In this document: positions 1-64,000 of the stretch, one piece after another
Layout of the letters: each line of letters starts with the position of its first letter
Numbering within the stretch: the stretch's first letter is position 1
Origin: a virus
Strand: one strand, 5' to 3'
UHGV virus genome: UHGV-1550212
Length of the DNA stretch: 64,000 nucleotides
Notes under the pieces: generated by a model
The model's input: only the letters and a program-made list of their open reading frames with translations
The model's database searches: none
Told to the model about the DNA's origin: nothing
Position numbers and translations under genes: made by a program

Positions 1-646
1 CAATTACATCGTGGCCAATACCTGACATGGGCTCTGGCTCAGGTTCCGGTTCAGGTTCCGGTTCAGGTTCCGGTTCAGGCTCCGGTTCAGGTTCCGGTTC
101 AGGTTCCGGTTCAGGTTCCGGTTCCGGTTCCGGTTCAGGTTCCGGTTCAGGTTCCGGCTTGGGCTTTGATGAATAGTTAAACATCTTGTGAATCCATTTG
201 CACCACCATTTGTGACATGCATGTGCGCCATCATGATAATACGCTTGCAGCTCCATTGGAATTGCATGATATGCTTTGTCATGTGACATACCTTTGAATA
301 TTCGCAAGTACACATAGCACAAGCAATATGCAATGTAGTACATAAGCGGTGATGCAAGCAGCCACCACCAGCTAAGCACATTGCATGCTGCAAGCACAAT
401 AAGTACAAGCAACGTCGCAAGTGTTACAAAGATGAATTGCTTTGCATGCACAGCTTCATGCTTCAAGGTCTCAGAGTATCTGCTAAGTGTGTCATCATAT
501 GACTTATCACTTCTTATGAAGCACATTGCACACAACGACATTGCATAATAATGTGAAAATGGAATGCATGGCTGGTCGATGACAAGCATTGGTCCAGCAA
601 ACCACAGTCGCCACTGAGATTTATTTGGCAGTGTTGCAGTTTTCAT
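1..646 (-). CDS. HExxH metallopeptidase-like membrane protein with C-terminal (Glu-Pro)n linker; partial, 3' end beyond window
   Basis: ATG at 646..644 (minus), frame open to position 1, so absent from ORF track. Translation [19 protein letters not shown]...[24 protein letters not shown] (HEAVH = HExxH, then hydrophobic segments), ending in ~20 EP dipeptides. Confidence 0.55.
31..158 (-). repeat. Tandem GGTTCC/GGTTCA hexamer array (~21 units) encoding alternating Glu-Pro
   Basis: Direct reading; period 6/12 nt. The track ORF 4..420 (NLNRNL...) is the wrong frame of this array. Confidence 0.9.
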
Positions 647-672
647 AAATGATGTTTATTGTTTGATGATGA

Positions 673-700
673 AGACTGAAGAGCCGAAGCTCTTCAGTCT
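673..700 (-). terminator. 12-bp perfect stem hairpin, UUCG tetraloop on sense strand, after sheath gene stop
   Basis: AGACTGAAGAGC-CGAA-GCTCTTCAGTCT on plus strand; no clear U-tract, so may be an RNA stability element rather than a terminator. Confidence 0.35.
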
Positions 701-709
701 GTCAATTTG

Positions 710-3547
710 CTACTCAGCAGATGCACCTTGCAGTGACAATGTTGTACGATGTACGCCAATTCGAATGCCTTGAGCATTGATGATTTCAGTGTCAAGTACA
801 ATGAATCCGCGAGCAATCGTTTCATCATCATTGTTGCTGCTATCGCAGACATTCGTGTACGAAACTGCGCCACCGGCTGCAACGATGCCATCCATGAAGT
901 TGTCTGCTTTTGTTTTGACCTGCAAACGAACATTTGCAGTGTTTCGTTTGTACTGAGCAGACTTCAGATATGGCTCAATGTTGTCAGCGACATAGATGAG
1001 CAACTCAAGATTTTCAATGTAGCTGAATGCGCTGGTGTAAGCTACTTGTGCAGAACGAGATGTCAGCATTGTGATGACGCCTTGGTCTGAACGAGCGAGC
1101 ATGTTCCAACCTGCAGGTTCAAGGTCATCCATATCAGACCCTTCACCTTGCGAGACAATCATGTCAATGTCGGTTACACCAACACCAGACAGTGGCCACT
1201 CATCACCAGCAACGACGTCAAAGACATGCTTGCCTGCTTCTGTATGCTTTCTCATGAAGACATTCGACAAGATACCTGTTGCAGGAATCGTCATATCATC
1301 AATGCCATCATTGTAGCGAACATTGGCTACATATGTGATGAACGGTGCGCCATCAGTTTGACCTGCGAAGCTGAACAACTTGCTGTATGGTTTATCGGTG
1401 TTACCACCTGCAGCACAGTACTTAGACTCAATTGGGTCACCTGCATTGTCCTTAAAGTACGGGTCAGTTGAGCGGAACAAGTCATACTTGGTTGGCAGAG
1501 CAGAGAATGCGATTGCACGTTTTGAATCATTGCAAATCTTTGCAAACTCGTACTTTTGATTTGCTGCAATGTATGTCTTGAATGGGTCAACTACATAACG
1601 CCATTGACATTGATTGTGGTCCATCAAGCTACGATAAACGCCGCCTGAAATGAGAGCTTGCAGTACTTCTGTCTGACGTGCAGATGTGCCATCAACAAAT
1701 TGAGTTGCACGAAGAGCTACACCATGTAGATATGCGCCCTTGAAGAACTTAACTTGGTCAACAAGCTTCGTCAATGACCAAACAGACGCCTGCGAGGCGT
1801 ACTTCATCATTGAGCCATCTGCAAGTTCAAATTCGCCTTCAGCACCTGCAGCTTTGTATGCCAATGCACCAGTGAATTGATATTCAATCAGCACTTTGTT
1901 TTCTGCAAATGCGTCGTAGACATTCTTCTTCTCAAGCGGCGACAAATCAGCTTCAGTGATTGTGATTGGCATACCGCCATACTTGAGTGGCTTGTCTAAT
2001 GGCAGGCCATTTGAATCATATTCAACAAGGTCACCGCCATATGAAATTGTCTCACCTGCAGCTCTTGCTTTACGAGCTTTCGTTGATGAAGTTTCTGCAT
2101 CTGCAGACTCTTCGCCGCCAATTATGACTGTTGAGCCTTGTGGATAGATGAAGTTGCCCTTTGCATCCTGAGGGAATGCTACCTTTGCACCTGATTCGTT
2201 AGTGTACATTGGAATGCCGCCTTCCTTGCCAATGACAGGAACTGCGCGATATTCAGCTACAACTGCGCGACTTGTACAACGTACTGGCGAGCCATCTGCA
2301 CCAATAAAGATGTCGCCAAGCGAAATTGGCAACACTGGTGCAACAAATGAAGTCTTTGAAGCTTCACCTGGCTGCACAAATGGAACCATCACATTAACAA
2401 ACTCAGATGACACGAAGTCCTTGAGCTGTTCTTTTGTGATTGCGACATCTGTTGCTGTTGGCGTGCAGTCAATCTTTTCAGGATTGATGTCAGTTGACGG
2501 ACGAGCCATGCCAAGATATTGATGCGTAGCATCATCAGCAAACAGTGGACCTGCAGCGTCATCTACAGAAATGTAGTTCGAACCAAAGATGTCCACTGCA
2601 CGTTGGAAACGAGCATCTTCGATATCATTCGAATTGTAGAACTCGTCAACCTTGTCAGGGTCAATCTTACACATGATACCCGTCGTGTCTGACACTGCAT
2701 TCACAGCAGTTTCCAATGACAACTTGTTACCATTGATATCAAGCAAGTCAGGAATCAATGAGCCAGATACACGACCCATGTAGCCAGATGCAGCAAGCTT
2801 TGACAATGCCTCAGGACCATACATGCCATCAACTTGTGCACGGATACCATCCTTTGTGAAGTACTTGCCATATACAGTCGAACCTGCAAGTGACTCATAG
2901 TTCGTCAGCTTTTCAGAGAAGAACCAAACGTCAACCATATAGTCTGACACAAGGTCATTGCAATTCACGCCAGGCACATACATTGATGGGAAGCGGTCTT
3001 GAACTGACTTGATATCATAATCATAGCCAGTCAATGTCGTCGGCGTAATGAAGATTGTTGCAGACTTGTTTGTAAGTGTTGAGAAGTTGAGCAGTTGTAC
3101 AGGGTCAGTGCCAACTGCATTGAGCAGATTCAATGGCTCAGCTTTCCAGAAGTTTGATGTATCATAGACATCCTTAAATGGAACGTCTACAGGCGAGCCA
3201 TCTTCTCCTGAGCTGTTTGCAGCAAAAGTCACTCGTGACAACACATCGCTATCATTGAATGAGCGCAAGTTCAACACAAGAATTGGGCTTGTTGCAAGCA
3301 TTTGCTCTGCAATGAGACCAGCGAAACAGCCGGCACGCTCCAAACGCTTGTCACGTTGACCGAAAATTTCATGCAGCTGGTCTGCATCTTCAACAAGCGC
3401 GGCGCGATTGACCGGACCGTTCTTCCACTGGCCAGGCAGCAATCGAAGTGTTTGAGCGGGCAGTGAGTCAAGGCGACTTGCGTCAATGAACAGACGATAT
3501 GTCCCGACTGACTTGAACCGTTCAAATAAAGAAGTGTTATTTGCCAT
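710..3547 (-). CDS. Tail sheath-like structural protein (T4 gp18-like), 945 aa
   Basis: ORF 710..3631 trimmed to ATG at 3547 (MANNTSLFERF; ATG at 3628 also possible). C-terminus ...YTNVCDSSNNDDETIARGFIVLDTEI resembles the conserved sheath C-terminus as recalled; large size, structural neighbourhood. Confidence 0.5.
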   Translation of the reverse strand: MANNTSLFERFKSVGTYRLFIDASRLDSLPAQTLRLLPGQWKNGPVNRAALVEDADQLHEIFGQRDKRLERAGCFAGLIAEQMLATSPILVLNLRSFNDSDVLSRVTFAANSSGEDGSPVDVPFKDVYDTSNFWKAEPLNLLNAVGTDPVQLLNFSTLTNKSATIFITPTTLTGYDYDIKSVQDRFPSMYVPGVNCNDLVSDYMVDVWFFSEKLTNYESLAGSTVYGKYFTKDGIRAQVDGMYGPEALSKLAASGYMGRVSGSLIPDLLDINGNKLSLETAVNAVSDTTGIMCKIDPDKVDEFYNSNDIEDARFQRAVDIFGSNYISVDDAAGPLFADDATHQYLGMARPSTDINPEKIDCTPTATDVAITKEQLKDFVSSEFVNVMVPFVQPGEASKTSFVAPVLPISLGDIFIGADGSPVRCTSRAVVAEYRAVPVIGKEGGIPMYTNESGAKVAFPQDAKGNFIYPQGSTVIIGGEESADAETSSTKARKARAAGETISYGGDLVEYDSNGLPLDKPLKYGGMPITITEADLSPLEKKNVYDAFAENKVLIEYQFTGALAYKAAGAEGEFELADGSMMKYASQASVWSLTKLVDQVKFFKGAYLHGVALRATQFVDGTSARQTEVLQALISGGVYRSLMDHNQCQWRYVVDPFKTYIAANQKYEFAKICNDSKRAIAFSALPTKYDLFRSTDPYFKDNAGDPIESKYCAAGGNTDKPYSKLFSFAGQTDGAPFITYVANVRYNDGIDDMTIPATGILSNVFMRKHTEAGKHVFDVVAGDEWPLSGVGVTDIDMIVSQGEGSDMDDLEPAGWNMLARSDQGVITMLTSRSAQVAYTSAFSYIENLELLIYVADNIEPYLKSAQYKRNTANVRLQVKTKADNFMDGIVAAGGAVSYTNVCDSSNNDDETIARGFIVLDTEIINAQGIRIGVHRTTLSLQGASAE

Positions 3548-3653
3548 GTTCGTTATCGTATTTGTTGTAAATTGTGAAATGTTGCTTTGTTTGATTATAA
3601 CTTGATATATGTATGTATATGATGACATCAAACATGTTGTTGACCAAAATCAA

Positions 3654-3681
3654 AAAGACCAGCTCAATTGAGCTGGTCTTT
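3654..3681 (-). terminator. Intrinsic terminator, 28-nt perfect palindrome
   Basis: AAAGACCAGCTCAATTGAGCTGGTCTTT; T-rich on sense strand downstream; lies between stop of 3705..7820 and start of sheath gene. Confidence 0.6.
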
Positions 3682-3704
3682 CAAATGCTGTTTAACTGTC
3701 ATCA

Positions 3705-6700
3705 TTAGCCACGAATCAAGTCAACCAAGCGTTGCTGTTCAGGAGTCAATGAAGACTTTCCGCTGCCATCAATGTTTTCGTTAACGAAACCGACTGGCTG
3801 CTTAGTCGAATATGACTTGATTGCAGCCCAGTTACGTGAACGATAGAATGCTGCGACATCTGACTCATTTACGAAAGTGCGAACTGCTGCCTGAGTAGCA
3901 ATCAATGACTTCTGTTCAGGAGTCAAGCTTTCATAAATGTACTTGTATGCTGTTGGCATATGCTTCAGATACAATGGTGTATGGTCAATTGGCTGCAGGT
4001 TCTCATCCAAGACTGCTACACCAGCAGCATCATAGCGAGTTGCAAGCTGCTTTGTTTGACGACGCAATGCAGCAATTTCATGCTTGATGCTTGTCAAGCA
4101 TTCATCAGTTGCTTGTGCGCCAAGATATGTGCGAAGCATATCAGACAGCATCTTCTGATTTGCATCGGTCAAATCACCTGCAACTTCAATGCCAGTCAGC
4201 TGGCCATCTTTGCTGATGACTACAGAAATTGTAGAACCGTCGCGTTCAACTGTGCGGAAGTCAAAGTCATCGTATGACTTATCCTTAAGGACAGCTTCAC
4301 GAATATTGTCATCTACGCCTTCATTGACCATGCTCATGCATTCCTCAACATCTACGTCAAGTCCAAGCTCTTCTGCAGTTTCAGCAATCTTTTCTGCAAG
4401 CTGAGCTTTATTCTCAACTTTGTCAAGGTCTGCTGCATCTGATACAGCATCGACAAGTTCATCTGCCTGTGCACGAGTAATCGTTGAAGCATCAACAAGG
4501 CCATCAATGATTTGCTCTACATCTGCAGGTGTCGGCTTGTTGTCTTCTGCTGCTTCATTGATAAACTTGGCAGTCTTTGGCTTGTAGCTAAGCTTGCCCT
4601 CATTGACCATCTCATCCTGCAATTGTGCAGCGATGTATGCAATTAGCAATGACTTGTTGGCTTCAAGTTCATCGACTGCTTCAGCAGACTTTTGAGCTTT
4701 GATGAGTTCATCGTAAGCTGCTGCAACTTTGTCATCCATCGTAGACTTGTCAGGGTCAATGTTTTTGATGCATGTCTTGACAATATCATCCTGATAGAAC
4801 TTGTCAATGATTGATTTGTCTGTGTCAGAGTATGTTGCATATAACTTGTCTGCGACAATTGATTCATTGACAATCTTGCCTGGCTCAGATGCAGGAACAA
4901 GAGTCCACTTACCATCAACTTCTGCAACAATGCCTGAAGTCGATTCGCCATAAGTGACTGTTAGACGAGTGCCTGCTTCATTGTTGTCAATTGTGTTGAC
5001 GACTGCTTCGAATTCATTACCATCAGCGTCATAGATTTTGATGCTGTCACCGACAGCAGCTTCATCTACTGGTGCTTCGAAGAACTCTTTGACAAAGTTC
5101 TGAACATCAACGGGCAGACTGTCATATGGCTGTGATGCATAGTACTCTGAGTCAGCATCAAGGTAATTCTTTGAAAGCAGCCAAGCTTTTCGAGTAGCAA
5201 CATCTGCAGCATTCCAAGCATCGACTGACTCATCGCAGTCATCGACAAGTGCAAGATACTCATGGTCTTTCTTGTCATCAAAACGAAGAGTAATCTTTTG
5301 TTCGGGCTTGCCAGCAGGCCAAACTTCGACTTCAATTTCTGTAGTGCCTGCAACATTTTTGACTGTGCCTACAACAATCTTGTCGCCTTTGTTGATGCCA
5401 TTAGACATGTCGTATGGTGCTTCAATAGATTCATCTGTCGACTGAGCTCGAATTGCTGCAGCAATAGCATTACGAGATTCATTGTCGAACATCTCCCATG
5501 TAGCATTCGCAGCATCTTCTACACCAATCTTGTCTTTGCCAACCTGCTCAATCAACTGATTGCGGTCAGCTACTGAAGCATTGTACCACCAGTCTGCAGC
5601 AGTGTCAGATGCTTCATTGACAAATGCATTGAGCAATGCAGTCTGAACGTTATCAGGCAACTTGTCAAAGTCAACAAGCTCTACGTCATCTGCAATATTT
5701 GCTTGCTTTGCTGTTGCTTTACGGCCATCTGCATCAGACTTATTCCAGTCATCAATGAATGCCTGTTCAGCAGCAGATTCATCAAGCGCTTTGACAGTTT
5801 CATATCGACCGTCATACAGCATGTACTTATCGCCTTCTTTGATGGCTACAGACTCCTTGCCATTGTACTTGAATGACACTTTGTCACCATTGAAGCCGGT
5901 CAATTCAGCTGTGATTTTATCGCCATTCTTGTCATACACTTCAACTGTCTGCTCTTCATCAATGTTCAAGTGCTTCTTGAGTGCATCTACAAGTTCTTTG
6001 CCAAGAGCGTCTTCATTGTCATGGGCTTGCTGGAAGCAATCTTCATCTGACTTGTCAGGCTGAACAGCTTTCAATGCTGTTGCCCGATTAAGCATTGACA
6101 TCGTGCCCCAGATTGACATGAAGCTTTTGCCCTCATTGTCTTGTGCTTCGGCTTCGTCAATTGCATCAATGTCTTTCTCAAGCATTGCATGATGAGCAAT
6201 GTCGATGCCAGACCATTTCGTCTTTGCATTATATGGCAAACCAATATGCTTCGACAAAATTGACTGACGTTGGTCATCTGTGAATGAATCCCAAGCTTCG
6301 CCAAGTGTTGCATGCTTTGCTTCATCAGCAGCAAATTCTGTTTCAATCTTAAGTTTGTGGTCCTTGTCAATCAGTTGCCACTTGGCATTTGGACGATAGA
6401 ACTCAGACAATGACAGCTTGTCAAGAATGACTTTGCGTTCGTCATCTGACAATTCGTCCCACTTGTTGTCAGCAGATTCATCGATGTTGACGAGTTCTTT
6501 CTCAATGAGATTCTTGTCAAGCATTGCATCAATGATTGGCTGCTGGGCTTCTGCTGGAATGTCTTTGAACGACTTAATTGCAATGACAGCGTCTTTGTCA
6601 TCAACTTTAGCAGCTTCAACAATTTCTGTCTTCACTTCATCAGTCAAAGCGCCCCAAGCAGCATCGAGATAATCAAAGTTGAGAGCTTCATCACATTCAA

Positions 6701-7820
6701 CAATGCCATACTGCTTTGCAATGTCATTGTGCTTGTCAAGATTGCTGTTGAGTTCAGCTTCAATTGCTGCTTTGATGTCATCAATTGACTTATCTTCAAC
6801 TTCAAGCTCAAGAGCTTTTGCAAGTTCAGTCAATGCTGCATCATCAAGCTTGCTAATGTCATAAGGCTTAGCATCTTCATTTGTGAAGTCAATGCCAAGC
6901 AAAGACATTGCTTGCTTCTTGTTTTCTTCTGAGAGTGCATCGAATGCAGTTGCAAGACCGACATCGGTGTAGTCGCACCCAACTTCGTCAAGTAATGCTT
7001 CGACTTTCTGGATGTTTTCTACGCCAACTTCGTTAGCATCAGCATTGTTGTATGCCTCAACAAAACGTGATTGGTTTGTCATGGTAGTGAAATCTTCTAT
7101 TGATTCGTTTATGAGTTGCTGTTTGAGTGCATCCAATGATGCTGAGCCAATCAATGCATCAGGGAATAGCTTCTGCAACATACCTGTACGTGCAAGCTCA
7201 ATCAATTGGAGCATCAATGAGTTTGGCGAGTCTTCGTCATCTACAGATTCACAAATGAGAGTGTCTTTTGATTCATTAACTGAACCGACAAGATTGAACT
7301 CTGCATTCGAAAAGCCTGGCTGTGCAACCAAATCAAATGTCACGATTTTGAGAAGCTGAACTCTGCCAGTAGTTGGATTGACTACGCCAAGGGCGCGACT
7401 TGAAATGAACAATGGCGAACCTGCTGTAACAATTGCCCATGCAATGCGACCTGCAGGCGTATCAAGAATTGTAATGTAGCCTTCAAAACGTCGTTTTTCA
7501 GGATTCCATTCAATACTGTCCAATCTGTGGCTTACGTTTCCATAACGTACAGTACGTCGCTTAACATGTTCAAGTTCGCCAAGAAGTCGCTTTGCTTTAA
7601 TTGCAGGTTGCAATGCCTGTACTTGAGCAAAGTAATTCTCAAAGTCATACGTGCGCCCATTTTCGTTTTTCTGGTCCATGTATGCATACACGCCAAAAAG
7701 ACGACCAAGTGCGCCGCTTGGCACATGAGAATCTTCTGCTTCAACTACAAACTGACAATCTGCGCGGCTTTCAAGCATAAGTGAGGCTTCCCTGCCTTTG
7801 TACTTATATGACTTTGCCAT
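3705..7820 (-). CDS. Prohead core protease-like N-terminal domain (T4 gp21-like, ~210 aa) fused to ~1160-aa highly acidic low-complexity region (scaffold/internal-protein-like)
   Basis: First ATG at 7820 (MAKSYKYK). N-terminus ...NGRTYDFENYF...LLGELEHV...GYITILDTPAGRIA...FISSRALG matches prohead protease motifs as recalled; remainder is Asp/Glu-rich throughout. Confidence 0.6.
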   Translation of the reverse strand: MAKSYKYKGREASLMLESRADCQFVVEAEDSHVPSGALGRLFGVYAYMDQKNENGRTYDFENYFAQVQALQPAIKAKRLLGELEHVKRRTVRYGNVSHRLDSIEWNPEKRRFEGYITILDTPAGRIAWAIVTAGSPLFISSRALGVVNPTTGRVQLLKIVTFDLVAQPGFSNAEFNLVGSVNESKDTLICESVDDEDSPNSLMLQLIELARTGMLQKLFPDALIGSASLDALKQQLINESIEDFTTMTNQSRFVEAYNNADANEVGVENIQKVEALLDEVGCDYTDVGLATAFDALSEENKKQAMSLLGIDFTNEDAKPYDISKLDDAALTELAKALELEVEDKSIDDIKAAIEAELNSNLDKHNDIAKQYGIVECDEALNFDYLDAAWGALTDEVKTEIVEAAKVDDKDAVIAIKSFKDIPAEAQQPIIDAMLDKNLIEKELVNIDESADNKWDELSDDERKVILDKLSLSEFYRPNAKWQLIDKDHKLKIETEFAADEAKHATLGEAWDSFTDDQRQSILSKHIGLPYNAKTKWSGIDIAHHAMLEKDIDAIDEAEAQDNEGKSFMSIWGTMSMLNRATALKAVQPDKSDEDCFQQAHDNEDALGKELVDALKKHLNIDEEQTVEVYDKNGDKITAELTGFNGDKVSFKYNGKESVAIKEGDKYMLYDGRYETVKALDESAAEQAFIDDWNKSDADGRKATAKQANIADDVELVDFDKLPDNVQTALLNAFVNEASDTAADWWYNASVADRNQLIEQVGKDKIGVEDAANATWEMFDNESRNAIAAAIRAQSTDESIEAPYDMSNGINKGDKIVVGTVKNVAGTTEIEVEVWPAGKPEQKITLRFDDKKDHEYLALVDDCDESVDAWNAADVATRKAWLLSKNYLDADSEYYASQPYDSLPVDVQNFVKEFFEAPVDEAAVGDSIKIYDADGNEFEAVVNTIDNNEAGTRLTVTYGESTSGIVAEVDGKWTLVPASEPGKIVNESIVADKLYATYSDTDKSIIDKFYQDDIVKTCIKNIDPDKSTMDDKVAAAYDELIKAQKSAEAVDELEANKSLLIAYIAAQLQDEMVNEGKLSYKPKTAKFINEAAEDNKPTPADVEQIIDGLVDASTITRAQADELVDAVSDAADLDKVENKAQLAEKIAETAEELGLDVDVEECMSMVNEGVDDNIREAVLKDKSYDDFDFRTVERDGSTISVVISKDGQLTGIEVAGDLTDANQKMLSDMLRTYLGAQATDECLTSIKHEIAALRRQTKQLATRYDAAGVAVLDENLQPIDHTPLYLKHMPTAYKYIYESLTPEQKSLIATQAAVRTFVNESDVAAFYRSRNWAAIKSYSTKQPVGFVNENIDGSGKSSLTPEQQRLVDLIRG

Positions 7821-7898
7821 ATTTGAATTGTGTTTGAAAGTTTGCAAATTTTTGTTGTTATTGATTATATATGCAAGGCAGACTTGTGTGTTGAAAAA

Positions 7899-7927
7899 TT
7901 GCAAAATTTCAGTTATGTGTACATAAC
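7899..7927. promoter_or_regulatory. Divergent intergenic region with TTGCAA box and inverted repeat GTTATGT-GT-ACATAAC
   Basis: Between minus gene start 7820 and plus RuvC-like start 7954; 7-bp arms around a TGTACA core at 7912-7927. Confidence 0.3.
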
Positions 7928-7953
7928 AAAACCATCCAAATCAATTCAATTAT

Positions 7954-8622
7954 ATGTCAACAAACAATCATGGCAAGCTCAGATTGCTTGAGCTCAAAGA
8001 AGCACAGCCATATGACACGCTCAAAATTGGCATTGACGTATCAGTAGATGCTACTGGCATGTGCATGATATTTGGCAAAACTGTTGCGCTGTTCAAATTT
8101 ACGCCGCACTTGCCACCAGAAGATGACAGTTCAGATGATGTGAATTTTGTGCAGTTCAACAAAATCTATCTGCAAACATCATCTTCTGCAAGAGAACGCT
8201 CAAAAATGCATACTCGACACACACTTGCAAACAAGATTGTTGACGCGATTGATATGTTCATGCAGGAAATTTGGCCGAATAGCCCAGCAAACATTCAAAT
8301 TGTTACAGAAGGGTCTGCATATGGCTATGCCGCACACAACTCTAACAGCTTGGTAGAACTTGCTGAATTTAGAAGCGTGATTTTAGAAAGAGTCTATCAT
8401 CGTTGGCCACTCGGCACGCATCTAAGTCTTGACGTTATTGCGCCAAAATCATTGAAGAAACATGCAACCGGTGACGGCAAAGCAGACAAACTAAAGATGA
8501 TTGAAGCTGCAATTGCTAAGTTGACACACATTCATTGGGCAGGCAAAATTGACGATGAATGCGATGCATTGCATCTTTGTCTGTATGAGCCATTAAGCAA
8601 TCCTGAACCACGACTTTGGTGA
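7954..8622 (+). CDS. RuvC-like Holliday junction resolvase
   Basis: LKIGIDVSVDATG (Asp motif I), IVTEGSAYGYA (catalytic Glu), DDECDALHLCLY (C-terminal Asp/His motif); 222 aa. Confidence 0.65.
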   Translation: MSTNNHGKLRLLELKEAQPYDTLKIGIDVSVDATGMCMIFGKTVALFKFTPHLPPEDDSSDDVNFVQFNKIYLQTSSSARERSKMHTRHTLANKIVDAIDMFMQEIWPNSPANIQIVTEGSAYGYAAHNSNSLVELAEFRSVILERVYHRWPLGTHLSLDVIAPKSLKKHATGDGKADKLKMIEAAIAKLTHIHWAGKIDDECDALHLCLYEPLSNPEPRLW

Positions 8623-8788
8623 CATTACATCGTACAACATAAGTTTCATTTCAAAAACTCAATTCATATGCAAATCCCTCGTAACTGGGGGTGGGGCACA
8701 ACAAGCCCTCCAAGTCAAAGACGGCGCATTTGACATCACTGTGCGCTTTACATGTGAAAGCTCTACAGCTGCACAATATAAGTACATC

Positions 8789-9049
8789 ATGGTGCACATT
8801 GATGGCTTACATGCAGCAGGTCAATATGCATATCTTGGCGTATCATTGTCACAGACAGGCGTCATATACCATGCAAAGTGGACATCTGGTTCTGGTACAG
8901 GACCTCAAGGCCCATTTAAGCCAGGCACAATTATCAGATTTGGCTTGCACAATTCAGTGTCATCAACTACAACGCCTCGTGCAATGCAAGCAATAGAAGT
9001 TGACGCAAAGCAATTTGGGCAAAATTATGCTATATTGTTTCAGCTGTAG
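8789..9049 (+). CDS. Hypothetical protein (86 aa)
   Basis: First in-frame ATG of track ORF 8741..9049 (GTG start); downstream of RuvC-like gene on same strand, followed by hairpin at 9094. Confidence 0.3.
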   Translation: MVHIDGLHAAGQYAYLGVSLSQTGVIYHAKWTSGSGTGPQGPFKPGTIIRFGLHNSVSSTTTPRAMQAIEVDAKQFGQNYAILFQL

Positions 9050-9093
9050 TATTGATTGCAATGGTATGCACTCGTTAACATAAGCATCAAAAA

Positions 9094-9120
9094 ACTCCGA
9101 CAGAATTGTTCTGTCGGAGT
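9094..9120. terminator. Bidirectional intrinsic terminator between convergent genes
   Basis: ACTCCGACAGAA-TTG-TTCTGTCGGAGT, 12-bp perfect stem, A-run upstream and T-rich downstream. Confidence 0.65.
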
Positions 9121-9167
9121 TTGCTGTTGTAAACAGCTGTCTTAATGTTTTGCAATCTATAGCAAAT

Positions 9168-10961
9168 TCAATTTTGTGTTGCAACGTCATCAGTCTTGTT
9201 ATCAACTGGCTCATCGTCGACATGTGTATCAACATCAATGCCAGAAGCTGCAGCAAGTGAAACATCATTAGCGACGCCTTGTTGTTCAAGTTGTTGTTGA
9301 GCTTGCTTTGTTTGAATTGCGACAAGTCTTGCAGCTTCCATTGCAAGCTTAAGATTCTCTTGAAGTTCGATATCAAGCTGTTCAGCATTAGCTTGCATGT
9401 CTTCTTTGCTTAAGCCAAGATACTTGTTGATAAGCCAATTGCTTGAGAAGAATGGGCGTTCAGTATCAGACATGTTAAGTGAACGAACAAGTGAACTGCG
9501 AATGTCTTCGATTGTATGAATACGCTTCTGAAGCAATGTGAGCTCCATTTGCGTCTGGAAATGATTGTATCTATTGAATTTGAGTTTTAGCGCATTCAAA
9601 ACTTCATTGTCGCCAATGTAGTTATTGTTTTTGATGCACATCAAAACATACACAGGCTTCAATATGATTGCAATGCCAAATCTACGCATCAAAGCTGAAA
9701 TAAAGATTGCAAAACGACGCTCATCACGCTGAATTGACTCTTCAGAAACATTCCACATGCCACCGCCATCATCGAATCTGCTTAGAGGCAGCTTTGACAG
9801 ACGTTGTAAGTTATTGCGGAAATATGTGACTGCTGAAGTATCAGATAAGTCAGGCATGCCTGTGCCAATTGTTTGAATGTTGGGTTTGCCTGCATTAGTG
9901 TCAGCCATCCAAAATTCGCTATTGAAAGGCACAGATGCTTCGCCATTAACTTGGAGTTCGCCGGTTTGATTGTCGAATTCAATTTTTTCGTGGTACTTAT
10001 TCATTGCTTTACGCAATGTTTCCTGTGCAGCAGCTTTCAGTTTACCGCCAGTAGGAATTGTGATAAGTGAACGAAAACGAGAAGCTGTCGTAGCATATGC
10101 AATGCGACTTCGCTCCAAAATCCTGAGCAAGTTGAATGCACGAACAAGACGCTCAAAATATGACATAGACCCAACCATGTCATCGTTCCACTGCAAATAT
10201 GCTACTTGCGAATCAAGCAAGTTGATTTTTTCTGAGTTGTTAGACACAAATGCTGGTGCTTTGACATCAAACATTGTATGTGTCTTGAACATATCTTGTT
10301 GAGACTTATCATACTGCCAGAAGAACATTTCACCCTTCTTCATAGGCGTCAATGCAAATGCATTCAACTTTTTGATGCCAACAATATCAGTCGGCTCATC
10401 TGCATTATCAAACACAATCTCATAGCCAAGTCTGCCTCGTACAAGATATTCACGCAACAATGCTCTAACATCTTGTTTGCGAGGTTCAGAGTTCAACCCA
10501 TTGAATGCATACATCAAATAGACTTGCTTGAATGCATCCATAAAGTCATCTTTGATTGTCTGCTTTGCTGTGTCGTCTATCTCAAGTTTATCGATGTCAC
10601 AAAAATCAGGCTCGCAAAAGAAATTACTATCGGAATTGAACACGATGCACTCATCAATCATGCGGTCAAGAATGTCGTCGAGTTCCGGTTCTGCACTTAA
10701 GATGTCATATTTTTTGGCTCGAAGATAACTTGTCAATCCAAAAAGATTCTTTTTAGGTGACTCTTTCTGATTGAACACGTCATCAGTAGACAACACAACA
10801 ACTTCTTGGTCATTGATGTTATGCTCACCTGTATATGCTGCTTTCTCCAAATCTGCATCAGACCCAGACTTGTGCACATTCAATTGCTGCAATGGACTGT
10901 CTTTCGGAATTGAGCGTAATGCATCAGTTCCCAGATATGTTCGTTTGGTCTTTTTAGCCAT
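9168..10961 (-). CDS. Portal-like protein (T4 gp20-like), 597 aa
   Basis: ATG at 10961; ...SEFWMADTNAGKP...YFRNNLQRLSKLPLSRFDD resembles portal core motif (VPLSRI region) as recalled. Confidence 0.55.
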   Translation of the reverse strand: MAKKTKRTYLGTDALRSIPKDSPLQQLNVHKSGSDADLEKAAYTGEHNINDQEVVVLSTDDVFNQKESPKKNLFGLTSYLRAKKYDILSAEPELDDILDRMIDECIVFNSDSNFFCEPDFCDIDKLEIDDTAKQTIKDDFMDAFKQVYLMYAFNGLNSEPRKQDVRALLREYLVRGRLGYEIVFDNADEPTDIVGIKKLNAFALTPMKKGEMFFWQYDKSQQDMFKTHTMFDVKAPAFVSNNSEKINLLDSQVAYLQWNDDMVGSMSYFERLVRAFNLLRILERSRIAYATTASRFRSLITIPTGGKLKAAAQETLRKAMNKYHEKIEFDNQTGELQVNGEASVPFNSEFWMADTNAGKPNIQTIGTGMPDLSDTSAVTYFRNNLQRLSKLPLSRFDDGGGMWNVSEESIQRDERRFAIFISALMRRFGIAIILKPVYVLMCIKNNNYIGDNEVLNALKLKFNRYNHFQTQMELTLLQKRIHTIEDIRSSLVRSLNMSDTERPFFSSNWLINKYLGLSKEDMQANAEQLDIELQENLKLAMEAARLVAIQTKQAQQQLEQQGVANDVSLAAASGIDVDTHVDDEPVDNKTDDVATQN

Positions 10962-10981
10962 TTTTGTATTGCTTTGAATAT

Positions 10982-12220
10982 CTATACACGTCTTGTCAAT
11001 TTGACATGACCGCAGTCATCTGCAAGCAGTTTAACATGACCGCAGTCATCTGCAAGCAGTTTAACATGACCGCAGTCATAAACTTTGACGAAGCCTGCAT
11101 CAATCATAGTTTGCTCATCATGATTGCAGTCAAGCACATGTGTATGAGTTTTCATATTGTACCAATGCAAGCCGATGTAAAAGTCAGTCTTGTGATATGC
11201 GTCAGTATATAATCGTGGGTCATCTATAGACAAATCAAGTTCGACGCAGTCAGCAGTCTGCAGTTGTTCTGTGTCAGTTAGCAATGATTTGACAAGCTTG
11301 ACTACAGCATCAAATGACATCCAATCAAATACAGTGATGCATCTATAGCCATGTTGCATAGCTGTGCAACATTTGTCAAAATGCGTAGTTGATGCAATTG
11401 GCTTGTTGACTGTAGAACGACCAGTAGCAAAATCAAATGCAAATGTGCTGTTATGCGTAAATGACGGATTGACATCAATTAGCAAATTGTCATATCGCAA
11501 ATCAAATGCGTAGCAATCTACGTCATGTTCATATTCAAAATCAACACCAGTATGCTCAAGTAGCATATCATGTAACAAGACGTTTGGCTTTGTAATGATT
11601 TTGCCATTTGCAAGTCTGCACTTCTGAGTTAAACAATGCCAAGGCACGCCATATCGTTCAAGTGTAGTGTTGCTAATCTTCTGCAAATTGCCAAAACCGC
11701 TGCCATAGCGTAATTGCTTTGTGACTGTTTGCTGTGCAACATTACCATTAGCATGACCAAACTTGTTGATGTTTGTTTGCTTGCGCTTAGCATTTGCAGT
11801 TGCAATATCAACAGATTCAAGTGACTCAAGAAATTTTGACATGTCGCCAAGCCCATTGCCATATAGTTGACGTTTAGTGTCAACAACTTTTGTCATGTTC
11901 CAGTGCTTGTAGCCATATCGAGCTTCTTTTGTCGCAAATGCTTTGTCATAGTTGCCAAAGCCTGCATGACCATATCGTTCAACTTTTGTTGCAGCAATTT
12001 TGTCTGAGACTTCTTTAAGCTGATGTTTGTATTCAACGCCAAACTTGCGCAAATTTGATATGCGAATGTTGAACACTCGTTTGACTTTTGTATGCGTAGA
12101 GCCTTTGTCAAGCTTTGCATATGGAATTTGTGCAAGTGCAGCGTCTCTTTCATCTTCAAGCTCTCTTATTCGAGCTTCAAGTGCATCACCAGCCAAAACT
12201 TCTATGCGTATAGTCTGCAT
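10982..12220 (-). CDS. Repeat/nuclease-like protein: coiled-coil N-terminus, 6-7 degenerate TK-x-(E/A)RYG repeats, C-terminal LLIDVNP..THNS domain; candidate free-standing homing endonuclease
   Basis: 412 aa; GDALEARIRELEDERD, repeated ...TKVERYG...TKEARYG...RQLYG...TLERYG; paralog of 16405..17604; C-terminal 30 aa is a triplicated decapeptide. Confidence 0.6.
   Translation of the reverse strand: MQTIRIEVLAGDALEARIRELEDERDAALAQIPYAKLDKGSTHTKVKRVFNIRISNLRKFGVEYKHQLKEVSDKIAATKVERYGHAGFGNYDKAFATKEARYGYKHWNMTKVVDTKRQLYGNGLGDMSKFLESLESVDIATANAKRKQTNINKFGHANGNVAQQTVTKQLRYGSGFGNLQKISNTTLERYGVPWHCLTQKCRLANGKIITKPNVLLHDMLLEHTGVDFEYEHDVDCYAFDLRYDNLLIDVNPSFTHNSTFAFDFATGRSTVNKPIASTTHFDKCCTAMQHGYRCITVFDWMSFDAVVKLVKSLLTDTEQLQTADCVELDLSIDDPRLYTDAYHKTDFYIGLHWYNMKTHTHVLDCNHDEQTMIDAGFVKVYDCGHVKLLADDCGHVKLLADDCGHVKLTRRV
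11004..11079 (-). repeat. Perfect 30-bp tandem repeat x2.5 at the 3' end of CDS 10982..12220
   Basis: Unit ACATGACCGCAGTCATCTGCAAGCAGTTTA; encodes DDCGHVKLLA x3; each unit carries inverted repeat ATGAC-CGCA-GTCAT. Confidence 0.9.
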
Positions 12221-12279
12221 TGCAATTTGTTGTCAAATCGCGAACTTCATATGTTGTCATTGACTCATTCATAGTCGCA

Positions 12280-13026
12280 TCAAATCATTCTGTTATCACT
12301 AACTGCAAAGTTGATATTGTTGTCTTTCAGATATTGCATGTATCGCTGAAAAATCTGGTCAGCTGTCAGTTTTTCATAATGATTCGATGGAATGAAGATT
12401 GCTTTAGACCAATCTTCATATTTGAACTCAATCAAGCCTGTCATTCGTGGTGGCAAATATGAACGAAATGCGAATGCTGCGCCATACTTTGTGACAAGTG
12501 AGCCAACTTGCTGCCATGTCATATGCACTGCAGTTTGTTCAGAACGATACATCTCGCCTTTGTATTTAGACGCAAATGCTTTGAAGACAGTCTCAATGAC
12601 AAGAAAACGAACTTCAAGAGGCAAGTGGTGCAAGTTTACACCCATGCTGACTACTGAGCCGTCCTTTGCAATATAATACGACAATGACAAAATTAACGGC
12701 GCGCAGTCGTACCAATCAAGTACATCTGCATGCTTTGGATTGTCATACACAAACATGTACAATTTCCCAGGTTCCATGTACTTTCTGCGAATCTGCACAT
12801 CAGGATTCGTAGCATATGATTTGAACCATGCAGCAGCTTCTCTACCACCGTTTGGCATTTTGTACCATGGATTGCTTCGAATTTCTTTGCCAAGGTCATA
12901 TTGACCGGACTTTACCAAACGATTGAATAATCGTTGTGCTGCAGTCAATATTGAACGTCCTACTGACTTCGCTTTGTCAATAAAAGACGTTTTTGCTTGT
13001 GTATCTAATGAATTAAACTTGGGCAT
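12280..13026 (-). CDS. Hypothetical protein (248 aa)
   Basis: Track ORF 12280..13041 trimmed to ATG (MPKFNSL). Confidence 0.6.
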   Translation of the reverse strand: MPKFNSLDTQAKTSFIDKAKSVGRSILTAAQRLFNRLVKSGQYDLGKEIRSNPWYKMPNGGREAAAWFKSYATNPDVQIRRKYMEPGKLYMFVYDNPKHADVLDWYDCAPLILSLSYYIAKDGSVVSMGVNLHHLPLEVRFLVIETVFKAFASKYKGEMYRSEQTAVHMTWQQVGSLVTKYGAAFAFRSYLPPRMTGLIEFKYEDWSKAIFIPSNHYEKLTADQIFQRYMQYLKDNNINFAVSDNRMI

Positions 13027-13044
13027 ATCTTTATGCAGCAATTA

Positions 13045-13191
13045 TTATCGTTTCGGCTTTGTGACTACATGCCAAGCATTGCATTCTTGACACCACACAG
13101 CTCTCTTTGCTTGTTTAGCGTTTAGCACTGCTTGCTTAGCTACTTCTGCATTTGCAGCAATCTTGTCATAGCATTTCTTTGAGCAACTCAT
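13045..13191 (-). CDS. Small Cys-rich protein (48 aa)
   Basis: Internal ATG of ORF 13045..13323 overlapping upstream stop as ATGA; MSCSKKCYDK...CQECNAWH. Confidence 0.4.
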   Translation of the reverse strand: MSCSKKCYDKIAANAEVAKQAVLNAKQAKRAVWCQECNAWHVVTKPKR

Positions 13192-13628
13192 TTGAAGAAT
13201 CGTTCTGTAATGATTTTGAACTTGATATTTTGTTGTTTGCAGTATGCAATGGTGGCATTCCACTTCGCAACATTTTTGCGATATGTTTCTTTCGCATAAT
13301 TTGATGCTGACCGACTTGGACATTGTGTTTCATGCCACGGTTTCACTTCAACGATATATGTAGAATCTGCAGTTTTGAACAAAAAGTCAGGCCAATATGT
13401 ATGAGTTACGCCATCAAGCTCATATACAATTGGCAGAGTCTCAGATGACCAAGCAAGCACTTTTGAACTCATGTCACAAAGCTTGCAAAATCTGAATTCA
13501 AGTGAACTGCGGTATATGATTGTCTTGTCTGTCGCATCTTTGCCTTTGTACTTATCTGGGTTCATACATCTGTAGTAGCCTTGCTTATACGGTCCAGATT
13601 TGTTTGGCTTAAGTTGCTTAATGTTCAT
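13188..13628 (-). CDS. PD-(D/E)xK-type nuclease-like protein
   Basis: ...YWPDFLFKTADSTYIVEVKPWHE (D...E-V-K motif); 146 aa. Confidence 0.5.
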   Translation of the reverse strand: MNIKQLKPNKSGPYKQGYYRCMNPDKYKGKDATDKTIIYRSSLEFRFCKLCDMSSKVLAWSSETLPIVYELDGVTHTYWPDFLFKTADSTYIVEVKPWHETQCPSRSASNYAKETYRKNVAKWNATIAYCKQQNIKFKIITERFFK

Positions 13629-13633
13629 TGCAG

Positions 13634-13879
13634 TCACTCATTGTCAGGTTTGACGTCTTTGCAGCCAAACTTATGAACAGCATATTCAAGACCAAGTCGT
13701 TGCAATTCTGCAAATGTCTTGTCTTGTATGTATTCCTTTGGAAATCTGCCATGCCATTTGCCTATTGTAGGCGCACATTCTGAACACATTCGAGGCTTAT
13801 TTTGTAAACGTGCAGACCAATAATAGCCAAGCGCAGTATTTTCAATTGCGCCACACTTTTCACATACAAATAAAGGCAT
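13634..13879 (-). CDS. Zinc-ribbon protein (81 aa)
   Basis: CEKC...CSEC paired Cys motifs. Confidence 0.5.
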   Translation of the reverse strand: MPLFVCEKCGAIENTALGYYWSARLQNKPRMCSECAPTIGKWHGRFPKEYIQDKTFAELQRLGLEYAVHKFGCKDVKPDNE

Positions 13880-13883
13880 GATG

Positions 13884-15263
13884 TCAACTGTTTACTTCCC
13901 ACATGTTATCAATATCAAGTACAGGCCACATTCTACGTTGAAGCTCAACTGTTTGTGACAGTTTGCCTGACTTTGTGTAGTTCCATTTCAATGCAGTGCT
14001 TATGTATTTGCCGCTCAATCGCAAGTTCTTTGCATTCTGAGATACGCTTGGCTGTCGCTTTGGCGAATCTGTTGCTTTCTCATCAGGTTTTGTTGGCTCT
14101 TCAAGCTTGTTCTTGATTGACCATATCTCAACGTTGAGTGTTTTGAATGCATATAGCTGGTTCAGTGTTCGTTGTAATGTGCACGACAAAATTACTCTAT
14201 CAAGCATGCCTTGAGACCAATCATACATTGCAGCAGCTTCATAAAAGTGCTCATGCACATTTGAGTGGTCTGGGTCTCGTTTAGCAAGTTGAATTGCAGT
14301 CTGCTCTGTGTAATCTGCAAAAGTGTCCCAAATCTTATCTGTAGATTCTTGTTTGATGACAGGCTGTGATGTTTGCGCGTATATGCTTTGTTCACCTAAA
14401 TTGTGCTGCATTGACACAACATTAACCGCTGATGGTCTGCGCATAGATGTTGAATTGTATGTCATGCCATATTTTGTGAATCTTGACATCCAATTTTCAC
14501 CATTGACATTGTTATTCAAGATGAGCTTTTGCGGCTTTGGTAATTCTTTGCCGTCAATGTTATCAATTGTTATTGTGTCATCAAGCGGAGTCTCTTCCAT
14601 TTCTGCAAACACATCAACAATCGTCAAACGATACCAAGGGTCAATGAATGCTTTGACAACTTTGTTTTTACCAAGCCACATATGTCGTAATACATGACGT
14701 TTAATGAAGCTTAGATATGTTTCATTGCATTGCAGCCATGTCATTTTGTCATCTGTGCCATCAATGTTTGTGACAAGTCCAAGACCTGTATCTTCGCAAA
14801 TCTTCTTTATGACATCAATGCTTGTCATGTCATCAAATGATTGAACCATTGTTTGCTTCAATGCATCATCGACAAACAAATGTGCAGAAATTCGAATGTT
14901 GCCATTGTCTTGTTCTGCATTATCAATCAAAAAGTCGGCTTTGATGACCTTAAATTCTGTGTCAGCAGTGTTGCCAATGTAAAGCGTTGCGATGTCATGC
15001 ACAAGCGGAAAGTCATTGAACATAAAGTTCGCATTGTCATTAAATGACAACTCAAACTGCGGCAAAAAATCTTTGCCATATGACAGCTCAAAGTACTGAA
15101 TTGACCCAAAGGGCACATTCGTGTTGCACACATACACAAGTGGCACAAGTTTACCTGCAGACTTCAGCACAGATTTTGTCGAGTCTTCATTGACAGGGTC
15201 ATAGTTGACCATTATGTCTCGCACTTCATCAATCAAAGTGCCCTTCAAAACTTCTTTGAGCAT
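13884..15263 (-). CDS. Hypothetical protein, probable virion/morphogenesis component (459 aa)
   Basis: Long ORF, ATG start, in structural gene run; no motif recognised. Confidence 0.6.
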   Translation of the reverse strand: MLKEVLKGTLIDEVRDIMVNYDPVNEDSTKSVLKSAGKLVPLVYVCNTNVPFGSIQYFELSYGKDFLPQFELSFNDNANFMFNDFPLVHDIATLYIGNTADTEFKVIKADFLIDNAEQDNGNIRISAHLFVDDALKQTMVQSFDDMTSIDVIKKICEDTGLGLVTNIDGTDDKMTWLQCNETYLSFIKRHVLRHMWLGKNKVVKAFIDPWYRLTIVDVFAEMEETPLDDTITIDNIDGKELPKPQKLILNNNVNGENWMSRFTKYGMTYNSTSMRRPSAVNVVSMQHNLGEQSIYAQTSQPVIKQESTDKIWDTFADYTEQTAIQLAKRDPDHSNVHEHFYEAAAMYDWSQGMLDRVILSCTLQRTLNQLYAFKTLNVEIWSIKNKLEEPTKPDEKATDSPKRQPSVSQNAKNLRLSGKYISTALKWNYTKSGKLSQTVELQRRMWPVLDIDNMWEVNS

Positions 15264-15264
15264 G

Positions 15265-15729
15265 TCAGAAGATGATTTTGCCTGCTTGCTGATTGATAAT
15301 TACATGTGATGTGCTTCGCCTGTTTGCGACAATTGATGCATTAGATGCTTGTGCTTCAACTTTGTCTGTTGTAGTTTTATTGACTGTCTGTGGAACTGTT
15401 TTTGCATCTGCATTCTGCTTGTATGTCAGCACTGTTATGGCATCATATACAGAAGTCTCAGGCACAAGCAAGATGTCATTAGGCTCAAAATCAAATGGGG
15501 ACTTGCGATTGTTGAATGTCATCAATTGCTCAATGCCGCGTTTATGCGCGTATACGTACTCAGATAAGCCAATAGGATTTGCTGCATACACAGGATGCAC
15601 AAGAGCAACACCGCCGACACCGACAGTGTCAAATTGTCTTGATTGCGTAGCTGTTATGGGTTCATCTGAGTGCAATGTAACATTGTCAAGCAATGGCATT
15701 GCAACATCATCATAATTATCTGTGACCAT
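15265..15729 (-). CDS. Hypothetical protein (154 aa)
   Basis: ATG start; start overlaps downstream gene stop. Confidence 0.6.
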   Translation of the reverse strand: MVTDNYDDVAMPLLDNVTLHSDEPITATQSRQFDTVGVGGVALVHPVYAANPIGLSEYVYAHKRGIEQLMTFNNRKSPFDFEPNDILLVPETSVYDAITVLTYKQNADAKTVPQTVNKTTTDKVEAQASNASIVANRRSTSHVIINQQAGKIIF

Positions 15730-15781
15730 GGTAGATGTGGTTTATGCTTATGAGATTGAGACATGAAATTGAACATCAATG

Positions 15782-16405
15782 TTATGCATTGGCAATTTCA
15801 GATGGCATTCTGAACTTGATGTCATTATACACAAATGTCAATGTGAATGTCATCACGTTCTGGTCTACACGAGTTTTGTCATATGTGAGTTCTGAAATTG
15901 CAGAAAACACGACATCAATGAAGTCGATGCCAAACAATGGTTTCTTTGCACCGCCATATGTCGCTACAAATCTGCAGGGCTGAAAGTAGATAGTTTCGCG
16001 TTTATCGTTAGCGTATCTGAACAAACTCTCTAAGCAACAAAAATAGCTTAAACCACCATTCGTCAATCTGCATGTCACCTGGATTCGCTTATCAAGTGCT
16101 TGATGAATTGTCTTGCTGCCCTTATGAAACTGTGTAATTGACTTCTTCATGCCACTGTCATCAAGAACTTTATTGACATTCTGAGTAACAATTGGCATCG
16201 ATATGCCCATCAATGACACAGACTGAATTGAATCATGCAACAAGTCATTGATGTCATAAATGATTTGTGTTGGTTGTTGCACAAACACTTTATTGTAAGT
16301 ATCAGCAATATCTTGCGGAATCAAATCAATTGGCAAGTCAAAGCGAAACTGGTCTGACCGTGTATCGAGAATGAGCATATTTTTGATAATTTGTTTATGT
16401 ACCAT
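15782..16405 (-). CDS. Hypothetical protein (207 aa)
   Basis: ATG at 16405 overlaps stop of upstream gene (TAATG). Confidence 0.6.
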   Translation of the reverse strand: MVHKQIIKNMLILDTRSDQFRFDLPIDLIPQDIADTYNKVFVQQPTQIIYDINDLLHDSIQSVSLMGISMPIVTQNVNKVLDDSGMKKSITQFHKGSKTIHQALDKRIQVTCRLTNGGLSYFCCLESLFRYANDKRETIYFQPCRFVATYGGAKKPLFGIDFIDVVFSAISELTYDKTRVDQNVMTFTLTFVYNDIKFRMPSEIANA

Positions 16406-17604
16406 TAACTGTCATACGACCAGTGACCACAGTCATACACTGGCACAAATCCAGTGTCAAGCATTTCTTGCTCAATAAAGCCATCATCAAGCAAATGTTC
16501 ACCTGACTTCGTATTGACCCAATGCTTCTTAATTGTGCATTCATCAACCACAAAGGGATTAAGTGCATTGTCAGTGCAATCAATGAACACATTATTCAAA
16601 TGCGCGTCAATGACATGCAGCACAATTTCTGGGTTGTGCCAATCAAATATCATAAGTGGCGTGTAGCCACATACAATTGCAAGTTGTTGCTTCCACCAAT
16701 GATAGTTTGGCTGTTTTGCTTCTGCGGCATTTCGTTTAAAGCCATACACGCTATTATGAGTATGCGTCGGGTTAACGTCAATTAGCAGATTGCCATAATA
16801 CAGGTCATATGATGTTATGCCAACATCATGTTCAAACTCAAAATGCACACCAAGATGTTCTTCAATGTATGATTGCCACCATCTGTTTGGCGCAGATATG
16901 ATTTGCCCATTTGCTTGCATACATTTATTTGTCATGCAAAACCATGGCACACCGTAACGTTCCATACAGGTTTTTGAAATTGCAGCAAGCCATTCATCTT
17001 TGTCTCTATGCGGCCATGCATAACCATAACGCAGACGACATGTTTGTTGAGCTTTAGCAACGATTGGCGCTAAACGTTCACCGTATATTTCACGTTTAGT
17101 TGCGATGGCTTTGCGTGGATTAGTCCATCCAGCATCACCCCATCGCTCAAGCTTCGTTTGCTGAGATTTTTCAACAATCAGTTCAAGATTCTCACCATAT
17201 TTTTGACGACGAGTTTGCATTGCTGCAACATAATCTGTAATGCATCTATGGCCATACAAACGTTCTTTTGTCGCACTATGTGCTTTATCGCCATATGAAC
17301 TGCCGTAGCGTGCAACTTTAGTGGCAATTGTTTGCTTGATGTTGCCTGCTTTAGAACCATAACGAGCTTCTTTAGTTGCTACGCATTTTTGTTTGACTTC
17401 TGCTCTGTTCCAATTATGCTCAACGCCATGTTTACGAAGATGGCCAATTTTCATGTTGTACACGTTTTTGATATGACCATGAGATGTCTTACGTGGTGCA
17501 TATCGTACAAATGGTGTTTCTGCAAGCAACTTATCTCGTTCAGCTTCAAGCTCTTTAATTCGAGCTTCAAGAGCTTCACCAGTCAAATGCTCTACATGTT
17601 TCAT
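16405..17604 (-). CDS. Repeat/nuclease-like protein, paralog of 10982..12220 (399 aa)
   Basis: GEALEARIKELEAERD; repeats ...TKEARYG...TKVARYG...KERLYG...REIYG...RLRYG...MERYG; C-terminus ...NLLIDVNPTHTHNS. Confidence 0.6.
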   Translation of the reverse strand: MKHVEHLTGEALEARIKELEAERDKLLAETPFVRYAPRKTSHGHIKNVYNMKIGHLRKHGVEHNWNRAEVKQKCVATKEARYGSKAGNIKQTIATKVARYGSSYGDKAHSATKERLYGHRCITDYVAAMQTRRQKYGENLELIVEKSQQTKLERWGDAGWTNPRKAIATKREIYGERLAPIVAKAQQTCRLRYGYAWPHRDKDEWLAAISKTCMERYGVPWFCMTNKCMQANGQIISAPNRWWQSYIEEHLGVHFEFEHDVGITSYDLYYGNLLIDVNPTHTHNSVYGFKRNAAEAKQPNYHWWKQQLAIVCGYTPLMIFDWHNPEIVLHVIDAHLNNVFIDCTDNALNPFVVDECTIKKHWVNTKSGEHLLDDGFIEQEMLDTGFVPVYDCGHWSYDS

Positions 17605-18101
17605 TCGTGTTTGCCAGTTTGAAATAACGAATCAATTGGGATGTGAATACCAGGTTTGGATTGAATGTTCCATCCGCGCGCCAAACCATTAAGTACGCAG
17701 CTCGTAAGGTAAGAAAACGCGTTTTGAGTTACTGTTGGGTCAAACATTTGCCACTTTGACGCCAAAATTAACATGGCTTCTGCTGCGACATCTGCTTGTA
17801 AGTCTTTGTCCCTGTAGTATAAACGTCTCTGCACATGTTTGATAAGCAACTCAAACATGTGTATAAGTTTATTTGACAGCTGTCCAGATACTTTGCATGC
17901 GCATATTTCTGCACAAAGTTCTTTGCTGTTGATGTAATAGTTTGATGGCTGACCTCGCTTCTTTGTGTTTGCAGCTTCTTCACGAAGTTGGTCTTCAAGT
18001 TGTGTCAACATGTCATCATCTGACACGTATTGAATATGCTTGTCTTCTGGTAGTTTAGATTCTATTGGTTGTAAGTTTTGCAGTGGCATAGCAGTGAGCA
18101 T
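17601..18101 (-). CDS. Late-transcription sigma factor-like protein (T4 gp55-like)
   Basis: ...SNYYINSKELCAEICACK...NAFSYLTSCVLNGLARGW resembles the gp55 pattern as recalled; start chosen at ATG 18101, downstream of promoter motif (alternatives 18140, 18089). Confidence 0.4.
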   Translation of the reverse strand: MLTAMPLQNLQPIESKLPEDKHIQYVSDDDMLTQLEDQLREEAANTKKRGQPSNYYINSKELCAEICACKVSGQLSNKLIHMFELLIKHVQRRLYYRDKDLQADVAAEAMLILASKWQMFDPTVTQNAFSYLTSCVLNGLARGWNIQSKPGIHIPIDSLFQTGKHE

Positions 18102-18117
18102 TAAAATTCCTATATAA

Positions 18118-18146
18118 ATTGTACAACGCTTTGTGCACATTTGCAA
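18118..18146 (-). promoter_or_regulatory. Sigma70-like promoter (sense: TTGCAA-N17-TACAAT)
   Basis: Direct reading; upstream of sigma-like gene. Confidence 0.45.
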
Positions 18147-18155
18147 TCATAAAAA

Positions 18156-18179
18156 AGCTCAGCCAATTACGGCTGAGCT
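18156..18179 (-). terminator. Intrinsic terminator after 18206..19495
   Basis: AGCTCAGCC-AATTAC-GGCTGAGCT; A5 on plus = U-tract on sense. Confidence 0.55.
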
Positions 18180-18205
18180 TTCATTGAGATGCGTCTTGTC
18201 TGCCA

Positions 18206-19495
18206 CTATTCTTTTGGCAGAAGTTCAGCAATGCGTGACTGCAATTGCTCTTTCTGCTTCAAGTAGCTATCAAGAATTTGCTGATGAGCTGCATAGCCCT
18301 CTGATGTCGGGTCCATGCTCTGCATTGTTACTTGAACTGCAGCAATGTCTGATTCAACATTATTGAGCACTGTTTGATATGCATCAACTTGTGCAGATGC
18401 ACGAATTGCAGCTTTCATTGCAGTATCATAATGTTCACGCCACATTGACTTGATGCATTCGATTTCTGGTGTGCTTACAGAAATTGACTGCAATGCTGCA
18501 ATGAGTGCAACAATGCCGCCATACACTGTAATGATGCCAGACTGAGTATCAAGCATATTGAAGTGATTGCCATCAACTGCATATACAATGATAGGCGCAG
18601 ATTGCAGCTTAACTGAATTGTCGAGAACTGCAAGCTTTGTGAACTGCTGTGCTACTGCAATGACTGCATTGCAAATTGCCTCTGCAGTCTCAAATTCGCC
18701 AGCAACTTGCATGCTAACTTGATTGAGTTGCATATAAGTCTTGACTTTCTCAGCGAATTCAAGTGCAGTCATAACTTGTGAATCAAGCTCAACTGCATCT
18801 TGGCCAACAATGCGAACATGGCCGACAATTGTGTCAGCAAAGAATGCTTCAGTCTTTGGACAATACTGAACAAGTGATATTGCATTCATCAATGCGATAG
18901 ATTCTGCTGATGGCTCAGATGTTGTAGCATACAGCAAATTGCCATCAGACACAGTGAACCACTTGCCAACTACAGGCAGACCCATGATGTCACCTGCAAT
19001 AATTGCAAGCACATGCTGGCAATCACCTGTAGCAATGATGTGTTCGGGATTTGCTGCGTAGTAGATGTCTTTTGCCTGCTTAATGAGCGACTTCACCTCA
19101 GGGTACATGTCATAATTGTCAAGCACGCCATCAACTGCAATTGCTCGAATGATTGGCTCATCAGTTGATGCAACATCTACTGCATCTTCGATTGCTGACG
19201 CAGCCCTTTGCATATTTGCAGAGCCATCACTCATCAAATCCTCCATGACAAGTGATGCTTTGAAGCCAAAGCCATCTGCACCAATTGCTGTTTTCTGTGA
19301 TTTTGCAAATGCGCGTACAGCAGCATCTTTGCTATTTGCGGCGCTTTCCAAAATCAATGCAGCTTTTCGAAGAGTCAGACCAGACTTTTTGATTTGTGCA
19401 AGTGACTCATTGACAAAGTTTGCACCGCCAAAAGTCAATGCTTTGATGCCTTTGATACCTTGAACAAATGCATCAACGTTTACAGTATGTTTCAT
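18206..19495 (-). CDS. Hypothetical structural protein (429 aa)
   Basis: ATG start; Ala/Val-rich; next to Ig-repeat protein gene. Confidence 0.6.
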   Translation of the reverse strand: MKHTVNVDAFVQGIKGIKALTFGGANFVNESLAQIKKSGLTLRKAALILESAANSKDAAVRAFAKSQKTAIGADGFGFKASLVMEDLMSDGSANMQRAASAIEDAVDVASTDEPIIRAIAVDGVLDNYDMYPEVKSLIKQAKDIYYAANPEHIIATGDCQHVLAIIAGDIMGLPVVGKWFTVSDGNLLYATTSEPSAESIALMNAISLVQYCPKTEAFFADTIVGHVRIVGQDAVELDSQVMTALEFAEKVKTYMQLNQVSMQVAGEFETAEAICNAVIAVAQQFTKLAVLDNSVKLQSAPIIVYAVDGNHFNMLDTQSGIITVYGGIVALIAALQSISVSTPEIECIKSMWREHYDTAMKAAIRASAQVDAYQTVLNNVESDIAAVQVTMQSMDPTSEGYAAHQQILDSYLKQKEQLQSRIAELLPKE

Positions 19496-19502
19496 AGTCT
19501 AC

Positions 19503-20993
19503 TTATGCCTTTTTAGATTTGCGCTTTGCGGCAACTACGACTTCTGCTACGATAGCTTCTACAGTAGCTTCAGTTACAACAGACTTGTCTGCAACTTTTA
19601 CAAGAGCTGCATGCAACTTGTAGTTGCCGACTTTGCTGAAAGTGCACTTGAATTCTGTTGTTGCGTTGTATTCTGCAGGTACTGCAAAACCACTGTCAGG
19701 ACCCCATACACCAGTGTCTTCAAATGTCCAAGACTGTCCTTGTGAATCTGTTGCAGCGAATGTCACATGACCATCTTCAGGTGCTTCTACAATTTCATAT
19801 TGCAGCTGAACGCCATCAACACCTGCTTTACCAACGACTTCAGTTGCAAGTGTTGCATTGATTGCAACTTCTGTTGTAGGCTGAATACTTGCAGGGACAT
19901 CTACAGAAATCTTGTATTCTGACACTTCAGGCTGAACTGGCTCAGCAACAACTACTGTAGACTCTGCTTCAACAACTACACTGTCATCAGCAACCTTGGC
20001 AAGAACTGCATGCAACTTGTATGCGCCTGCCTTGCTAAAGATTACAGTGAACTTTGTAGTTGCATTGTATTCTGCTGGAATGTCAAAGCCTACTGCAGGA
20101 CCCCAAGTTCCATTATCGACGAATGTGTATTCATTGCCAGTTGTGTCAGTAGCCTTGAATGTCACATGACCATCTTCAGGTGCTACGTCCACGCCATAAC
20201 GGAACTGAACTTTGTCAACGCCGACGTCGCCAACAGTCTTCGTTTTGAATGTTGCATCAAGCTCAACTTCAGTGTTTTCGATTATTGTTTCAGGTGCAGA
20301 CATTTCGAACTCGTACTCAGACACTGTTTGTGCAGCTTGTTCAAGTTTGATGTTCTTTGTCTTGTTTGAACTCATAGTCTCACGACCAGCATGGCTAATG
20401 TAGCCCTCTTTAGACACTTCCCATACAATTTCTTCGCCTGACAAAACAGTCAACGAATTGCGAACTTCGCCATTCATCTTGATAACTGCATCTGCAGGTT
20501 CTACATTAATTGTCAGTGTAGCTTTGCTAAGCTTAACAAGCTCCACTACTTGAATGACATCATGATTTGTGAGCGTGATTGTGCCCTCCTGAGATTCATA
20601 GCCCTCTTTCGACACTTCCCACTTAATTGGAATGCCTGCGGGCACATTCTCAAGCATCTTTGTAGCCTCACCATTGATTTCTACATGAGCATCTTCAGGC
20701 ACTGGCTGAATTGTGATGCTGAACTTGTCTTTACCAGGTTCAGGGTCTGGTCCGGGTCCTGGGTCATCACCAGTAATTGCAGGGATGATAGTGTTTTCGA
20801 TGACTTTCTGAGCTTCTGCAGTTGTGCCATAGAATTTGAGAGTTTTCTTGGCTTCTTCTACAGACATCTTCTCAAGATTATCTGCAAGATATGTCAGACC
20901 AGTGACTGCAGCAATTTTCTGCCGCATTTCTGGGCTAATGACTACACCAGTAGATTTGACTACTGGAGCAGCTTGTTTTTGTTTCTTTGCCAT
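19503..20993 (-). CDS. Ig-like/beta-sandwich repeat protein (Hoc-like decoration protein candidate)
   Basis: Trimmed to ATG 20993 (MAKKQKQ). Two pairs of internal repeats: ...KWEVSKEGY.. x2 and ..VSEY.....APEDGHVTF.ATD......VPAEYNATT.. x2. Confidence 0.55.
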   Translation of the reverse strand: MAKKQKQAAPVVKSTGVVISPEMRQKIAAVTGLTYLADNLEKMSVEEAKKTLKFYGTTAEAQKVIENTIIPAITGDDPGPGPDPEPGKDKFSITIQPVPEDAHVEINGEATKMLENVPAGIPIKWEVSKEGYESQEGTITLTNHDVIQVVELVKLSKATLTINVEPADAVIKMNGEVRNSLTVLSGEEIVWEVSKEGYISHAGRETMSSNKTKNIKLEQAAQTVSEYEFEMSAPETIIENTEVELDATFKTKTVGDVGVDKVQFRYGVDVAPEDGHVTFKATDTTGNEYTFVDNGTWGPAVGFDIPAEYNATTKFTVIFSKAGAYKLHAVLAKVADDSVVVEAESTVVVAEPVQPEVSEYKISVDVPASIQPTTEVAINATLATEVVGKAGVDGVQLQYEIVEAPEDGHVTFAATDSQGQSWTFEDTGVWGPDSGFAVPAEYNATTEFKCTFSKVGNYKLHAALVKVADKSVVTEATVEAIVAEVVVAAKRKSKKA

Positions 20994-21084
20994 AAGATAT
21001 TGTGAATTTGGTTGTTTATTCTTAACAAAATATGTACATACAGATGCAACAGATGATATGTCAGATACACAAAGCTGCATAAAA

Positions 21085-21122
21085 TGACCAGACTTGCAAA
21101 TAAATTTAAGCAAGTCTGGTCA
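21085..21122 (-). terminator. Intrinsic terminator after DNA polymerase C-terminal gene
   Basis: TGACCAGACTTGC / GCAAGTCTGGTCA, 13-bp stem, AT-rich loop, A4 on plus. Confidence 0.5.
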
Positions 21123-21137
21123 TCAGTTTTGATTGCA

Positions 21138-22430
21138 CTACAACAATGACGGCACTCGTTGAGTTTCAAGTGGGTCGCTGACATTGATGCCTGTGTATGC
21201 AACAAGTCGTTGTATTGGGCCAAGTACGAGTTTTTCGAACATGAGTCGTTTGTTCATTGGCGGCACATCTGGCATATACTTCGGTGTCGGCATTTCGCCT
21301 GGTGCAAAGCCAAATGCATCGCAATATTGACGAGAGCCAATTGGTATATTTGACAAATCTGACTTTGCTCTGTCAACAAAGTAGTAGAACACTCGACCGC
21401 CTTCAATCAATGGGTATCGTGTTTCCAATCCATGTGCTTTGACAAGACAGTTATGCCAACAACATGCTCTATATTGAGGCAGTACACCTTTTGCTAACTG
21501 CCATTCACCATCATAGCTTAGCACATAGTCATGATACTTGTTTGCATTGACATATGCACAAAGTTTCTCCAAGTCTTGCTCGGCTTCAAAGCGTTTCCAT
21601 AATTTCTGTATGAGCTTTGGATATGTCGCAGAAGTTAATTCGCCTCTGAACATTTTCTTGAATGCATAATCAAGCATTTGTCTAACAAGCATTGACGAGC
21701 CTGTTTGAATAAGTTCGATGCCTTTGCCTTGAATGTGCTCAGTAGGGTCTTCGAATACTCGACCATCTACATATATTTGAGCCTTTAAGTACTTTTTCTT
21801 TTGGGCAAATAATGCAGTGTCAGAAATCGTTTCGAGGTCAAATAGCAAAATTGAATTGCCGTGGCGTTTTGCGAGGTCTGCTGCATATGCACCATTGAAT
21901 AACTCTTCCATACGATATTTGAATATCGCAAGAATCAAGTCATACCAATTTTTGCCTATGTAGCCAATTGATTTGACAGTTGGCTCAAAGTGAATGTACA
22001 AAGAGTCTGTATCAATGTACAACACTTTGTCTTCATAAGGCTCTTGCTTTGGCGACACAGACAAATCAAAATTGCCCTTCAATTGTGGGTCATTACGCAG
22101 CTTTTCATGCAATTCATAATCACACCACCACTTATTGTTGAGATAGTCATTTGCTACTCGTTCACCAAAGTGAATGAAGTTGCGGCCTTCAGCAGTAATT
22201 GATTCTGCAACTGCCATATTAAAGAAGTGATAGAAACGATTGCTTGTAGCGCCATATATTGAGTTTCGACAACATTTTGCTGAGACTTGCAGTCCTGCAT
22301 GCTTTAGTGATTCTTGCATTGCAAAATCTCTCAATTCAAATAGACGTTCAGTAGACAACTGGCTTAAATCACCAGTCAAATCTACTCCATCTATTTCAAT
22401 TTTTGACATATCTATCTGAGCTTCTGCCAT
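21138..22430 (-). CDS. DNA polymerase family B, C-terminal fragment (motifs B and C)
   Basis: ...CCRNSIYGATS (KxxxNSxYG) and ...VLYIDTDSLYIHF (YxDTDS); 430 aa; own promoter upstream. Confidence 0.85.
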   Translation of the reverse strand: MAEAQIDMSKIEIDGVDLTGDLSQLSTERLFELRDFAMQESLKHAGLQVSAKCCRNSIYGATSNRFYHFFNMAVAESITAEGRNFIHFGERVANDYLNNKWWCDYELHEKLRNDPQLKGNFDLSVSPKQEPYEDKVLYIDTDSLYIHFEPTVKSIGYIGKNWYDLILAIFKYRMEELFNGAYAADLAKRHGNSILLFDLETISDTALFAQKKKYLKAQIYVDGRVFEDPTEHIQGKGIELIQTGSSMLVRQMLDYAFKKMFRGELTSATYPKLIQKLWKRFEAEQDLEKLCAYVNANKYHDYVLSYDGEWQLAKGVLPQYRACCWHNCLVKAHGLETRYPLIEGGRVFYYFVDRAKSDLSNIPIGSRQYCDAFGFAPGEMPTPKYMPDVPPMNKRLMFEKLVLGPIQRLVAYTGINVSDPLETQRVPSLL

Positions 22431-22451
22431 AAGTTGTTTATTTTTGATTAA

Positions 22452-22481
22452 ATTGTACTACACATGTTGCAATTTTTGCAA
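22452..22481 (-). promoter_or_regulatory. Sigma70-like promoter (TTGCAA-N18-TACAAT)
   Basis: Direct reading; upstream of polymerase C-terminal gene. Confidence 0.45.
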
Positions 22482-22499
22482 TACACATGTTAAACCAAA

Positions 22500-22528
22500 A
22501 TGCAGCAGCAGATGTTCTGCTGCTGCAT
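22500..22528 (-). terminator. Intrinsic terminator after 22572..23399
   Basis: ATGCAGCAGCAGA-TGT-TCTGCTGCTGCAT, 13-bp perfect stem, T-rich sense downstream. Confidence 0.6.
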
Positions 22529-22571
22529 CGGCAGGTATCTTCACAATTGTTTGAGTTGATTGCAATGCGAT

Positions 22572-23399
22572 TTAGAATGGCAGGTCGCCATCATCACCTA
22601 CAGCATCAAAATCAGCAGCAATGTCATATACCAACGTCATTGCGATTCGCAAATCACGTTTCTTAGATTTCAGACGCATGATGTCATGACCTGAATTGTT
22701 TGTGATGACTGAGCATTCAAACTCTTCATTGCCGTCGATGAATGACAGCATTGATTTGTGAATTGTGATTGGCGACAAATCTGACGGATATGACGAATCA
22801 ATCACATATTCAAAGTTGTTGTTCTTGGCAATTAGGCCTCGTTCAGTTGTGCGAATCTCAATGCCGGGCAGTTCCTTGTCACCTGTATTCAATGAGCCAT
22901 ACGATGACATGATGCCAAAGTGATTTGACGTCAAATCGAGCTTTCTCAGATTTGTTGTGCTATCAAACAGCATTGACATATCATTGTCAGACAGCTCAAA
23001 GTAGCCAAGTGATGGCATTGAACAAACCTGATTGATTTTGAGCTGATTGTTTGAGATTACAATGAGCTCTGCAATTGTATCTGTACCAATTTGTTTGACA
23101 TAGATTTCAATCATTGCATATGAGCCAAATGCAGCAAGTACTCGATTGTTGAATTGCGTGCCATTGTAAATAAGCGCCTTGACTGTGACATCTTTGAGTG
23201 TAGACTCATAATGTTCGCAAATGTCAAGCACATTAAGTGTCTGCGACTTTACAAAGCTACTATTGCCAGCATCAGTTCTGATTCGCTGGTCATTGAGTGA
23301 AAAGCTAAGCTTGCCATCGCATTTTAATGATGATGCAAACAATGCTCGCAGCATATCAATGTTTGCATTGCGTAACGTAATTTTGTTCAGATTTTCCAT
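22572..23399 (-). CDS. Hypothetical protein (275 aa); possible sliding clamp
   Basis: ATG start; acidic C-terminus; size and location between polymerase halves; clamp assignment weak. Confidence 0.5.
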   Translation of the reverse strand: MENLNKITLRNANIDMLRALFASSLKCDGKLSFSLNDQRIRTDAGNSSFVKSQTLNVLDICEHYESTLKDVTVKALIYNGTQFNNRVLAAFGSYAMIEIYVKQIGTDTIAELIVISNNQLKINQVCSMPSLGYFELSDNDMSMLFDSTTNLRKLDLTSNHFGIMSSYGSLNTGDKELPGIEIRTTERGLIAKNNNFEYVIDSSYPSDLSPITIHKSMLSFIDGNEEFECSVITNNSGHDIMRLKSKKRDLRIAMTLVYDIAADFDAVGDDGDLPF

Positions 23400-23433
23400 C
23401 TTGTATCTATGTTGTTGATTTTCAATTTAATAT

Positions 23434-23462
23434 ATTGAACAACATTTGTTGACATTTTGCAA
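23434..23462 (-). promoter_or_regulatory. Sigma70-like promoter (TTGCAA-N17-TTCAAT)
   Basis: Direct reading; upstream of 22572..23399. Confidence 0.4.
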
Positions 23463-23467
23463 CATTG

Positions 23468-23842
23468 TCATCGATTGTCGCCTGACCCATGCAATACACC
23501 TCGCAATTTTCGAGACTGCAGTTTCTGAATGTTAAGCTGACAAATGTCAGTTAAGCTGTAGCCCAAATCATGTGCAAGAGTTGCAGCATACCACATGACA
23601 TCGCTGAGCTCTTTTGCGATTTCCTTGCGAATGTCTTCATTATCAAAATCACCATTCTTGTCTCGAATGACTTTTTTGACTTTGTCTGCAACTTCGCCTG
23701 CTTCACCCGTTAAGCCAAGTGTTGGATAGATAATTGCAGCTGATTTAGGATATACTGCGCTATCAAGCGCAGCAGTCTGATATTCATCAATAGTTGAAAT
23801 CCAAGTGTGGTCGATTACGCCGTGTTCATCTCGTTTAAGCAT
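23468..23842 (-). CDS. MazG-like nucleoside triphosphate pyrophosphohydrolase
   Basis: ...LTGEAGEVADKVKK...ELSDVMWYAATLA (MazG EExxE/D-type motifs). Confidence 0.6.
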   Translation of the reverse strand: MLKRDEHGVIDHTWISTIDEYQTAALDSAVYPKSAAIIYPTLGLTGEAGEVADKVKKVIRDKNGDFDNEDIRKEIAKELSDVMWYAATLAHDLGYSLTDICQLNIQKLQSRKLRGVLHGSGDNR

Positions 23843-23843
23843 A

Positions 23844-24335
23844 TCATTTACGTTTTTGTTTGACTCTTAATCGTTTTTGCATAAATGCTCTTGTAGCTTC
23901 ACCAAAAGCCATCTCGTCTCGTTCGCCACCACAAAGCTTTGCAAGCTTATTGAATGTGTCTTGGTCAATCATTGTGTACGTTGAGTTGTTGACCACATGC
24001 AATGCAAACTGAATCAGCGGTGCGCCTGGCTGCAAGCAGAATGGCTCTTTACCTGCATTGTACACTGCAAGATGAATCTCGCCATGATAGTCTGAATCTA
24101 CAAACTCACTTGTTTTGATGATAAGATGATTTCGTGAAATGCCCGACTTATTGTAGGCAATCAATGCATGACCGGCAGGCACAAGTGCTTTGATGCCAGA
24201 TGGAATTGCAATGCCCTCACCAGGTTGCAGCATTGTTTGCACAAAATCATTGGGTATGCAAAAGTCCCATGCGCCAGATTCTGCTGTTGACTTAAAAGGA
24301 CTTTCTACATTTCTGCATTTTGCAAAGAATAACAT
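23844..24335 (-). CDS. dUTPase-family protein (dUTPase or dCTPase)
   Basis: ...FVDSDYHGEIHLAVYN (dUTPase motif III-like). Confidence 0.6.
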   Translation of the reverse strand: MLFFAKCRNVESPFKSTAESGAWDFCIPNDFVQTMLQPGEGIAIPSGIKALVPAGHALIAYNKSGISRNHLIIKTSEFVDSDYHGEIHLAVYNAGKEPFCLQPGAPLIQFALHVVNNSTYTMIDQDTFNKLAKLCGGERDEMAFGEATRAFMQKRLRVKQKRK

Positions 24336-24358
24336 ATTAAGTATGTGTTTGTATGTTG

Positions 24359-24703
24359 TTAGTACATTTCTCGTTTAACAAGAGCTTTGCGTTTTGAGCG
24401 TAGCCCTGCCCTATTACGTAATTCTACTGACCAATCACGAATCATTTGCCATGCAATCCCACCACGTTGAATACCACCGTGCTTGAACATTTCATTGCAA
24501 ATACCTTGAATAAACACCGCATCAGACTTTGTCAATGCGTCAACAATTTGACCATGGTTGTCTTCTGTCTTGACATCATTGCAAAGCTTAAGCTCATCTA
24601 CTGAAAGTTCGCCAAGCAGCTCATAGTAGTATATGAGAGCTTTGCGTGCGGCAATTGCTTTTCTTGAATTGCCAGAATAAGACAAAGTCACATGTTTGCT
24701 CAT
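24359..24703 (-). CDS. Hypothetical protein (114 aa)
   Basis: Trimmed to ATG 24703. Confidence 0.5.
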   Translation of the reverse strand: MSKHVTLSYSGNSRKAIAARKALIYYYELLGELSVDELKLCNDVKTEDNHGQIVDALTKSDAVFIQGICNEMFKHGGIQRGGIAWQMIRDWSVELRNRAGLRSKRKALVKREMY

Positions 24704-24723
24704 ATTCAATTATTGTTATGGTG

Positions 24724-26229
24724 TTACAATTTGATTGCGCCTCTACGAGCAAGCTCTTCTTCAATCAATCGAACATGATTGTTAGCATACCAAAATTGCA
24801 ATTTTTTGTGATAATTGCGAACGTTGCCAAGCTGTTCTTGAGTTTCTTTATACATTGAAGGCTCTCTGTTGTCATACAGACAATTGTTGACTGACACAAA
24901 GTAATTTGGGTCTGCTTTGTAATGCTCAATTTCATCAGGATTTGTTAAACGTCTAATAAAGTTGTCTGGTGAAATATTCGCCGAGCGCATACTTGACGGA
25001 TACAATGAGTTTGCGTCAACACAGACAACCATACGAGCCCAATGGTTAAATGGTTGCTTAACAAAGCCGCCCTCAAATGAATGTACTACATTCTCTGGGC
25101 CACCTTGAGCACATACAACTTTGCCGCCATATTTGTTGTATAAGTATGTCATCATGACGCCCTCAGATTGCTTAACTGGTCCTTGGCAGTGATTCATGTC
25201 AATATTTGTCATATTTGACAATGACATCACATTTGATATCAAGTCAGTTTTTGCAGCAATCATTGCATTGACCATAGTATCGACAGCATTGTATGCAATG
25301 AATGTGCATGGATGATACAAATACAGCTCTTTAAGTGTGCAATCATAGGGCAACTTACCTACGCCGAACATACGATGTGCAATGTAGTCAAGTCGCAATG
25401 ATTCCTTTTGCCACACTGAATAGTCGTATGTGTCCATGAGCTGCATGTAGTCATCAATGTACTTGTGATATGGCATACCATTGCCCCAGACAGTTCTGCC
25501 AACTGGAGATGCCAATGCTAAATCAATATTGTGCATTGCGCATCGATTTTTGACATAGATGTTATCGAAGTCATTGATGTTCCAGCCTGTCAATGCAGGA
25601 ATGTTTTTGAAGAGCTTAGTCACCCAAAAATGCAACAATTCATGCTCATTTGCATGTTGAAAAATTTTGACAGTTGGATGTTCTTTCAAATACGCAGCAA
25701 AGCAATGTTGACCCATATACTCTTGAATGATGCCATTGACAAACTCAAATGCATCATCCAATGTTGGGTTTTGTTTGCCGCAGCTTTTGCGCAAATCATC
25801 ATCATTCAACAAGTCAACAGTAGTCTGAATGACACAATTGCATTGTTCATCGCATGTACTTATTGCATTAATGGGCATTTCAGCTTTGTCAGGCTTTGGA
25901 AAGCCATTGCCAATTTCAGTCTCAATATCGTAAAAGTACAACTTTGGTCTACGATAAGCAAACAATTCAGCTTTGTCAGCTTCAGGCAATTCAAATAAGA
26001 ATTGCAGCAAGTCAAATTGATTGAATCGTTTTGCTGTGACTCGAGTCACTGGCAATTTACGCCAATCTTGAATATCTGCATATTGAGGCTCTACGTGGTC
26101 TGATATTTGCCACACTGGAAATTGATATGGCTGTTCACAGACTGGGTATGTTTTGATGTCAATGCCACCTTGCTCATTAACATATGAGACTTCAATGCCA
26201 TGTGACAAATATGCTACGTCAACAATCAT
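24724..26229 (-). CDS. DNA polymerase family B, N-terminal fragment (3'-5' exonuclease + motif A)
   Basis: FYDIETE (Exo I), NINDFD (Exo II), YNAVD (Exo III), VDANSLYPS (motif A); 501 aa. Confidence 0.85.
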   Translation of the reverse strand: MIVDVAYLSHGIEVSYVNEQGGIDIKTYPVCEQPYQFPVWQISDHVEPQYADIQDWRKLPVTRVTAKRFNQFDLLQFLFELPEADKAELFAYRRPKLYFYDIETEIGNGFPKPDKAEMPINAISTCDEQCNCVIQTTVDLLNDDDLRKSCGKQNPTLDDAFEFVNGIIQEYMGQHCFAAYLKEHPTVKIFQHANEHELLHFWVTKLFKNIPALTGWNINDFDNIYVKNRCAMHNIDLALASPVGRTVWGNGMPYHKYIDDYMQLMDTYDYSVWQKESLRLDYIAHRMFGVGKLPYDCTLKELYLYHPCTFIAYNAVDTMVNAMIAAKTDLISNVMSLSNMTNIDMNHCQGPVKQSEGVMMTYLYNKYGGKVVCAQGGPENVVHSFEGGFVKQPFNHWARMVVCVDANSLYPSSMRSANISPDNFIRRLTNPDEIEHYKADPNYFVSVNNCLYDNREPSMYKETQEQLGNVRNYHKKLQFWYANNHVRLIEEELARRGAIKL

Positions 26230-26244
26230 ATATCATTATCTTTT

Positions 26245-26655
26245 TTAGAATAGAGATATTGTACAACAATTTGATTCAGGTTGCCATTCTACAATATGCG
26301 CATCAAAGTGTTTGTTAAGCCAATGTGCAAGTATGTGTCTATGACAAAATGCAGATAGTCTGCACCAACATAACAATACAATGTCTCGTTCGCCTGCAAG
26401 AATCTTTATGCGATGCAGCATCAAACTTATCTGTGACAATGCAGCGTCAAGTTTTGCTGCATATTGCTCTGCATATTGTGCATTGTCAAGCAAGCCTGCT
26501 TTATGCAAACGAACAAGTGACATGTAATCAGGCATGACGTCAGTCCATGTAAAATCTGCTATGAAGCCCTTAGGCTTTGTTGCAGACACTTGAACAAGAA
26601 ATGCGTTATCAGGCAGATGCCTGCATGCATAATATGAAGTTAAGATTCTTGTCAT
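26245..26655 (-). CDS. DUF488-like protein
   Basis: ...DIVLLCWCRLSAFCHRHILAHWL resembles DUF488 signature as recalled. Confidence 0.4.
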   Translation of the reverse strand: MTRILTSYYACRHLPDNAFLVQVSATKPKGFIADFTWTDVMPDYMSLVRLHKAGLLDNAQYAEQYAAKLDAALSQISLMLHRIKILAGERDIVLLCWCRLSAFCHRHILAHWLNKHFDAHIVEWQPESNCCTISLF

Positions 26656-27575
26656 TCTACAATAATTGTTGCAAGTTTGTTAATTGGCTGTATGAACACA
26701 TCAAAACCCTTAACAGTGCCGAACGCGTTTCGTTTGACTGCATATAACATTGCAGTGTTCACATCATGCTTTGCATAACGAGTTTCAATGACTTGACTGA
26801 TGTAGCCTTTTGAGTCTCGAATGTATTCTATGCTTGTAGCAATTTTGTTTGCTTTGATAGAATTTACTGTTATCAATGCATCATTCTGACCATACGCATA
26901 TTGCATTGTTGCTGTAGATGGCTTTGCAGCATTTACACTTAACTGCTGAATGACTTGCATTTTGCGACCATGCGAATCATAGTAATATGTGAATGTGCAT
27001 GGAAACTTGCCAACCAAACTGTTCAAATGATGCAACTGCTCATAATGATAGCTGAACTGCACTACACTGCTATTAGATTCGCAAATGCTGCTTGGTCTAT
27101 AGTAGCCATTGAAGTACCCATACTGAATTGAGTATGTTTCAAAACGACCTCTACGATACAAACTCAACAAACTAAGCATATTCGTCGCTTCATCAATATG
27201 CAAGAACTTGATGTCTGCGCATGCATTGCTCTTGGCATAATCAGCTGCATTCCACTTATCAACGACTTTCCAAGAGTAGCATTTGATGCTTTGATTGCGC
27301 TCATTGACAAAGTGTATACCATTTGACTGCACCTTTACAATGTCATAGCAATTCAAATGCCCATTACTGTCAATGAATTTTTGCAGCCAATTTAAAGCCA
27401 TGATGTTTGTTGCAAATGTCTGTGCAAATGCAATTTGGCCATCTGCAAATGCTGCAGTGTATGTCTTGTTCTTATCGTAGATTGGCAATGTCGCATCTGC
27501 ATATGATGCTGCTACAAATGCATAGCCAATCACATTATTCTCAGAACTCAAATTAGAGTGTCTTAACTGTTCCAT
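26652..27575 (-). CDS. Hypothetical protein (307 aa)
   Basis: ATG start, ATGA overlap. Confidence 0.6.
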   Translation of the reverse strand: MEQLRHSNLSSENNVIGYAFVAASYADATLPIYDKNKTYTAAFADGQIAFAQTFATNIMALNWLQKFIDSNGHLNCYDIVKVQSNGIHFVNERNQSIKCYSWKVVDKWNAADYAKSNACADIKFLHIDEATNMLSLLSLYRRGRFETYSIQYGYFNGYYRPSSICESNSSVVQFSYHYEQLHHLNSLVGKFPCTFTYYYDSHGRKMQVIQQLSVNAAKPSTATMQYAYGQNDALITVNSIKANKIATSIEYIRDSKGYISQVIETRYAKHDVNTAMLYAVKRNAFGTVKGFDVFIQPINKLATIIVE

Positions 27576-27772
27576 GTGCCATTACGCTTACGACGTTCAA
27601 TTTCTGCTTCAACGTCATCAATGTCGTGATTTATTTGAGCAAGACGAATGTCATTGTCGTACTCTTTAAGCAATTGTTCAAACAAATCTTCTTTGAACTG
27701 CTTCAAACGTTCATTTGAAAATGCTCTTACATTCATATCAAAGTCTACAGTCTTTTTCAAGTTTCTTGTCAT
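27563..27772 (-). CDS. Hypothetical small charged protein (69 aa)
   Basis: ATG start. Confidence 0.4.
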   Translation of the reverse strand: MTRNLKKTVDFDMNVRAFSNERLKQFKEDLFEQLLKEYDNDIRLAQINHDIDDVEAEIERRKRNGTWNS

Positions 27773-28307
27773 TTATGACTGCATTCAACAAATAATTGAC
27801 ATGCTTACATGAATGACGATACATAAAGCCTGGGCAATCACAATATGCTTGCATTGATTCAGGATATAACACAAGTACATGTGAATTGCCTCGTGAGCCA
27901 AAGACCTTGTACTTGACTGGCGCTGTTGGCATGCCAATCAAATTGTTAATGTCTTGTGAATGCCTGATATTATGCAGTTGTTTAAGTGAAACCCAGTGTT
28001 CTGCGGCTTCAGTAGCAGACATCAAATCAATGCCAAATGCTTGTTTGTATTGTTGTTTGCAAAACAATTGCCATTTGTGTGCATATACAGAGTTCTTTTG
28101 CAGCATCTCTTTATGCAACAAATACTCTTCAATGTATCTTGGCTGCCAACGAGTTGACCATGACACAAATTCAGGCACAAACTGAATGTCTTCAAGAGTT
28201 GTGCCTGCTGGTACAGAATGCCAAGCATCACCTGTGCATGCATAAGTACCGGTCGTTGTTACAATTATTGCCGGATTACATTTGCCAATGATTTGAATCT
28301 TGTCCAT
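27738..28307 (-). CDS. SWIM zinc-finger protein
   Basis: ...YCDCPGFMYRHSCKHV (CxCxnCxH). Confidence 0.5.
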   Translation of the reverse strand: MDKIQIIGKCNPAIIVTTTGTYACTGDAWHSVPAGTTLEDIQFVPEFVSWSTRWQPRYIEEYLLHKEMLQKNSVYAHKWQLFCKQQYKQAFGIDLMSATEAAEHWVSLKQLHNIRHSQDINNLIGMPTAPVKYKVFGSRGNSHVLVLYPESMQAYCDCPGFMYRHSCKHVNYLLNAVINDKKLEKDCRL

Positions 28308-28350
28308 CTTATTTATGATTTGATGTCTTGTTATATTATTATATGTTGAT

Positions 28351-28379
28351 ATTGTACAACGCTAAGTGTCATTTTGCAC
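28351..28379 (-). promoter_or_regulatory. Sigma70-like promoter (GTGCAA-N17-TACAAT)
   Basis: Direct reading; upstream of 27738..28307. Confidence 0.45.
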
Positions 28380-28548
28380 TATCGCCGCCAATTTTTATTG
28401 ATGGCGTTGCAAACAATGCAAGCAAACACCAGCCACTTTTAGTAACTGCACAAGCAACTGCTATTGCAGCAAAGAAGCTTGCATAAATGATTGCTGCAGC
28501 AAGCCAACTTGTTTTATCGCTACATTTGTTGTTCGATGAGTTCTCCAT
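28369..28548 (-). CDS. Small hydrophobic protein (59 aa), not in ORF track
   Basis: ATG 28548; MENSSNNKCSDKTSWLAAAIIYASFFAAIAVACAV...; stop falls inside the -35 box of the promoter. Confidence 0.3.
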   Translation of the reverse strand: MENSSNNKCSDKTSWLAAAIIYASFFAAIAVACAVTKSGWCLLALFATPSIKIGGDSAK

Positions 28549-28771
28549 TGATAATGTCTTTTCTGATGTAAACGCCCTTTAATGTTGGATGCTGCTGTAC
28601 AAATGTCATGTGACCAATAACATGCACTTTGTGATTTTTGGGCAGTACAATGCCATACTCGAATATGGCATGAGTATCTGTAAATCGTAACAGTTTTACT
28701 GGAGATGTAACACAATTGACGAAGTATAGCTTGCCAACTTGCGCATCTGCTGCTTTGATTTTGTCTTTCAT
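28520..28771 (-). CDS. Hypothetical protein (83 aa)
   Basis: Internal ATG of ORF 28520..28810. Confidence 0.4.
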   Translation of the reverse strand: MKDKIKAADAQVGKLYFVNCVTSPVKLLRFTDTHAIFEYGIVLPKNHKVHVIGHMTFVQQHPTLKGVYIRKDIINGELIEQQM

Positions 28772-28773
28772 TG

Positions 28774-29052
28774 TTATGCAATTTGAGTGCTGGCGTATTT
28801 TACTAGCCAAGCGTACACGTCATAATGAAAAATCTTCACATAATGTGGCATGCTAAAGCATTCACCGCAGCTACAATGAGCGTCAATATTACCTGTAATG
28901 ACATTGTACGTCAGCCGAACAATTTCATATGACTCAGAACCCATTTGACAATGCTGCTTAATGTCAATTGTTCTGCCAAATCGCTTACGAAACCATATTA
29001 CAAGCTGAGCATACAACTCATCAACGTTTGATGTCATTGAGCAATCTTTCAT
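28774..29052 (-). CDS. Hypothetical Cys-containing protein (92 aa)
   Basis: ATG start; ...HCSCGEC... Confidence 0.45.
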   Translation of the reverse strand: MKDCSMTSNVDELYAQLVIWFRKRFGRTIDIKQHCQMGSESYEIVRLTYNVITGNIDAHCSCGECFSMPHYVKIFHYDVYAWLVKYASTQIA

Positions 29053-29524
29053 ATGCGCAAGGATATTCAGGATTTGTCAGTATATGTTTGATGAACTGTT
29101 TAAGCTGCATTTTGCTGTCGAATGCTTGAACTGCAGGCTTGCCAACAAATTTGAGATATTTAATTGCTTCTTTAGCAAATTTGCCTGCAGAATTGCTGTC
29201 AAGCATTATGTATGATGTCAGAGTATCAATCATAAAAATGCTTCGCCAACTTGGTGCGCCGCAAATGACTTCTACTGCATTTCTGTTAGGAATGCGTCGT
29301 ACACGCACATTAAGAATAGTCATCAAGTCATTCCAAGATGCATCTCTGCATGTACATGGCTGCAAGTTCCGCTGACGTGTCATATGACACCAATACAAAA
29401 TTGTGTTTGCAGGCAATTCTGCTCGTTCAGCTTTGCTAAGCTTATGGCCATCTGCTGCATAGACTGCTTGTCTGCTAATTTGAACAGAGCTAAGCTTGCC
29501 TCGTTTGTGCGTAACTGCTACCAT
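29021..29524 (-). CDS. Hypothetical protein (167 aa)
   Basis: ATG start. Confidence 0.5.
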   Translation of the reverse strand: MVAVTHKRGKLSSVQISRQAVYAADGHKLSKAERAELPANTILYWCHMTRQRNLQPCTCRDASWNDLMTILNVRVRRIPNRNAVEVICGAPSWRSIFMIDTLTSYIMLDSNSAGKFAKEAIKYLKFVGKPAVQAFDSKMQLKQFIKHILTNPEYPCAYERLLNDIKR

Positions 29525-29916
29525 GTCTTTGCGTAGTTAATGAGCTGCTTAATATCACAGAATACAGGATTGTCGTACGCAGACTTGTTGTAATCGAAGA
29601 TGACACAAATGTTGTTGCCAAGCAATCTGCAGTTGCCATAGATTTTTGCAATCTTTGTGTTACGTTTATTGTCAACGCAAATATTGATTGCTCGTACTTT
29701 CATGACATCAAGCCACTGACCAGTACATTCATTCTGAACTGCAGATGGTTCACAAGTTGGCAATGCAAGCACATATGTCTTACCACTGTCAAGTCGTTCA
29801 ATGACTTCACCATGATATTGAGGTTCAAGAATGTTGATGCCATTGACATCAGGATTTGCTGTTCGTAATGCAACTTTCAATTCTTCTGTAGTTGCGTTGT
29901 AATTTATTCTGTACAT
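29518..29916 (-). CDS. Hypothetical protein (132 aa)
   Basis: ATG start. Confidence 0.5.
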   Translation of the reverse strand: MYRINYNATTEELKVALRTANPDVNGINILEPQYHGEVIERLDSGKTYVLALPTCEPSAVQNECTGQWLDVMKVRAINICVDNKRNTKIAKIYGNCRLLGNNICVIFDYNKSAYDNPVFCDIKQLINYAKTW

Positions 29917-29931
29917 ATCTATTGATATTTG

Positions 29932-30168
29932 TTATTCGAAATCCGTGTCATCTGCATTTTCATTAGGGTCATAGATAAGCCATACAAATGCTGCACAGCC
30001 AAGTATGAATAAGCCTCCGCCAATGATTGTCGTAAAAACCGAACCAATCCAATGCTTCATAATATCACCGAGCGGATTCAATGTTTCATAGCCAATCATA
30101 AATGCGACAAATACAACTATTATTGCTGCTATTGCTTTGTTTGTGGTATTTCGTTTTATTGTTGCCAT
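29932..30168 (-). CDS. Small membrane protein (78 aa)
   Basis: Trimmed to ATG 30168 (MATIKRNTT...); two hydrophobic segments. Confidence 0.5.
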   Translation of the reverse strand: MATIKRNTTNKAIAAIIVVFVAFMIGYETLNPLGDIMKHWIGSVFTTIIGGGLFILGCAAFVWLIYDPNENADDTDFE

Positions 30169-30199
30169 TGTAGTAGAGGTTTGTTGTGTTCTGTATATT

Positions 30200-30221
30200 A
30201 TGTTCGAATATATGAGGACAT
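30200..30221 (-). promoter_or_regulatory. Leader palindrome ATGTTCGAATATATGAGGACAT (copy 1 of 3)
   Basis: Between promoter 30237..30265 and start codon 30168; near-identical copies at 47427 and 54380. Confidence 0.5.
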
Positions 30222-30236
30222 ATATTATATATAGAT

Positions 30237-30265
30237 ATATTACAACACGCAAATCATTTTTGCAC
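30237..30265 (-). promoter_or_regulatory. Sigma70-like promoter (GTGCAA-N17-TAATAT)
   Basis: Direct reading. Confidence 0.4.
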
Positions 30266-30291
30266 ACTTTTATAAACCAAATTTCACAAAA

Positions 30292-30597
30292 ATGCAAACA
30301 CAAGAAGTTTTAGATGCAATTGACATGTCGCAGTCAGCTCGCAATTATGCGCTTGGCACTGTATGCGATGCAGAAGAGCATGAAGATGCTGTTGAAGCAG
30401 TTATCGAAGATTACATGCAAGGCGCAAGAGAAATGTACGTCAAGCTGACTACATTTGTCAATGTTAATGATGCAGTGCCTGCAAACAACTACCCAGTCAT
30501 TGCAAAGCTTGCAAATGACTCATATGCAGTTGCAACGTTTGAAAATGACATGTGGTCTGTCGACAACGTAGTTGCATGGCGCAAGTTGCACATTTAA
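30292..30597 (+). CDS. Hypothetical acidic protein (101 aa)
   Basis: ATG start; one of only three plus-strand genes; convergent with 30660..33965. Confidence 0.5.
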   Translation: MQTQEVLDAIDMSQSARNYALGTVCDAEEHEDAVEAVIEDYMQGAREMYVKLTTFVNVNDAVPANNYPVIAKLANDSYAVATFENDMWSVDNVVAWRKLHI

Positions 30598-30615
30598 GCC
30601 CTACAGCACAAAAAA

Positions 30616-30636
30616 AGTCCGAGCATTGCTCGGACT
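30616..30636. terminator. Bidirectional intrinsic terminator
   Basis: A6-AGTCCGAGC-ATT-GCTCGGACT-T7. Confidence 0.75.
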
Positions 30637-30659
30637 TTTTTTGTTGTGCATTGATTGGC

Positions 30660-33600
30660 CTATCGAACAATCGATGTAATTGATGCTACTGGTATCGTAC
30701 CAATGATTGATGTAGTTGAGCGGAAGTCTGCATAGACTTTAATGTCAAATGTGAACTCCTTGCCACCAATGTAGCATATGAAATTCATTGTTTTTGTGTA
30801 TGACAGCTTATTTTGCTGAGCATTGCTATCAATATCAGATGAACCAACTGCATCAGTCATACGAGCTTGGAACAGCAATGGTATCAACAATGCATTATTT
30901 TCGCCAGGCTTAACTACATAAGCTGCAGAATCAGTGCTATTCGAAACTTGCATTTGATTGACTGCAGTTGGATTCAACAACAAGAATGCACCACGACTAT
31001 TTGCACCAACTGCATAGACATCATTGTCTGTGAATGCACATTTAGGTGCGTTTTCTGCAGTAAGTTCAAGTGGCAGAATCTGCTGATACTTTGATTTGAT
31101 GACAGAATTGAACTTAGCAAGCTCTGCAAATGCTGCAGTCAATGTTGCTTTTGTTTGTTCATTCTTATTTGCTGAGTATGCAATCCATGCTGGATGCTGA
31201 ACAGACATCAGATTGTATGCATCTGGTGATACTGTCGACTTCAATGCGATTGCTTCATAATCATCGCCATTCTTATGAACGAACTTGCGATTTGCTGCTT
31301 GTGCAGAAGTATCAATGTTTTGTGTTTCTACAGTAGACGATGATGGTGTTTCTGCAGCAACGTACAGCTTTTCTGTGCCTGCTACGTTTTTCAAGCCAGC
31401 ATACAATGTTTGACCCATGTATTGACGAGTGCCATACGGTGCTAAGATGTCATTGCTGTCATATGCATCGCTGTTAAGTACAACAGGTACGTCATAGACA
31501 TCTGCGAAATCTTGCAGCTTGTCTGTAATATGCTGTGACAAGTCGCCATGATATCGTGGGTACAATGAGATGTTTTCTGCACCAATGTTGTAGAACTTCA
31601 ACCAATATTGTCGAGTAAGCACTTTGCCATAGTTGTCTGCTGAAGTGATGTCAAACTTATCTGCATAAGTGCCTGCAAACAAAACATTGCTTGACCCATT
31701 CAGAATTTCTGTTTGATTGCCCTCATCATCTACAATTGCGACTCGAAGCATTGAGCCTTGATTCAAAATGATGTCTTTGAGCTGCGCAACTTCATTGCTA
31801 AGCGACAGTAGTTTTTCATATGTAGTCACTTTTGCAAGCTCTGATGTGAAGAAGCCTGATGCAATGTTTTGAGCATTGTGGGCGTAGTAGATGTTGTTTT
31901 CTGAGAATGCATCTGCAATATGCTTGATAAGTCCTTTGTTCTCAAGCATATTTTCAAGAGCCACATTTTGCTTATCAATTGCAAGTTCATCTTTAAGCGT
32001 GACGAACATTGCAGAAGCTGCAAGACTTTCTGGGAACTGAATGCTGACAATGTTTGACCACTCAGACTCATTGAGCACGTTTGGATAGCCTGCTTCACCA
32101 ATCGCCTTAACGCGGAACTGAACAATCTCATTAGCAGAAATTGGAATTTCAAGCTGATTGCATGAGATTGCGTCAATTGATTCTGAATTGATTGGCTCCC
32201 ATTGAATGCTACCATCGACAATGATTTTGCGACGAAGTGGCGTAAATACTTCATTCCATGTGCTAAATGCTGCTGTCGTAATTGTGCCTGCTGCATTTTC
32301 GATGTCAAATGTGTCTGCCTTTGCTACTGTGCCATTCAATGATGCATATCTGTACTGCACCTTGAATTGCACAATGTTTTGTGCTGCAGTAAACCTACTG
32401 ATTGCAGGGTCTTGTACCGGTAAGAAGCCTCGAACTCTGAACTTTGGATTGTACAATGCGTCATATGCAGCACCATTGATATTCAGCATCTCATCAATGA
32501 TATTTGTGAGTGTTTGCAGTCGTTCTGCTCTTTGCTGAGTCAATGTAACATATTGTGTAGATGCTTTTTGACGTTCAACGTCATTCTTGAAATTATTTGT
32601 ATTGAGCTTTGACATCACAGATGCGATATCAGAGTCAAGTACCGACATTTCTTGCTGAACTGCTCGTTTTTGATTGTACAATGACAAAATTCGAGATTTG
32701 TCAGTGTTGTCAATCAAATGCGTGTTAAGTTGAATGACTTTGAATGCTTCTGCTGACAATTGTAGACGATTTGGCTTAATTGCATATTGCGATGGCGCAA
32801 GCATATCAGTAGTCAATGCTGCAATATAAGCGCCAATTGATGCGTCGCCATGTGACAACATATACGAGTTTGCATTGACAAGCTCATTTGTTGCAGTACG
32901 AATTGTAAGTGTTGCAGTGTCAATCAAAACTGCTGGGCTGTACTGAGCTACTGTGTTGTATGCATCATGCACAGGCGACAAGAACAGCACGAATTTTTCA
33001 GAATGTCGAAGTGGCACTTCAACGACTTTTCTAACAACAGGCTCTACAAAGACGAGGTCAGTGACTTCTACATTCAATGCATTCAAGCCTGCAGTACGCT
33101 GCAGTATGCATGTTTGTGACAGTTTGTCAATTGAGACAATTTGCAGTAATACTGAACCAGTCGGGTCTGATAACGTGTCACCGACTTTCAATGTCAGTGA
33201 ACCGGCAGCCTTTGCGTCAATTGCATCATATACAATGCTGTCAAGTTTGACAGCGATTGTGCCATTGTTCGCATTTTGCTTCTTGAGAATTTTGAAGCTG
33301 CCACTTGATGCTGCTCGTCGTGGTCGCAAATTAACTGTGAAGTCTTCAAGAGTATAGTCATCATCAGTATGCCAGCCATGCGCATCAATTTCAGCAAGCA
33401 ATGCAGCATGGCTCATTTCAATGCCTGTTTGTGCCACAATTTGCTGCAATGCAGCAAACATGGCGTCTGAGCATATGTACTTTGTAACTTGACATTGTTT
33501 AAGATACGATGATGCTTGACCAGTCACATCAATTTGCACGTGCATACCAAGCGCTGTTGTGCGTTCAAGCATATCATTGCCAAGTGCGACAACATTGTTA

Positions 33601-33965
33601 TCTTCTGCTATCGTGCCTTGCAAAGTTTTCAAAGTCTCAGGCTGATTCAACAAGCTCATATGCACCATTGTACGCATATTGTTGTTTGCATCTACAAGTT
33701 GTGCATACAACTGCTCGCCATTATTTAAGCCTGTCAAGACTTTCATGTTTTGCTCAATGACAGCCATGCGACGTTGAATTGACGCAAAGCTTGGTACAGT
33801 AATGCTTGTTGTGCTGCCATCGTCATTTGTCAATGTTATTGTGACTGTATCTTCTGATGATGACACTGCAGCTTGCAGCACATCAAGGTATTGCAGACTA
33901 TTGTCATACAGTTGCTTAATGTCTGACAGCAATTGTTGCATTGCATTTGTTGAAACTTCTGACAT
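30660..33965 (-). CDS. Large virion protein (1101 aa), tail/baseplate candidate
   Basis: Trimmed to ATG 33965 (MSEVSTNAMQQ); size and neighbourhood only. Confidence 0.6.
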   Translation of the reverse strand: MSEVSTNAMQQLLSDIKQLYDNSLQYLDVLQAAVSSSEDTVTITLTNDDGSTTSITVPSFASIQRRMAVIEQNMKVLTGLNNGEQLYAQLVDANNNMRTMVHMSLLNQPETLKTLQGTIAEDNNVVALGNDMLERTTALGMHVQIDVTGQASSYLKQCQVTKYICSDAMFAALQQIVAQTGIEMSHAALLAEIDAHGWHTDDDYTLEDFTVNLRPRRAASSGSFKILKKQNANNGTIAVKLDSIVYDAIDAKAAGSLTLKVGDTLSDPTGSVLLQIVSIDKLSQTCILQRTAGLNALNVEVTDLVFVEPVVRKVVEVPLRHSEKFVLFLSPVHDAYNTVAQYSPAVLIDTATLTIRTATNELVNANSYMLSHGDASIGAYIAALTTDMLAPSQYAIKPNRLQLSAEAFKVIQLNTHLIDNTDKSRILSLYNQKRAVQQEMSVLDSDIASVMSKLNTNNFKNDVERQKASTQYVTLTQQRAERLQTLTNIIDEMLNINGAAYDALYNPKFRVRGFLPVQDPAISRFTAAQNIVQFKVQYRYASLNGTVAKADTFDIENAAGTITTAAFSTWNEVFTPLRRKIIVDGSIQWEPINSESIDAISCNQLEIPISANEIVQFRVKAIGEAGYPNVLNESEWSNIVSIQFPESLAASAMFVTLKDELAIDKQNVALENMLENKGLIKHIADAFSENNIYYAHNAQNIASGFFTSELAKVTTYEKLLSLSNEVAQLKDIILNQGSMLRVAIVDDEGNQTEILNGSSNVLFAGTYADKFDITSADNYGKVLTRQYWLKFYNIGAENISLYPRYHGDLSQHITDKLQDFADVYDVPVVLNSDAYDSNDILAPYGTRQYMGQTLYAGLKNVAGTEKLYVAAETPSSSTVETQNIDTSAQAANRKFVHKNGDDYEAIALKSTVSPDAYNLMSVQHPAWIAYSANKNEQTKATLTAAFAELAKFNSVIKSKYQQILPLELTAENAPKCAFTDNDVYAVGANSRGAFLLLNPTAVNQMQVSNSTDSAAYVVKPGENNALLIPLLFQARMTDAVGSSDIDSNAQQNKLSYTKTMNFICYIGGKEFTFDIKVYADFRSTTSIIGTIPVASITSIVR

Positions 33966-34001
33966 ATGCTTAAAATGTGGTGTTTGAATATGTACAAACA
34001 A

Positions 34002-34033
34002 AAAGACTGCTGCAAATTATTGCAGCAGTCTTT
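34002..34033 (-). terminator. Intrinsic terminator, 14-bp perfect stem
   Basis: AAAGACTGCTGCAA-ATTA-TTGCAGCAGTCTTT. Confidence 0.65.
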
Positions 34034-34051
34034 GATAATTGCTTGTTTATG

Positions 34052-34945
34052 CTATGTCAATGCAATAAAGACATCACCAGATTGCTCAGCCTCAAGCTCT
34101 TTTTCAACTGTCTGTTGCATTGTTTGACCTTTTGACGCAAGTCTATCAAAGTTAATGCGAACATTGCCGGGCAACTTGAAGTCATATGTGCCAATGATAT
34201 CTGCAAGTTCTTGCATGCATTGACCAGTGCAGTATCTCAAGAAACGTCTGTCTTCATACAATGACTGCAGTGGCACTCTTACCCAACACATCAACACCAA
34301 ATCAGACCCTTCATTGTCACCAAGAATGTTCAGCTTATGACTAAATCTGTTGAAGTTATACGTGATTGTTCGTTGCAAAATGCTTTCATACGTGCCAATT
34401 TCATACATTGTCACCCACAAGTCATCTGCAATTGATGCATTTTGAGAACCTGCAGGCCCAGCGTAGTTAAATGACACACCGTTTGCTTCACTGTAAAAGT
34501 TAATTGAGTTGCTAAGCAGTCGTTCAAGATAAAAGTTTGCACGACGCATTGACAGCTTATGCTGTGATTCAAGCAACTGCACATCTGATACAGCCCAGAT
34601 TTGTGGCGGCAATTTGACAATTTTGTTTGCACCATCAGTCATGTCAATATCGCGAACAACAAACCAGCGCTCTTCAAGAGCAGACTCAGAATGTTCAAAA
34701 AACCATTCTGCGCATGTTTCAATGATTTGCGGCATACGAGTCTTCGGAATTGCAAAGGGCAATGCACAGCCTCGTGTGACTTCTTGAACAAGTCGCTCAA
34801 TGAATCGCAAGTCTACACTGTAGTCGTATTTAGAATTGATATTTTCGACTTCAGGCTTATTGCACTCATTTGTTGTTGCGCCTTCGACTTTCCAAGAAGT
34901 TGCGCCGTCATTGATTGGTGGCGCTGGTTTACGTTGAACTTTCAT
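34052..34945 (-). CDS. Hypothetical protein (297 aa)
   Basis: ATG start. Confidence 0.6.
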   Translation of the reverse strand: MKVQRKPAPPINDGATSWKVEGATTNECNKPEVENINSKYDYSVDLRFIERLVQEVTRGCALPFAIPKTRMPQIIETCAEWFFEHSESALEERWFVVRDIDMTDGANKIVKLPPQIWAVSDVQLLESQHKLSMRRANFYLERLLSNSINFYSEANGVSFNYAGPAGSQNASIADDLWVTMYEIGTYESILQRTITYNFNRFSHKLNILGDNEGSDLVLMCWVRVPLQSLYEDRRFLRYCTGQCMQELADIIGTYDFKLPGNVRINFDRLASKGQTMQQTVEKELEAEQSGDVFIALT

Positions 34946-35003
34946 GCTTGATAACGTTGAACTTTCATGTGTCTTGTCTATGGTCTACGGTGTGTGAAAC
35001 ACT

Positions 35004-35561
35004 CTACGGTATGATGTTGAAATTGACTGCAAGCAACAATGATGTGACATCTTCGCCCAATGGAAATGAACCTGTAGTAAAACCAACTGTTTTTGTTTGT
35101 GTATATTGGCTGCTCAAATCGAAGTAGTATTGTGATGGCGACAATTCTGGTGTAGCATGCGGCTCAGTTTGACCATTTCGAACAACCATCAATCGTACTG
35201 GACCATTGAATGTTGCTTTATGATTCGGCAATGCAGAACCGTTGTAGTTAAGCGACATGTATTGCATCGTAATTCGAATCTGCTCAGCATATGATTTGCT
35301 AAGGTCAAGTTGCTGAGTGCCTTGAACACGTAGAATACTTGATTGTCCAGATGACTGCCAATTTGCATACACAGATTGCTCGTTGGTCGTTATGATGGCA
35401 TTGCCATCAATATCGAGTAGTTCAACAGTCATCTGACCTGTCAAGCTGATTCGATTGCCAAGATTGTTGCCTACTACTGCAATGCTAACTGAAACGGGCT
35501 TCAAAGACCCCCCCTGCGCCACATTTTGTGAACGATAGTGGTCTTGTGTAACTGTTGACAT
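35004..35561 (-). CDS. Hypothetical protein, tandem paralog A (185 aa)
   Basis: Trimmed to ATG 35561; MSTVTQDHYRSQNVAQGGSLKP; G7 tract at 35508-35514. Confidence 0.5.
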   Translation of the reverse strand: MSTVTQDHYRSQNVAQGGSLKPVSVSIAVVGNNLGNRISLTGQMTVELLDIDGNAIITTNEQSVYANWQSSGQSSILRVQGTQQLDLSKSYAEQIRITMQYMSLNYNGSALPNHKATFNGPVRLMVVRNGQTEPHATPELSPSQYYFDLSSQYTQTKTVGFTTGSFPLGEDVTSLLLAVNFNIIP

Positions 35562-35608
35562 ATCATAAAGTGTTTTGCGATGATGCAATCCACTTTATGA
35601 ATGCATCA

Positions 35609-35980
35609 TCAGTTAAATAATGTTTGAATTTTTATTGTAACGTCATTGCAGCCTTTTAGCAAGTCGACTTGAATCATATCGACAAATGCTGAACGATAAC
35701 TTAAACCATTGCTGTACTGAACGTAAAAGTACTTGATATGCTCCCAATCATTTACGCAAGCTTTCGTAAAGTTATCTGACAACTGAATGCTTGTTGCTGA
35801 TAGAGTCGTACATGCAACGTACGAATCAACAAATATATGCAAGTCATTTACATTGATGTAACCAACGACATCAAGTTGATTTGTAAACGTGCTCAGCGGC
35901 AATGTCAGTATGATGTGGCCTAACTTAACAGAGCCCCCCGCGTTTTGTGAACGATAGTGGTCTTGAGTAACGTGTGACAT
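35609..35980 (-). CDS. Hypothetical protein, tandem paralog B (123 aa)
   Basis: Trimmed to ATG 35980; MSHVTQDHYRSQNAGGSVKL; G6 tract at 35934-35939. Confidence 0.5.
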   Translation of the reverse strand: MSHVTQDHYRSQNAGGSVKLGHIILTLPLSTFTNQLDVVGYINVNDLHIFVDSYVACTTLSATSIQLSDNFTKACVNDWEHIKYFYVQYSNGLSYRSAFVDMIQVDLLKGCNDVTIKIQTLFN

Positions 35981-36011
35981 ACTGTAATGAAATTGTTTGT
36001 TTGAATATGTA

Positions 36012-36623
36012 TTATGGTGTAATAATCGGTCCACCGCCAGGCAAACTTGAACATGTTTGCATATATGTGTACAACAAGTTACCTGCATTTTGCATAATGT
36101 TTGCAAACATCAATGTGATGCCTCGCAAATCTGCTTCGCCTTCAAATGTGTTGATGAACGCTTGCTGTGCACATGCAAACATTACTGGCACAGTCGATGC
36201 ACTTGTCATTGCAATCACAGGACCGCCAGGCGACAAGGGCAACACTGGTGGCGATGCAGGCACAGTTAAGTTTGTTGGAATCCATGCTGCAACTGCTGCA
36301 GCATAAGGCTTAAAGCCATTGCCAAACTTTATTGCAATGTTCTTTGGGTCTGCTTCACCTTGAAACGTTTCTATAAGTGCTTGTCTGCCTGCTTCAAATA
36401 AAGATTGCTCAAGTGCAGCAGTTGGACCTGCAGTTATTGGACCGCCAACAGGCAATCCTGTGCAAGTTGCAATGTAGCTTGCTACGCCTGTTGCAAACAA
36501 TTGACTGAACTTGTTGGCAAACTTTGTCGCAATTTGTGGTCTATCATGCTCACCTTGAAAAGTTGCAGTATATGCTTGATATGCAATAGGCTGCACAGCA
36601 GCTTGCAATGTGGCACCTGGCAT
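36012..36623 (-). CDS. Protein with three ~65-aa tandem repeats
   Basis: Trimmed to ATG 36623; each repeat has F(Q/E)GE(H/A)D...KF(A/G)N.F...GGP. Confidence 0.5.
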   Translation of the reverse strand: MPGATLQAAVQPIAYQAYTATFQGEHDRPQIATKFANKFSQLFATGVASYIATCTGLPVGGPITAGPTAALEQSLFEAGRQALIETFQGEADPKNIAIKFGNGFKPYAAAVAAWIPTNLTVPASPPVLPLSPGGPVIAMTSASTVPVMFACAQQAFINTFEGEADLRGITLMFANIMQNAGNLLYTYMQTCSSLPGGGPIITP

Positions 36624-36624
36624 A

Positions 36625-36909
36625 TCAATCCAACAATTGAGCAGCAGCAATTGCGCCAAGTGCTGCAGATATAAATGATTGCACAATGTATGATAAACTC
36701 CAGCAACGTTCTATTGCATAGAGTTTTGACAAGCCACATGCAATGATATCAAGTGCGACTGCACACAATGTAACTGCAAGCAAATGTGTTCGCAATGGCA
36801 CTTCAATTGTGTCGTATGTCATTAGTGTTGTTGCAAATGCAATGAATGCGATTATTACGCAGTGCAGCAGTGCAAACATCAAGCGTTCAATGAAATGTTG
36901 ACTGTTCAT
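36625..36909 (-). CDS. Small multi-pass membrane protein (94 aa)
   Basis: ATG start; three hydrophobic segments. Confidence 0.5.
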   Translation of the reverse strand: MNSQHFIERLMFALLHCVIIAFIAFATTLMTYDTIEVPLRTHLLAVTLCAVALDIIACGLSKLYAIERCWSLSYIVQSFISAALGAIAAAQLLD

Positions 36910-36911
36910 AT

Positions 36912-37790
36912 TTAGTCTTGGCCTTTATCAATTGTTGCGATTTTTGATAGTGTCTCAGGCAAAAAGTCTGAGTCTTTTTTGTGTGTGTTGTTTGATGGTT
37001 GCTGCACTTTTGCAGGATATGTGCCAAATACAGGTGCAAGTGGGCTTGTGTATGGGTTGCTTTGCGCAGTTGTTTGCAATTGCTTCATGACTTTTGCAAG
37101 ATTGTCAACAACTTCTTTCACGTAATCAAGAACATTTTGATGCGCAGTTTTGTTGTCATCTCCAACTACACAAGGCTGTTCTGATTTATCTGTGCTGCCA
37201 AAGCTTAAGTGACCATCAGCAGTCATATGAATGACACCATTTTTGTCAGCGTCAGTAGTCATATGAATTGATTTATCCTTACGCAAATTGATGTCTGTGC
37301 CATTGTAGTAAATGTGCCAGCCTTGTTCAGGTGTCCACCATATGCCAAACTTACCCTCTGCACCATATCGTTCAGCGTCATCGTAGACAACAATCTTTGC
37401 TTTGGCGTTTTCATCACCAATGACATCTTTTACTATATCTGAGCGAGAATCAAGATGCATCCAAGTCATATTATAGACGCCTCGACTCAAATCAAGCATA
37501 ACCCAGTCACCCACAATTGGCGCATCATACATGTTCATCATGCTGCTATCTGCATAGCACCATGGCAGCTTGTCTGCAGCAATTTCATTGTCAGCAAATC
37601 GAGTAAAGCCGTCAATTTGACAGCGGATGCGACATTGCAACATGTCATCATCAACATCAACAACTTCACCAATAAGCTTAACTGGCATGCCCTCTGTCAA
37701 AGACCCAATTGATGATGCAGTTATTGATGCATTGTATGCTGATATCTTTTCAAACAGCTCTTCTTGAGTAACAAGCAACATATCAGACAT
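36912..37790 (-). CDS. Hypothetical virion protein (292 aa)
   Basis: ATG start; overlaps next gene stop. Confidence 0.6.
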   Translation of the reverse strand: MSDMLLVTQEELFEKISAYNASITASSIGSLTEGMPVKLIGEVVDVDDDMLQCRIRCQIDGFTRFADNEIAADKLPWCYADSSMMNMYDAPIVGDWVMLDLSRGVYNMTWMHLDSRSDIVKDVIGDENAKAKIVVYDDAERYGAEGKFGIWWTPEQGWHIYYNGTDINLRKDKSIHMTTDADKNGVIHMTADGHLSFGSTDKSEQPCVVGDDNKTAHQNVLDYVKEVVDNLAKVMKQLQTTAQSNPYTSPLAPVFGTYPAKVQQPSNNTHKKDSDFLPETLSKIATIDKGQD

Positions 37791-39220
37791 TACATTGAAT
37801 CTTCATACACATTGATACGACCAAGCTTTGGCGACTTTTCTTGGTCAGGCTCATACACAGGATTTGCAAGTGCTTTCTGTGATAAGCTGTCATCATATTT
37901 TGCTACTGCAGACCCTTTGAGCAATTGCTTTGCTCTTGAATATGCAAACTGTGGATTTGTCAATGCTGCAATTTCAACAGCATTCAAGCCATAGACATTG
38001 CCAACAGTCTTGCCAACAAGTATTCGACTTGCTTGCATATTAATTTCAGCCAACGCATTTGCTGCAGTTGACAATGCAAACTCTTTTGCATACTCAAGCG
38101 CTTCTTTAGCGGCTTTGTTGACTGCGTCTTTGAGTAGCTGTTTGACTGACTGGCCTTTCATTGTCGACACAACTTGCTGTGTAATCTTGCCATACTTGCT
38201 ATCTTTTGCAAGCTTGACAAATTGCTGGCCATATGTCTCTTTCTTTTTCTCAACTGTTTCTGATGTGTCAGTGTCACTAAGAATTTTTTGAGACTGCACT
38301 ACAAGACCCTTATGACTGTCTTTCATTGCTGCAAATGCAGACGAAATTGACAATGTGCCATATGACACTTTGATGTTGTTTGTCGCCATTGTAGGCTCAG
38401 CAGTGTTATCTATGTCTTGCACAAAGTTTGCACCAGAATCGGGCATAAATGCGCATTGACCAAAATTGAAGAGCACATACTGACCAGCGTTAATTACGAC
38501 TGCGATGTCATCTGGTCTTGCCATTTGAGTTGATGATGACACGCCTTCTATACGTGCTTGCTGAATTGCTTTGATGTCTTCACCGTAGTTTGCAACTTCT
38601 GTTCTCGTATCACCAAAACTGTGCTCTGACATACCAAGCATTTGCTCAACTTCATTGTCAAGTTTTAATGACTTGTCATCTGCAAGCTCTTCTTGGAATA
38701 TGCGAACTTCTGTTACATACACAAACATGTTGAAGCGTTGCAAGTTCAGTGGTAGCACATAGACCATGCGGTCGTAGTCATATAACACTTGCTTGAGCAG
38801 CGTGTTAATTGTCGCAAATCGCCAGTCAACGCTTTCTGTCACAGTAAGCCCAATGGTTTTGTCATTCAAAATGACTTCTTTCATTGTTCGCTTATACGCA
38901 TCAGCAAGCCCTTGAATGCCTGTAAAGCAATGAAACGCAGAGTCCTGAATTGCTTGCAGCATCTTTATGACAATTTCAAGCTGTGCATATCGCGTGTCAT
39001 CACCAATTCGCTTCAAATATGCCAATGCGCTGTTCTTAAACTTAGCATCTGCAAGTAAACCCATTTCAGAGTCAAAGTTAAAGAACACTCTAAATGTCAA
39101 ATACGTTGGGTCTTGATATGCATTGCACAACACACCATTTATGACCTCTGGGTCAAGTGACATGAATTGGTATACACCATTGAACATGTCTATGCGTGAA
39201 GTTGCGTGATTTGATGGCAT
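37790..39220 (-). CDS. Hypothetical protein (476 aa)
   Basis: ATG start. Confidence 0.6.
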   Translation of the reverse strand: MPSNHATSRIDMFNGVYQFMSLDPEVINGVLCNAYQDPTYLTFRVFFNFDSEMGLLADAKFKNSALAYLKRIGDDTRYAQLEIVIKMLQAIQDSAFHCFTGIQGLADAYKRTMKEVILNDKTIGLTVTESVDWRFATINTLLKQVLYDYDRMVYVLPLNLQRFNMFVYVTEVRIFQEELADDKSLKLDNEVEQMLGMSEHSFGDTRTEVANYGEDIKAIQQARIEGVSSSTQMARPDDIAVVINAGQYVLFNFGQCAFMPDSGANFVQDIDNTAEPTMATNNIKVSYGTLSISSAFAAMKDSHKGLVVQSQKILSDTDTSETVEKKKETYGQQFVKLAKDSKYGKITQQVVSTMKGQSVKQLLKDAVNKAAKEALEYAKEFALSTAANALAEINMQASRILVGKTVGNVYGLNAVEIAALTNPQFAYSRAKQLLKGSAVAKYDDSLSQKALANPVYEPDQEKSPKLGRINVYEDSM

Positions 39221-39282
39221 ATTGTGTGTAGTTTGCTTTCTTAATTTTTGGATATATACACATACTCAAACAGCACAAAAAA

Positions 39283-39310
39283 ACTTCGCATCAATAACTT
39301 GATGCGAAGT
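39283..39310 (-). terminator. Intrinsic terminator after 39328..40989
   Basis: ACTTCGCATCAA-TAAC-TTGATGCGAAGT, 12-bp stem; A6 on plus = U-tract on sense. Confidence 0.65.
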
Positions 39311-39327
39311 GTACTCAATACAATATG

Positions 39328-40989
39328 CTAACGACCGTAGCTGTATGCATTCGCCTTATCAGCATTTGCTTTGCGTGCATTGTTTCGTTGAGTTTGACTA
39401 CGAATTGCTTTCTTATTGCCAGACGCTTCAAGTGCAGTATTGTACTGCTTAACTGCTGCATTGAGCTCATTCACAAATTGCTGTGTATTGCATTGTTCAA
39501 GCAGCAGCATGTTAGATGTCAATTGAGCAGACTCAGTATTGTCATTGAGCTGCTCCAAATCACGACAATTGTAATATGTGGTGACGTCATCATCTGTAAT
39601 GCTGACACAAGTTGATGCAAATGCCACTGTAGGCTTAGCAATGTTGCATTCATATTCATAGTATTTGACGTCTTGATAGTCATATCCACCACTCAAGCGC
39701 TTAACTTTGACATTATTGCGAACTTTTTCTACTTTCTGAATGTTTGCTATCTGTGCAAGCTGTGCATACTTAGACGCATCAATGGTTGCAACTCCAAGCG
39801 ATTCAGATGCTTTAATGTCTTCAAGCAATTCATAAATTGCTGCAGCAATGTTTGACTTGATGCCTACATAATTTGCTGTTAGCTGCTGAGGCGTACGAGC
39901 TTGTTCAACAATCTTTACATTTTGACGAAGCTTAGCAAAGTTGTCAGTGCTTGTTAGCAATGCATTGTAGAGCAAAGTGTCATTTGCAGGCTCACCACCG
40001 TATTTGGCGCATAATGCATCATTAGGCTTGCCAAAAATGTCTTCAATGCGCTTTGCATAGATACCAGTTGGAATTCGTGCAACACTTCTGTTTGTCACAT
40101 AGATTTCATTACCAGCTTCATCACAAATTGCTAAATACTGGTTGTCTTCTGTGTACACTCTGTAAGTTTTGCCTTTGATGTTTTTGAGCTTGTATTTGCG
40201 ATTGCTATTGTCAAACCACACACTATCGCTTTTGATGACATTGCCATCGGTGTCATAGTTTGCAAACCACTGAAAAGTTTTAGAATTGAAACTCTTAGAC
40301 TGCACTGCATCGTTAGGTTCCCAAGTTGCATTTGGCAGCTGACGAGCATGCGTAGTCAATTCATATCGTCCATCGTCAGCATTCCATGTTTTTGTAATGA
40401 TATGCGCCTTTGTTTTGTCTGTCCATACAGTGCAAGTGCCATCAGATGTTCGCTCAGAATACATTTCACCAATAGGACTGATTTCCCAAAAGATGTCACC
40501 AGTTTTGCCAGCAGTCTGTACAAACTTGCGATTGTCTTCACCAGTGATTCTATCGATGCGACCAACAAGTTCATATTTGCTTACAGTGTATTCATAGCCA
40601 TTGTCGTCATATGCAATAGTGTGTTTGAGTCTGCACTGATATTTGCCATTGTCGGTATACAACTCCTGATAAACTTCACGGCCTTTGCTGTCATATGACC
40701 ACTTGCCTAACAGTTGACCAAGTGAATTGTATTCAAGCCAAGTGCCTGACTGCTTGCCATCATTGTCCCAAGTTCGAATCATAGCAAGTTGAGCGTTATC
40801 GAACCACTGTTCGTCTTTAATGACAACGCCTGCAGCATTCGTAGTAGTTCTACTACGCAAGCATTTGTCTACAAGACTTCCGTCTTTAAGTGTTTGCCAA
40901 TGCGTCGTCGTGACTTTTTGTGCGTCTGCGTTTACATGCATAAGCACACTTGCCGCTAATACAAGCAGCAACATTTTTAGTGTTTTCAT
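39328..40989 (-). CDS. Secreted protein with cleavable signal peptide and MORN/YwqK-like repeats (553 aa)
   Basis: MKTLKMLLLVLAASVLMHVNA-DAQ; ...GTWLEYNSLGQLLGKWSYDSKGREVYQELYTDNGKY. Confidence 0.65.
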   Translation of the reverse strand: MKTLKMLLLVLAASVLMHVNADAQKVTTTHWQTLKDGSLVDKCLRSRTTTNAAGVVIKDEQWFDNAQLAMIRTWDNDGKQSGTWLEYNSLGQLLGKWSYDSKGREVYQELYTDNGKYQCRLKHTIAYDDNGYEYTVSKYELVGRIDRITGEDNRKFVQTAGKTGDIFWEISPIGEMYSERTSDGTCTVWTDKTKAHIITKTWNADDGRYELTTHARQLPNATWEPNDAVQSKSFNSKTFQWFANYDTDGNVIKSDSVWFDNSNRKYKLKNIKGKTYRVYTEDNQYLAICDEAGNEIYVTNRSVARIPTGIYAKRIEDIFGKPNDALCAKYGGEPANDTLLYNALLTSTDNFAKLRQNVKIVEQARTPQQLTANYVGIKSNIAAAIYELLEDIKASESLGVATIDASKYAQLAQIANIQKVEKVRNNVKVKRLSGGYDYQDVKYYEYECNIAKPTVAFASTCVSITDDDVTTYYNCRDLEQLNDNTESAQLTSNMLLLEQCNTQQFVNELNAAVKQYNTALEASGNKKAIRSQTQRNNARKANADKANAYSYGR

Positions 40990-41296
40990 TGTTTGTTGTT
41001 ATTTGAGATGGTTTTGGACAATTAGCAAAGAATGGATTGCATTTGTAGTTGTTCAGTCGCAAATCATCATACTGTGACTTGTCAATGTATTGCACTGTGA
41101 CTTTGTTAAACGCTAGTTTAACGCCAAATCGAGCAGCACATTGACCATACAACATATAACGATAATTGACGTTCTTACGAGATATGCTGCTGTCCTTATT
41201 AAAGGCTATTTTTCGTGTGCTTATGTATGCAAATGTAACATCGCCATCAAGACATGTAAACTTGCGTGCATACACATATACTCGAACAGTTTTCAT
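40886..41296 (-). CDS. Hypothetical protein (136 aa), overlaps 5' end of 39328..40989
   Basis: Internal ATG of ORF 40886..41398; overlap of ~100 nt makes this uncertain. Confidence 0.3.
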   Translation of the reverse strand: MKTVRVYVYARKFTCLDGDVTFAYISTRKIAFNKDSSISRKNVNYRYMLYGQCAARFGVKLAFNKVTVQYIDKSQYDDLRLNNYKCNPFFANCPKPSQITTNNENTKNVAACISGKCAYACKRRRTKSHDDALANT

Positions 41297-41300
41297 AGCA

Positions 41301-42566
41301 TTACCGATATTTGATGTGCCATGGCCGCATAAATGCACATACATTGATGCGGTTTGCATACACATATCGAAGCATTGCAACTGCATTGCTGACATCACTT
41401 ACTGCAGCAGGTTCATAATTTGCATGCCCGCCAATCTTGGCATTCAAAGCATCACGAGTAACTGGCGTAAGACTGCCATTTCTGAGTTCAGGCCATAATT
41501 GTGCTGCAAGTGATGCATTGTTTACAATGGCTTGCTTATGAAAGATTGCGTTTTCTCGTGCGTTCTTTTTGCAATTTGACTGCCACATGCCATATACGAA
41601 GTATGGCTGATGCATAACCACACAATTGCCAGATAACTGCAAAATTGCATGTACAAAGTCGATTGCAGTATCTGCGTCAAGACCCTTTGTTTTGCAGTCA
41701 TTGTAGTCAATATTGTACAGCTTCAGCCACTCTGCATCGAACAACTCATACGGGTCATTGATGTAAATGTGCTTGAACCACAGCAGCTCTGCATCAGAAG
41801 ACATCACTGCAATATCTACTTGTGCAATACGCTGCCAGTCATTGTCAAATATGCTGCTTGGGATGTTGTCATGCTTTGCGCCACTGTAGCATGTCATTGC
41901 TGCTGTACAATGCAGCATTGGCCAAACTTGAAGTCGCTTGCAACATTCAGCAAAGACATCTGCACATGCATTGACATCAGCAAGAGCATCATGAGCGGAT
42001 TCAAAGTCATGACCAAACAAGCCTCGATATGCATCTACAAGTTTTGCAGACCCATTGCTCAAATGCTTTGCAAAGCCTTTGTACAGAAACTTCGTGTCAA
42101 TGACGGGGTATTGAGTCATAAAGTTTGCAGTTTTGCAACGCTGACATTCATAATCAAGAATCGTCAAGTCATACGGCGCATTGTGTGCAATGAGATGTGT
42201 TACGCCAAAACGTTCCAAGTCAAGTCTGAACTGGTCAAGCACTTTTTGCATGGGCTCTCCATGTTCATACAACTGCTCCATAGTATGACCATGCACAGCA
42301 AGAGCTTCTGCTGGCATATCATCAAAACTGCTGTTGAATCTGCCAAGTGGCATTACAAGCATGTTGTTTCGATGCAGTTCTATAATGTTGCCCGCATAGT
42401 CAAGTCTGAAGATTTTGTATGCAAGCTGAACTACAAATGACATCTCTCGCAAGTCAATGACATCTTGCTTGTGATAATAGTCAACTGCTAAGCCTGTTGA
42501 CTCAGTATCTATGCATGCGCATATCAGCTCTGTGATATGCTCTTTACTTTTATTGATATGTTCCAT
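41301..42566 (-). CDS. DnaQ-like 3'-5' exonuclease (DEDDh) with C-terminal extension
   Basis: ACIDTESTGL (Exo I), IAHNAPYDL (Exo II), HDALADV (Exo III). Confidence 0.7.
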   Translation of the reverse strand: MEHINKSKEHITELICACIDTESTGLAVDYYHKQDVIDLREMSFVVQLAYKIFRLDYAGNIIELHRNNMLVMPLGRFNSSFDDMPAEALAVHGHTMEQLYEHGEPMQKVLDQFRLDLERFGVTHLIAHNAPYDLTILDYECQRCKTANFMTQYPVIDTKFLYKGFAKHLSNGSAKLVDAYRGLFGHDFESAHDALADVNACADVFAECCKRLQVWPMLHCTAAMTCYSGAKHDNIPSSIFDNDWQRIAQVDIAVMSSDAELLWFKHIYINDPYELFDAEWLKLYNIDYNDCKTKGLDADTAIDFVHAILQLSGNCVVMHQPYFVYGMWQSNCKKNARENAIFHKQAIVNNASLAAQLWPELRNGSLTPVTRDALNAKIGGHANYEPAAVSDVSNAVAMLRYVYANRINVCAFMRPWHIKYR

Positions 42567-42568
42567 GC

Positions 42569-43198
42569 TTATGAGATTTTTTCTGCAATCAAGCCAGATG
42601 TAAAATCAGGATGGAACTGCAGAGGCCCATTATCAATGACATTGATTTCAATATGGTTGCCATCGATGTCTATGACAGATGCTTTGTCAAAGCCTACAGG
42701 GCTATTGTAGATGTATGCAGTGCCTGATTTGTCAATGACAATGTCACCATGAACAAAGTACTCACGTTCAGTTACTGCAAAGCCTCCGCAAGTTGCAGCA
42801 TTGTTTGAATCTTGTTCGACATCGTAGTCAGCTTTCAATGCTTGTGCAAGTATAATGACATTTTTGTTGTACTTTCTGCGGCCAATAGGTGTGTCAATCA
42901 TATTGATGAGCGACACAATCTTATCTTGCGGCGACATGTTCATAGCAGCATATTGCAATGCAGACACATAATACAACAATGTTTCAGTGCCATCATTGTC
43001 AATGCGAATTTGACAAATATCGCCAATTGCGATGTCATCAATATTGATGCAGACAACATGTTTAACATTGAATGTTTCATTACGATGCATTGACTTGACT
43101 ACAATTTTCGTAATTACATTGTCATAATCTCTTTCGATATGTGCTACTGTACAAATGTACATATCGTCATGCTCTGTAAAGCGATATTGTTTACTCAT
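42569..43198 (-). CDS. Hypothetical protein (209 aa)
   Basis: Trimmed to ATG 43198. Confidence 0.5.
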   Translation of the reverse strand: MSKQYRFTEHDDMYICTVAHIERDYDNVITKIVVKSMHRNETFNVKHVVCINIDDIAIGDICQIRIDNDGTETLLYYVSALQYAAMNMSPQDKIVSLINMIDTPIGRRKYNKNVIILAQALKADYDVEQDSNNAATCGGFAVTEREYFVHGDIVIDKSGTAYIYNSPVGFDKASVIDIDGNHIEINVIDNGPLQFHPDFTSGLIAEKIS

Positions 43199-43412
43199 AT
43201 GTGTAAGTGTGAAGTTGTTCAAAAACGTCTTCAATCAAGTTTGTTTCAAATGCAAACTCATTTTTTGATATGCAAGTGACCATATAAATGCCATCAATGT
43301 TTACGATGCTGCAATCATGACCATCTGGACTAAATTTTCTGTCTTTGTACAGAATTTCAGCCATGATGAGTCGTTGATTAAGCATAAGTGGATTGCTATA
43401 GAATCGTTTCAT
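43191..43412 (-). CDS. Hypothetical protein (73 aa)
   Basis: ATG start. Confidence 0.4.
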   Translation of the reverse strand: MKRFYSNPLMLNQRLIMAEILYKDRKFSPDGHDCSIVNIDGIYMVTCISKNEFAFETNLIEDVFEQLHTYTYE

Positions 43413-43416
43413 ATCA

Positions 43417-43638
43417 TTAAGCTTCTTTGAAATTCAAGCAATTATTGAACCAGAGTTCTTCTGAAATCGTAAGCTCCAATTCAAAGCAGTTATTCTTGAT
43501 GAAGTCGGTCGGGTCATAATTGAAATACACATATTCACCTGAATAGTGAAAAGGCTGTTCCATAGCAATCAATGCGAACATTAAACGGTCAATGTCCTTT
43601 TTATTGCCGTATGCTACGTAAACTTTAATCTGTTTCAT
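43417..43638 (-). CDS. Hypothetical protein (73 aa)
   Basis: ATG start; AAACCTCTACAAC leader. Confidence 0.45.
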   Translation of the reverse strand: MKQIKVYVAYGNKKDIDRLMFALIAMEQPFHYSGEYVYFNYDPTDFIKNNCFELELTISEELWFNNCLNFKEA

Positions 43639-43668
43639 TGTTGTAGAGGTTTTATATTATATATTAAT

Positions 43669-43697
43669 ATATTACAACATTTGTTGTCAATTTGCAC
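43669..43697 (-). promoter_or_regulatory. Sigma70-like promoter (GTGCAA-N17-TAATAT)
   Basis: Direct reading. Confidence 0.4.
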
Positions 43698-43738
43698 AAT
43701 TGTTGTTAACAAAATGCATTACATTGACAAAAAAATAA

Positions 43739-43763
43739 AGGCTCAGTTTGTATAACTGAGCCT
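43739..43763 (-). terminator. Intrinsic terminator after thymidylate synthase gene
   Basis: AGGCTCAGTT-TGTAT-AACTGAGCCT; A-rich on plus. Confidence 0.6.
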
Positions 43764-43783
43764 CTTGAAATGACACGAACTTA

Positions 43784-44842
43784 TTACTGCTTCAAGCCTG
43801 TGAACAGTTCATACTTGAATGCAGGCCCTGCTGTGTAAGCCTCAAAGTAGAAGTCACCAATATTGATGCTTGCAATAGCGTCATCGACAGCTTTCTTGTA
43901 GCCTACACGTTCAATTGTCTGCTTATCGCATTTACGCCAATATGTGCTGTGCATCATAAGCGTGGGTGATGCAGCATAGTCTACTGCAAGCTGTTGTTTT
44001 GCAGTGTCAATGTGATGTTCATAGATGTGCACATCATTGCCAGTCCAAATGAACTCTCTTGCCACACAGTTAGTCAATGTTGCAACAATATGTGTAAGCA
44101 ATGCATATGATGCGATATTGATGGGCACACCAAGACACATGTCACAGCTACGCTGAGTAAGCGCACAGTCAAGCCACATGCTTGGTACTTGAGCAGAATC
44201 AAGGCATTCTGCAGAACCATCATGCACAAGCATGCTATCATTAGCAATCTGAATTCGTTCTTCAAGAGTCATTGGCTGACAATTGAACTGAAACAGCATA
44301 TGACATGGCGGCAATGCCATCTGAGACATTTGCGCAGGATTCCATGCAGACACGACTTTGTAGCGGCCAGTTGGATTGATGACAATGTCTTTAATGCAAG
44401 TTGCAAGTTGGTCAAATCCACTGTCATTGAAGTTGCGCCACTGATACCCATAGATAGGTCCGCAATCACCATACTCAGGTTTGCTGAATTTTGTGTTGTG
44501 CAGTTCTGTGCACCAAGTGTCAAAGTCGACATCTTCACCTGGATGCAGCTTTTGCCAATGACGATATGCATCCTGATGCCAGAACTTTGTAATGCCAAGC
44601 GTGTCAAGCGTTTTGACATTAGTGTCACCTGACATAAACCACAGAAGTTCTCCAATGACGCCTTTGACAAACATTCTCTTGGATGTCAACAGTGGAAAGC
44701 CTTTACGCAAATCAAATCGCATTGATTCTACAAACAATGACTTTGTGCGAGGCATGTTTTCACGAGCAGGTTCCTTAAATCTGCCATGCTCAATAACATT
44801 ATTAAGTACTCTCAAGTACTCAGTGTCGTGTTTGATATTCAT
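43784..44842 (-). CDS. thyA: Thymidylate synthase (ThyA family) with an internal insertion
   Basis: FPLLTSKRMFVKGVIGELLWFMSG, GPIYGYQWRNF, ALPPCHMLFQF, QRSCDMCLGVPINIASYALL; Asn at the pyrimidine-specificity position. Confidence 0.8.
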   Translation of the reverse strand: MNIKHDTEYLRVLNNVIEHGRFKEPARENMPRTKSLFVESMRFDLRKGFPLLTSKRMFVKGVIGELLWFMSGDTNVKTLDTLGITKFWHQDAYRHWQKLHPGEDVDFDTWCTELHNTKFSKPEYGDCGPIYGYQWRNFNDSGFDQLATCIKDIVINPTGRYKVVSAWNPAQMSQMALPPCHMLFQFNCQPMTLEERIQIANDSMLVHDGSAECLDSAQVPSMWLDCALTQRSCDMCLGVPINIASYALLTHIVATLTNCVAREFIWTGNDVHIYEHHIDTAKQQLAVDYAASPTLMMHSTYWRKCDKQTIERVGYKKAVDDAIASINIGDFYFEAYTAGPAFKYELFTGLKQ

Positions 44843-45464
44843 GAATGGGATGTTTATGAGTGTCTAATGATATGTCTGAGAATTCATATGCATACTTTGA
44901 TATTGCAACACCATTTGCGTCTTCAAATGCTTCTGTAAAGTTGCTGTCAATCCATCGTTTGACAGACTTAACTCCGCCTAAATGACATGCTGCAAGCAAT
45001 GATGCTTCGGTTATTATAAATGCGCTATCATTGTATGTCGCTTTACGCCCAATTGCGTCATAGCAATTGTAGTGCTGCAGCAATTCTTGTTGACGTTCAA
45101 GTAGCATATGCTGTGCCGCAATCTGCTTTGTAGAATCTTTGGCAATTTCTTGCAGTGACCAAGTCAATCCTTTGTATCGTACCAAGTCATCATGAGCAAT
45201 CTTTGTTAGCTGCCATCGCCCTGTTGCGCCAAATCGATTTGTGATATGCCAACGATTACGAGATTCAAGATAGCCCAGCTTGTCTAAGTATTCTGCAAAG
45301 CTGCAAGTTTCTGGTTCAGTGACGTCTAACAAGACGTGTACATTTGACAAATTTGCGACTGGCGCATATGTGACATGTTTTGTTGCAGTGCAATCACATA
45401 ATGTCGGCCATGCAATGATAAAAGCAACACCAATTTTGATGAGCGATTCACATAATCTTATCAT
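44820..45464 (-). CDS. SLT-domain lytic transglycosylase-like protein
   Basis: Trimmed to ATG 45464; ...YLESRNRWHITNRFGATGRWQL (E-S...GAxGxxQ pattern); hydrophobic N-terminus. Confidence 0.4.
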   Translation of the reverse strand: MIRLCESLIKIGVAFIIAWPTLCDCTATKHVTYAPVANLSNVHVLLDVTEPETCSFAEYLDKLGYLESRNRWHITNRFGATGRWQLTKIAHDDLVRYKGLTWSLQEIAKDSTKQIAAQHMLLERQQELLQHYNCYDAIGRKATYNDSAFIITEASLLAACHLGGVKSVKRWIDSNFTEAFEDANGVAISKYAYEFSDISLDTHKHPIHEYQTRH

Positions 45465-45529
45465 TTGTTTGAAATTAGTGAAGAGCACTTGCAGGCAGCT
45501 CAATCTCCTGACAGTACACTGTCATGCAA

Positions 45530-47407
45530 TCAAAAGCCTGCAAAGAAATCAGCATCAGCAGCATCTTGCTGAGGTGTCGACTCTTGTTCAATCACAAATC
45601 GACTGTGCAACTTTTGATTATGTTTTATGTATGGCATAATGCGCCGGATTGATTCGTCAATGACAAATGTTTCACACCAGTCATTTGCATGTCGAATGCC
45701 TCGACCAACTGACTGTACGAAGCTTTGATAGCACTTGTTGCGATACCAGCTTTCGTGATTTGCAGCCTTTGTTTTTACTACGATATCACCAAGTGACTGC
45801 CAAGGTAATTTTGCAACAATTTGACATCTACAACGATTGTCTGGTAAGTCAACGCCTTCAGTAATGCTAAAGCCTACAAGTACGTAGTTAGTGCCATCAG
45901 CAAGCATTGCAAGTTTATTTTGTTTGTCTTCAGCATTGACATATGTCAGCATTCTGCGTTTGTGCTTGCTGTTGTTGATGATATAGTTTGCAATGTCTCG
46001 TGTTGATGTGTGTATGATACAGTTGCAGTCATGTGTATCAAGAATGCTGTCAATCTTCTCAACAAGTCGAGGCATATTTGCTGCTTTATTCTTGTAGCTC
46101 AATGACAACGCAGGTTTGCACAGTACAATGGGCGATTTGCTAAAATCCCAATCAGGCTCCATGTAGAATGCTACATAGTTTTTGATGCCATTGAGCGTAG
46201 CAAATGTATCAATGTCACCAATTGTCGCTGACATCCACAATTGTGCATGCGTAGCATCACTATGATGCACCAGTGTATTTGCAAGAAGCTCATCATTGAC
46301 ACATTTGAATTGCAAGCTGTTTGTTGCAGCATCAAGTACTACAAGCATGTCACCAGGTGATTGTTCAGTTGCATCAAGCATTGTAATGATTGAATATGAC
46401 AACGTATCACAGCTGGCAACAAAGCGAATGAACGCTTTCTCAAATTGACCAAGCATTTTGCCTGAATCCTGAAGTTCACGTAGCTTTTCATATGCAGTAT
46501 GCAAAAAGTCTACAAGTTCTGACAACTGCTGTGCAAGCACTCTTGCTTCTGCTCGCATTGTTGCAATGTCATATTGTGTTGTTGCAAGCTTAATGACTGC
46601 TTTGACTTGTGCAAACACATTGTTGCGAAGTTCTACATATTTGTTCTGATTTTCAAGAGTCATGATACCTGCAATCAGTGACTCGGCCTTTGTGCAATTC
46701 TGAATGAATCGAGGACCAATTGACGTGTCAAGAAAGCCTGACAAAATGTCATCAATCTTATGGCACTCATCGAATATCGTCAATTCACGAGGCCCAAACA
46801 AGTTTTTGACGCAATTAACTTGTATCAACCAGTACGCATAGTTAAGCACTGTGCAATTTGCTGCGGCAGCCTTTTGACGAGTCTGCAAATATGCGCATTT
46901 AGGTCCACATGGCAATGCAAGAGCTTTCTTTGATGACAACCCGTCTTGTTGGCATTTGCCCATACTGAATGGCAGACCATTGACATGACAAATGTAATTG
47001 TCTCGACCTTTGAGCATTACACAACTTCTGAATGCTGAAGTAGTTGTGTCTGCTTTAGCATTGTTGTCGTACAAATATTGTTGAATGAACTTGTCATACT
47101 GGTCTTGCAGCAGTTTATCAGAAGTCAGCACATACGACTTGAAGAATGTTGCGCAAAACATCGCAACCACAGATTTTCCCGTTCCAGTCGCTCCCTGCAA
47201 TATGACATGTTGCCCATTTGCAATTGCTCGAATAATGTCGATGATTAGATGACGCTGAGTTGCATCAAAACGCGCTTGGTCCCACTTGCATGTCTTTGAT
47301 TGCGCAAGATATGCTGAGAATTTATCAATATGTGCTACAATAAGCTCATCAAGTTCTTGCTGAGATTGCTCTTCTGTCTTATGTTCTGCTGGTGTTAGTC
47401 TACCCAT
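45530..47407 (-). CDS. Superfamily-2 DEAH helicase with Fe-S cluster cysteines (DinG/XPD-like)
   Basis: ILQGATGTGKS (Walker A), IFDECHKIDD (DExH), Cys cluster ...SCVMLK..YICHV..KCQ...PCGPKC. Confidence 0.7.
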   Translation of the reverse strand: MGRLTPAEHKTEEQSQQELDELIVAHIDKFSAYLAQSKTCKWDQARFDATQRHLIIDIIRAIANGQHVILQGATGTGKSVVAMFCATFFKSYVLTSDKLLQDQYDKFIQQYLYDNNAKADTTTSAFRSCVMLKGRDNYICHVNGLPFSMGKCQQDGLSSKKALALPCGPKCAYLQTRQKAAAANCTVLNYAYWLIQVNCVKNLFGPRELTIFDECHKIDDILSGFLDTSIGPRFIQNCTKAESLIAGIMTLENQNKYVELRNNVFAQVKAVIKLATTQYDIATMRAEARVLAQQLSELVDFLHTAYEKLRELQDSGKMLGQFEKAFIRFVASCDTLSYSIITMLDATEQSPGDMLVVLDAATNSLQFKCVNDELLANTLVHHSDATHAQLWMSATIGDIDTFATLNGIKNYVAFYMEPDWDFSKSPIVLCKPALSLSYKNKAANMPRLVEKIDSILDTHDCNCIIHTSTRDIANYIINNSKHKRRMLTYVNAEDKQNKLAMLADGTNYVLVGFSITEGVDLPDNRCRCQIVAKLPWQSLGDIVVKTKAANHESWYRNKCYQSFVQSVGRGIRHANDWCETFVIDESIRRIMPYIKHNQKLHSRFVIEQESTPQQDAADADFFAGF

Positions 47408-47448
47408 TCTAAATGAGATTTAGATTATGTTCGAATATATGAGAACAT
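47408..47448 (-). promoter_or_regulatory. Leader element: inverted repeat TCTAAAT-GAG-ATTTAGA plus palindrome ATGTTCGAATATATGAGAACAT (copy 2)
   Basis: Immediately upstream of helicase ATG; near-identical to 54361..54402. Confidence 0.5.
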
Positions 47449-47465
47449 ATATTATTTGTAAAAAT

Positions 47466-47494
47466 ATAATACTACAATCAGCATACATTTGCAC
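47466..47494 (-). promoter_or_regulatory. Sigma70-like promoter (GTGCAA-N17-TATTAT)
   Basis: Direct reading. Confidence 0.4.
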
Positions 47495-47499
47495 TTTGA

Positions 47500-47529
47500 C
47501 ATAACTGATTGATACTCAATCAGTTATGA
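47500..47529. promoter_or_regulatory. 13-bp perfect inverted repeat CATAACTGATTGA-TACT-TCAATCAGTTATG upstream of helicase promoter
   Basis: Direct reading; two CTGTCAGCTGTC direct repeats follow at 47586 and 47625. Confidence 0.4.
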
Positions 47530-47649
47530 GTTTATAAAAGTTTTCAAAAGTAGGGTGTTGTTGTTTGAGTAGAGTGTTGCTGATTCTGTCAGCTGTCTTG
47601 TTTGCGTTATCGATTGCTTGCAAACTGTCAGCTGTCATAGAACATCACA

Positions 47650-47685
47650 AAAGCAAGCAGACTACAATTGCAGTCTGCTTGCTTT
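47650..47685 (-). terminator. Intrinsic terminator after 47706..48062
   Basis: AGCAAGCAGACT-loop-AGTCTGCTTGCT, 14-bp stem. Confidence 0.55.
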
Positions 47686-47705
47686 GACATAGTTGTAATG
47701 TGAGT

Positions 47706-48062
47706 CTACTTGCGCATAAACAATGCAGCAAGCCAATTCACTGGCTTGTCAATAAGCTGCTTCCACATAGTCCAATTGTACATGCCATGCGCAAACATTG
47801 TAAGAGCAAACAACAGCATGCACATTGATACAAGCCAATCAGCAAATGGCATATTGCCCCATCGAATGTACTCGAAAATGCCAACTTTAACAAGCTGAGC
47901 AAACAAAATGAGCATTACAGCCATTGCAAGTCGCATCCAGACTACATATTGCTGAGTCTTATCTACAAACTTTGCAATCAATGCTGGCACAAAGTACATA
48001 ATGTACGCAAACAGCAACAAGCAAAAGCCTGCATACAGCAGATTAGAAATAAAAGCTCCCAT
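47706..48062 (-). CDS. Multi-pass membrane protein (118 aa)
   Basis: ATG start; hydrophobic throughout. Confidence 0.55.
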   Translation of the reverse strand: MGAFISNLLYAGFCLLLFAYIMYFVPALIAKFVDKTQQYVVWMRLAMAVMLILFAQLVKVGIFEYIRWGNMPFADWLVSMCMLLFALTMFAHGMYNWTMWKQLIDKPVNWLAALFMRK

Positions 48063-48065
48063 ATT

Positions 48066-48947
48066 TTATCGTTTGAATTTGATGAAGTGTTCAGCATCAA
48101 GGCCCTCAAATATGTACGGGTCAAGAGTTTCCCAGAAGTTTGAGTATGTCGTTGTCTTTGCAATACTTGTCTGCTTTGACAAGTTCATGTTTGGATAGCC
48201 AAGCATTGCATAGTGTCGCTCATATATGTGCATTGACGTTGCATTATGCATATAAGCGCCAAGCTTAAGACCAAGTTCATTTGCGACAAGTTCTTGCAAC
48301 AAAGTGAATGCAAACTGGTCGTTACAGAAGCCCCAAATGACATCATTGCTTCGCATATATGTTGTCAAGTACAGCTTATCACCACGAACATTGAAAACAA
48401 GATTCAATGTGCACGGCATATCTTTGCCAGTGTAGTTTGCATATTGCGGCTCATAAATGCTAATAACTGCTCGTCTTGTGCATTCATGATTTCGCAAACG
48501 TTCAATGACATCTGCAATCTGCTTGTGCCAAATTGCGCCATACTGTGAATTGACATTGACGCCATCATCACTGAACTGCTTCCAACGAGGCAAATAACGT
48601 TCAATGCATTCAACTGCAGGATTGGCTGTCATATACCATGCAAATTCTGCAGCAGCATTGAGCTTTTTCCATGGTCGTACATCAATCTTGATTTGTCGCT
48701 GTGAAGGGTCCTGAATAACTACAGACACATTCAGCAATTCTTTTGTTCGAGTCACTGTTTGTGCATTGTTGCCCTTTGATTCTACAAACTCACCTCTACA
48801 ATGAAGTTCATACAAAATTGAGCGAAATGCTTCTGTTGCAGTGTTTTCAACGATTGTCGTCTGTTGATAGCATAAATTTGACGACAATGCTTCAGCATCA
48901 TTGTACTTTATGCTGTCATTGTCATAAGGTGAATTTTTTGTGTGCAT
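48066..48947 (-). CDS. dCMP hydroxymethylase-like ThyA-fold enzyme (T4 gp42-like)
   Basis: ...DMPCTLNLVF, YMRSNDVIWGFCNDQFAF, SMHIYERHY; Asp at the position where thymidylate synthases have Asn. Start at 48947 chosen; ATG at 49088 also possible (would overlap HAD gene). Confidence 0.65.
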   Translation of the reverse strand: MHTKNSPYDNDSIKYNDAEALSSNLCYQQTTIVENTATEAFRSILYELHCRGEFVESKGNNAQTVTRTKELLNVSVVIQDPSQRQIKIDVRPWKKLNAAAEFAWYMTANPAVECIERYLPRWKQFSDDGVNVNSQYGAIWHKQIADVIERLRNHECTRRAVISIYEPQYANYTGKDMPCTLNLVFNVRGDKLYLTTYMRSNDVIWGFCNDQFAFTLLQELVANELGLKLGAYMHNATSMHIYERHYAMLGYPNMNLSKQTSIAKTTTYSNFWETLDPYIFEGLDAEHFIKFKR

Positions 48948-48972
48948 ATTTTGGGATGTTTGTTTTTTATTA

Positions 48973-50067
48973 TCATACAACGATAGTATCTCGTTTGCAA
49001 TCTGTTTTGTCAAATATTGAACAACAATACGATGCAGATTGTTCTTTGATTTCAAGAGCTTCATCATTATCAAGTGATGAAATGCCATCTATGTATGCTT
49101 TTGCATTGCCAGCAATGTCATCATTTGTTAACAACGCTGCACGACGTTCAGTGCCAAAGAAGCCAAAGCACAATTGATGTTGCAGTGCTTCACGAGAAGT
49201 CTTGTCATCAAACTCTGATTTCATGTGTTGCATAAATTCGACAATATCATCAATGTCGCATTGAGTAAAGTCAATGCACAATTTATGCATGTACTTGAAT
49301 CGTTTGTAGTCTGTTGCAAGAATTTCTGGGTGCACAATGAACAACGTCTTTTTGCTGTCTATTGGATTTGCAATGACTGATGCTTGAACATAATCGACAA
49401 GCATACCAGATTCACGAAGTTGCTCAATTGTTTTGCCAAACACATGCCCAAGCGTGTCATCAAACCACTTCAAGTATGCTTCACTGTCTTCATCTTTTGA
49501 CGCGCCAACAATGTAAATCTCATTGACTCCAAGTGCTTTGAGACGAGTATCAGACAACATAGTATTCAATTGATGCTGCACGTACAGCATTGGGCTGCTA
49601 TGCAAAACCGTTTTAACAATCTCACAAGCAATGTCCATATATGCATAGTCAAGCTTTGCAGATTTTGACACATACACTGCACGTTGCTGCAATGGCTCAA
49701 TTGCCGAGCATGTAGTTACAAAGTTGCCAACACATTCTGCTACTGCAATGTCATGCAAGTCATCTGCAATGTACACAATACTTGACAAGTCATCAAATGT
49801 TTGAACAAGTTGCTGAAGCTTTGTTTTGTAATTGCAGAGCATCAATGACTTGATGTTGCAATTACTTAGCATTGTCTTGATGAGTCGTTGACCTGCTTCA
49901 GTGCTGTCACCAGAAATGACATGCACATCGCAGTCAAACCAGTTCAGCATGTCAATTGCATGCCGAACACCATATTGCATTTGTTTTGCAAACTTACCAG
50001 ATTCATTGAACAGCATTTCACCTGACATAATGCCGTCAAAGTCACATACGATTTGAAGTCTGTCCAT
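48973..50067 (-). CDS. HAD-superfamily phosphatase domain protein with C-terminal domain
   Basis: VCDFDGIM (motif I DxDG), VHVISGDS, IADDLHD. Confidence 0.55.
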   Translation of the reverse strand: MDRLQIVCDFDGIMSGEMLFNESGKFAKQMQYGVRHAIDMLNWFDCDVHVISGDSTEAGQRLIKTMLSNCNIKSLMLCNYKTKLQQLVQTFDDLSSIVYIADDLHDIAVAECVGNFVTTCSAIEPLQQRAVYVSKSAKLDYAYMDIACEIVKTVLHSSPMLYVQHQLNTMLSDTRLKALGVNEIYIVGASKDEDSEAYLKWFDDTLGHVFGKTIEQLRESGMLVDYVQASVIANPIDSKKTLFIVHPEILATDYKRFKYMHKLCIDFTQCDIDDIVEFMQHMKSEFDDKTSREALQHQLCFGFFGTERRAALLTNDDIAGNAKAYIDGISSLDNDEALEIKEQSASYCCSIFDKTDCKRDTIVV

Positions 50068-50071
50068 GCTG

Positions 50072-50404
50072 CTACAATTTTGAAGTTAAGTCAATTCGAA
50101 TTTTGTCTGCATTGCTTTGGTCTACAAATCTGTCATCAAAGAAACATTCAACTACGACAAGCTTCTTTGAATTCACAAATTCAATTAGCGATTTTTGCAT
50201 TGCATCAAGCTGTTTCATGCATTTGCAAAAACTGCTGTATGACATGATTTGCTTTGGTGACATATCAAATGCATCCGCAATTCGCTGATGAGCAATCTTT
50301 TTTGATGTTGCAATAATGACATCTGCTTTGTTATCATTTGCATGATTGCCAAATATCGCAATATGATAAACTTTCATTGTATGAGTGATTTTACTGTTAT
50401 ACAT
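50072..50404 (-). CDS. Hypothetical protein (110 aa)
   Basis: ATG start. Confidence 0.5.
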   Translation of the reverse strand: MYNSKITHTMKVYHIAIFGNHANDNKADVIIATSKKIAHQRIADAFDMSPKQIMSYSSFCKCMKQLDAMQKSLIEFVNSKKLVVVECFFDDRFVDQSNADKIRIDLTSKL

Positions 50405-50431
50405 TTATGTTATATATGCACATTGTGCCAG

Positions 50432-53400
50432 TTAACAAATTGATGATGTGCCATCAGTGTTTGCTACAACTGTCAATGCGCTATCAAACTCATCTTGCTG
50501 TAACACATGGTCAACTATGAGTGTTTTGCGAATTGCAGAAAGCTTAGTAAGCAACTGCATCAACACTTGCTGATAATTGATGGTGTTGACGTCATGCTCA
50601 GCGCCAACAATCTGCCCGTTGCTAAGCTTGCCGCTAATTTCATCAATGAGCAAGATGTTGCCAACTTTGTTTAAGCGTTGAGTCAAAATGAGATGCACGA
50701 TTGCAAGACCTGCGAAAGTCCCTTCCATACCAGACATTTGACTTACACTTCGAATTGACTTCGAGCCCATCAAGTCAATCATCTTTAGCACATTGTTGTC
50801 ATTGATGTCAAAGAACACTCGGTAGTTCAATGAATCAAGCAAATCATTGAGCTGTGCATTCAGTGATGTTGCAATTGCTGCAAAGACATATGAAACTAAG
50901 CCTCGTTTGCTTGTGCACTGCTTATATGCATTGTACACCAAGTTTGCAATGTTCCACTTTTTCGAAGCTTGCAAATCTTTCTTGAGAGCTTCAATTCGCA
51001 CATTGTTTGCTGACAAGTCTGCTTGCATTGTTGCAATTTCTGCATTGATGCTTAGCAGTTTTGAGTTTGCTTCAGTTTCATGCTGCTTAGCATCATCAAT
51101 GTCGACTTGCAATGCAGCGTTTGCCACAATATGCTGCTGAGTTTGCTGTGCATGTTCAAGTGCAAATGCTGCAGCAGTCTTGTCAATCTCAAGTTGTTTA
51201 AGAGTAGACTCATATGATGCTTTCTTATCATATTCTGCTTGAGCAATTTCAAGTTCAGCATTTATTGCAGCCAGTTCTGATTCTACTGCAGATTTTGATT
51301 GCAATACATCTTGCTTTGCTTGTTCAGCTTTACGTTTGATGTCTGCAAGTTGATTTGTGATATCTGCAATTTGCGTTTTGACTGCTTCAACTTCAAGCAA
51401 TGTTGCTGCAGTAGCCATTGGCTGTGCAATGAATGCATCCAAGTCTCTTTGCGCATTGACTACAGTTCTTTGCAAGTCATTAAGCTTTTCTGCATGCATA
51501 TCATATGCAGCTTTATGTGCTGTATTCAGTGCAGCAATTATTGCATTTGAATCTGTGACATCAATGATTGCTGCTTGCAATTGCTCAATCTCATACTTCA
51601 AATTGCCAATTTTGACAACATTCTCATTGAATTGCTCTGTCTTTTGCGCGTATTCTTGACGCAACTTAGCAAGCTCAGTTGACAACCACAGCTTGTATGC
51701 TTGCCCTGTGCCAGATGTCAAATCATTTGTGCACACAGGACATTTATCATTTTCAAGTTGCTTTTGCTTGTCTATAACATTGTCGATGTTTGTTTTTGCA
51801 GCAGATACTTCTGTTCTAAGTGCATTTTGAACAGTGTTGATGTCTTCAATTTGCTTTTGCAAAGCATCTATTTTTGCCCGAGTGTCTGCATTATATGACT
51901 TGCCAAGATTTACCAGCACAGAATCAATGCGCTGCTTTGCTGCATCATATGCAAGCTTTGATTCATCAAGCTTTGTTCTGTACAATGATTCTGCATGCGC
52001 AACTTCTTTCTGCACTTTTGCAGATAGCTCATTCTGTTTTGTAAGCAGCTCAGCATATGTATTGTGCAGCTGTGAGCCAGATGCTATGACATTTGTGTAT
52101 GCTGCATTAGCTTCATTGTCAATATTAGTGAGTTGTTGCTCAATCTGCGCTTTTACTGTTTGCAATTTAGACATGTCTTGCAATGCAAGTGCAGCAATGT
52201 CAAGCTCAACTTTGCGAATCTTTGCAACGATGCTATCGACATTTGCTGTTGCATCTTCTACAGTTAAAATATCTGCAGGAATTTGATGCAGTCTTTTTGA
52301 GAGCTCTTCTACTTTTGCACGTGCTTTTGTAAGTTTTGCAGACCATTCCCTTTGATTATCTTGTCGTAACTGCAAAGAGTCATTGAGTTCATTGCAAGTT
52401 GTATTGAGAGACTCAAGTTCTGCTTTTATTGCGACATCAGTCAATGCGGGCTTACTAAGGCCATCAAACAATGCGGCCTTTGCAGCATCATTAGAATTGC
52501 CCAGTTGCACGAATGTGTTGATGCCAAGAGTATCAAGCAACCAGTCATTCAATGAATTTGAATCCATTGCAATGATTTGGTCAAGTAATGTCTGATTGAT
52601 GCAGACATATCGCGACAATTCCCAGATAGAACCAAAGATTGCGTATAGCGTGTCTTTGATTTCATGCTGTGGCACTACGTAGTCATCTGACAATCTTACA
52701 AGCTGCACAGTCTCATTGACTGCTGACACGTTATCTCGCCATGAGCCATCTGCATTTATTCGAGAGCCCCGTTTGAATCTACGTTCAAGTGTTCGAGTTA
52801 ATTTGTAGTGAACATTTTGACCAGCTACTACATGTACAAATACACAAGATGCTTCAAGCTTATCATATGACTCATTGTCAATCAATTTGTCATTGAAGTA
52901 TGTCAAAGCGTTCTGCTTTGTTGCTGCAGAAGACTGTCCAGCGTCAATAAAGCCAGTCAGCAGCCATTTAATGAGTCTGAAGATTGTTGTTTTGCCATTG
53001 CCGTTGTTGCCTCTAACTTGTGTAAGCTGTGCAAGATTGTCAAAGCTGACATCGACATCTTTCAATGCCATGAACTGATTTGCTTTGACATTTTGAATGA
53101 CGTATTTTGCAACTTCAGTGTCAAAAGACAATTTATCAATTTGCTCATCAATCAATGACTTGAACATGTCAACAAACTGCTGAGCGTCTTCAGTAGCAAC
53201 TATAGCATTGCGTTCAATGTACGCATTGACCCAGTCAAGTGCAGCATCTTTAAGCCATTCAGCAGTTTGAACTTTTTGCAGCAAATTGTCGCCATTTGCA
53301 TCTACAGCATTGATTGAATCAATGACAGCAGAATCATACAGAATGTCAATTGCGGCAACAACGTATGAACTTACAAGATTCTGTGCAATGCGCTCAACAA

Positions 53401-54358
53401 TGCCAGACAGTTCGGGCTTTGTGACCTTTGACTTGATTTTGATTTTGTTGATGCGACCAGGATTGATGAGTGCAATCTTATCTGTTTTGATGTCATTGTC
53501 AATTGTGATTGTATGATAATGCACAAGCTGCTCAAGCGAATGCCACTCTACTACAATTCGCTTGTTGTCAATATCGATGTCAAGCAAGTTGTAGCCATGT
53601 TCTGCAGTGCCCTGTTGCGTTGCAGTGTCATTCAACAAATAGTCGCCTTCACCAAAATCTCTGACAATTGGCGAGCCGCAGTATGTCAATGTCTTGGTGC
53701 CAGAAGTCCATATTGCATGTTTGTGAATATCACCCATTGCAACAAAGTTGCTGTGAAACTGTGTTGCATCTATACGACTGTCATTGTCACCACGAACAAT
53801 GCAGTCATCAAAGTTGACGCAATTCTTTACAGGGTCATGGAACAGCTCAATAACACACATTGATGACAATGCAGCAATCTGCGATTCGTCAAGTGATGCC
53901 CAAGGCGAATATGTGCCACCAGACCACTTCTCATTTTGAGCCCATACTGCAGCAGCAAAACCAGGTGCAAGCAGTTCAACTCTTGAACTGTTGATATACT
54001 TGATTCGCTTGTCATCAATTGCAGTTACAAGCTTGTCAATGCTATCTGTCCACTGCATTTGTGAACCATCACCAGCATCAAATGTGTTATCACGTTGCTT
54101 CAAATCATGATTGCCAGCAGTAATGACAATTTGAAGCTTGTCATTGACTTCAAGCATGCCTTTGAGCAGCTTAACAAACAGCGACTCTTCAAGTGAATTG
54201 CTGTTCCACTGCTCAAACACATCGCCAACAATAAACACAAACTCAACCGACTTTGCTTTGTCAATTAGTTGTTTGTTGATGTGCTCATATTCTACGAAAC
54301 GTCGTAAATGCCCTTGTCGAACATTATATTGAATGTCTGCTATGTGAAGTGCTTTCAT
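50432..54358 (-). CDS. Mre11/SbcD nuclease fused to Rad50/SbcC ATPase in one 1308-aa polypeptide
   Basis: N-terminus HIADIQYN, FIVGDVFE, ITAGNHD, GDIHKH (calcineurin-like phosphoesterase); then VRGNNGNGKTTIF (Walker A), long coiled coil with CPVC hook, ILLIDEISG (Walker B), TLIVDHV. Confidence 0.8.
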   Translation of the reverse strand: MKALHIADIQYNVRQGHLRRFVEYEHINKQLIDKAKSVEFVFIVGDVFEQWNSNSLEESLFVKLLKGMLEVNDKLQIVITAGNHDLKQRDNTFDAGDGSQMQWTDSIDKLVTAIDDKRIKYINSSRVELLAPGFAAAVWAQNEKWSGGTYSPWASLDESQIAALSSMCVIELFHDPVKNCVNFDDCIVRGDNDSRIDATQFHSNFVAMGDIHKHAIWTSGTKTLTYCGSPIVRDFGEGDYLLNDTATQQGTAEHGYNLLDIDIDNKRIVVEWHSLEQLVHYHTITIDNDIKTDKIALINPGRINKIKIKSKVTKPELSGIVERIAQNLVSSYVVAAIDILYDSAVIDSINAVDANGDNLLQKVQTAEWLKDAALDWVNAYIERNAIVATEDAQQFVDMFKSLIDEQIDKLSFDTEVAKYVIQNVKANQFMALKDVDVSFDNLAQLTQVRGNNGNGKTTIFRLIKWLLTGFIDAGQSSAATKQNALTYFNDKLIDNESYDKLEASCVFVHVVAGQNVHYKLTRTLERRFKRGSRINADGSWRDNVSAVNETVQLVRLSDDYVVPQHEIKDTLYAIFGSIWELSRYVCINQTLLDQIIAMDSNSLNDWLLDTLGINTFVQLGNSNDAAKAALFDGLSKPALTDVAIKAELESLNTTCNELNDSLQLRQDNQREWSAKLTKARAKVEELSKRLHQIPADILTVEDATANVDSIVAKIRKVELDIAALALQDMSKLQTVKAQIEQQLTNIDNEANAAYTNVIASGSQLHNTYAELLTKQNELSAKVQKEVAHAESLYRTKLDESKLAYDAAKQRIDSVLVNLGKSYNADTRAKIDALQKQIEDINTVQNALRTEVSAAKTNIDNVIDKQKQLENDKCPVCTNDLTSGTGQAYKLWLSTELAKLRQEYAQKTEQFNENVVKIGNLKYEIEQLQAAIIDVTDSNAIIAALNTAHKAAYDMHAEKLNDLQRTVVNAQRDLDAFIAQPMATAATLLEVEAVKTQIADITNQLADIKRKAEQAKQDVLQSKSAVESELAAINAELEIAQAEYDKKASYESTLKQLEIDKTAAAFALEHAQQTQQHIVANAALQVDIDDAKQHETEANSKLLSINAEIATMQADLSANNVRIEALKKDLQASKKWNIANLVYNAYKQCTSKRGLVSYVFAAIATSLNAQLNDLLDSLNYRVFFDINDNNVLKMIDLMGSKSIRSVSQMSGMEGTFAGLAIVHLILTQRLNKVGNILLIDEISGKLSNGQIVGAEHDVNTINYQQVLMQLLTKLSAIRKTLIVDHVLQQDEFDSALTVVANTDGTSSIC

Positions 54359-54360
54359 AT

Positions 54361-54402
54361 TCTAAATGAGATTTAGATTATGTTCGAAATATATGAGAAC
54401 AT
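54361..54402 (-). promoter_or_regulatory. Leader element (copy 3): TCTAAATGAGATTTAGA + ATGTTCGAAATATATGAGAACAT
   Basis: Immediately upstream of Mre11-Rad50 ATG. Confidence 0.5.
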
Positions 54403-54417
54403 ATATTATATGTTGAT

Positions 54418-54446
54418 ATTGTACAACATATGTTATCATTTTGCAA
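54418..54446 (-). promoter_or_regulatory. Sigma70-like promoter (TTGCAA-N17-TACAAT)
   Basis: Direct reading. Confidence 0.45.
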
Positions 54447-54783
54447 GCATTTTGATGATTGCATCTATCACAGTTTCACTGAGCAAGTAGTAGACAACGC
54501 TTATCAGCAATGATATCAGTACTGCAGCTGTGATAAATTGCAACGCATTCACAATTGCACGCACAAATGTTATCTGCGTGTTGTATGCAAGCACTATGCA
54601 GCATAGCACAATAATGACACACCAGACTACAATTGCATATGCAGGCATCAATGAATTTGTCCATATGCAGTACAATACAGTAATTAGCATCAAAAATGCT
54701 ATTGCTCTGATAACTGACACAATGATGTCTATGTAAGGCTTCATTGCACGCAAATGAACTCTTGGTTTATGTTGCTTCATCAT
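54436..54783 (-). CDS. Multi-pass membrane protein (115 aa)
   Basis: ATG start; hydrophobic. Confidence 0.55.
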   Translation of the reverse strand: MMKQHKPRVHLRAMKPYIDIIVSVIRAIAFLMLITVLYCIWTNSLMPAYAIVVWCVIIVLCCIVLAYNTQITFVRAIVNALQFITAAVLISLLISVVYYLLSETVIDAIIKMLAK

Positions 54784-56012
54784 GACTTTATGTACAATTC
54801 TGCAAGTTGTCTGGTGTACAGTCGTGGATTATGATATGCTTTCCAATACGCAGTAGACTTTATTGCAGCAAGAATTTCATCATAATGTTTGACTGCTTCT
54901 GCTACAACTTCATCAAGCACGCTCAAATCTTCTACACTGACAAGCAACCATTTTTCTACAATATCAATGAACTCCTGATTGCAATTGAAGCCATACTTGT
55001 AGTTGCAAGTATCAAGTACAAGTGGAATGCAATCATTTGTCAATGCTTCAAAAAATCTACGAAGACTGAAACAATTCTCATCATATGATGGAATGCTCAA
55101 TGTAAACTTGGCAGTCTTGATGAGTTGCAAATACTCTTCGTATGGAATCAGAGGACCATTGTGCTTCCATTGATTATTGTGTCGTCTTGTCGTGTACTTG
55201 AACAAAAACTTTGAATTGTCAAGTTCACAAAGATGGTCCATGCGTAAAATGTAGTTATAGCGGTCTCTTCTGTCAGGCCAACTGTCAGTCATCGCAAACA
55301 CAAAGTCTCTTTGCTTGTCACATTTTGCTGACATACCTCTATGCTGACACATGCAATACCAATATTGCTGCGATGGGCTGAACTCAAACTTTGAATGATG
55401 CTCACTTCCATCTTTGCATTGCTGAACATAAATGTTGTCAGGCACAAAGTGAAAATAAAAGTGTCGAATTTGCAAGTCATTGATGTAGTCAAGCTTATGC
55501 TGCAATGGGTCTTCACAGAAATTGTAACACTGAATATGCTTTGCTGCTGCGTACTCAGCAACTATGAACGTGCACATCCATTGCAATGCAATATCTTCAC
55601 TCTTCAAAAAGTTTACAAGCGGCTCATTTGGATGCGCTTTGCATTCATTGAACATTTTGTACCACTTGCATTGCTCCATATCGTACTTTGATACTGTATT
55701 GCCATTAAAGAACGACACAGTGTCAATTTTGAATGCATCAAGTTGTTTATGCACAATGTCAAGTGCTTGTGCGTATGTGATTGTCTCATCAGACATTATC
55801 TGCGCAAACTTGATTGGATGCGCATGCAAATTTGCGATAGTGTCTGCCGACATTTTACGCTGTGTGTGATAATCGACATACAAAAACTGACACTTGTCTG
55901 TAAGCAATTCAAGCATTGCTACAGATTTCCATCGAATTGCTTGAAAGAAATTGAAGTGTGCAGTTTGAAAGATGAGATGCGTAGGTTTATCAGAATGAGT
56001 CAAAGTTTGCAT
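54780..56012 (-). CDS. Glycosyltransferase-like protein (GT-B type), cassette 1
   Basis: C-terminal ...IPSYDENCFSLRRFFEALTNDCIPLV (E...EA..x.P motif); paralog of 59060..60616. Confidence 0.45.
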   Translation of the reverse strand: MQTLTHSDKPTHLIFQTAHFNFFQAIRWKSVAMLELLTDKCQFLYVDYHTQRKMSADTIANLHAHPIKFAQIMSDETITYAQALDIVHKQLDAFKIDTVSFFNGNTVSKYDMEQCKWYKMFNECKAHPNEPLVNFLKSEDIALQWMCTFIVAEYAAAKHIQCYNFCEDPLQHKLDYINDLQIRHFYFHFVPDNIYVQQCKDGSEHHSKFEFSPSQQYWYCMCQHRGMSAKCDKQRDFVFAMTDSWPDRRDRYNYILRMDHLCELDNSKFLFKYTTRRHNNQWKHNGPLIPYEEYLQLIKTAKFTLSIPSYDENCFSLRRFFEALTNDCIPLVLDTCNYKYGFNCNQEFIDIVEKWLLVSVEDLSVLDEVVAEAVKHYDEILAAIKSTAYWKAYHNPRLYTRQLAELYIKS

Positions 56013-57175
56013 GGACAAATGTCGCAGTTATGTTGATGTTTGTGTTTATTTATGAAGTCATATGTCACTGCAAAAAAGTGCTTTGCAATGTCATATCGAG
56101 TTTTCAAATATGCTGCTTGGCGTTCACAAAACGCTGCATAAATGTCTGGGTGTCGTTTGAATGCAGCAATGCGTTGCTGTACTTGTTCTGCAGAATGTAC
56201 ATATGACACTTTGCTCAAATATGCATCATCTGCAAATAATCGTCTGTCTTTGTCAACTGCGCAATCAACAAAAGTTGCAATTCGTGCAACAATGGCTTCA
56301 CCAACACGATTTGGCATCAACCCATATTGCTCATATTGTTGGTCACCGATAGCAATGTGCGCTGCTGCATATGACATTGCATATGGCACACTATAAAATG
56401 GCACACTAAAATCAAATGAGCAATTTGACTGTAGTAGTTGCGTTTGTGCATCAGACAATCTACTTGTCAAGTTGCCTGTATGTTTGTGCTCACCAAGAAA
56501 ACTTGAGCGACAACCTGAATCTACATAGTATCGAATGACTTTGTTTATGCGACTGTCAGATAGCATATGCCAATCTCTTGTAGCATATATCAAGTCTACT
56601 GTTTTTGCACCAATATGACGAGGCTCTATCGCAACATTGCTGTATGTTGGCAGCATGAACAATGGCAGCCATTTGACATTGTTGAACACTGAATGTTCAT
56701 TTGACAAATTCATGCACTGGCTAAGTTCAAGTACTGGCTCATCATACACGCCATGCAGTTCAACTCTGCCTGCATGCACAAAGTTGACACGCTTAAATGG
56801 AAATCGCATATCAGTGCAAACCGTCATTCTTGCTGCAGTAGACATTCGCCACATAGCATGCAGCTTAACAACTGCTTCGGCTTGAGGTCGAGGCAGCATA
56901 TTTAGCAAATCAATCCAGCCACCCCACAAAATCCAAACATCATTTGAACAGATGTTGAATTGCAAACTCAATATGTCTTCTACTGTTGCAGCAATGATGT
57001 CATGCCCATTGATGCTTGCAAGGTGCTTTCGTTGATTTGCAATAAGAATGACTTGACTGAACGGAGACTCTGGAAATGACACAAGCGCCTTTGCAAACAA
57101 CACGGGTTCTTGTGATACCAAGTTGTTTGAGTATGGGTCGATTATGCAATCAAGCTTGTGTATGAAAAGTCTCAT
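56000..57175 (-). CDS. Possible DNA glycosyltransferase, cassette 1 partner
   Basis: ...ILWGGWID...TVCTDMRFPF; paralog of 60613..61779; resemblance to T4 beta-glucosyltransferase is from memory and weak. Confidence 0.4.
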   Translation of the reverse strand: MRLFIHKLDCIIDPYSNNLVSQEPVLFAKALVSFPESPFSQVILIANQRKHLASINGHDIIAATVEDILSLQFNICSNDVWILWGGWIDLLNMLPRPQAEAVVKLHAMWRMSTAARMTVCTDMRFPFKRVNFVHAGRVELHGVYDEPVLELSQCMNLSNEHSVFNNVKWLPLFMLPTYSNVAIEPRHIGAKTVDLIYATRDWHMLSDSRINKVIRYYVDSGCRSSFLGEHKHTGNLTSRLSDAQTQLLQSNCSFDFSVPFYSVPYAMSYAAAHIAIGDQQYEQYGLMPNRVGEAIVARIATFVDCAVDKDRRLFADDAYLSKVSYVHSAEQVQQRIAAFKRHPDIYAAFCERQAAYLKTRYDIAKHFFAVTYDFINKHKHQHNCDICPCKL

Positions 57176-57906
57176 TTTGCAGACGATTCAAAAAATTTGT
57201 AGACATCACAGTTAGCAATGTGGTCATTCCAAGCATCTTCAGAGTCTGCAACAAAGCCACAATGACAGCGTTTTGGCTGCCAAACTGGTTCAACTACTGC
57301 AGGCATTGCTTCTTCAATAGTGTTTGCAGGTTCATTATCTGCTGGCAATACTTCAACGTCTTCAACTTGTGCTGCATCTTGTTGTGCACGCTGCTCAATG
57401 ACATTGCCCTCAAAGTCAAACTGAATGCCAGCTTGTTCTGCTTTTGTACGATTGTTACGAGCTACGAACAAATACGCAAAGATGAATTCGACAAGCGCTA
57501 TGGCAAGTGACTTCAGTGCATTGACAAGAAGCATGATGCCCGTTGACAAGTGGCCGTCAAAGCTCAAAAATACGAACACGCATGTAAAGCATGACATAAA
57601 CACTGCAATCAGTGGAATGTTCTTGTATTTTGGCAACAAATCAGAGTTGACTGATGTAAGCAACACAACGAATTGATAACCTATTGCAAGCCAATAGTCG
57701 CCAAACACTGCATAGATATGCGTAGTGATGCCAATAAGAAATGTGATAGTCACAATCATAATGAGCAACACACTTGTCAGAAAGTCTGCAATAGAATTGC
57801 TGAGCTTGTCATACCAGTGTTTGTTGACAATTGATGTGTTGGCTACGCGCACTTTACTAAGTGCATCTATGCCGCTTTTGATATTTGATTGTGCTTTCAT
57901 ACACAT
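57172..57906 (-). CDS. Multi-pass membrane protein with C-terminal Cys/His cluster (244 aa)
   Basis: Hydrophobic N-terminal half; C-terminus ...RCHCGF...HIANCD. Confidence 0.6.
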   Translation of the reverse strand: MCMKAQSNIKSGIDALSKVRVANTSIVNKHWYDKLSNSIADFLTSVLLIMIVTITFLIGITTHIYAVFGDYWLAIGYQFVVLLTSVNSDLLPKYKNIPLIAVFMSCFTCVFVFLSFDGHLSTGIMLLVNALKSLAIALVEFIFAYLFVARNNRTKAEQAGIQFDFEGNVIEQRAQQDAAQVEDVEVLPADNEPANTIEEAMPAVVEPVWQPKRCHCGFVADSEDAWNDHIANCDVYKFFESSAK

Positions 57907-57912
57907 ATAATG

Positions 57913-58050
57913 TTATATCATATCTACACACAAAGCAAATGCTACTGCAAGTGCAGCCATAATTGCATATACGACTATCGATGCAATATAATCTGATTCA
58001 GGATTCCACTTATCAGGTGTGTTAAGCTTGTGATACTTGTCTCGTCTCAT
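57913..58050 (-). CDS. Small tail-anchored membrane peptide (45 aa), not in ORF track
   Basis: MRRDKYHKLNTPDKWNPESDYIASIVVYAIMAALAVAFALCVDMI; 7 nt upstream of next gene; preceded by terminator hairpin. Confidence 0.3.
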   Translation of the reverse strand: MRRDKYHKLNTPDKWNPESDYIASIVVYAIMAALAVAFALCVDMI

Positions 58051-58065
58051 CTTGAGTCAAAAAAT

Positions 58066-58109
58066 GATGGCTGCTGCTACATTTTGTGAAATCATGTGCA
58101 GCAGCCATC
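58066..58109 (-). terminator. Strong hairpin with U6 tract (terminator or attenuator)
   Basis: GATGGCTGCTGCTACAT-loop-ATGTGCAGCAGCCATC with one bulge; A6 on plus at 58059-58064. Confidence 0.55.
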
Positions 58110-58164
58110 TGGCAGGTTTCTTGCTTTGTAAAGCTTGGATAGAGGATGGATTTTATATGTTGAT

Positions 58165-58193
58165 ATTGTACAACATGCAAAATGCATTTGCAT
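58165..58193 (-). promoter_or_regulatory. Sigma70-like promoter (ATGCAA-N17-TACAAT)
   Basis: Direct reading; proximal of a tandem pair. Confidence 0.4.
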
Positions 58194-58211
58194 TTTGATA
58201 CAACATGCATT

Positions 58212-58240
58212 TTGATACAACATATATTGTCATTTTGCAC
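58212..58240 (-). promoter_or_regulatory. Sigma70-like promoter (GTGCAA-N17-TATCAA)
   Basis: Direct reading; distal of tandem pair. Confidence 0.35.
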
Positions 58241-58445
58241 AGTCTGAGGCAATCAAATCTTTGTCAAAGCATTCATCTATAATGTCTTCAATAAGATACG
58301 CTTCGACATTGTTAAGCTTCAAGATATCTACGAGTTTTGCTTTGATATCGCAAGCTAATGCAGATTCAACTGTATGCAATATGACTGATGATGCGACATG
58401 CTTGTCTGTCATCATTTGTAATTGCTGTGGTGTTACTCTACTCAT
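58230..58445 (-). CDS. Hypothetical protein (71 aa)
   Basis: ATG start, ATGA overlap with kinase gene. Confidence 0.45.
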   Translation of the reverse strand: MSRVTPQQLQMMTDKHVASSVILHTVESALACDIKAKLVDILKLNNVEAYLIEDIIDECFDKDLIASDCAK

Positions 58446-59014
58446 GCGCCAAGTTCAGCTAAGCATTTTAGCACATTGTCTTGCAGACTTACATTGTTGT
58501 CGATTTCGACAATATGCAATGGTGAGTTCTTTCGCCACTCATCATATGCAGCAATCATTTTATTGCGTTTGTTGACATCAATGTTGACATCGCCACAAAA
58601 GTTATCAACAAAATCTGGTGCAACATCACGCTTGCATAAGAACACTATATGCGGCAATGTTGCAAGCTTCTTTTCATATGCTTCAAAGAATGCTTGATGC
58701 TTATCAGTGTGCAACTCTTTGTAAAGCGTTGTGTTAAAGATTTGATGTGTGATGAACGAACGGTCACACAAAAATGTTGCTTTGCCAAAGCCTTTAGAGT
58801 CATTTCCAATGAACTCTAAGAAGAAGCGCCAATCATAAAAGAACGCTTCATTGAGGTCCCAAGGTTCGGGCATTGGGTCATCACCTGACTCATGCTGTTG
58901 CCACCAAGAACGAGATGTTCGTTTGCAATTGATAAACCATGGGCGCCACTTCATCAATTCATTGATGAGTGTTGTTTTGCCTGAAGCTTCTACACCTTCA
59001 AATATCGCTATCAT
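58442..59014 (-). CDS. P-loop nucleotide kinase (thymidylate kinase-like)
   Basis: IAIFEGVEASGKTTLI (Walker A). Confidence 0.65.
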   Translation of the reverse strand: MIAIFEGVEASGKTTLINELMKWRPWFINCKRTSRSWWQQHESGDDPMPEPWDLNEAFFYDWRFFLEFIGNDSKGFGKATFLCDRSFITHQIFNTTLYKELHTDKHQAFFEAYEKKLATLPHIVFLCKRDVAPDFVDNFCGDVNIDVNKRNKMIAAYDEWRKNSPLHIVEIDNNVSLQDNVLKCLAELGA

Positions 59015-59039
59015 TGTGTATTATGTTTGATTTTTGATT

Positions 59040-59068
59040 ACAGTACAACGTAGTTATGCTCATTGCAC
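59040..59068 (-). promoter_or_regulatory. Weak sigma70-like promoter (GTGCAA-N17-TACTGT)
   Basis: Direct reading. Confidence 0.3.
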
Positions 59069-60616
59069 TTCTACGAATGGCTCTTTCAACACAAAGCTGT
59101 CACCATTGCAACATGCGGCTGAGCCATCGTCTGCATCAAGTGCACATGACATATCAGACTTGCAGAACTTGCAATATAAACATGACCATGCATGACTCAT
59201 GAAGTTGTTTGCTTCACAAATTGCGCAACGCTCATGCATAAGTGCATTGTCGCAATTATCACAAGACTTCTTGATTGGCACAGTTTTGTTGATGTATGCA
59301 AGATGCAATGCAATATCATACACAAAGTCACCCGTATATTGCTGAATGAAATCAGTATGCCACAACTCTTTTAACAATTGTGCATGTCTATATGGCTGAA
59401 CAATGTCTTCAAGATGCTGCAAGTCATCATCGCTAACCATGAGCTTCTTAATGACAAATTGTTTGAACTGTGGCCATCTGTCAAACATATAGAGTTTGCA
59501 TGAGTTGTGCACAAGTGGAACACAGCCAAGCACAATGCTTTCACAGAATCTACGCAAACTAAAACAGTTTGCATCATATGACGGCACAATCAATGTGAAT
59601 CTGCTATGCTTGATGAGTTCAAGGTATGTGTCATATGGCAGTAGCTTATCTGACAATTGCTGTTGTTGTTTGTCTCTGCTGAAAAATCTGAACACAATAC
59701 CCTTGTCAATTGCATCTTGATTGTGCAGATGCATGAGTTTGTTGATGAGTTCTGTGCGTTCAGTTTTGTCTCGCCAAGTATTCGTCAATGCAAATGCAAA
59801 ATTCAGTCGCTTGTCATCAAACGTCGCTTCAATATCATTCCAAGTTTTGTCATGCAAATACCAGTATTGCTGTGATGGGCACCATCCATAATATGCAATA
59901 GCATCTTGTTCTGCTGTAACGTCATACACATATGCAGAATTGTATTCAAGGCCAAGCCTTTTGACGTTGTTGCAGTCATGAAAGTACCAATGCTGCACTT
60001 TGAATATCTTTGATGCACTGAATGCGCTTTCATATGGCCCTGAATAGCGATAGTCAATGTAATTGAGCTTGTGCTGCAATGGGTCTTCGACAAAGTTGTT
60101 TATGACTGTGCCTTGTTGTTTGCCCTTAGTCTTGCGAGCATTCAATGCAACATTGTATTGCATGATGACTGACAGCATCTCATACACTACATACATGAGT
60201 GCTTTGTAGACTGAGCCTGCTGCGTCAATTAGTGGCAAATCACGTTTGACTGATGTAGCGCCAAATGTCTTGCAATATGCAGAAAATGTGTCAAGTTCTG
60301 CTTGCTGAAATGAATTGCATGCACCATTGAATATGTTGAATGTTGCAATGTAGCTCATATTGCAAGATGTCATTGACATATCAAGACGCTTCATAATGTC
60401 GACAATGCGACATTGAGCAAAATCTGACACATCAACATATTTGACATGATGGCCTGATGTAGTCAAGCCATCTGCGACATCTTTCATCTGTGGCACAAAG
60501 CCTACAACAATGAATAAGTCATCTTTGTTTGCTCGTTCAAACATTGCTGCACTTTTCCAAGTCAATGAATTGAAAAAGTCTATGTAGCCAGTTTGAGTGA
60601 TTATATGCGTTCTCAT
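59060..60616 (-). CDS. Glycosyltransferase-like protein (GT-B type), cassette 2
   Basis: ...VPSYDANCFSLRRFCESIVLGCVPLV; N-terminus also parallels 54780..56012. Confidence 0.45.
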   Translation of the reverse strand: MRTHIITQTGYIDFFNSLTWKSAAMFERANKDDLFIVVGFVPQMKDVADGLTTSGHHVKYVDVSDFAQCRIVDIMKRLDMSMTSCNMSYIATFNIFNGACNSFQQAELDTFSAYCKTFGATSVKRDLPLIDAAGSVYKALMYVVYEMLSVIMQYNVALNARKTKGKQQGTVINNFVEDPLQHKLNYIDYRYSGPYESAFSASKIFKVQHWYFHDCNNVKRLGLEYNSAYVYDVTAEQDAIAYYGWCPSQQYWYLHDKTWNDIEATFDDKRLNFAFALTNTWRDKTERTELINKLMHLHNQDAIDKGIVFRFFSRDKQQQQLSDKLLPYDTYLELIKHSRFTLIVPSYDANCFSLRRFCESIVLGCVPLVHNSCKLYMFDRWPQFKQFVIKKLMVSDDDLQHLEDIVQPYRHAQLLKELWHTDFIQQYTGDFVYDIALHLAYINKTVPIKKSCDNCDNALMHERCAICEANNFMSHAWSCLYCKFCKSDMSCALDADDGSAACCNGDSFVLKEPFVEVQ

Positions 60617-61779
60617 GATTTGAATGTTTGTTCAAGAATTGTATAGCACTGTGCAATCATTGTTGCAAGAGCTTTTTGCTGAAGCTGTTTGCAATTTGAA
60701 GATATTGTGTATTGCTGACGCTCAGTTGTAGTACTGCTTAATGTCGCAAATTGCAGGTACTCATCTTCTGACATGATATCAGCAAACAATGCAGACAATT
60801 CATAATCTACAATGACATTTGAGCAGTTTGCAAGTACGCCTTCAACCCATCGATTTGGCAACAAACATGCTTGCACATACAATGAATCGCCGACTACAAG
60901 ATTGCACATTGACTGCGACATTACATACGTCATCATGTCATATGGCACTTTGTACTTAAGTGTGAAGTTTTGTGCTGCTGACTTAATTGCTTGCAGAATT
61001 GTGTCATCAAGATATGATGTTATAAGGCAAGTATTGTATGCCTGCATAATGTAACGCTCAATCACGCTTCTACGATACTCGTCAAGATATGTGAAACCTG
61101 CACAACTTGCACAACATGCATATTGCTGCTTTATGTCAGCAAAGCTACACACATGCGCTTCAATTGCATTTTGCATTGTTGCTTGTCGTTTGAGCAATCT
61201 TGGCTCTTTAATGCATTGAAGCTTCAATGCATTGACTGCTGCAATGATTTGCAATGGCACAAACACGCATTGAGACTCATCAAGCCAAGCATACTTGAGA
61301 TTTTTATGTTGACACAGATGCGTAATGTTGTCTTTTTGTGATTCTAAGTACTCTTTGTAATTATGCAATCGCTTTGTCAATGTGCACTCTTTGTCAAAAT
61401 CAAATCGCAAATCAGTTGTTAGTGTAAATTTGCGAACATTTGACAAGCACCATGCTTTGAATGCATTCCACAGAACATCTTGCTGAAATTCTGAACAATG
61501 TTCAAGAGCAGCCTTTGAGCCCTGCCAGAATATTGCGCAATCATCTGATTTTGCACACTTCAGCATATCTTGCCATGCATGTATGCTATTGATGATATGC
61601 ACTTTATTATGCACAAGCTCATTAAGTGTTGCATGCTTGTTCTCAGGGTCGCCAAACACGTATACTGTATCAAACATTGTTTGAACAAACCCTGCAAATG
61701 CAATGGGTTCTGTATGTTTAAGATGCTGTATGTCTGAACGCACACATGTGTCAAATTTCAAAATGAAGAGTTTGCTCAT
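60613..61779 (-). CDS. Possible DNA glycosyltransferase, cassette 2 partner
   Basis: ...IFWQGSKAA...TLTTDLRFDF; paralog of 56000..57175. Confidence 0.4.
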   Translation of the reverse strand: MSKLFILKFDTCVRSDIQHLKHTEPIAFAGFVQTMFDTVYVFGDPENKHATLNELVHNKVHIINSIHAWQDMLKCAKSDDCAIFWQGSKAALEHCSEFQQDVLWNAFKAWCLSNVRKFTLTTDLRFDFDKECTLTKRLHNYKEYLESQKDNITHLCQHKNLKYAWLDESQCVFVPLQIIAAVNALKLQCIKEPRLLKRQATMQNAIEAHVCSFADIKQQYACCASCAGFTYLDEYRRSVIERYIMQAYNTCLITSYLDDTILQAIKSAAQNFTLKYKVPYDMMTYVMSQSMCNLVVGDSLYVQACLLPNRWVEGVLANCSNVIVDYELSALFADIMSEDEYLQFATLSSTTTERQQYTISSNCKQLQQKALATMIAQCYTILEQTFKS

Positions 61780-62416
61780 ATGCTTTGCAATTATCTATTA
61801 CATGTTGATATTGTACTTCATCTATGATGTGATTTGCAATGACACCATATGACGTGTCATACATTGGCATCTTCTCATATGACAATGCTGCGTCAAGATT
61901 GCATATCACATAATTGCAATGCACAATGTCATCTACATTGTCACTAACTGCTACGATATTGACGCAATTTGCAAGAAATGCATCATCAAAGTCTACTTGA
62001 TTGCATGCAACCTCATAATCTGCAGCACTTCTTGGGTACCAATATAACTCAATGCCGGCACTACTAAGTAGTCGCAAGCCATCTATGTGATGATACAAGT
62101 CAACAAAATGCACTTGCTTAACGCCTGCTTGCAAAATAAGCTTTGCGCAATCAATGCATGGACTATATGTTACATATAGCACTGCGTCATTTGCAGTCGC
62201 ATTGCCATATTTGCACAGCTTCATCAATGCATTTGATTCTGCATGCAAAACTTCTTTGTTGGTTTTGATGCCTGCTGATGTTGCATGTTCACAACAATTT
62301 GACATGCCAGTTGGCATGCCATTGTAGCCATCTGAAATTATGCAGCCATCTTTTACAAGCAATGCGCCGACTTTTGCTCGCTGAGCATGTGAATTTAATG
62401 ACCAGAGCTCAGCCAT
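61751..62416 (-). CDS. dCMP deaminase
   Basis: HAESNAL (H-A-E zinc motif), SPCIDCAKLI (PCxxC); start chosen at MAELW (62416), ATG at 62476 also in frame. Confidence 0.75.
   Translation of the reverse strand: MAELWSLNSHAQRAKVGALLVKDGCIISDGYNGMPTGMSNCCEHATSAGIKTNKEVLHAESNALMKLCKYGNATANDAVLYVTYSPCIDCAKLILQAGVKQVHFVDLYHHIDGLRLLSSAGIELYWYPRSAADYEVACNQVDFDDAFLANCVNIVAVSDNVDDIVHCNYVICNLDAALSYEKMPMYDTSYGVIANHIIDEVQYQHVIDNCKAYEQTLHFEI
61810..61839 (-). promoter_or_regulatory. Sigma70-like promoter (TTGCAA-N18-TACAAT) inside 3' end of deaminase gene
   Basis: Direct reading. Confidence 0.4.
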
Positions 62417-62480
62417 TTTAAGATATATGAGATTTCGTTGAAACCACTTTGTTTCAGACCAAGTTAGCCATTTCATATGC

Positions 62481-63863
62481 TTATAGTGAATTTATGATTT
62501 TGCTGAAGTCTGTTACAATGTTTGAATGCAACTCAATGAGATAGTTGTCTTGCAATGTCATAAGCTCATCAAGTTCATCTACACTTAATGACTTGAAGAC
62601 TTCTGCACAATGCTTGGCATTTTTGATGTGTGCGACTTTATGATACTTGATAAAGTCAGGACACACACAATTATTCACGTACATACAAGGCAAGCCTGCA
62701 AGCATTGATTCAGTTGCTCTGAATGTAATTGCGTTGCATTGTTTCATATTCTCTTCACACACAATGTATGCAAAATCGAACTGTGACAAGTATGTTAACA
62801 TGTCAAAATACTTGATTGTGCCATCATAGACATGTGGCATATCAATGTCAATATTGCCGACAACATGAGTTTCGATGTCTGCGCAGCCAAGCAAATCAAT
62901 GACTTCTTGTTTGCGTTCAGCACACATGTCATTCCAAGCCACCATCGGCATTGCAGTAGTCAACTTGCCTGATTGCAATTTTGCTAAACGTTTTTCATTA
63001 TGTGATGCATACAATGGAATGCCTTCAAGTCTTGCATGCTGAATTGCGTTGACATTGATTTCTGTCAACATTGACAACGCATTATGTATGTTCTGCGCTT
63101 GTGTGACAACTGTCATCTTTTTGCAGTGCAATCTAAAGTTTGCAATGTGTGGCACGAGTCGTAAATCATACCATAGCCATACAATGTCGCCCTTCCATGA
63201 TTCAATGAGCTGCTTGTGCTGTTTGTAGATGACTGACTGACTCATCGAGTCATTCATTGCTGAGCATACAATGTACAACACACCATATTTGTCAATTGAG
63301 TGCTGCACATAGTCAGCTGAGCAGCATAGCACATCTTTGTCGAAAAGTTTTGGGTCATGCACTTCTGCATCATCTACAATAAGATGCGCCTTGTATTGAT
63401 GCCGCTTTGTTACATCAATGATGCGAGCAATTGCGAAACATTCTCTGCTTTGAATGTCTGTCTTGTCTTGTCGCAGCTGGTCTTGTGTTCGTACTGGATA
63501 CGCAGGTTTCAGTATTACAGGCACAAAATGTGTTTTTGCAGAATATGGTGCATCTACTGCAGCAAACTCCGCGTTGCATCGTTGTGAATGCAGATGTCGT
63601 GCATATGATTGCAACAATTCATGAATCATTGCAATATACTCTTCCAATTCAAACAGCTCGTGTTCAGTTGCGTTTGTTATGTCAACTACGACAGTTTGTC
63701 GCACAATTGGATACACACAAATAACGTAATCATTATATGGCAGTGGAATGCCTATAAATGTTGAGCATCTGTTTCGAAGCCATGCAATGCAATCAACATC
63801 AAACACAATTTCATATTGCTGCTGCAAAGCATTTAATTGCGCTATAATCAAATCATTGTGCAT
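62481..63863 (-). CDS. Glycosyltransferase-like protein (GT-B type), 460 aa
   Basis: ...ITFRATESMLAGLPCMYV (E...G.P motif). Confidence 0.4.
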   Translation of the reverse strand: MHNDLIIAQLNALQQQYEIVFDVDCIAWLRNRCSTFIGIPLPYNDYVICVYPIVRQTVVVDITNATEHELFELEEYIAMIHELLQSYARHLHSQRCNAEFAAVDAPYSAKTHFVPVILKPAYPVRTQDQLRQDKTDIQSRECFAIARIIDVTKRHQYKAHLIVDDAEVHDPKLFDKDVLCCSADYVQHSIDKYGVLYIVCSAMNDSMSQSVIYKQHKQLIESWKGDIVWLWYDLRLVPHIANFRLHCKKMTVVTQAQNIHNALSMLTEINVNAIQHARLEGIPLYASHNEKRLAKLQSGKLTTAMPMVAWNDMCAERKQEVIDLLGCADIETHVVGNIDIDMPHVYDGTIKYFDMLTYLSQFDFAYIVCEENMKQCNAITFRATESMLAGLPCMYVNNCVCPDFIKYHKVAHIKNAKHCAEVFKSLSVDELDELMTLQDNYLIELHSNIVTDFSKIINSL

Positions 63864-63892
63864 GTTCGTATTGTTTTATCATATATGAATAT

Positions 63893-63921
63893 ATTGTACA
63901 ACATGTATTGAGCTTTTGCAC
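63893..63921 (-). promoter_or_regulatory. Sigma70-like promoter (GTGCAA-N17-TACAAT), proximal
   Basis: Direct reading. Confidence 0.45.
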
Positions 63922-63945
63922 AACACTTGTTGTTAAAATATCGTC

Positions 63946-63974
63946 ATTGTACAACATAAAGTGCATACTTGCAC
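63946..63974 (-). promoter_or_regulatory. Sigma70-like promoter (GTGCAA-N17-TACAAT), distal
   Basis: Direct reading. Confidence 0.45.
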
Positions 63975-64000
63975 TTTGTGTTGCTAAAAATATCGTTATT

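Follow-up and report, generated by a model that had tools for sequence, protein, structure and literature searches.

Two adjacent genes of a phage genome, here named A and B, each carry a homopolymeric G run shortly after the start codon (Table 1). Are these runs switches, whose length turns the genes on and off, or do they accompany a glycine linker, a recombining block of DNA or a recoding signal? The genes lie in a 64,000-nucleotide stretch of the viral genome UHGV-1550212 (the whole stretch that was analysed, hereafter the window). The source is an uncultured, jumbo-like phage of ~175 kb and ~41% GC, whose distant kin are the Chryseobacterium, Tenacibaculum and Sphingomonas PAU jumbo phages; these relatives would suggest a host among the Bacteroidota. 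Our analysis suggests that A and B are probably poly-G contingency loci on diversifying accessory cassettes, in which the G runs would serve as slippage-prone on/off switches. Poly-G switches of this kind have already been described in other phages, and the A/B locus adds another case.

A shared leader and two rare G tracts

A sequence-only reading of this DNA had described A and B as tandem paralogs that share the start MS(T/H)VTQDHYRSQN and a DNA block of ~30 bp, each with a run of G on the coding strand, G7 in A and G6 in B. The common start and both runs are confirmed, the two ORFs being on the minus strand and the runs appearing as C7 and C6 on the plus strand. The shared block is also real: an exact match of 23 nt (CAAGACCACTATCGTTCACAAAA; 0 expected in 100 shuffles) is nested in a 44-nt repeat of 86% identity. 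Paralogy, however, is confined to the first ~44 residues (hhalign probability 93.5% over residues 1-44; BLASTP identity 41% over 51 aa), beyond which homology between the A and B bodies is not detectable. The two G runs are not independent events, since they descend from one ancestral module. An AF2 model of A (pLDDT 70, pTM 0.64) has residues 1-19 disordered.

The leader has the 13-residue consensus MS-x-VT-Q-[DE]-H-[YF]-R-[SA]-Q-N across cassette types. The peptide stays constant despite synonymous changes (CGT/CGC/AGA, CAC/CAT, TAT/TAC) and is therefore translated. The cleavage motif of the T4 type, L/I-x-E, is not seen in it when read from the sequence. A G-G-S-[VL]-K-P motif recurs at the joint that follows, and Gly-Gly may be wanted there at the protein level.

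The tracts had been called rare in an AT-rich genome. The genome is AT-rich only moderately (GC 0.38-0.45), and the rarity proves stronger than stated: apart from these two, the 64 kb contain no G/C run of at least six, the next longest being one G5 (8687-8691) and ten C4. Markov simulations of order 1-3 expect 0.17-0.41 such runs per window and give two or more in 1-9% of cases. GGG accounts for 4.8% of the 805 Gly codons and GGGGGG occurs in none of the 34 other Gly-Gly pairs; in the joints of A, B and the related cassettes B', A2, C2 and F, GGG is predominant. Both tracts have at least six repeats, the length taken here to mark a slippage-capable tract of a contingency locus.

Any ±1 change of the tracts in the window brings a stop within 2-8 codons in either gene, and all ±1 and ±2 alleles end at 17-25 aa. 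For A, a G6 allele gives a product of 19 aa and a G8 allele one of 25 aa; for B, G5 and G7 give 19 and 18 aa.

The mechanism that we propose starts from a cassette made of the 13-residue leader, a Gly-rich joint encoded mostly by the rare codon GGG (a run of G5-G8) and an unrelated, small, beta-rich body. The run would be a hotspot for slipped-strand events during replication. Loss or gain of one G would cut the leader from the body (OFF), and a second slip or a 3-nt change would bring the frame back (ON). The phage population would then be a mix of A/B ON and OFF genotypes.

Table 1. Features of the A/B locus and its borders in the window
Feature	Position	Strand	Description
Terminator-like 14-bp hairpin	34002-34033		Lies after the gp13-like neck gene
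T4 gp13-like neck protein	34052..34945	-	Downstream border of the slot; phrog_211 head-tail adaptor, E = 4e-9; precomputed PF26809 Phage_T4_gp13
Cassette A ORF, 185 aa, MSTVTQDHYRSQNVAQGGSLKP...	35004..35561	-	13-aa leader, V-A-Q-G-G-S joint, all-beta body
G7 tract of A (CAG GGG GGG)	35508..35514	-	C7 on the plus strand; ORF nt 48-54, codons 16-18
Leader-coding module of A, codons 1-13, MSTVTQDHYRSQN	35523..35561	-	Contains the exact 23-nt block, 35524-35546
Out-of-frame ATG, 5 nt upstream of the A start (ATGATATG)	35564..35566	-	In a G8 allele, reading from here would enter the A body as MICQQLHKTTIVHKMWRRGGSLKP...
Inverted repeat GATGATGCA...TGCATCATC	35579..35610	-	Begins at the B stop codon; read directly from the sequence
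Cassette B ORF, 123 aa, MSHVTQDHYRSQNAGGSVKL...	35609..35980	-	Same leader as A, A-G-G-S joint, Ig-like beta-sandwich body
G6 tract of B (GCG GGG GGC)	35934..35939	-	C6 on the plus strand; ORF nt 42-47, codons 14-16
Leader-coding module of B, codons 1-13, MSHVTQDHYRSQN	35942..35980	-	Contains the exact 23-nt block, 35943-35965
Conserved 203-aa three-repeat protein	36012..36623	-	Upstream border of the variable cassette slot

A hypervariable cassette slot

A and B occupy a hypervariable slot in a neck/baseplate gene block, bordered by the three-repeat protein and the gp13-like neck gene. The three-repeat protein, for which family searches give no match, is intact and 94-100% identical at the amino acid level in most related loci (68-71% in L004 and L016, which are more distant), with a dN/dS of 0.04-0.15. 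Homologues of the gp13-like protein in phages MA9V-2 and PTm1 are labelled 'neck protein'. The strain of the window was assembled independently as L001 (100% identity over 6558 nt), again with an A/B consensus of ON/ON, and an identical copy of the A protein (P0001) is called on five contigs. In the distant cultured relatives PAU, pT24 and MA9V-1, the neighbourhood of the neck genes has no such leader or cassette slot.

The sequence-only reading missed a wider pattern: the cassettes behind this translated leader come in at least five interchangeable types, of which A and B are two, and the locus is diversifying and is often inactivated by lesions of other kinds as well. The body types found in the slot of related contigs are A/A2, B/B', C/C2, D and E, in addition to a degraded B-like copy, F; all cassette types have the same translated leader and most have the G-rich joint. 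The contents of the slot differ ([B,A], [A], [B',C], [C], [A2,C2], [D] and [E,C]) although the flanks are 94-99% identical.

Run lengths vary as well. The B-type run is G6 in the window and L007, G3TG5 in L005, G5 and out of frame in L006, and G8 and out of frame in L002; the A-type run is G7 in the window, AG6C in L002, G4AG2 in L004 and L005, and G5AG2 and out of frame in L006. The A2 cassette of L011, a homologue of A with 33% identity, has an out-of-frame G7. A comparison of isolates had been proposed as a check; across the related contigs, tract length is not invariant, with at least five A-type and at least four B-type states among contigs whose flanking proteins are 94-100% identical. 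In-frame variants with one additional Gly also occur (GGGS in P0005/P0018, GGGA in P0019); the extra-Gly B' variant and three 166-aa A variants called from a TTG at codon 20 are protein-level records only (P0013, P0019). The tract is not indispensable, since in L004, L005, P0003 and P0015 an A interrupts it (G4AG2, Gly to Arg) and cassette C has none.

The exchange of cassettes is also what one would expect if the conserved 5' block, made up of leader-coding DNA and the joint next to it, served together with the conserved flanking genes mainly as homology for swaps between co-infecting phages, with the G run as a passenger, an arrangement that resembles the T4-type modular shuffling at the internal-protein locus. 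We regard this account, which is compatible with a contingency locus, as possible though on the unlikely side. The different cassette sets between near-identical flanks speak for it, as does the exact identity of 23 nt between genes whose bodies cannot be aligned. At two synonymous leader sites B of the window agrees with A of the window (CGT TCA), unlike B of L005 and L006 (CGC TCG), a pattern that is expected of, and suggests possible, gene conversion between the A and B 5' ends. Synonymous divergence of the cassettes (dS 0.015-0.045) is about ten times below that of the flanks (0.17-0.41), implying recent horizontal spread, and the L002 contig starts within the leader block, perhaps because of an assembly break at the repeat. 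However, the leader peptide survives both synonymous changes and changes of two bases in a codon (CGT to AGA, TCA to GCA) in C, C2 and L004-A, so the leader is not DNA homology alone. Cassette C has the block without a G run, which is therefore not an obligatory part of the block, and the confinement of ±1 changes to the runs is left unexplained.

Lesions and selection in the cassettes

Among the ten cassettes with a G run of at least five, four have lost the frame, in each case right at the run (L006-B, L006-A, L011-A2 and L002-F). The bodies past the frameshift are still open in three of the four (166, ~105 and 168 codons), which suggests that the events may be recent or reversible; the L002 body has a second frameshift. 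Between L005 and L006 (93.8% nucleotide identity over 3.15 kb), coding indels of a length that is not a multiple of three are found only at the two tracts. In the flanking genes of the same contigs, 14,663 aligned codons (~44 kb) contain no stop or frameshift. The cassettes have ~10 lesions in ~19 copies, a count in which L014-L016 are biased towards disrupted alleles because the leader-profile search that brought them in yielded only truncated products (without them, 6 of 16 cassettes are disrupted). The earlier claim that slippage could switch either gene is supported in part: off-switching is backed by the out-of-frame run lengths of relatives and by the truncation of ±1 and ±2 alleles.

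The G runs are not the only site of damage. Nonsense codons occur in L005-A, L008-C and L015-E, and A-tract frameshifts in L014-D and L016-C. These lesions hit the same locus; loss of function is tolerated or favoured in the slot whatever the G tracts do, and frameshifts may simply be the commonest route of decay. Six of the ~10 natural lesions fall within the first ~20 codons, one of them (L008) being a nonsense codon inside the leader. Several 'off' alleles retain an intact body behind an alternative start, namely the upstream ATG of A, a TTG in L011 and Met15 in L008.

The close comparisons of cassette bodies give a dN/dS of 0.75-2.6 for A and 1.9-9.4 for B, with values above 1 in five of the six, while the flanks have 0.01-0.15. 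At the longer distance to L002, A is under purifying selection (0.25-0.35). The contrast between cassette bodies and flanks is the signature of arms-race genes.

Much of this could also arise if the runs simply encode a flexible Gly-Gly joint that came with the shared 5' module and A and B are dispensable genes drifting to pseudogenes in many lineages, the differences in length being ordinary mutation or else homopolymer or assembly error and having no part in switching; we consider this unlikely, somewhat more so than the passenger account above. Lesions of other kinds (three nonsense, two A-tract frameshifts) are equally common in the slot, and L004, L009, L015 and L016 have a coverage of just 2-4x, so that some lesions could be assembly errors. 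The existence of interrupted tracts and of the tract-free cassette C points the same way, and in two close comparisons of A the dN/dS is near 1-2, which relaxed constraint could equally give. Decay does not account well, however, for the retention of a codon as rare as GGG in the joints of cassettes that have diverged to 33% identity, for B values that exceed the neutral 1, for the purifying selection on A at longer distance, or for the three of four bodies that remain fully open past the frameshift. The flanking codons include many A/T runs and are free of lesions, which argues against generic homopolymer error.

Weighing the contingency reading

What counts for the contingency reading is the rarity of the tracts, the GGG bias, the variation in run length, the out-of-frame alleles, the truncation by ±1 changes, the dN/dS of the bodies and the precedent in other systems. 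Counting against it are the ON/ON consensus of the window, the low-coverage contigs, the lesions away from G tracts, the interrupted or absent tracts and a possible need for Gly-Gly. We infer that switching would be frequent, reversible within the population and selected for; the bodies left open past the frameshifts and the in-frame +3 variants are indirect hints of high-frequency, reversible switching. The A and B proteins may be virion-associated host-interaction factors, with the leader as a common docking or targeting peptide.

A variant of this idea, which we think doubtful, is that the switch toggles the coupling of leader and body rather than simply turning the gene off, each phage choosing stochastically which accessory domains its virion mounts or packages, in a phase-variable loading of cargo built from exchangeable cassettes. 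It is prompted by the place of the run, right at the hinge between the leader and the variable body, by the lesions early in the genes and by the intact bodies behind alternative starts. The leader would then dock or target its body to the neck/baseplate or the capsid, and uncoupled bodies would be made free or not at all.

Further elements lie around the start of A. In the frameshifted allele of L006 the gene caller took a reading from the out-of-frame ATG ATGATATG (P0016, 187 aa), which is a predicted start. The inverted repeat next to the B stop codon is one part of a larger predicted fold of the RNA, in which the start region of A is base-paired; the fold of 35480-35625 on the minus strand has an energy of -41.1 kcal/mol (z = -3.35), and none of 200 shuffles folds equally well. 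Cassette C has hairpins of other kinds ahead of it in L007, L009, L011 and L015. An RNA pairing between the tract and the conserved block was considered, AAGACC/GGUCUU being able to pair in A, and was dropped because B has no complement.

Programmed recoding, in which the run would be a slippery site for ribosomal frameshifting or transcriptional slippage that yields a leader-only peptide besides the full protein or rescues out-of-frame alleles, is very improbable: the zero-frame G GGG GGG of L011 is a formal X XXY YYZ heptamer, bodies stay intact in out-of-frame alleles and the RNA around the tract is structured, but both genes of the window are already in frame, no extended trans-frame product is available there because the alternative frames close after 2-8 codons, the L011 body, measured against its leader, is in the +1 and not the -1 frame (a result that, with the closed frames of the window, also goes against a -1 frameshift of the tail-chaperone G/GT type), the run varies in length where a recoding signal should be conserved, and transcriptional slippage in bacteria is documented mainly at long A/T runs.

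Homology searches

Searches of Pfam and PHROG give no family match for A or B and only sub-threshold noise for cassettes C, C2, D, E, A2 and B'. For A, tblastn against 50,697 phage records finds no match; megablast of the surrounding 3 kb and 24 kb likewise finds none, and Foldseek against BFVD gives TM scores below 0.35. An exhaustive HMMER search with A returns one true distant homologue, P0008, which is the A2 of L011; a second candidate, P0009, is an artefact of low-complexity repeats. In IMG/VR the exact leader 23-mer has 0 matches and a degenerate 20-mer has two, both by chance, and patterns back-translated from the leader lead to no confirmed relative, either in IMG/VR or among GTDB genomes. 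Searches with the flank genes brought in only L008-L010.

Two candidate identities were rejected. A target of a diversity-generating retroelement would have a repeat partner; apart from the 5' block common to A and B, 35004-35980 has none in the window, and the substitutions are mixed rather than adenine-specific. Kinship to the polyG receptor-binding genes of Campylobacter phages finds no sequence or fold homology, and the resemblance is one of mechanism only.

Comparison with known systems

If the tracts do switch, this would be a poly-G contingency locus in an uncultured phage of ~175 kb, and it would widen the range of a mechanism whose experimental demonstration has so far been limited to Campylobacter phages and, for A runs, to T-even phages and a few others. 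Within ~1 kb the locus unites three modes of diversification: the swapping of cassettes behind their common leader, a dN/dS that is mostly above 1, and on/off alleles attributable to slippage. This combination makes A, B and the other cassettes prime candidates for factors of host range or anti-defence, in a group of phages that lacks functional annotation. The tracts also offer a concrete place to look for phage bet-hedging in read data from natural communities.

Bacterial contingency genes, such as the surface genes of Neisseria, Haemophilus and Campylobacter jejuni, carry a polyG or polyC tract soon after the start, and their off-frames end at once. They include paralogs of variable surface-type genes with a conserved 5' end, and genes of the lic1 type with alternative starts in other frames. 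A and B share with them the 5'-proximal tract, the immediate off-frame stop and the conserved 5' end, and A has in addition a predicted alternative start in another frame; they differ in belonging to a phage locus and in the far smaller number of tracts per genome.

Among phages, the lytic Campylobacter phages (in work attributed to Sorensen and co-workers in 2021) reportedly have hypermutable polyG tracts in ORFs, including host-recognition genes, with frame shifts and mixed progeny. As in those phages, G homopolymers lie within phage ORFs and their length sets the frame; here the proposed switching is read from differences between strains. Unlike them, the present phage has two tracts in 64 kb at ~41% GC, bears no sequence relationship, and has each tract at the joint of a leader and a swappable body.

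Diversity-generating retroelements and the invertible tail-fibre segments of Mu Gin and P1 Cin (cited in PMC12823448) are sources of population heterogeneity in accessory or host-range proteins. The slot resembles them in that it would generate such heterogeneity. A and B nevertheless have no template/variable repeat pair in the window, and the slot has no flanking inverted repeats.

The internal proteins of T4 are small and highly diverse, have only a short N-terminal capsid targeting sequence in common, and differ in their sets between close phages (PMC3012670). The likeness to our cassettes lies in a short N-terminal leader that is shared by otherwise unrelated small proteins. In contrast to the internal-protein locus, the slot is next to neck/baseplate genes, and its leader is without the L/I-x-E motif. 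PolyG joints are not known from the internal-protein genes of T4.

A parallel in rationale is with T2 and T4, where agt and rIIA, like genes of other phages, have been presented as contingency loci in which hypermutable homopolymers of at least six lie in non-essential genes (Gomez, Barrick and Waters 2025, bioRxiv 10.1101/2025.10.21.683753). The ±1 frameshifts in these homopolymers revert ~10^3 to 10^4 times more often than point mutations, which is seen as bet-hedging against host defences, and the tracts consist of A, in an AT-rich genome with ~170-190 such runs (bioRxiv 10.1101/2025.10.21.683753). Unlike these, the G runs of A and B stand out in a genome that otherwise avoids such runs, recur at the homologous position in several cassettes, and are combined with cassette exchange and a dN/dS above 1.

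Genomic context of the cassettes

The window is phage DNA. Contigs of 174-176 kb that match it exactly or almost exactly are found in public assemblies, and nucleotide searches with 3 kb and 24 kb around the cassettes against 50,697 phage records returned no match. The 1101-aa neighbor of the cassette region matches phrog_29329 and is 23-31% identical to proteins of Chryseobacterium phages MA9V-1/2, Sphingomonas phage PAU, Tenacibaculum phages PTm1/PTm5/pT24, a Flavobacterium phage and uncultured megaphages. Every gene in this part of the window lies on the minus strand, in the order (upstream to downstream): exonuclease; 553 aa; 476 aa; a 292-aa baseplate protein (phrog_37871); 94 aa; 203 aa; cassettes B and A; a T4 gp13-like neck gene (phrog_211; precomputed PF26809; MA9V-2 and PTm1 counterparts annotated 'neck protein'); a strong terminator-like hairpin; and the 1101-aa gene. 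The 203-aa protein is strongly conserved (dN/dS 0.04-0.15), had no match in a family search, and could be a pseudo-threefold partner for the leader peptide of the cassettes.

The hairpin, directly 3' of the neck gene, is likely the transcription terminator of the cassette-containing unit. A conserved intergenic motif family of about 44 nt, reading TGCAAA(T/A)TGACA...ATATAATATA on the minus strand, resembles a TTGACA/TATAAT phage promoter; since no copy occurs between 30264 and 43653, A and B apparently lie within one long transcription unit. Elsewhere in the window, the minus strand of a tandem repeat encodes a (Glu-Pro)n-type linker within ORF 4..420, and the DNA polymerase is apparently split into two ORFs (phrog_1918/262, C-terminal part; phrog_2062/262, N-terminal part), with about 2.3 kb and other ORFs between them.

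Features of the window and lesions in related contigs (L numbers)
Feature	Sequence	Position	Strand	Details
203-aa gene	window	36012-36623	-	three internal repeats, each with a terminal P-G-G-P-I-like motif
Cassette B	window	35609..35980	-	123 aa, starts MSHVTQDHYRSQNAGGSVKL
G6 tract of B	window	35934-35939	-	C6 on plus strand; codons 14-16, GCG GGG GGC
Cassette A	window	35004..35561	-	185 aa, starts MSTVTQDHYRSQNVAQGGSLKP
G7 tract of A	window	35508-35514	-	C7 on plus strand; codons 16-18, CAG GGG GGG
Exact 23-mer	window	35524-35546, 35943-35965		common to A and B
Predicted RNA fold	window	35480-35625	-	-41.1 kcal/mol, z = -3.35
Hairpin	window	34002-34033	-	14 bp (6 GC), T-rich tail
~44-nt motif	window	23418, 28335, 30221, 43653, 54402, 58149, 63877		intergenic
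GGTTCC/GGTTCA repeat	window	6-173		6/12-nt tandem, ~14 units of 12 nt
Polymerase ORFs	window	21138-22430, 24724-26229	-	
GGGGG	window	8687-8691		between ORFs 7954..8622(+) and 8963..9388(-)
Nonsense, cassette C	L008	3510-3530		leader codon 7, GAA to TAA; 175.5-kb IMG/VR genome
Nonsense, cassette A	L005	~2760		codon 62, CAA to TAA
Nonsense, cassette E	L015	~524		codon 51, TAA
Frameshift, cassette D	L014	2470-2485		A5 at leader-body joint
Frameshift, C-like body	L016	~355-365		A7

A shared 5' module with rare G runs

The G7 and G6 runs and the shared DNA block of about 30 bp described in the sequence-only reading are present. The block comprises an exact 23-mer (none expected by chance) embedded in a 44-nt repeat of 86% identity. 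The same reading called A and B paralogs, which holds for their first ~44 residues; beyond these, no relatedness is detectable between the two proteins. AlphaFold models of both are all-beta or Ig-like (pLDDT ~70), with residues 1 to 16-19 disordered, and fold and family searches gave no assignment. What we infer about the function of A and B comes solely from their position in the neck/baseplate block, the Ig-like folds and an arms-race signature.

The rarity ascribed to such tracts is borne out: among 27 homopolymers of at least 6 nt in the window, 25 are A or T runs, and the two cassette runs are the only G/C ones, followed by one G5 (the only further G/C run of at least 5) and ten C4. Markov simulations (order 1-3) predict 0.17-0.41 G/C runs of at least 6 per 64 kb. 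In 41 long ORFs of the window, 805 codons specify glycine; 4.8% of these are GGG, and GGGGGG encodes none of the 34 other Gly-Gly pairs. Since G7 and G6 have descended together with the 5' module, they represent a single origin, retained twice.

A hypervariable slot with a universal leader

Flanking proteins of related contigs are 94-100% identical to those of the window, except in the more distant L004 and L016, where the 203-aa protein is 68-71% identical. The slot between the 203-aa and neck genes contains, in gene order, B and A (window, L001, L005, L006); F, a degraded B-like copy, and A (L002); A alone (L004); B' and C (L007); C (L008); E and C (L015; in L009, C is preceded by just the end of E); A2 and C2 (L011); or D (L014). 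Every cassette starts with the leader MS-[HRTN]-VT-[QRKL]-[DE]-[HQ]-[YF]-R-[SA]-Q-N, followed by a short joint (often G-G-[SA]-[VL]-K-P) and an unrelated body. Codon changes, whether synonymous or of two bases (CGT/CGC/AGA, CAC/CAT, TAT/TAC/TTT/TTC), leave the leader intact; it is thus translated and selected as a peptide and is more than a DNA motif. At two synonymous leader sites window B matches window A and differs from B of L005 and L006, suggesting gene conversion between the A and B 5' modules. Tentatively, the 5' block may be a recombination module with the G run as its passenger, an explanation compatible with length-dependent switching.

Amino acid changes build up fast in the cassettes. 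In close comparisons dN/dS is 0.75-2.6 for the A body (dS 0.017-0.018) and 1.9-9.4 for the B body (dS 0.015-0.045); for A against the more distant L002 allele it is 0.25-0.35 (dS 0.26-0.30), and for flanking genes 0.01-0.15 (dS 0.17-0.41). The low cassette dS reflects recent spread of cassettes across backgrounds. Mutagenesis by a diversity-generating retroelement (DGR) was rejected for A and B: substitutions lack adenine bias and the window has no template repeat.

Run length and reading frame

Any change of ±1 or ±2 in the tract ends the product at 19-25 aa in window A and at 17-20 aa in window B, and ±3 keeps the frame. Run lengths differ among related contigs for A-type and B-type cassettes alike, the variation that a comparison of isolates had been proposed to reveal. 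The suggestion that tract length switches the genes on or off is thereby supported as far as frame loss and natural out-of-frame alleles (L002, L006, L011) go.

Tract alleles in the window and related contigs
Cassette	Tract	Sequence	Frame
A	G7	window	in frame
A	AG6C	L002/L003	in frame
A	G4AG2 (Gly to Arg)	L004, L005; proteins P0003, P0015	in frame
A	G5AG2	L006	+1, out of frame
A2 (33% identical to A)	G7	L011	out of frame: MSRVTQDHYRSQNAVGGS*, body in +1 frame
B	G6	window, L007	in frame
B	G3TG5	L005	in frame, one additional Gly
B	G5	L006	out of frame
B-like (F)	G8	L002	out of frame

Additional-Gly variants also occur among the related proteins (P0018, B; P0019, B'). L005 and L006 are 93.8% identical over 3.15 kb, and the two tracts hold the only coding indels between them with a length that is not a multiple of 3. 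Of the four out-of-frame alleles, three have a body that is still open 3' of the frameshift (166, ~105 and 168 codons); the fourth, in L002, has a second frameshift. Three A variants known at the protein level (P0013, P0014, P0017) are called from TTG at codon 20, and their leader or joint is probably disrupted too.

The predicted B-A intergenic fold, equalled by none of 200 shuffles, pairs sequence just 3' of the B stop with the A start-codon region (CACUUUAUGAUAUG). One may speculate from this model that opening of the A start might need B to be translated to its natural stop, so that the phase of B could influence A.

Lesions in the slot and competing explanations

We consider it probable that the leader-body joint of these exchangeable, diversifying accessory cassettes is a poly-G contingency locus, the best-supported reading of the data. 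A rather unlikely alternative is that the G run is an incidental Gly-Gly linker whose length differences reflect ordinary decay or errors. Some contigs do have low coverage, but their flanking genes, with 14,663 codons aligned, are free of stops and frameshifts despite abundant A/T runs, so that lesions are concentrated in the slot. About 10 lesions, four of them at G runs, occur among 19 cassette copies, a count that includes L014-L016, which came from a search returning prematurely ended products only; without these, 6 of 16 copies are disrupted. A simple binomial calculation on cassette-lesion versus flank counts gives p ~1e-8.

Decay is favored by the lesions outside the G tracts, namely three nonsense codons beside fully intact flanking genes, frameshifts in D and the C-like body, and the additional one in F. 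These indicate that losing cassette genes is tolerated or favored; they weaken the idea that the tracts are required for inactivation and strengthen the idea that the on/off state matters at the slot. It is doubtful that the run, instead of plainly switching expression off, toggles coupling of the body to a docking or targeting leader, and programmed recoding at the run is very improbable.

Comparison with known systems

In the contingency-locus reading, slipped-strand mispairing at the G run would shift the frame at the leader-body joint, a route to frameshifting that is established for homopolymers. Slippage-type frameshifting at polyG tracts was reportedly described in Campylobacter phages by Sorensen and colleagues in 2021. 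Frameshifting of this kind was recently demonstrated in the phage genes T2 agt and T4 rIIA, at A runs that revert 10^3 to 10^4 times more often than point mutants (10.1101/2025.10.21.683753). The mechanism class is thus already known and the A/B locus adds a member to it; distinctive here are the location of the tract at the hinge that follows a leader common to all cassettes, its repeated appearance in cassettes with unrelated bodies, the natural OFF alleles, and the combination of tracts with exchange of cassettes and a dN/dS that mostly exceeds 1.

Follow-up and report, generated by a model that had tools for sequence, protein, structure and literature searches.

Spanins are exported phage proteins, and Spackle of phage T4, an all-helical protein of about 97 aa, inhibits the tail lysozyme gp5. 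Spackle (gp61.3) is an early, periplasmic protein of superinfection exclusion (PMC7677548), and Llp of phage T5 provides another precedent for an exported phage protein (PMC9586334). In Bacteroidetes, signal peptidase I cleaves before Gln, the so-called "Q-rule" (PMC5837995, PMC10653852), and prophage genes of P. gingivalis encode proteins with Q-rule signal peptides, spanins being among the signal-peptide proteins of that phage survey (PMC10367356). The RlpA-like protein MA9V1_115 from a cultured relative of the phage studied here carries the junction FIA/QQ (a slash marks the cleavage position throughout). An earlier note on the present DNA, made from the sequence alone, had called exported phage proteins uncommon; with Spackle, Llp, the Q-rule proteins, the spanins, and MA9V1_115 as precedents, this was overstated.

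The window analysed here is a stretch of 64,000 nucleotides (virus genome UHGV-1550212). It contains genes for a T4-like portal, a sheath, a prohead protease, and a split family-B polymerase, which confirm that the protein described below is phage-encoded, as the note had it. Relatives of the phage are PAU, PTm1, MA9V, and the Lak phages; the source is a large uncultured gut phage, a myovirus of roughly 175 kb with a T4-like portal and a Bacteroidota host. The host was assigned because a Shine-Dalgarno motif was found for none of 31 long ORFs, and because most of the relatives found infect Bacteroidota (Chryseobacterium, Tenacibaculum, Flavobacterium, and Prevotella), Sphingomonas phage PAU being the exception. 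The ORF of interest matches 39328-40989 (minus strand; stop codon, 39328-39330) exactly, and its product has 553 aa. The pN/pS was 0.09-0.15 (three variants with 95-98% identity; comparison with L001 and L004), and thus the ORF is coding and under purifying selection. Together with the ORF list and the homologues P0001, P0004, and P0005, this leaves practically no doubt that it is a real gene.

The protein belongs to a 90% cluster of 44 sequences, whose contigs reach 174-181 kb. With the divergent homologues P0004 and P0005 (28-40% identity), the orphan family consists of three lineages. P0004 is a singleton; word-indexed protein searches with the 553-aa sequence gave near-identical sequences only, and a metagenome scan gave only copies at 95-96%. 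No relative was found in a limited pattern scan of 185,579 GTDB species genomes or among GenBank phages (DNA and tblastn), Pfam, PHROGs, NCBIfam, and PADLOC gave nothing significant, and PDB sequence searches (single protein and profile) gave noise only (i-body, E = 0.07-0.2). The possibility that shorter cluster members (537-548 aa) are forms without the signal peptide was considered and rejected: P0012 is P0011 minus its first five residues, and P0018 is the L004 protein begun at Met17. The L004 DNA retains the full N-terminus, so no signal peptide was lost there.

The predicted signal peptide comprises aa 1-23 (MKTLKMLLLVLAASVLMHVNADA; 40921-40989, minus strand). The sole hydrophobic stretch of the protein is aa 1-21, in which K2 and K5 are followed by a hydrophobic core of 12 residues (about 12-13; MLLLVLAASVLM), and then come the polar HVNADA and the A-x-A site; this is the layout of the SPI type (basic n-region, h-region of approximately 7-15 residues, and polar c-region). 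The N-termini of P0004 and P0005 have the same layout with only 1 of 19 aligned signal-peptide residues in common (5%), and the Ala-Gln junction is invariant in the three lineages: ADA/QK(V) in the 553-aa protein, CFA/QK in P0004, and AVA/QE in P0005, all with small uncharged residues at -3 and -1 and Gln at +1. P0017 carries the variant junction A-N-A/Q. In the 64-kb window, this is the only long ORF that passed a simple N-terminal filter with the canonical layout. The signal peptide noticed at first reading is thus corroborated by its layout, by its being the only hydrophobic segment, and by the junction kept across the homologues, and export via Sec and signal peptidase I is very probable. 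As to the position of cleavage, A23/Q24 is more likely than A21/D22, the site two residues upstream given in the note, because the Ala/Gln junction is invariant and accords with the Q-rule (PMC5837995). There is no lipobox of an SPII lipoprotein (no Cys in residues 1-42, the first being C43), and aa 321-553 gave no Pfam match to a T9SS C-terminal domain (Por_Secre_tail or type-B CTD) at E ≤ 10; the C-terminus is predicted to be helical with a basic tail (AF2, low confidence). Bacteroidota proteins require a T9SS C-terminal domain, or the lipobox route, to reach the surface or the medium. Since neither a lipobox nor a detectable T9SS C-terminal domain is present, the designation "secreted protein" was narrowed: the export part of it was retained, and "secreted" was replaced by exported to the periplasm or envelope, where the mature protein is presumably located.

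The conserved core (aa 24-205; 40375-40920, minus strand) was predicted by an AF2 domain model (pLDDT 76) to be a run of regular β-hairpins, in which tandem units of approximately 22-23 aa form a β-hairpin array as in MORN_2 proteins. When this model was compared with the viral structure library (BFVD), MORN or YwqK proteins made up most of the named top matches. For the full-length protein, the AF2 model was of low quality (pLDDT 46.6; Foldseek TM scores about 0.1), the C-terminal half being modelled poorly, and was used only for the reading as a β-hairpin array. The repeat motif of the earlier note was found at aa 82-104 (GTWLEYNSLGQLLGKWSYDSKG). The Pfam model MORN_2 (PF07661) did not match the whole protein at E ≤ 1; its gathering threshold is 29.6 bits, and the scores were 7.9 bits for aa 24-320 and 17 bits for P0004. 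The protein matched P0008, a genuine MORN_2 protein, in an exhaustive phmmer search (E = 2.6e-4) and in pairwise BLASTP (E = 6e-7). The repeat-unit HMM made from P0008 scored 10.3 bits on aa 62-84 and 12.1 bits on the whole sequence, and at most 3.2 bits on 200 shuffles. Because the MORN_2 score is below the threshold yet the protein matches P0008 and scores above the shuffles with the unit HMM, the resemblance to MORN_2 is real but weak in sequence, covering about three units, and the model supports a MORN-type β-hairpin array for the N-terminal domain at the fold level only. The MORN/YwqK-like repeats of the note thus survive as a fold and a weak motif and not as membership of the Pfam family.

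MORN_2/YwqK proteins and the present protein share the period of approximately 23 aa, the motif W/Y-x-x-N-G-x-L ... Y-x-x-G, and the β-hairpin array, and the former are likewise present in viruses, including tailed phages (BFVD matches). The present protein differs in its far sub-threshold score, its approximately three units, its signal peptide, its 230-aa orphan C-terminal half, and its lack of a toxin partner. Structural matches to the OspA-type single-layer β-sheet, Rhs/YD-repeat, and TCP10 G-box reflect generic antiparallel β-meander geometry: TonB-dependent barrels scored similarly, none of the three has a sequence relationship to the protein, and a closed Rhs shell is unsupported for it.

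YwqK is the immunity protein of the B. subtilis toxin YwqJ, and an immunity-like or host-fitness role was therefore weighed from the fold and the weak sequence likeness to such repeats. The protein would then be a YwqK-like neutraliser of a periplasmic toxin (bacteriocin, T6SS effector, or lysin) and would protect against competitors, not phages; its being exported, fast-evolving, and lineage-specific is as often found for immunity genes. However, no toxin gene adjoins it, the neighbours being the RNase_T exonuclease and baseplate genes (window, L001, and L002). The MORN_2 threshold is not reached, PADLOC and NCBIfam gave no match, the limited pattern scan of 185,579 species genomes gave no bacterial homologue, and YwqK proteins are cytoplasmic. 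The literature on MORN or YwqK in phages or in T6SS immunity yielded nothing specific. We consider this role improbable, and, because of the MORN_2 results and the absence of an adjacent toxin gene, the protein is not to be called a YwqK antitoxin.

The core is followed by a variable β-rich region (aa 206-320; 40030-40374, minus strand; β-strands predicted with low confidence), which is 22% identical to P0004; within the 90% cluster, polymorphic sites are densest here. The orphan C-terminal half (aa 321-553, approximately 230 aa; 39331-40029, minus strand) had no match in Pfam, PHROGs, or PDB; it has long predicted helices of 20-36 residues and one β-hairpin (AF2 secondary structure, low confidence), a conserved pair of Cys461 and Cys500, and a basic tail. 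Such helices, together with the N-terminal hydrophobic segment, could belong to a component of lysis or its timing, either a spanin-like protein spanning the periplasm or an antiholin-like sensor in which the C-terminal helices bridge or signal, and many exported phage proteins are lysis proteins, with spanins recorded in the P. gingivalis survey. Yet spanins are small, have an anchor or a lipobox, and come with a partner lipoprotein gene in a lysis cassette, and none of this was found: the protein, at 553 aa, is far larger than known i-spanins, it lacks a lipobox, no ORF inside or beside it is a credible lipoprotein gene, and no recognisable endolysin or holin was present among the genes tested within about 4 kb. 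The 12-residue core with A-x-A/Q resembles a cleaved signal peptide rather than a membrane anchor, and the gene is missing from relatives that must lyse their hosts too. A role in lysis is thus very unlikely.

The gene is the last of a promoter-to-terminator unit on the minus strand. The upstream boundary is a terminator closing the preceding unit (43737-43765, minus strand; from the scan, -17.8 kcal/mol, z = -6.3), and the unit is headed by a promoter-like 42-nt motif (43655-43696, minus strand; TTGACA-N18-TAATAT, a sigma-70-like match of 10/12), which precedes gene clusters of the window in at least eight copies. Three small genes open the unit (42569-43638, minus strand; individually 43417-43638, 43191-43412, and 42569-43234; from the ORF list, and called in L001); they had no Pfam matches. 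The gene for a DEDDh/RNase_T-type 3'-5' exonuclease of 421 aa follows (41301-42566, minus strand; PHROG 192, and Pfam RNase_T for the L001 and L002 copies). Between it and the gene of interest is a non-coding spacer of 310 nt (40990-41300, minus strand; assigned by comparison with L001 and L002); L002 lacks it, and the stop codon of the exonuclease gene there overlaps the ATG of the gene of interest. The idea that the spacer encodes a small protein, or an extension of a longer one by frameshifting, was rejected because the ORF at 41296 has TGA at codon 5 (L001); the absence of the spacer in L002 also counters it. An intrinsic terminator hairpin with a 12-bp stem and a T-run (39283-39310, minus strand; -20.4 kcal/mol, z = -6.4) lies 18 nt past the stop codon; L001 retains the stem with the loop inverted, and in L002 the position is taken by a hairpin that differs in sequence. 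Downstream of this terminator are the genes for baseplate proteins of 476 aa and 292 aa (PHROG 37871). Because the unit is shared with the exonuclease and the baseplate genes begin past the terminator, the expected timing would be that of replication genes, not baseplate genes. Note that the promoter-like motif is not a proven mark of early genes, because the copy at 18104 precedes a unit possibly running into baseplate-type genes (13884-15729). A shared late-promoter motif after the terminators was rejected, since the window contains a single TTTGTACATAT, which chance alone would explain.

The cultured relative MA9V-1 lacks the gene at this position: homologues of the 476-aa and 292-aa baseplate genes come directly after its exonuclease gene. 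The gene is also absent from 20 more distant loci that retain the baseplate genes. Between the window and L002, the protein is only 28% identical, as against 59, 68, 79, and 71% for the flanking genes, and multi-allelic sites were found in the gene within the species. We regard it as a lineage-specific, fast-evolving accessory gene, and its role is probably accessory and non-structural. With an overall pN/pS this low, the rapid divergence need not mean an arms race and could stem from a repeat scaffold under relaxed constraint. A place in the adjacent baseplate module, for example as a membrane-associated assembly factor or a tail-tip binder with its N-terminus removed or used in assembly, is suggested by the position directly upstream of the conserved 476-aa and 292-aa pair, and β-hairpin repeat arrays are known in tail and Rhs-like proteins. 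Against such a virion or assembly protein, a strong terminator, kept in position in L002, separates the two, MA9V-1 and the 20 distant relatives keep the baseplate genes without it, and a Q-rule Sec signal directs the protein to a compartment without tail assembly. Nor is it related to the baseplate family of approximately 535 aa, which precedes the 476-aa homologue in distant relatives (hhalign probability 0.1%); the idea that it replaced that protein was also rejected, and the true homologue of the family in the window is at 13884-15263. There is accordingly little chance that it is a virion component. Equally small is the chance of an uncleaved signal anchor, which would make it a tethered, bitopic inner-membrane protein with a periplasmic body and would point to DNA entry being blocked at the inner membrane in an Imm-like way: the protein has one hydrophobic segment, at its N-terminus, and cleavage is a matter of prediction, but the hydrophobic core has only about 12-13 residues, all three lineages conserve the small residues at -3/-1 and the Gln at +1, and a helix-breaking polar c-region (HVNADA) follows the core.

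An exported accessory protein, the reading we prefer, was then compared with the precedents. The P. gingivalis Q-rule proteins and the present one are products of phage genes of Bacteroidota hosts with predicted cleavage exposing Gln, and both are thought to act on the host envelope. In contrast, the P. gingivalis set is from temperate siphovirus-like prophages and has no sequence relationship to our protein, which has 553 aa with a MORN-type array and comes from a roughly 175-kb myovirus related to PAU, PTm1, MA9V, and Lak. With T4 Spackle it shares the origin in a myovirus with a T4-like portal and would share signal-peptide export to the periplasm, a non-structural accessory status, and expression apart from the late structural genes, and Spackle was taken as the model for the proposed mode of action. 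Unlike Spackle, it is long (553 aa) and β-rich, with no likeness in sequence or fold, and no lysozyme domain was found in the hub-like protein of the phage (13884-15263), by which a Spackle-like target within the phage was rejected. The protein did not resemble Spackle, Imm, Llp, Cor, or Sie proteins, and searches of PHROGs, Pfam, PDB, and the GenBank phage collection showed no homology to T4 Spackle/Imm or T5 Llp; the likeness to Spackle, Imm, and Llp is one of compartment and accessory status only.

The following course of events is proposed. The gene would be transcribed as the last of the exonuclease unit, at the time of the replication genes, as its motifs suggest. Sec would take the precursor across the inner membrane, and signal peptidase I would cut after Ala23; the new N-terminal Gln24 would probably be cyclised to pyroglutamate by the host, and the mature protein of approximately 530 aa would remain periplasmic or envelope-attached. 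More speculatively, the conserved N-terminal MORN-type β-hairpin array may be a binding module and the fast-diverging remainder may carry the specificity, and the protein may shield the infected cell by binding to some part of the envelope or to the apparatus with which an incoming phage enters. The outcome would be superinfection exclusion or a block of entry, in the manner of T4 Spackle or T5 Llp and unrelated to either. The whole account, an exported, non-structural accessory protein with Spackle/Llp-like shielding of the infected cell, is tentative, at somewhat less than even chances. Superinfection exclusion, envelope remodelling, and receptor masking, the functions named in the earlier note, all fit the data; exclusion or an entry block in particular, argued by analogy, is our leading guess and a doubtful one. 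A bolder version, in which it is the first envelope-acting exclusion or entry-blocking factor known from the large myoviruses of Bacteroidota related to PAU, PTm1, MA9V, and Lak, periplasmic and pyroGlu-capped, is unlikely; under it, the MORN-type array and the private, rapidly diversifying helical module joined to it would serve in recognition, either of something in the envelope or of a rival phage's tail tip, and the protein would represent a new family and a new mechanism of competition between phages in the human gut.

Phages of gut Bacteroidota are numerous, and hardly any of their accessory genes have been annotated. The present gene is a new member of a familiar class of exported phage genes, and as it stands, with one orphan family of that class, the immediate value is annotation and not a new principle. 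It is a clean example of a phage using a host-phylum-specific export signature, the Ala/Gln cleavage, which can help to assign the host phylum to an uncultured phage and flags envelope-acting proteins. If the proposed block of superinfection or entry is true, the gene would open a way into the competition between phages in the gut and would become a candidate for what makes infected cells phage-resistant.

The open reading frame (ORF) that the earlier note had placed at 39328-40989 was borne out (minus strand, ATG start, 553 aa), and on sequence grounds it is a real, constrained gene. The cluster at 90% identity or more comprised 44 sequence variants, whose contigs come from human-gut metagenomes and IMG/VR and reach 174-181 kb, and pN/pS was 0.09-0.15 in both halves of the protein when the window was compared with the two variants with DNA (L001 and L004). 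The shorter members of the cluster (548, 539 and 537 aa) reflect alternative start calls and are not truncated: P0012 is P0011 minus the first five residues, and P0018 is the L004 protein begun at Met17, the full N-terminus being kept in the L004 DNA.

The sole hydrophobic stretch of the protein is residues 1-21 (the best 19-residue Kyte-Doolittle windows start at residues 1-8), with the layout of a canonical signal peptide: K2 and K5, a 12-residue core (MLLLVLAASVLM) and then HVNADA. Among the long ORFs of the 64-kb window, it alone passed a simple N-terminal filter with this layout. The best evidence for the predicted signal peptide comes from comparison across lineages. When 1.84 billion representatives were searched exhaustively with phmmer, just two more lineages emerged: P0004 (532 aa; identity of 34% in the phmmer-matched stretch and of 28% over 529 residues by BLASTP) and P0005 (a fragment). 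Their signal peptides have 1 of 19 aligned residues in common with that of the window; the layout is kept, and the Ala-Gln junction is invariant in all three lineages (ADA|QKV, CFA|QKV and AVA|QEV). The Bacteroidetes have a phylum-specific 'Q-rule', by which signal peptidase I sites carry Gln at +1 and this residue, once exposed, is converted to pyroglutamate by cyclisation (PMC5837995, PMC10653852). Because of the invariant junction and this rule, the cleavage site is probably after A23, two residues past the site proposed in the earlier note; the N-terminus is of the Sec type. An uncleaved signal anchor, a rival reading, would leave the compartment unchanged and the protein tethered. The first Cys is at residue 43, so the protein is not a lipoprotein. 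We infer export and cleavage here, and since there is neither a lipobox nor a T9SS C-terminal domain, the protein would reside in the periplasm or envelope. Strong hydrophobic N-terminal segments were also seen in two small ORFs, 36625-36909 (94 aa), which sits within the baseplate gene unit, and 29932-30168 (78 aa).

Among the products encoded in the window are a T4-type portal, a sheath-like protein, a prohead protease domain and a T4 gp13-like neck protein. The closest GenBank relatives of its 1113-aa protein are in Chryseobacterium phages MA9V-1/MA9V-2, Sphingomonas phage PAU and Tenacibaculum phages PTm1/PTm5/pT24, and more distant ones in Prevotella Lak megaphages. A Shine-Dalgarno motif was found for 0 of 31 long ORFs, which have A-rich leaders instead. 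These leaders, the phage gene relatives and the Q-rule junction together point to a gut member of the Bacteroidota as the host. Two separate ORFs (24724-26229 and 21138-22430) make up the family-B DNA polymerase; about 2.3 kb, holding further ORFs, lies between them, an arrangement also seen in MA9V-1 (MA9V1_135 and MA9V1_138). ORFs 54780-56018 and 59060-60616, joined by a 99-nt stretch of 71% identity (55047-55145 vs 59540-59638), are probably paralogues. Close to the 3' end of ORF 10982-12220 there are three tandem copies of a 30-nt unit (10997-11086). At the window edge (6-185), a 12-nt unit (GGTTCCGGTTCA) is repeated in tandem about 11 times or more; it would give an acidic Glu-Pro repeat if the minus strand were coding.

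The motif from which MORN/YwqK-like repeats had been proposed was located at aa 82-104. The whole protein had no match to Pfam at E<=1; against MORN_2 (threshold, 29.6 bits), its N-terminal region alone scored 7.9 bits and P0004 scored 17 bits. Searching the whole library with phmmer did recover a genuine MORN_2 protein, P0008, at E = 2.6e-4; its repeats aligned to aa 49-139 (BLASTP), and a unit HMM built from it gave 10.3 bits on aa 62-84 and 12.1 bits on the whole sequence, versus <=3.2 in 200 shuffles. At the sequence level, the resemblance to MORN_2/YwqK is weak but not absent. AlphaFold modelled the full-length protein poorly (pLDDT 46.6); mature residues 24-205 gave a regular series of β-hairpins (pLDDT 76, pTM 0.66; residues 43-163 at 80-94). 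In the viral predicted-structure library, the named top matches were overwhelmingly MORN-repeat or YwqK-annotated proteins, one of them from a tailed phage. We conclude that the N-terminal core is a predicted MORN-type β-hairpin array; the repeat claim thus holds at the level of the fold, and falls outside PF07661 by that family's own threshold. Residues 206-320 are β-rich and modelled poorly, and residues 321-553, with no match in any library searched, are predicted to form long helices and one β-hairpin, with a conserved Cys pair (C461 and C500) and a basic tail at the end.

In the window, L001 and the diverged locus L002, the gene order is an RNase_T-type exonuclease, the target gene, a 476-aa protein and a 292-aa baseplate protein (PHROG 37871). 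The cultured relative MA9V-1 has no target at this point: homologues of the 476-aa and 292-aa proteins come straight after its exonuclease gene. At 20 IMG/VR loci that are more distant, the homologue of the 476-aa protein lies amid other baseplate genes with no upstream signal-peptide gene. By these comparisons, the target is a lineage-specific insertion. The idea that the target is a divergent version of the 535-aa baseplate protein found ahead of the 476-aa homologue in distant relatives was rejected (hhalign probability 0.1%); the true homologue of that protein in the window is at 13884-15263. This 459-aa ORF is homologous both to that baseplate family of roughly 535 aa and to the N-terminus of MA9V1_144 (annotated lysozyme), and no Pfam domain, of lysozyme or any other kind, was found in it. 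When the window is compared with L002, identity is 59, 68, 79 and 71% for the flanking genes and 28% for the target (43-46% in residues 24-205, about 20% in the remainder), and several sites are multi-allelic inside the 90% cluster, e.g. 233 (C/S/R/H/Q) and 469 (V/I/S/A/N). To judge from such comparisons, the target evolves faster than its neighbours. Upstream of the exonuclease gene, L002 has a 301-aa ORF (171-1076) with a weak TnsA-like endonuclease match and no window counterpart, which may be a homing-endonuclease-type insertion. The third-lineage homologue (L003 424-1005; contig of 1 kb, GC about 55%) is interrupted by an in-frame TAA (…VVERW*LVGRKD…), beyond which clear homology to the target resumes; a sequencing error, recoding of the stop codon or a pseudogene could account for this. 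TAtcTTTG, a Bacteroides-type -7 box, lies upstream (about 159-166).

On the coding strand, a promoter-like motif of 42 nt (43696-43655) heads the unit, just beyond a strong terminator (43765-43737; -17.8 kcal/mol). Three small genes come next, then the exonuclease gene, a spacer of 310 nt and the target. The unit ends in a terminator with a 12-bp stem (39310-39283, starting 18 nt past the stop codon; -20.4 kcal/mol, z = -6.4); in L001 (11683-11710) the 11-12 bp stem is unchanged and the loop inverted (AGTTAT vs ATAACT), and in L002 this position is taken by a hairpin whose sequence is unrelated. The spacer (40990-41300) is absent from L002, where the exonuclease stop overlaps the target ATG. 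A coding spacer was rejected, since the ORF from ATG 41296 has TGA at codon 5 in L001 and L002 has no spacer; this decayed ORF overlaps the target start in another frame, and the last ~100 nt of the spacer are identical in three variants. The 42-nt motif, read on the minus strand as TGCAAAWTGAYA-N8-GTTGTAMAATATYAAYATATAATA, has at least eight copies in the window, upstream of gene clusters (18104-18145, 23420-23461, 28337-28378, 30223-30264, 43655-43696, 54404-54445, 58151-58192 and 63879-63920), and further sites at 61793-61828 and 47434-47474. It is unlike the Bacteroides TAnnTTTG consensus, and its 24-nt core has four sites at <=3 mismatches versus 0 expected by chance. The clusters include polymerase parts and a 1308-aa AAA_23/Metallophos (SbcCD-like) protein, and one copy may head a unit running into baseplate-type genes. 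Because of the motif, the terminators and the gene order, the target would be co-expressed with the exonuclease unit and kept apart from the baseplate genes; we read it as probably non-structural and not late, with expression before the late genes.

The best-fitting model, which we hold tentatively and by analogy, is that the protein would act at the envelope as a protective factor, similarly to T4 Spackle, which is early and periplasmic (PMC7677548), or T5 Llp (PMC9586334); it is unrelated to both, and its binding partner is a matter of speculation. A YwqK-like immunity or host-fitness protein is disfavoured by the absence of an adjacent toxin gene and of detected bacterial homologues. A lysis or lysis-timing component fits poorly with the size of the protein and with the absence of the gene from relatives; moreover, neither a partner lipoprotein nor neighbouring lysis genes are present. 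This absence also counts against a baseplate-associated or assembly protein, as do the terminator between the target and the baseplate genes and the Sec signal, by which such a protein would end up in the wrong compartment.

Accessory proteins that phages export are well known as a class. Q-rule-obeying phage genes were already noted in P. gingivalis prophages (PMC10367356), and within this phage group MA9V1_115 of MA9V-1 (L005 9163-9507), a 114-aa RlpA-like protein with a signal peptide ending FIA|QQ, is another Q-rule exported protein. Only the family is new here, with three lineages and no Pfam or PHROG entry; it might, at a rather low probability, represent a new mechanism of exclusion or of blocking entry in large gut phages of Bacteroidota.

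Follow-up and report, generated by a model that had tools for sequence, protein, structure and literature searches.

A predicted T4-type cytosine-replacement pathway with an unusually large glycosyltransferase set in an uncultivated phage

Introduction

Does an uncultivated phage that is only distantly T4-like replace the cytosine of its DNA on the T-even pattern, and what would five glycosyltransferases (GTs) add to such a scheme? The phage has a genome of ~175-kb, of which one 64-kb stretch (hereafter the window) was analysed. Its distant kin are Sphingomonas phage PAU and Chryseobacterium phage MA9V, and its portal protein is 28–33% identical to those of PAU, MA9V and PTm1. The phage polymerase is of the split family-B type. 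A preliminary description had read a 20-kb run of the window as a DNA modification module, comprising hydroxymethyl-pyrimidine synthesis genes and five GT-like genes, and had taken the five transferases to suggest sugars more elaborate than, or different from, those on T-even DNA. We consider it likely, from homology and residue signatures, that the locus encodes T4-type pre-replicative cytosine replacement together with post-replicative DNA GTs in unusually large number. The general strategy of hydroxymethylcytosine (hmC) replacement and glycosylation is already known, and the enzyme set is a variant of it.

Results

All genes of the proposed pathway lie on the minus strand (Table 1), and each gene named in the preliminary description was recovered at or near the position it had given. 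The reading of the 20-kb run as a modification module holds in that these genes are present, but the run is not pure, as it also encodes a DinG/XPD-like helicase, a 1308-aa fused Mre11–Rad50 nuclease and three small membrane proteins interspersed among the cluster genes. The conserved gene order and low dN/dS ratios show that the cluster genes are real. A relative (L002), at 30–54% amino-acid identity, shows the same succession of C, deaminase, B2, A2, kinase ... membrane protein, B1, A1, with the deaminase (54%) and the membrane protein of 57172–57906 (53%) holding their positions and the kinase (49%) still beside A2. Every gene is under purifying selection in comparison with a sibling contig (dN/dS 0.03–0.2; 0.032 for A1, 0.033 for the ThyA paralog, 0.066 for B1 and 0.085 for the HAD protein), and the same membrane protein shows zero nonsynonymous changes.

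Table 1. Predicted genes of the proposed pathway, with positions in the window
Feature	Position	Strand	Remarks
C, BGT-like predicted DNA glycosyltransferase	62481..63863	-	GT-B core aa ~115-460; extra N-terminal domain of ~115 aa
dCMP deaminase	61751..62476	-	PF00383 74.7 bits; N-terminal deaminase domain + ~100 aa without assigned function; between C and B2
B2, BGT-like glycosyltransferase, B1 paralog	60613..61779	-	blastp vs B1 E 2e-14; overlaps A2 start by 4-nt
A2, divergent GT-B glycosyltransferase	59060..60616	-	GT47-like donor-domain signature; Cys-rich C-terminal tail aa 445-518
Tmk/YorR-like P-loop nucleotide kinase, candidate 5hm-dCMP kinase	58442..59014	-	phrog_761 match limited to P-loop
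Conserved membrane protein	57172..57906	-	~4 hydrophobic segments (hydropathy); C-terminal Cys/His motif; stop overlaps B1 start by 4 nt
B1, BGT-like glycosyltransferase	56000..57175	-	phrog_7922 E 5e-8; overlaps A1 start
A1, A2 paralog without Cys-rich tail	54780..56018	-	start 56018 (TTG) or 56012 (ATG)
KdsC-type HAD phosphatase domain (aa 1-150) + fused 200-aa domain without assigned function	48973..50067	-	directly upstream of hydroxymethylase
dCMP hydroxymethylase (5hm-dCMP synthase, predicted), ThyA paralog	48066..48947	-	ORF extends to 49088; PF00303 84 bits
Canonical thymidylate synthase, 352 aa with insertions	43784..44842	-	PF00303 256 bits; L143, D169, N177 as in E. coli
dUTPase / dCTP-deaminase-fold protein	23844..24335	-	PF00692 E 7e-11; PF22769 E 3e-7; phrog_135
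MazG-like NTP pyrophosphatase, candidate dCTPase	23468..23842	-	PF03819 E 8e-9; phrog_229 E 1e-35

The chemistry of the scheme depends on the second ThyA-fold enzyme, to which dCMP hydroxymethylase signatures had been ascribed; the thymidylate synthase at 43784 is canonical. Three positions (E. coli numbering) are diagnostic for ThyA homologs: Asp at the N177 position gives cytosine specificity, an acidic residue at the L143 position lets water in and so yields a hydroxymethyl instead of a methyl group, and D169N marks 5-hydroxy-dCMP synthases, a rule based on a modest number of tested enzymes; acidic L143 and N177D are common to hydroxymethylases and 5-hydroxy-dCMP synthases (Lee et al., 2026; PMC13326640). 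In the alignment, the paralog has the T4 gp42-type signature, with the Cys kept, L143D, D169 kept and N177D, and stands apart from ordinary thymidylate synthases; its marks of cytosine specificity and hydroxymethylation are those of T4 gp42 and MilA. Its motif MRSNDVIWGFCNDQ aligns to MRSNDVVFGFRNDY of T4 gp42 with Asp at the N177 position, and the active-site motif MRSNDV..GF.ND is identical in the two. The N177 region reads GFCND (T4 GFRND, E. coli LPFNI) and the L143 region KDMPC, which includes an acidic residue (T4 SDFMC, E. coli ALAPC), while the catalytic Cys column is invariant throughout the ThyA-family alignment. D169N is absent, the paralog having MRSND where RB69 has MRSQN and PAU gp182 has MRSNN. 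The best solved relatives in the PDB are likewise cytosine hydroxymethylases, namely MilA (E 1.4e-22) and the T4 gp42 dCMP hydroxymethylase (E 2e-11). The T4 gp42 signature with D169 retained thus predicts 5-hydroxymethyl-dCMP as the product, and not the 5-hydroxy-dCMP of RB69-type enzymes. Translation probably begins at Met48 (48947), since a start at 49088 would give a 116 nt overlap with the upstream gene.

Of the remaining nucleotide-metabolism genes of the preliminary description, the dCMP deaminase and the MazG and dUTPase-family genes at 23.4–24.3 kb also stand up to profile searches. The nucleotide kinase, a candidate 5hm-dCMP kinase, has a P-loop and only weak similarity to Tmk/YorR; it shares 36% identity with a protein of phage MA9V-2 annotated as thymidylate kinase (E 3e-28), and its profile weakly matches YorR and Tmk structures at E 0.03–0.09. 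No similarity between the MazG-like protein and T4 gp56 was detectable by BLASTP. The gene described as a HAD phosphatase encodes, in its N-terminal part, a KdsC-like HAD domain by sequence comparison, although it misses the cutoffs of the curated KdsC family (Kdo-8-phosphate phosphatase, YrbI family): it matches TIGR01670 at E 1e-9 over profile positions 4–140 of 154 with 38.5 bits (cutoff 106.95), and NF007019 with 31 bits (cutoff 208). Its best PDB matches are solved KdsC structures (2p9j, E 1e-4), and it is 32% identical to MA9V-2 gp142.

All five transferase genes exist, and a GT-B fold was found for each of the five products. They are not five independent genes, however, but two paralogous B–A pairs plus C, with the duplicated pairs translationally coupled through overlapping stop and start codons and C the first gene past a gap of ~220-nt. 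The families are very rare, with 2–14 relatives among billions of proteins.

B1, B2 and C are specifically related to the T4 DNA beta-glucosyltransferase (BGT), as distant relatives and not as clear family members, and their two-Rossmann GT-B fold comes closest to this enzyme. The match of B1 to phrog_7922 is confined to profile positions 184–342; this is the T4 beta-GT family (T4 bgt itself scores 623 bits), which we take to be CAZy GT63. The same search gave no match for B2, C, A1 or A2, while one relative of the C family matches at E 9e-7. A profile of the B family (B1, B2) aligned to one of T4 BGT and the Planchet GT over 282 columns (hhalign 97.8%, E 1e-12), with equivalents of D100, R195, R269 and E272 in register. 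In T4 BGT, Asp100 is the catalytic residue, and Arg269 and Glu272 bind UDP. TD122MRF of B1 aligns to TD100IRL of BGT and R290xxE293 to R269xxE272; B2 has TD123LRF, VGDSLY and R310xxE313; and in C the catalytic Asp, Arg and Glu correspond to D233, R382 and E385. The C-terminal third of B2, its donor domain, is mosaic, having been swapped between sibling contigs.

A1 and A2 are 30% identical over their full length (blastp E 7e-47). A1 has weak Pfam matches to GT47 and Glyco_trans_1_2, and neither protein reaches the gathering score of the GT47/exostosin family PF03016. Their GT-B fold has T4 BGT as its top PDB match and a 'DNA beta-glucosyltransferase' as its top viral match. In A1 and A2, R-x-x-E and a candidate E-D pair are all that can be recognised of the BGT catalytic and donor-binding residues, and the R-x-x-E and W-x-D-x3-R motifs of the family are weakly alignable with C.

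Discussion

In logic and enzyme classes the locus resembles the T-even glucosyl-hmC system (T4 gp42, gp56, gp1, cd, td, alpha-GT and beta-GT, with the gentiobiosyl variant of T2/T6). The hydroxymethylase active-site motif is the same, a dCMP deaminase and ThyA occur in both, and GT-B transferases homologous to beta-GT keep the catalytic Asp and R-x-x-E. In contrast to the two or three transferases of T-even phages, however, there are five here, in duplicated B–A pairs plus C, remote from beta-GT at about 18% identity, and sequence comparison shows no alpha-GT homolog. The kinase resembles Tmk/YorR and not gp1, the MazG protein is not gp56-like, and here a KdsC-type phosphatase adjoins the hydroxymethylase.

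The layout is also that of the clusters with which RB69, DLP3 and Rhizobium phage RL38JI make glycosylated 5-hydroxycytosine; these combine a ThyA homolog, a Tmk-like nucleotide kinase, several GT-B transferases and a HAD phosphatase and assemble multi-sugar chains on DNA after replication (Lee et al., NAR 2026; PMC13326640). Their ThyA homologs have D169N and make 5-hydroxy-dCMP, whereas the paralog here keeps D169; their GTs resemble GT4 enzymes (BshA, PimA, MshA), whereas those here resemble beta-GT; and they encode NDP-sugar synthesis themselves, whereas a Pfam scan of the ORFs in this 64-kb window of the ~175-kb genome found no sugar-nucleotide genes, so that the donors are probably host NDP-sugars. 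The gp171–gp187 region of PAU, a phage with reportedly extensive DNA modification, represents a related lineage with B-like (BGT-like) paralogs (gp179, gp180), a ThyA homolog, a thymidylate kinase and gp32/UvsW nearby. It differs in the 5-hydroxy signature of its ThyA homolog and in encoding RmlA/B/C dTDP-sugar enzymes and a GT-A-like gp171, and tblastn detected no A-family or C-family homologs in PAU. BGT-like GT-B enzymes are shared, too, with subclass III of the methyltransferase/TET-dependent 5hmC glycosylation clusters, which place mono- to trisaccharides on 5hmC, including heptose and a Kdo-like acid, one cluster having a HAD-domain enzyme (Pyle et al., bioRxiv 2023.12.21.572611). There, a C5-methyltransferase and a TET-like dioxygenase generate 5hmC site-specifically on already replicated DNA, whereas here it would arise at the nucleotide level before replication via the ThyA paralog, and no scanned ORF of the window has a C5-cytosine methyltransferase or TET/JBP-like dioxygenase domain in Pfam.

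By homology, the pathway would run as follows. The MazG-like pyrophosphatase, perhaps with the dUTPase/DCD-fold protein, would convert dCTP to dCMP and thereby exclude dCTP from DNA, and the ThyA paralog, whose signature is observed, would turn dCMP and methylene-tetrahydrofolate into 5-hydroxymethyl-dCMP. The Tmk/YorR-like kinase and host NDP kinase could then yield the triphosphate for incorporation by the split family-B polymerase, while dCMP deaminase and canonical ThyA would provide dTMP in the manner of T4 cd and td. C, B1 and B2 would flip 5hmC out of the DNA and glycosylate its hydroxyl with an NDP-sugar as donor, presumably with the TD-x-R Asp as general base and R-x-x-E holding the nucleotide, as in T4 beta-GT. 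A1 and A2 may extend the sugar installed by B, or partner B, so that hmC would bear a di- or oligosaccharide or occur in several alternative glycoforms, and the KdsC-type phosphatase may contribute to sugar-precursor supply. Since T4-type hmC enzymes occur together with five rare BGT-related transferases, the sugar coat is probably more complex than in any characterised phage, and its likely benefit would be resistance to restriction enzymes, CRISPR nucleases and type IV systems specific for glucosyl-hmC. The earlier proposal of a more elaborate or different decoration is reasonable but unproven. A bolder version, which we regard as rather unlikely, is that the B–A pairs and C build a glycan of at least three sugars, possibly branched, on pre-replicative 5hmC, with a possible acidic ulosonic (Kdo-like) sugar supplied via the KdsC-type phosphatase and each A as the obligate partner of its B in a two-subunit DNA glycosyltransferase. 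If true, no other known base-replacement phage would carry a DNA glycan of such complexity, and the transferases building it would belong to families with hardly any known relatives.

Other products of the ThyA paralog would change the acceptor. It might be a flavin-dependent 5-hydroxy-dCMP synthase of the RB69, DLP3 and RL38JI type, with sugars ether-bonded directly to the C5-OH. Known 5-hydroxycytosine synthases likewise have MilA-like structural relatives as top matches, acidic L143 and N177D occur in both classes, and in the related phage PAU the D169N signature adjoins B-like transferases, so BGT-like enzymes occur with both chemistries; the diagnostic D169N is missing here, however, where the motif is that of T4 gp42, which makes this chemistry very improbable. 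A dCMP methyltransferase producing 5-methylcytosine is hardly credible: Asp at the N177 position by itself defines cytosine specificity only, but the Asp equivalent to L143 is the water-admitting hydroxymethylase signature, and 5-methylcytosine would leave three BGT-like enzymes without a DNA hydroxyl to act on.

With 5-hydroxymethyl-dCMP as the favoured product, the transferases themselves allow more than one reading. Each of the five might put a single sugar straight on 5hmC without forming a chain, the enzymes differing in anomeric linkage, sugar or sequence context, or being redundant against defence systems. T4 itself runs alpha-GT and beta-GT in parallel according to its annotation (see also PMC13216743); donor-binding motifs and a candidate acidic base are kept in all five, the top fold match of A2, too, is a DNA-acting enzyme, and swapping of the B2 donor domain between sibling phages is expected if each enzyme independently determines a glycoform. 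The tight, duplicated and conserved B–A coupling is, however, a better fit to sequential or complexed action, and the known three-GT phages make chains (tri-arabinosyl in DLP3, tri-hexosyl in RL38JI; PMC13326640), so we see parallel transfer as possible but the less likely course. A role away from DNA is improbable for any of the transferases, though A1 and A2 would be the first candidates; they would then glycosylate another target, for example phage proteins, a lipid carrier or glycans of the host envelope, and might do so together with the interspersed membrane proteins. The only family-level sequence signal of the A family is to GT47 and CgeB-like polysaccharide-type GTs, fold matches at similar Z include LPS/O-antigen and exostosin enzymes, the cluster contains the three membrane proteins, and phage GT clusters directed at surface polysaccharides have been described (Iyer et al.). 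Yet the transferase genes lie among genes for replication and nucleotide metabolism, A is coupled in translation to BGT-like B and adjoins the kinase and deaminase, DNA GTs head its PDB and viral fold matches, and lipid-carrier or flippase genes were not detected in the window. As for the membrane proteins, the small membrane genes imm and imm.1 adjoin gene 42 in T4 as well.

A predicted route to 5-hydroxymethylcytosine

The run at 43784-63863 was initially read as a DNA hypermodification module that combines hydroxymethyl-pyrimidine synthesis with five glycosyltransferase-like genes, and the homologies and motifs found here support that reading in silico. Profile searches recovered the thymidylate synthase, the second ThyA-fold enzyme and the dCMP deaminase of the preliminary description, as well as its MazG and dUTPase-family genes at 23.4-24.3 kb. 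BLASTP detected no similarity between MazG and T4 gp56. All genes at 43.7-63.9 kb lie on the minus strand. The named genes are interspersed with others in the same 20-kb run, namely a DinG/XPD-like helicase, an Mre11-Rad50 fusion and three small membrane proteins. Two further assignments held in part. The nucleotide kinase is clearly homologous to the annotated thymidylate kinase of Chryseobacterium phage MA9V-2 (36% identity, E 3e-28), whereas its profile matches to YorR and Tmk structures are sub-significant and its similarity to RB69 gp45 is confined to the P-loop. The putative HAD phosphatase resembles KdsC-type enzymes along their full length, but membership of the KdsC family was rejected on score; the 200 C-terminal residues that follow its HAD domain have no match in Pfam, PHROG or NCBIfam.

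Features of the window discussed in the text
Feature	Position	Strand	Evidence or description
Large protein	3705-7904	-	1399 aa
TnsA-like protein	13188-13637	-	endonuclease domain
Family-B DNA polymerase, C-terminal part	21138-22430	-	polymerase
MazG	23468-23842		profile match
dUTPase/DCD-fold protein	23844-24335		profile match
Family-B DNA polymerase, N-terminal part	24724-26229	-	exonuclease and polymerase
DUF488-N3a/DUF4326-like protein	26245-26655	-	
Canonical thymidylate synthase	43784-44842	-	Pfam, 256 bits
Small membrane protein	47706-48062	-	predicted
Second ThyA-fold protein	48066-49088	-	Pfam, 84 bits; likelier start 48947
HAD protein	48973-50067	-	residues 1-150 match KdsC-type HAD phosphatases, below cutoff
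Mre11-Rad50 fusion	50432-54358	-	1308 aa
Small membrane protein	54436-54783	-	predicted
Transferase A1	54780-56018	-	GT-B
Transferase B1	56000-57175	-	GT-B, beta-GT-like
Small membrane protein	57172-57906	-	predicted, 244 aa
Candidate nucleotide kinase	58442-59014	-	P-loop match to Tmk models; weakly recognisable
Transferase A2	59060-60616	-	GT-B
Transferase B2	60613-61779	-	GT-B, beta-GT-like
dCMP deaminase	61751-62476	-	Pfam
Transferase C	62481-63863	-	GT-B, beta-GT-like

Among solved structures, the ThyA paralog is closest to two cytosine hydroxymethylases, MilA (E 1.4e-22) and T4 gp42 (E 2e-11). It does not group with ordinary thymidylate synthases, the first of which among its PDB matches is 1njc, the L. 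casei enzyme with the N229D mutation. The paralog was aligned with T4 gp42, RB69 gp48, the canonical ThyA encoded in the window and the homolog from MA9V-2, with E. coli ThyA included for residue numbering only. It keeps the catalytic Cys, carries Asp at the L143 position three residues ahead of it and has Asp at both the D169 and N177 positions, which bears out the dCMP hydroxymethylase signature and the Asp at the specificity position. Its motif MRSNDVIWGFCND nearly matches MRSNDVVFGFRND of T4 gp42. N177D is a cytosine-specificity switch, an acidic residue at L143 is the switch for hydroxymethyl versus methyl, and D169N marks flavin-dependent 5-hydroxy-dCMP synthases (Lee et al., NAR 2026, PMC13326640). 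D169N is present in RB69 gp48 (MRSQN) and in gp182 of Sphingomonas phage PAU (MRSNN) but absent from the paralog, and from this combination we predict 5-hydroxymethyl-dCMP as its product; a 5-hydroxycytosine product was rejected because D169 is kept. Met48 (48947) is the likelier start of the paralog, since an ORF starting at 49088 would share 116 nt with the gene upstream.

From the observed homologies and motifs we infer the substrates, products and order of action of a pathway in which MazG would hydrolyse dCTP, the ThyA paralog would hydroxymethylate dCMP, the Tmk-like kinase and host NDK would phosphorylate the product for incorporation by the phage polymerase, and the deaminase and canonical ThyA would supply dTMP. 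Once the DNA has been replicated, C, B1 and B2 would glycosylate 5-hydroxymethylcytosine (5hmC) by an inverting, base-flipping mechanism of the T4 beta-glucosyltransferase (BGT) type, and A1 and A2, each coupled to its B gene, would extend or complement this glycosylation. A search of the 64-kb window for genes of NDP-sugar synthesis found none, and the sugar donors are therefore likely to come from the host.

Five transferases in two divergent families

The five genes with glycosyltransferase-like features all encode GT-B enzymes, three of which (B1, B2 and C) are specifically beta-GT-like. By blastp they form two paralog pairs, A1/A2 (30% identity, E 7e-47) and B1/B2 (24% identity, E 2e-14), and the singleton C; in both B-A pairs the A gene begins within the B gene. 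B1 matches phrog_7922 (E 5e-8), which is the T4 beta-glucosyltransferase family, as the 623-bit score of T4 bgt against this profile shows. A nine-sequence B profile aligned over 282 columns with T4 BGT and an Enterococcus phage relative (probability 97.8%, E 1e-12), pairing TD122MRF of B1 with TD100IRL of BGT, R209 with R195, and R290-x-x-E293 with R269-x-x-E272; in BGT, these residues serve as the general base and in UDP binding. C and B2 had no match in Pfam, PHROG or NCBIfam, and sequence searches of PDB chains with A2 and B1 returned nothing significant. By hhalign, the A family gave no signal with B or T4 BGT and a weak similarity to C (37.7%, E 3e-4), and GT47 membership of the A proteins was rejected on a score below cutoff. 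The acceptor of A1 and A2 is less certain than that of B1, B2 and C. Isoelectric points did not separate DNA-acting glycosyltransferases from others, T4 alpha-GT also being acidic.

Proteins of the module are unusually Cys-rich (2.9% overall). The transferases have 11-20 Cys each, versus none in T4 beta-GT. A2 ends in a Cys-rich tail (residues 445-518; 59060-59281) with several CxxC-like pairs and a zinc-ribbon-like look, which A2 shares only with P0002, the homolog closest to it, and which is absent from the AlphaFold model.

Source phage, rarity and a candidate domain swap

The window sequence is contained identically, by coordinate mapping, at positions 96,001-160,000 of the 174,628-bp IMG/VR contig IMGVR_UViG_3300045988_152288. 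The same sample contains a sibling contig that shares about 95-98% identity with it, and ENA and Logan assemblies include further near-identical contigs. The phage has a T4-type portal (Pfam, 201 bits), with its nearest relatives, at 28-33% identity, in Chryseobacterium phages MA9V-1/-2, phage PAU and Tenacibaculum phages PTm1/PTm5, and a 16-kb megablast query had no DNA-level match among 50,697 phage records; these results identify the source as an uncultivated large myovirus-like phage distant from T4. Walking one step upstream from the window yielded ~10 kb of unannotated ORFs, which are probably structural, judging by the adjoining head genes. A promoter and terminator scan gave the same signal as shuffled controls.

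Both families are rare. Among 5.8 billion clustered proteins, A, B and C have six, five and two relatives, respectively; tblastn found one phage record with A2, four with B1 and none with C; A and B profiles retrieved from IMG/VR the source contig and one sibling, with no others; and look-ups of distant C-family members gave only 1.5-kb contigs, the C-family alignment being too diverse to scan for loci. Gene order is kept in a distant Logan contig (L002; 30-54% amino-acid identity), which carries C, dCMP deaminase, B2, A2 and kinase, and then membrane protein, B1 and A1. The genes for the hydroxymethylase, the HAD protein, the kinase, the deaminase and transferases A1, B1, A2 and C have dN/dS values of 0.03-0.13 in comparison with the sibling contig. 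B2 has 85% protein identity to its sibling counterpart (L015:8838-10004), against 96-99% in neighbouring genes, and its C-terminal third (residues 236-388) reaches dS 0.85 and dN 0.22, compared with dS of 0.1-0.2 in most neighbouring genes. This raised divergence, with the catalytic motifs intact, suggests that recombination exchanged the donor-binding domain between two near-identical phages.

Comparison with known systems

Glycosylated cytosines protect phage DNA against both CRISPR nucleases and restriction enzymes, and are in turn targeted by type IV systems. Each new glycoform represents a further step in this arms race and a source of enzymes for 5hmC labelling. The T-even system follows the same logic, but the window locus has more and much more divergent transferases and different accessory enzymes. 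RB69, DLP3 and RL38JI share a layout of ThyA homolog, Tmk-like kinase, glycosyltransferases and HAD phosphatase, although their chemistry is 5-hydroxycytosine, unlike the predicted hydroxymethyl of the window locus. MA9V-2 has the hydroxymethylase type, kinase and HAD domain in common with the window phage; the window transferases went undetected there in tblastn searches with A2, B1 and C. In PAU, whose DNA is reported to be extensively modified, an analogous cluster comprises a pair of B-like paralogs, a D169N ThyA homolog and dTDP-sugar genes. Beta-GT-like enzymes can decorate 5hmC with mono- to trisaccharides, a Kdo-like acid among the sugars (Pyle et al., bioRxiv 2023.12.21.572611); in those systems 5hmC comes from methyltransferase/TET pairs, whereas the window locus is predicted to use a pre-replicative ThyA-paralog route.

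These comparisons mean that the principle of cytosine glycosylation is already established, and the locus is no candidate for a new one. What is new is the combination of a predicted pre-replicative hmC pathway with five GT-B enzymes in duplicated pairs, belonging to two rare, divergent families, one a beta-GT-like superfamily that unites B and C and the other the A family. The beta-GT family is known mainly from T-even phages; C, B1 and B2 widen it as remote relatives, A1 and A2, in tight coupling with their B genes, form a GT-B family of their own that is still unclassified, and B2 would offer a natural donor-domain swap. The locus is a good candidate for 5hmC-modifying enzymes new to the field and probably for a new DNA glycan. 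The locus further indicates that PAU/MA9V-like large phages carry interchangeable cytosine-modification cassettes, predicted to be hydroxymethyl in the window phage and MA9V-2 and hydroxy in PAU.

In the PAU locus (NC_019521, 124045-142893), gp182 combines D169N with N177D, the 5-hydroxy-dCMP synthase signature, and adjoins the beta-GT-like paralogs gp179 and gp180, two uncharacterised ~400-aa genes and RmlA/B/C genes. This gene content predicts glycosylated 5-hydroxycytosine in PAU DNA, possibly with a deoxyhexose.

Accompanying genes

The 244-aa membrane protein overlaps the start of B1, has 53% identity in L002 and shows zero nonsynonymous changes relative to the sibling contig; gene 42 of T4 likewise adjoins two such genes, imm and imm.1. 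The fusion amid the modification genes joins an Mre11/SbcD phosphoesterase to a Rad50/SbcC ATPase, and MA9V-2 gp127 is a fusion of the same size. The family-B DNA polymerase is split, with 2.3 kb between its parts holding four genes on the same strand (uncharacterised, dUTPase-like, MazG and uncharacterised), and the DUF488-N3a/DUF4326-like gene lies directly downstream of its N-terminal half. Within the head-gene region, the TnsA-like protein may be a mobile nuclease, and the 1399-aa protein, much larger than T4 gp21, carries a weak N-terminal T4-type prohead core protease domain.
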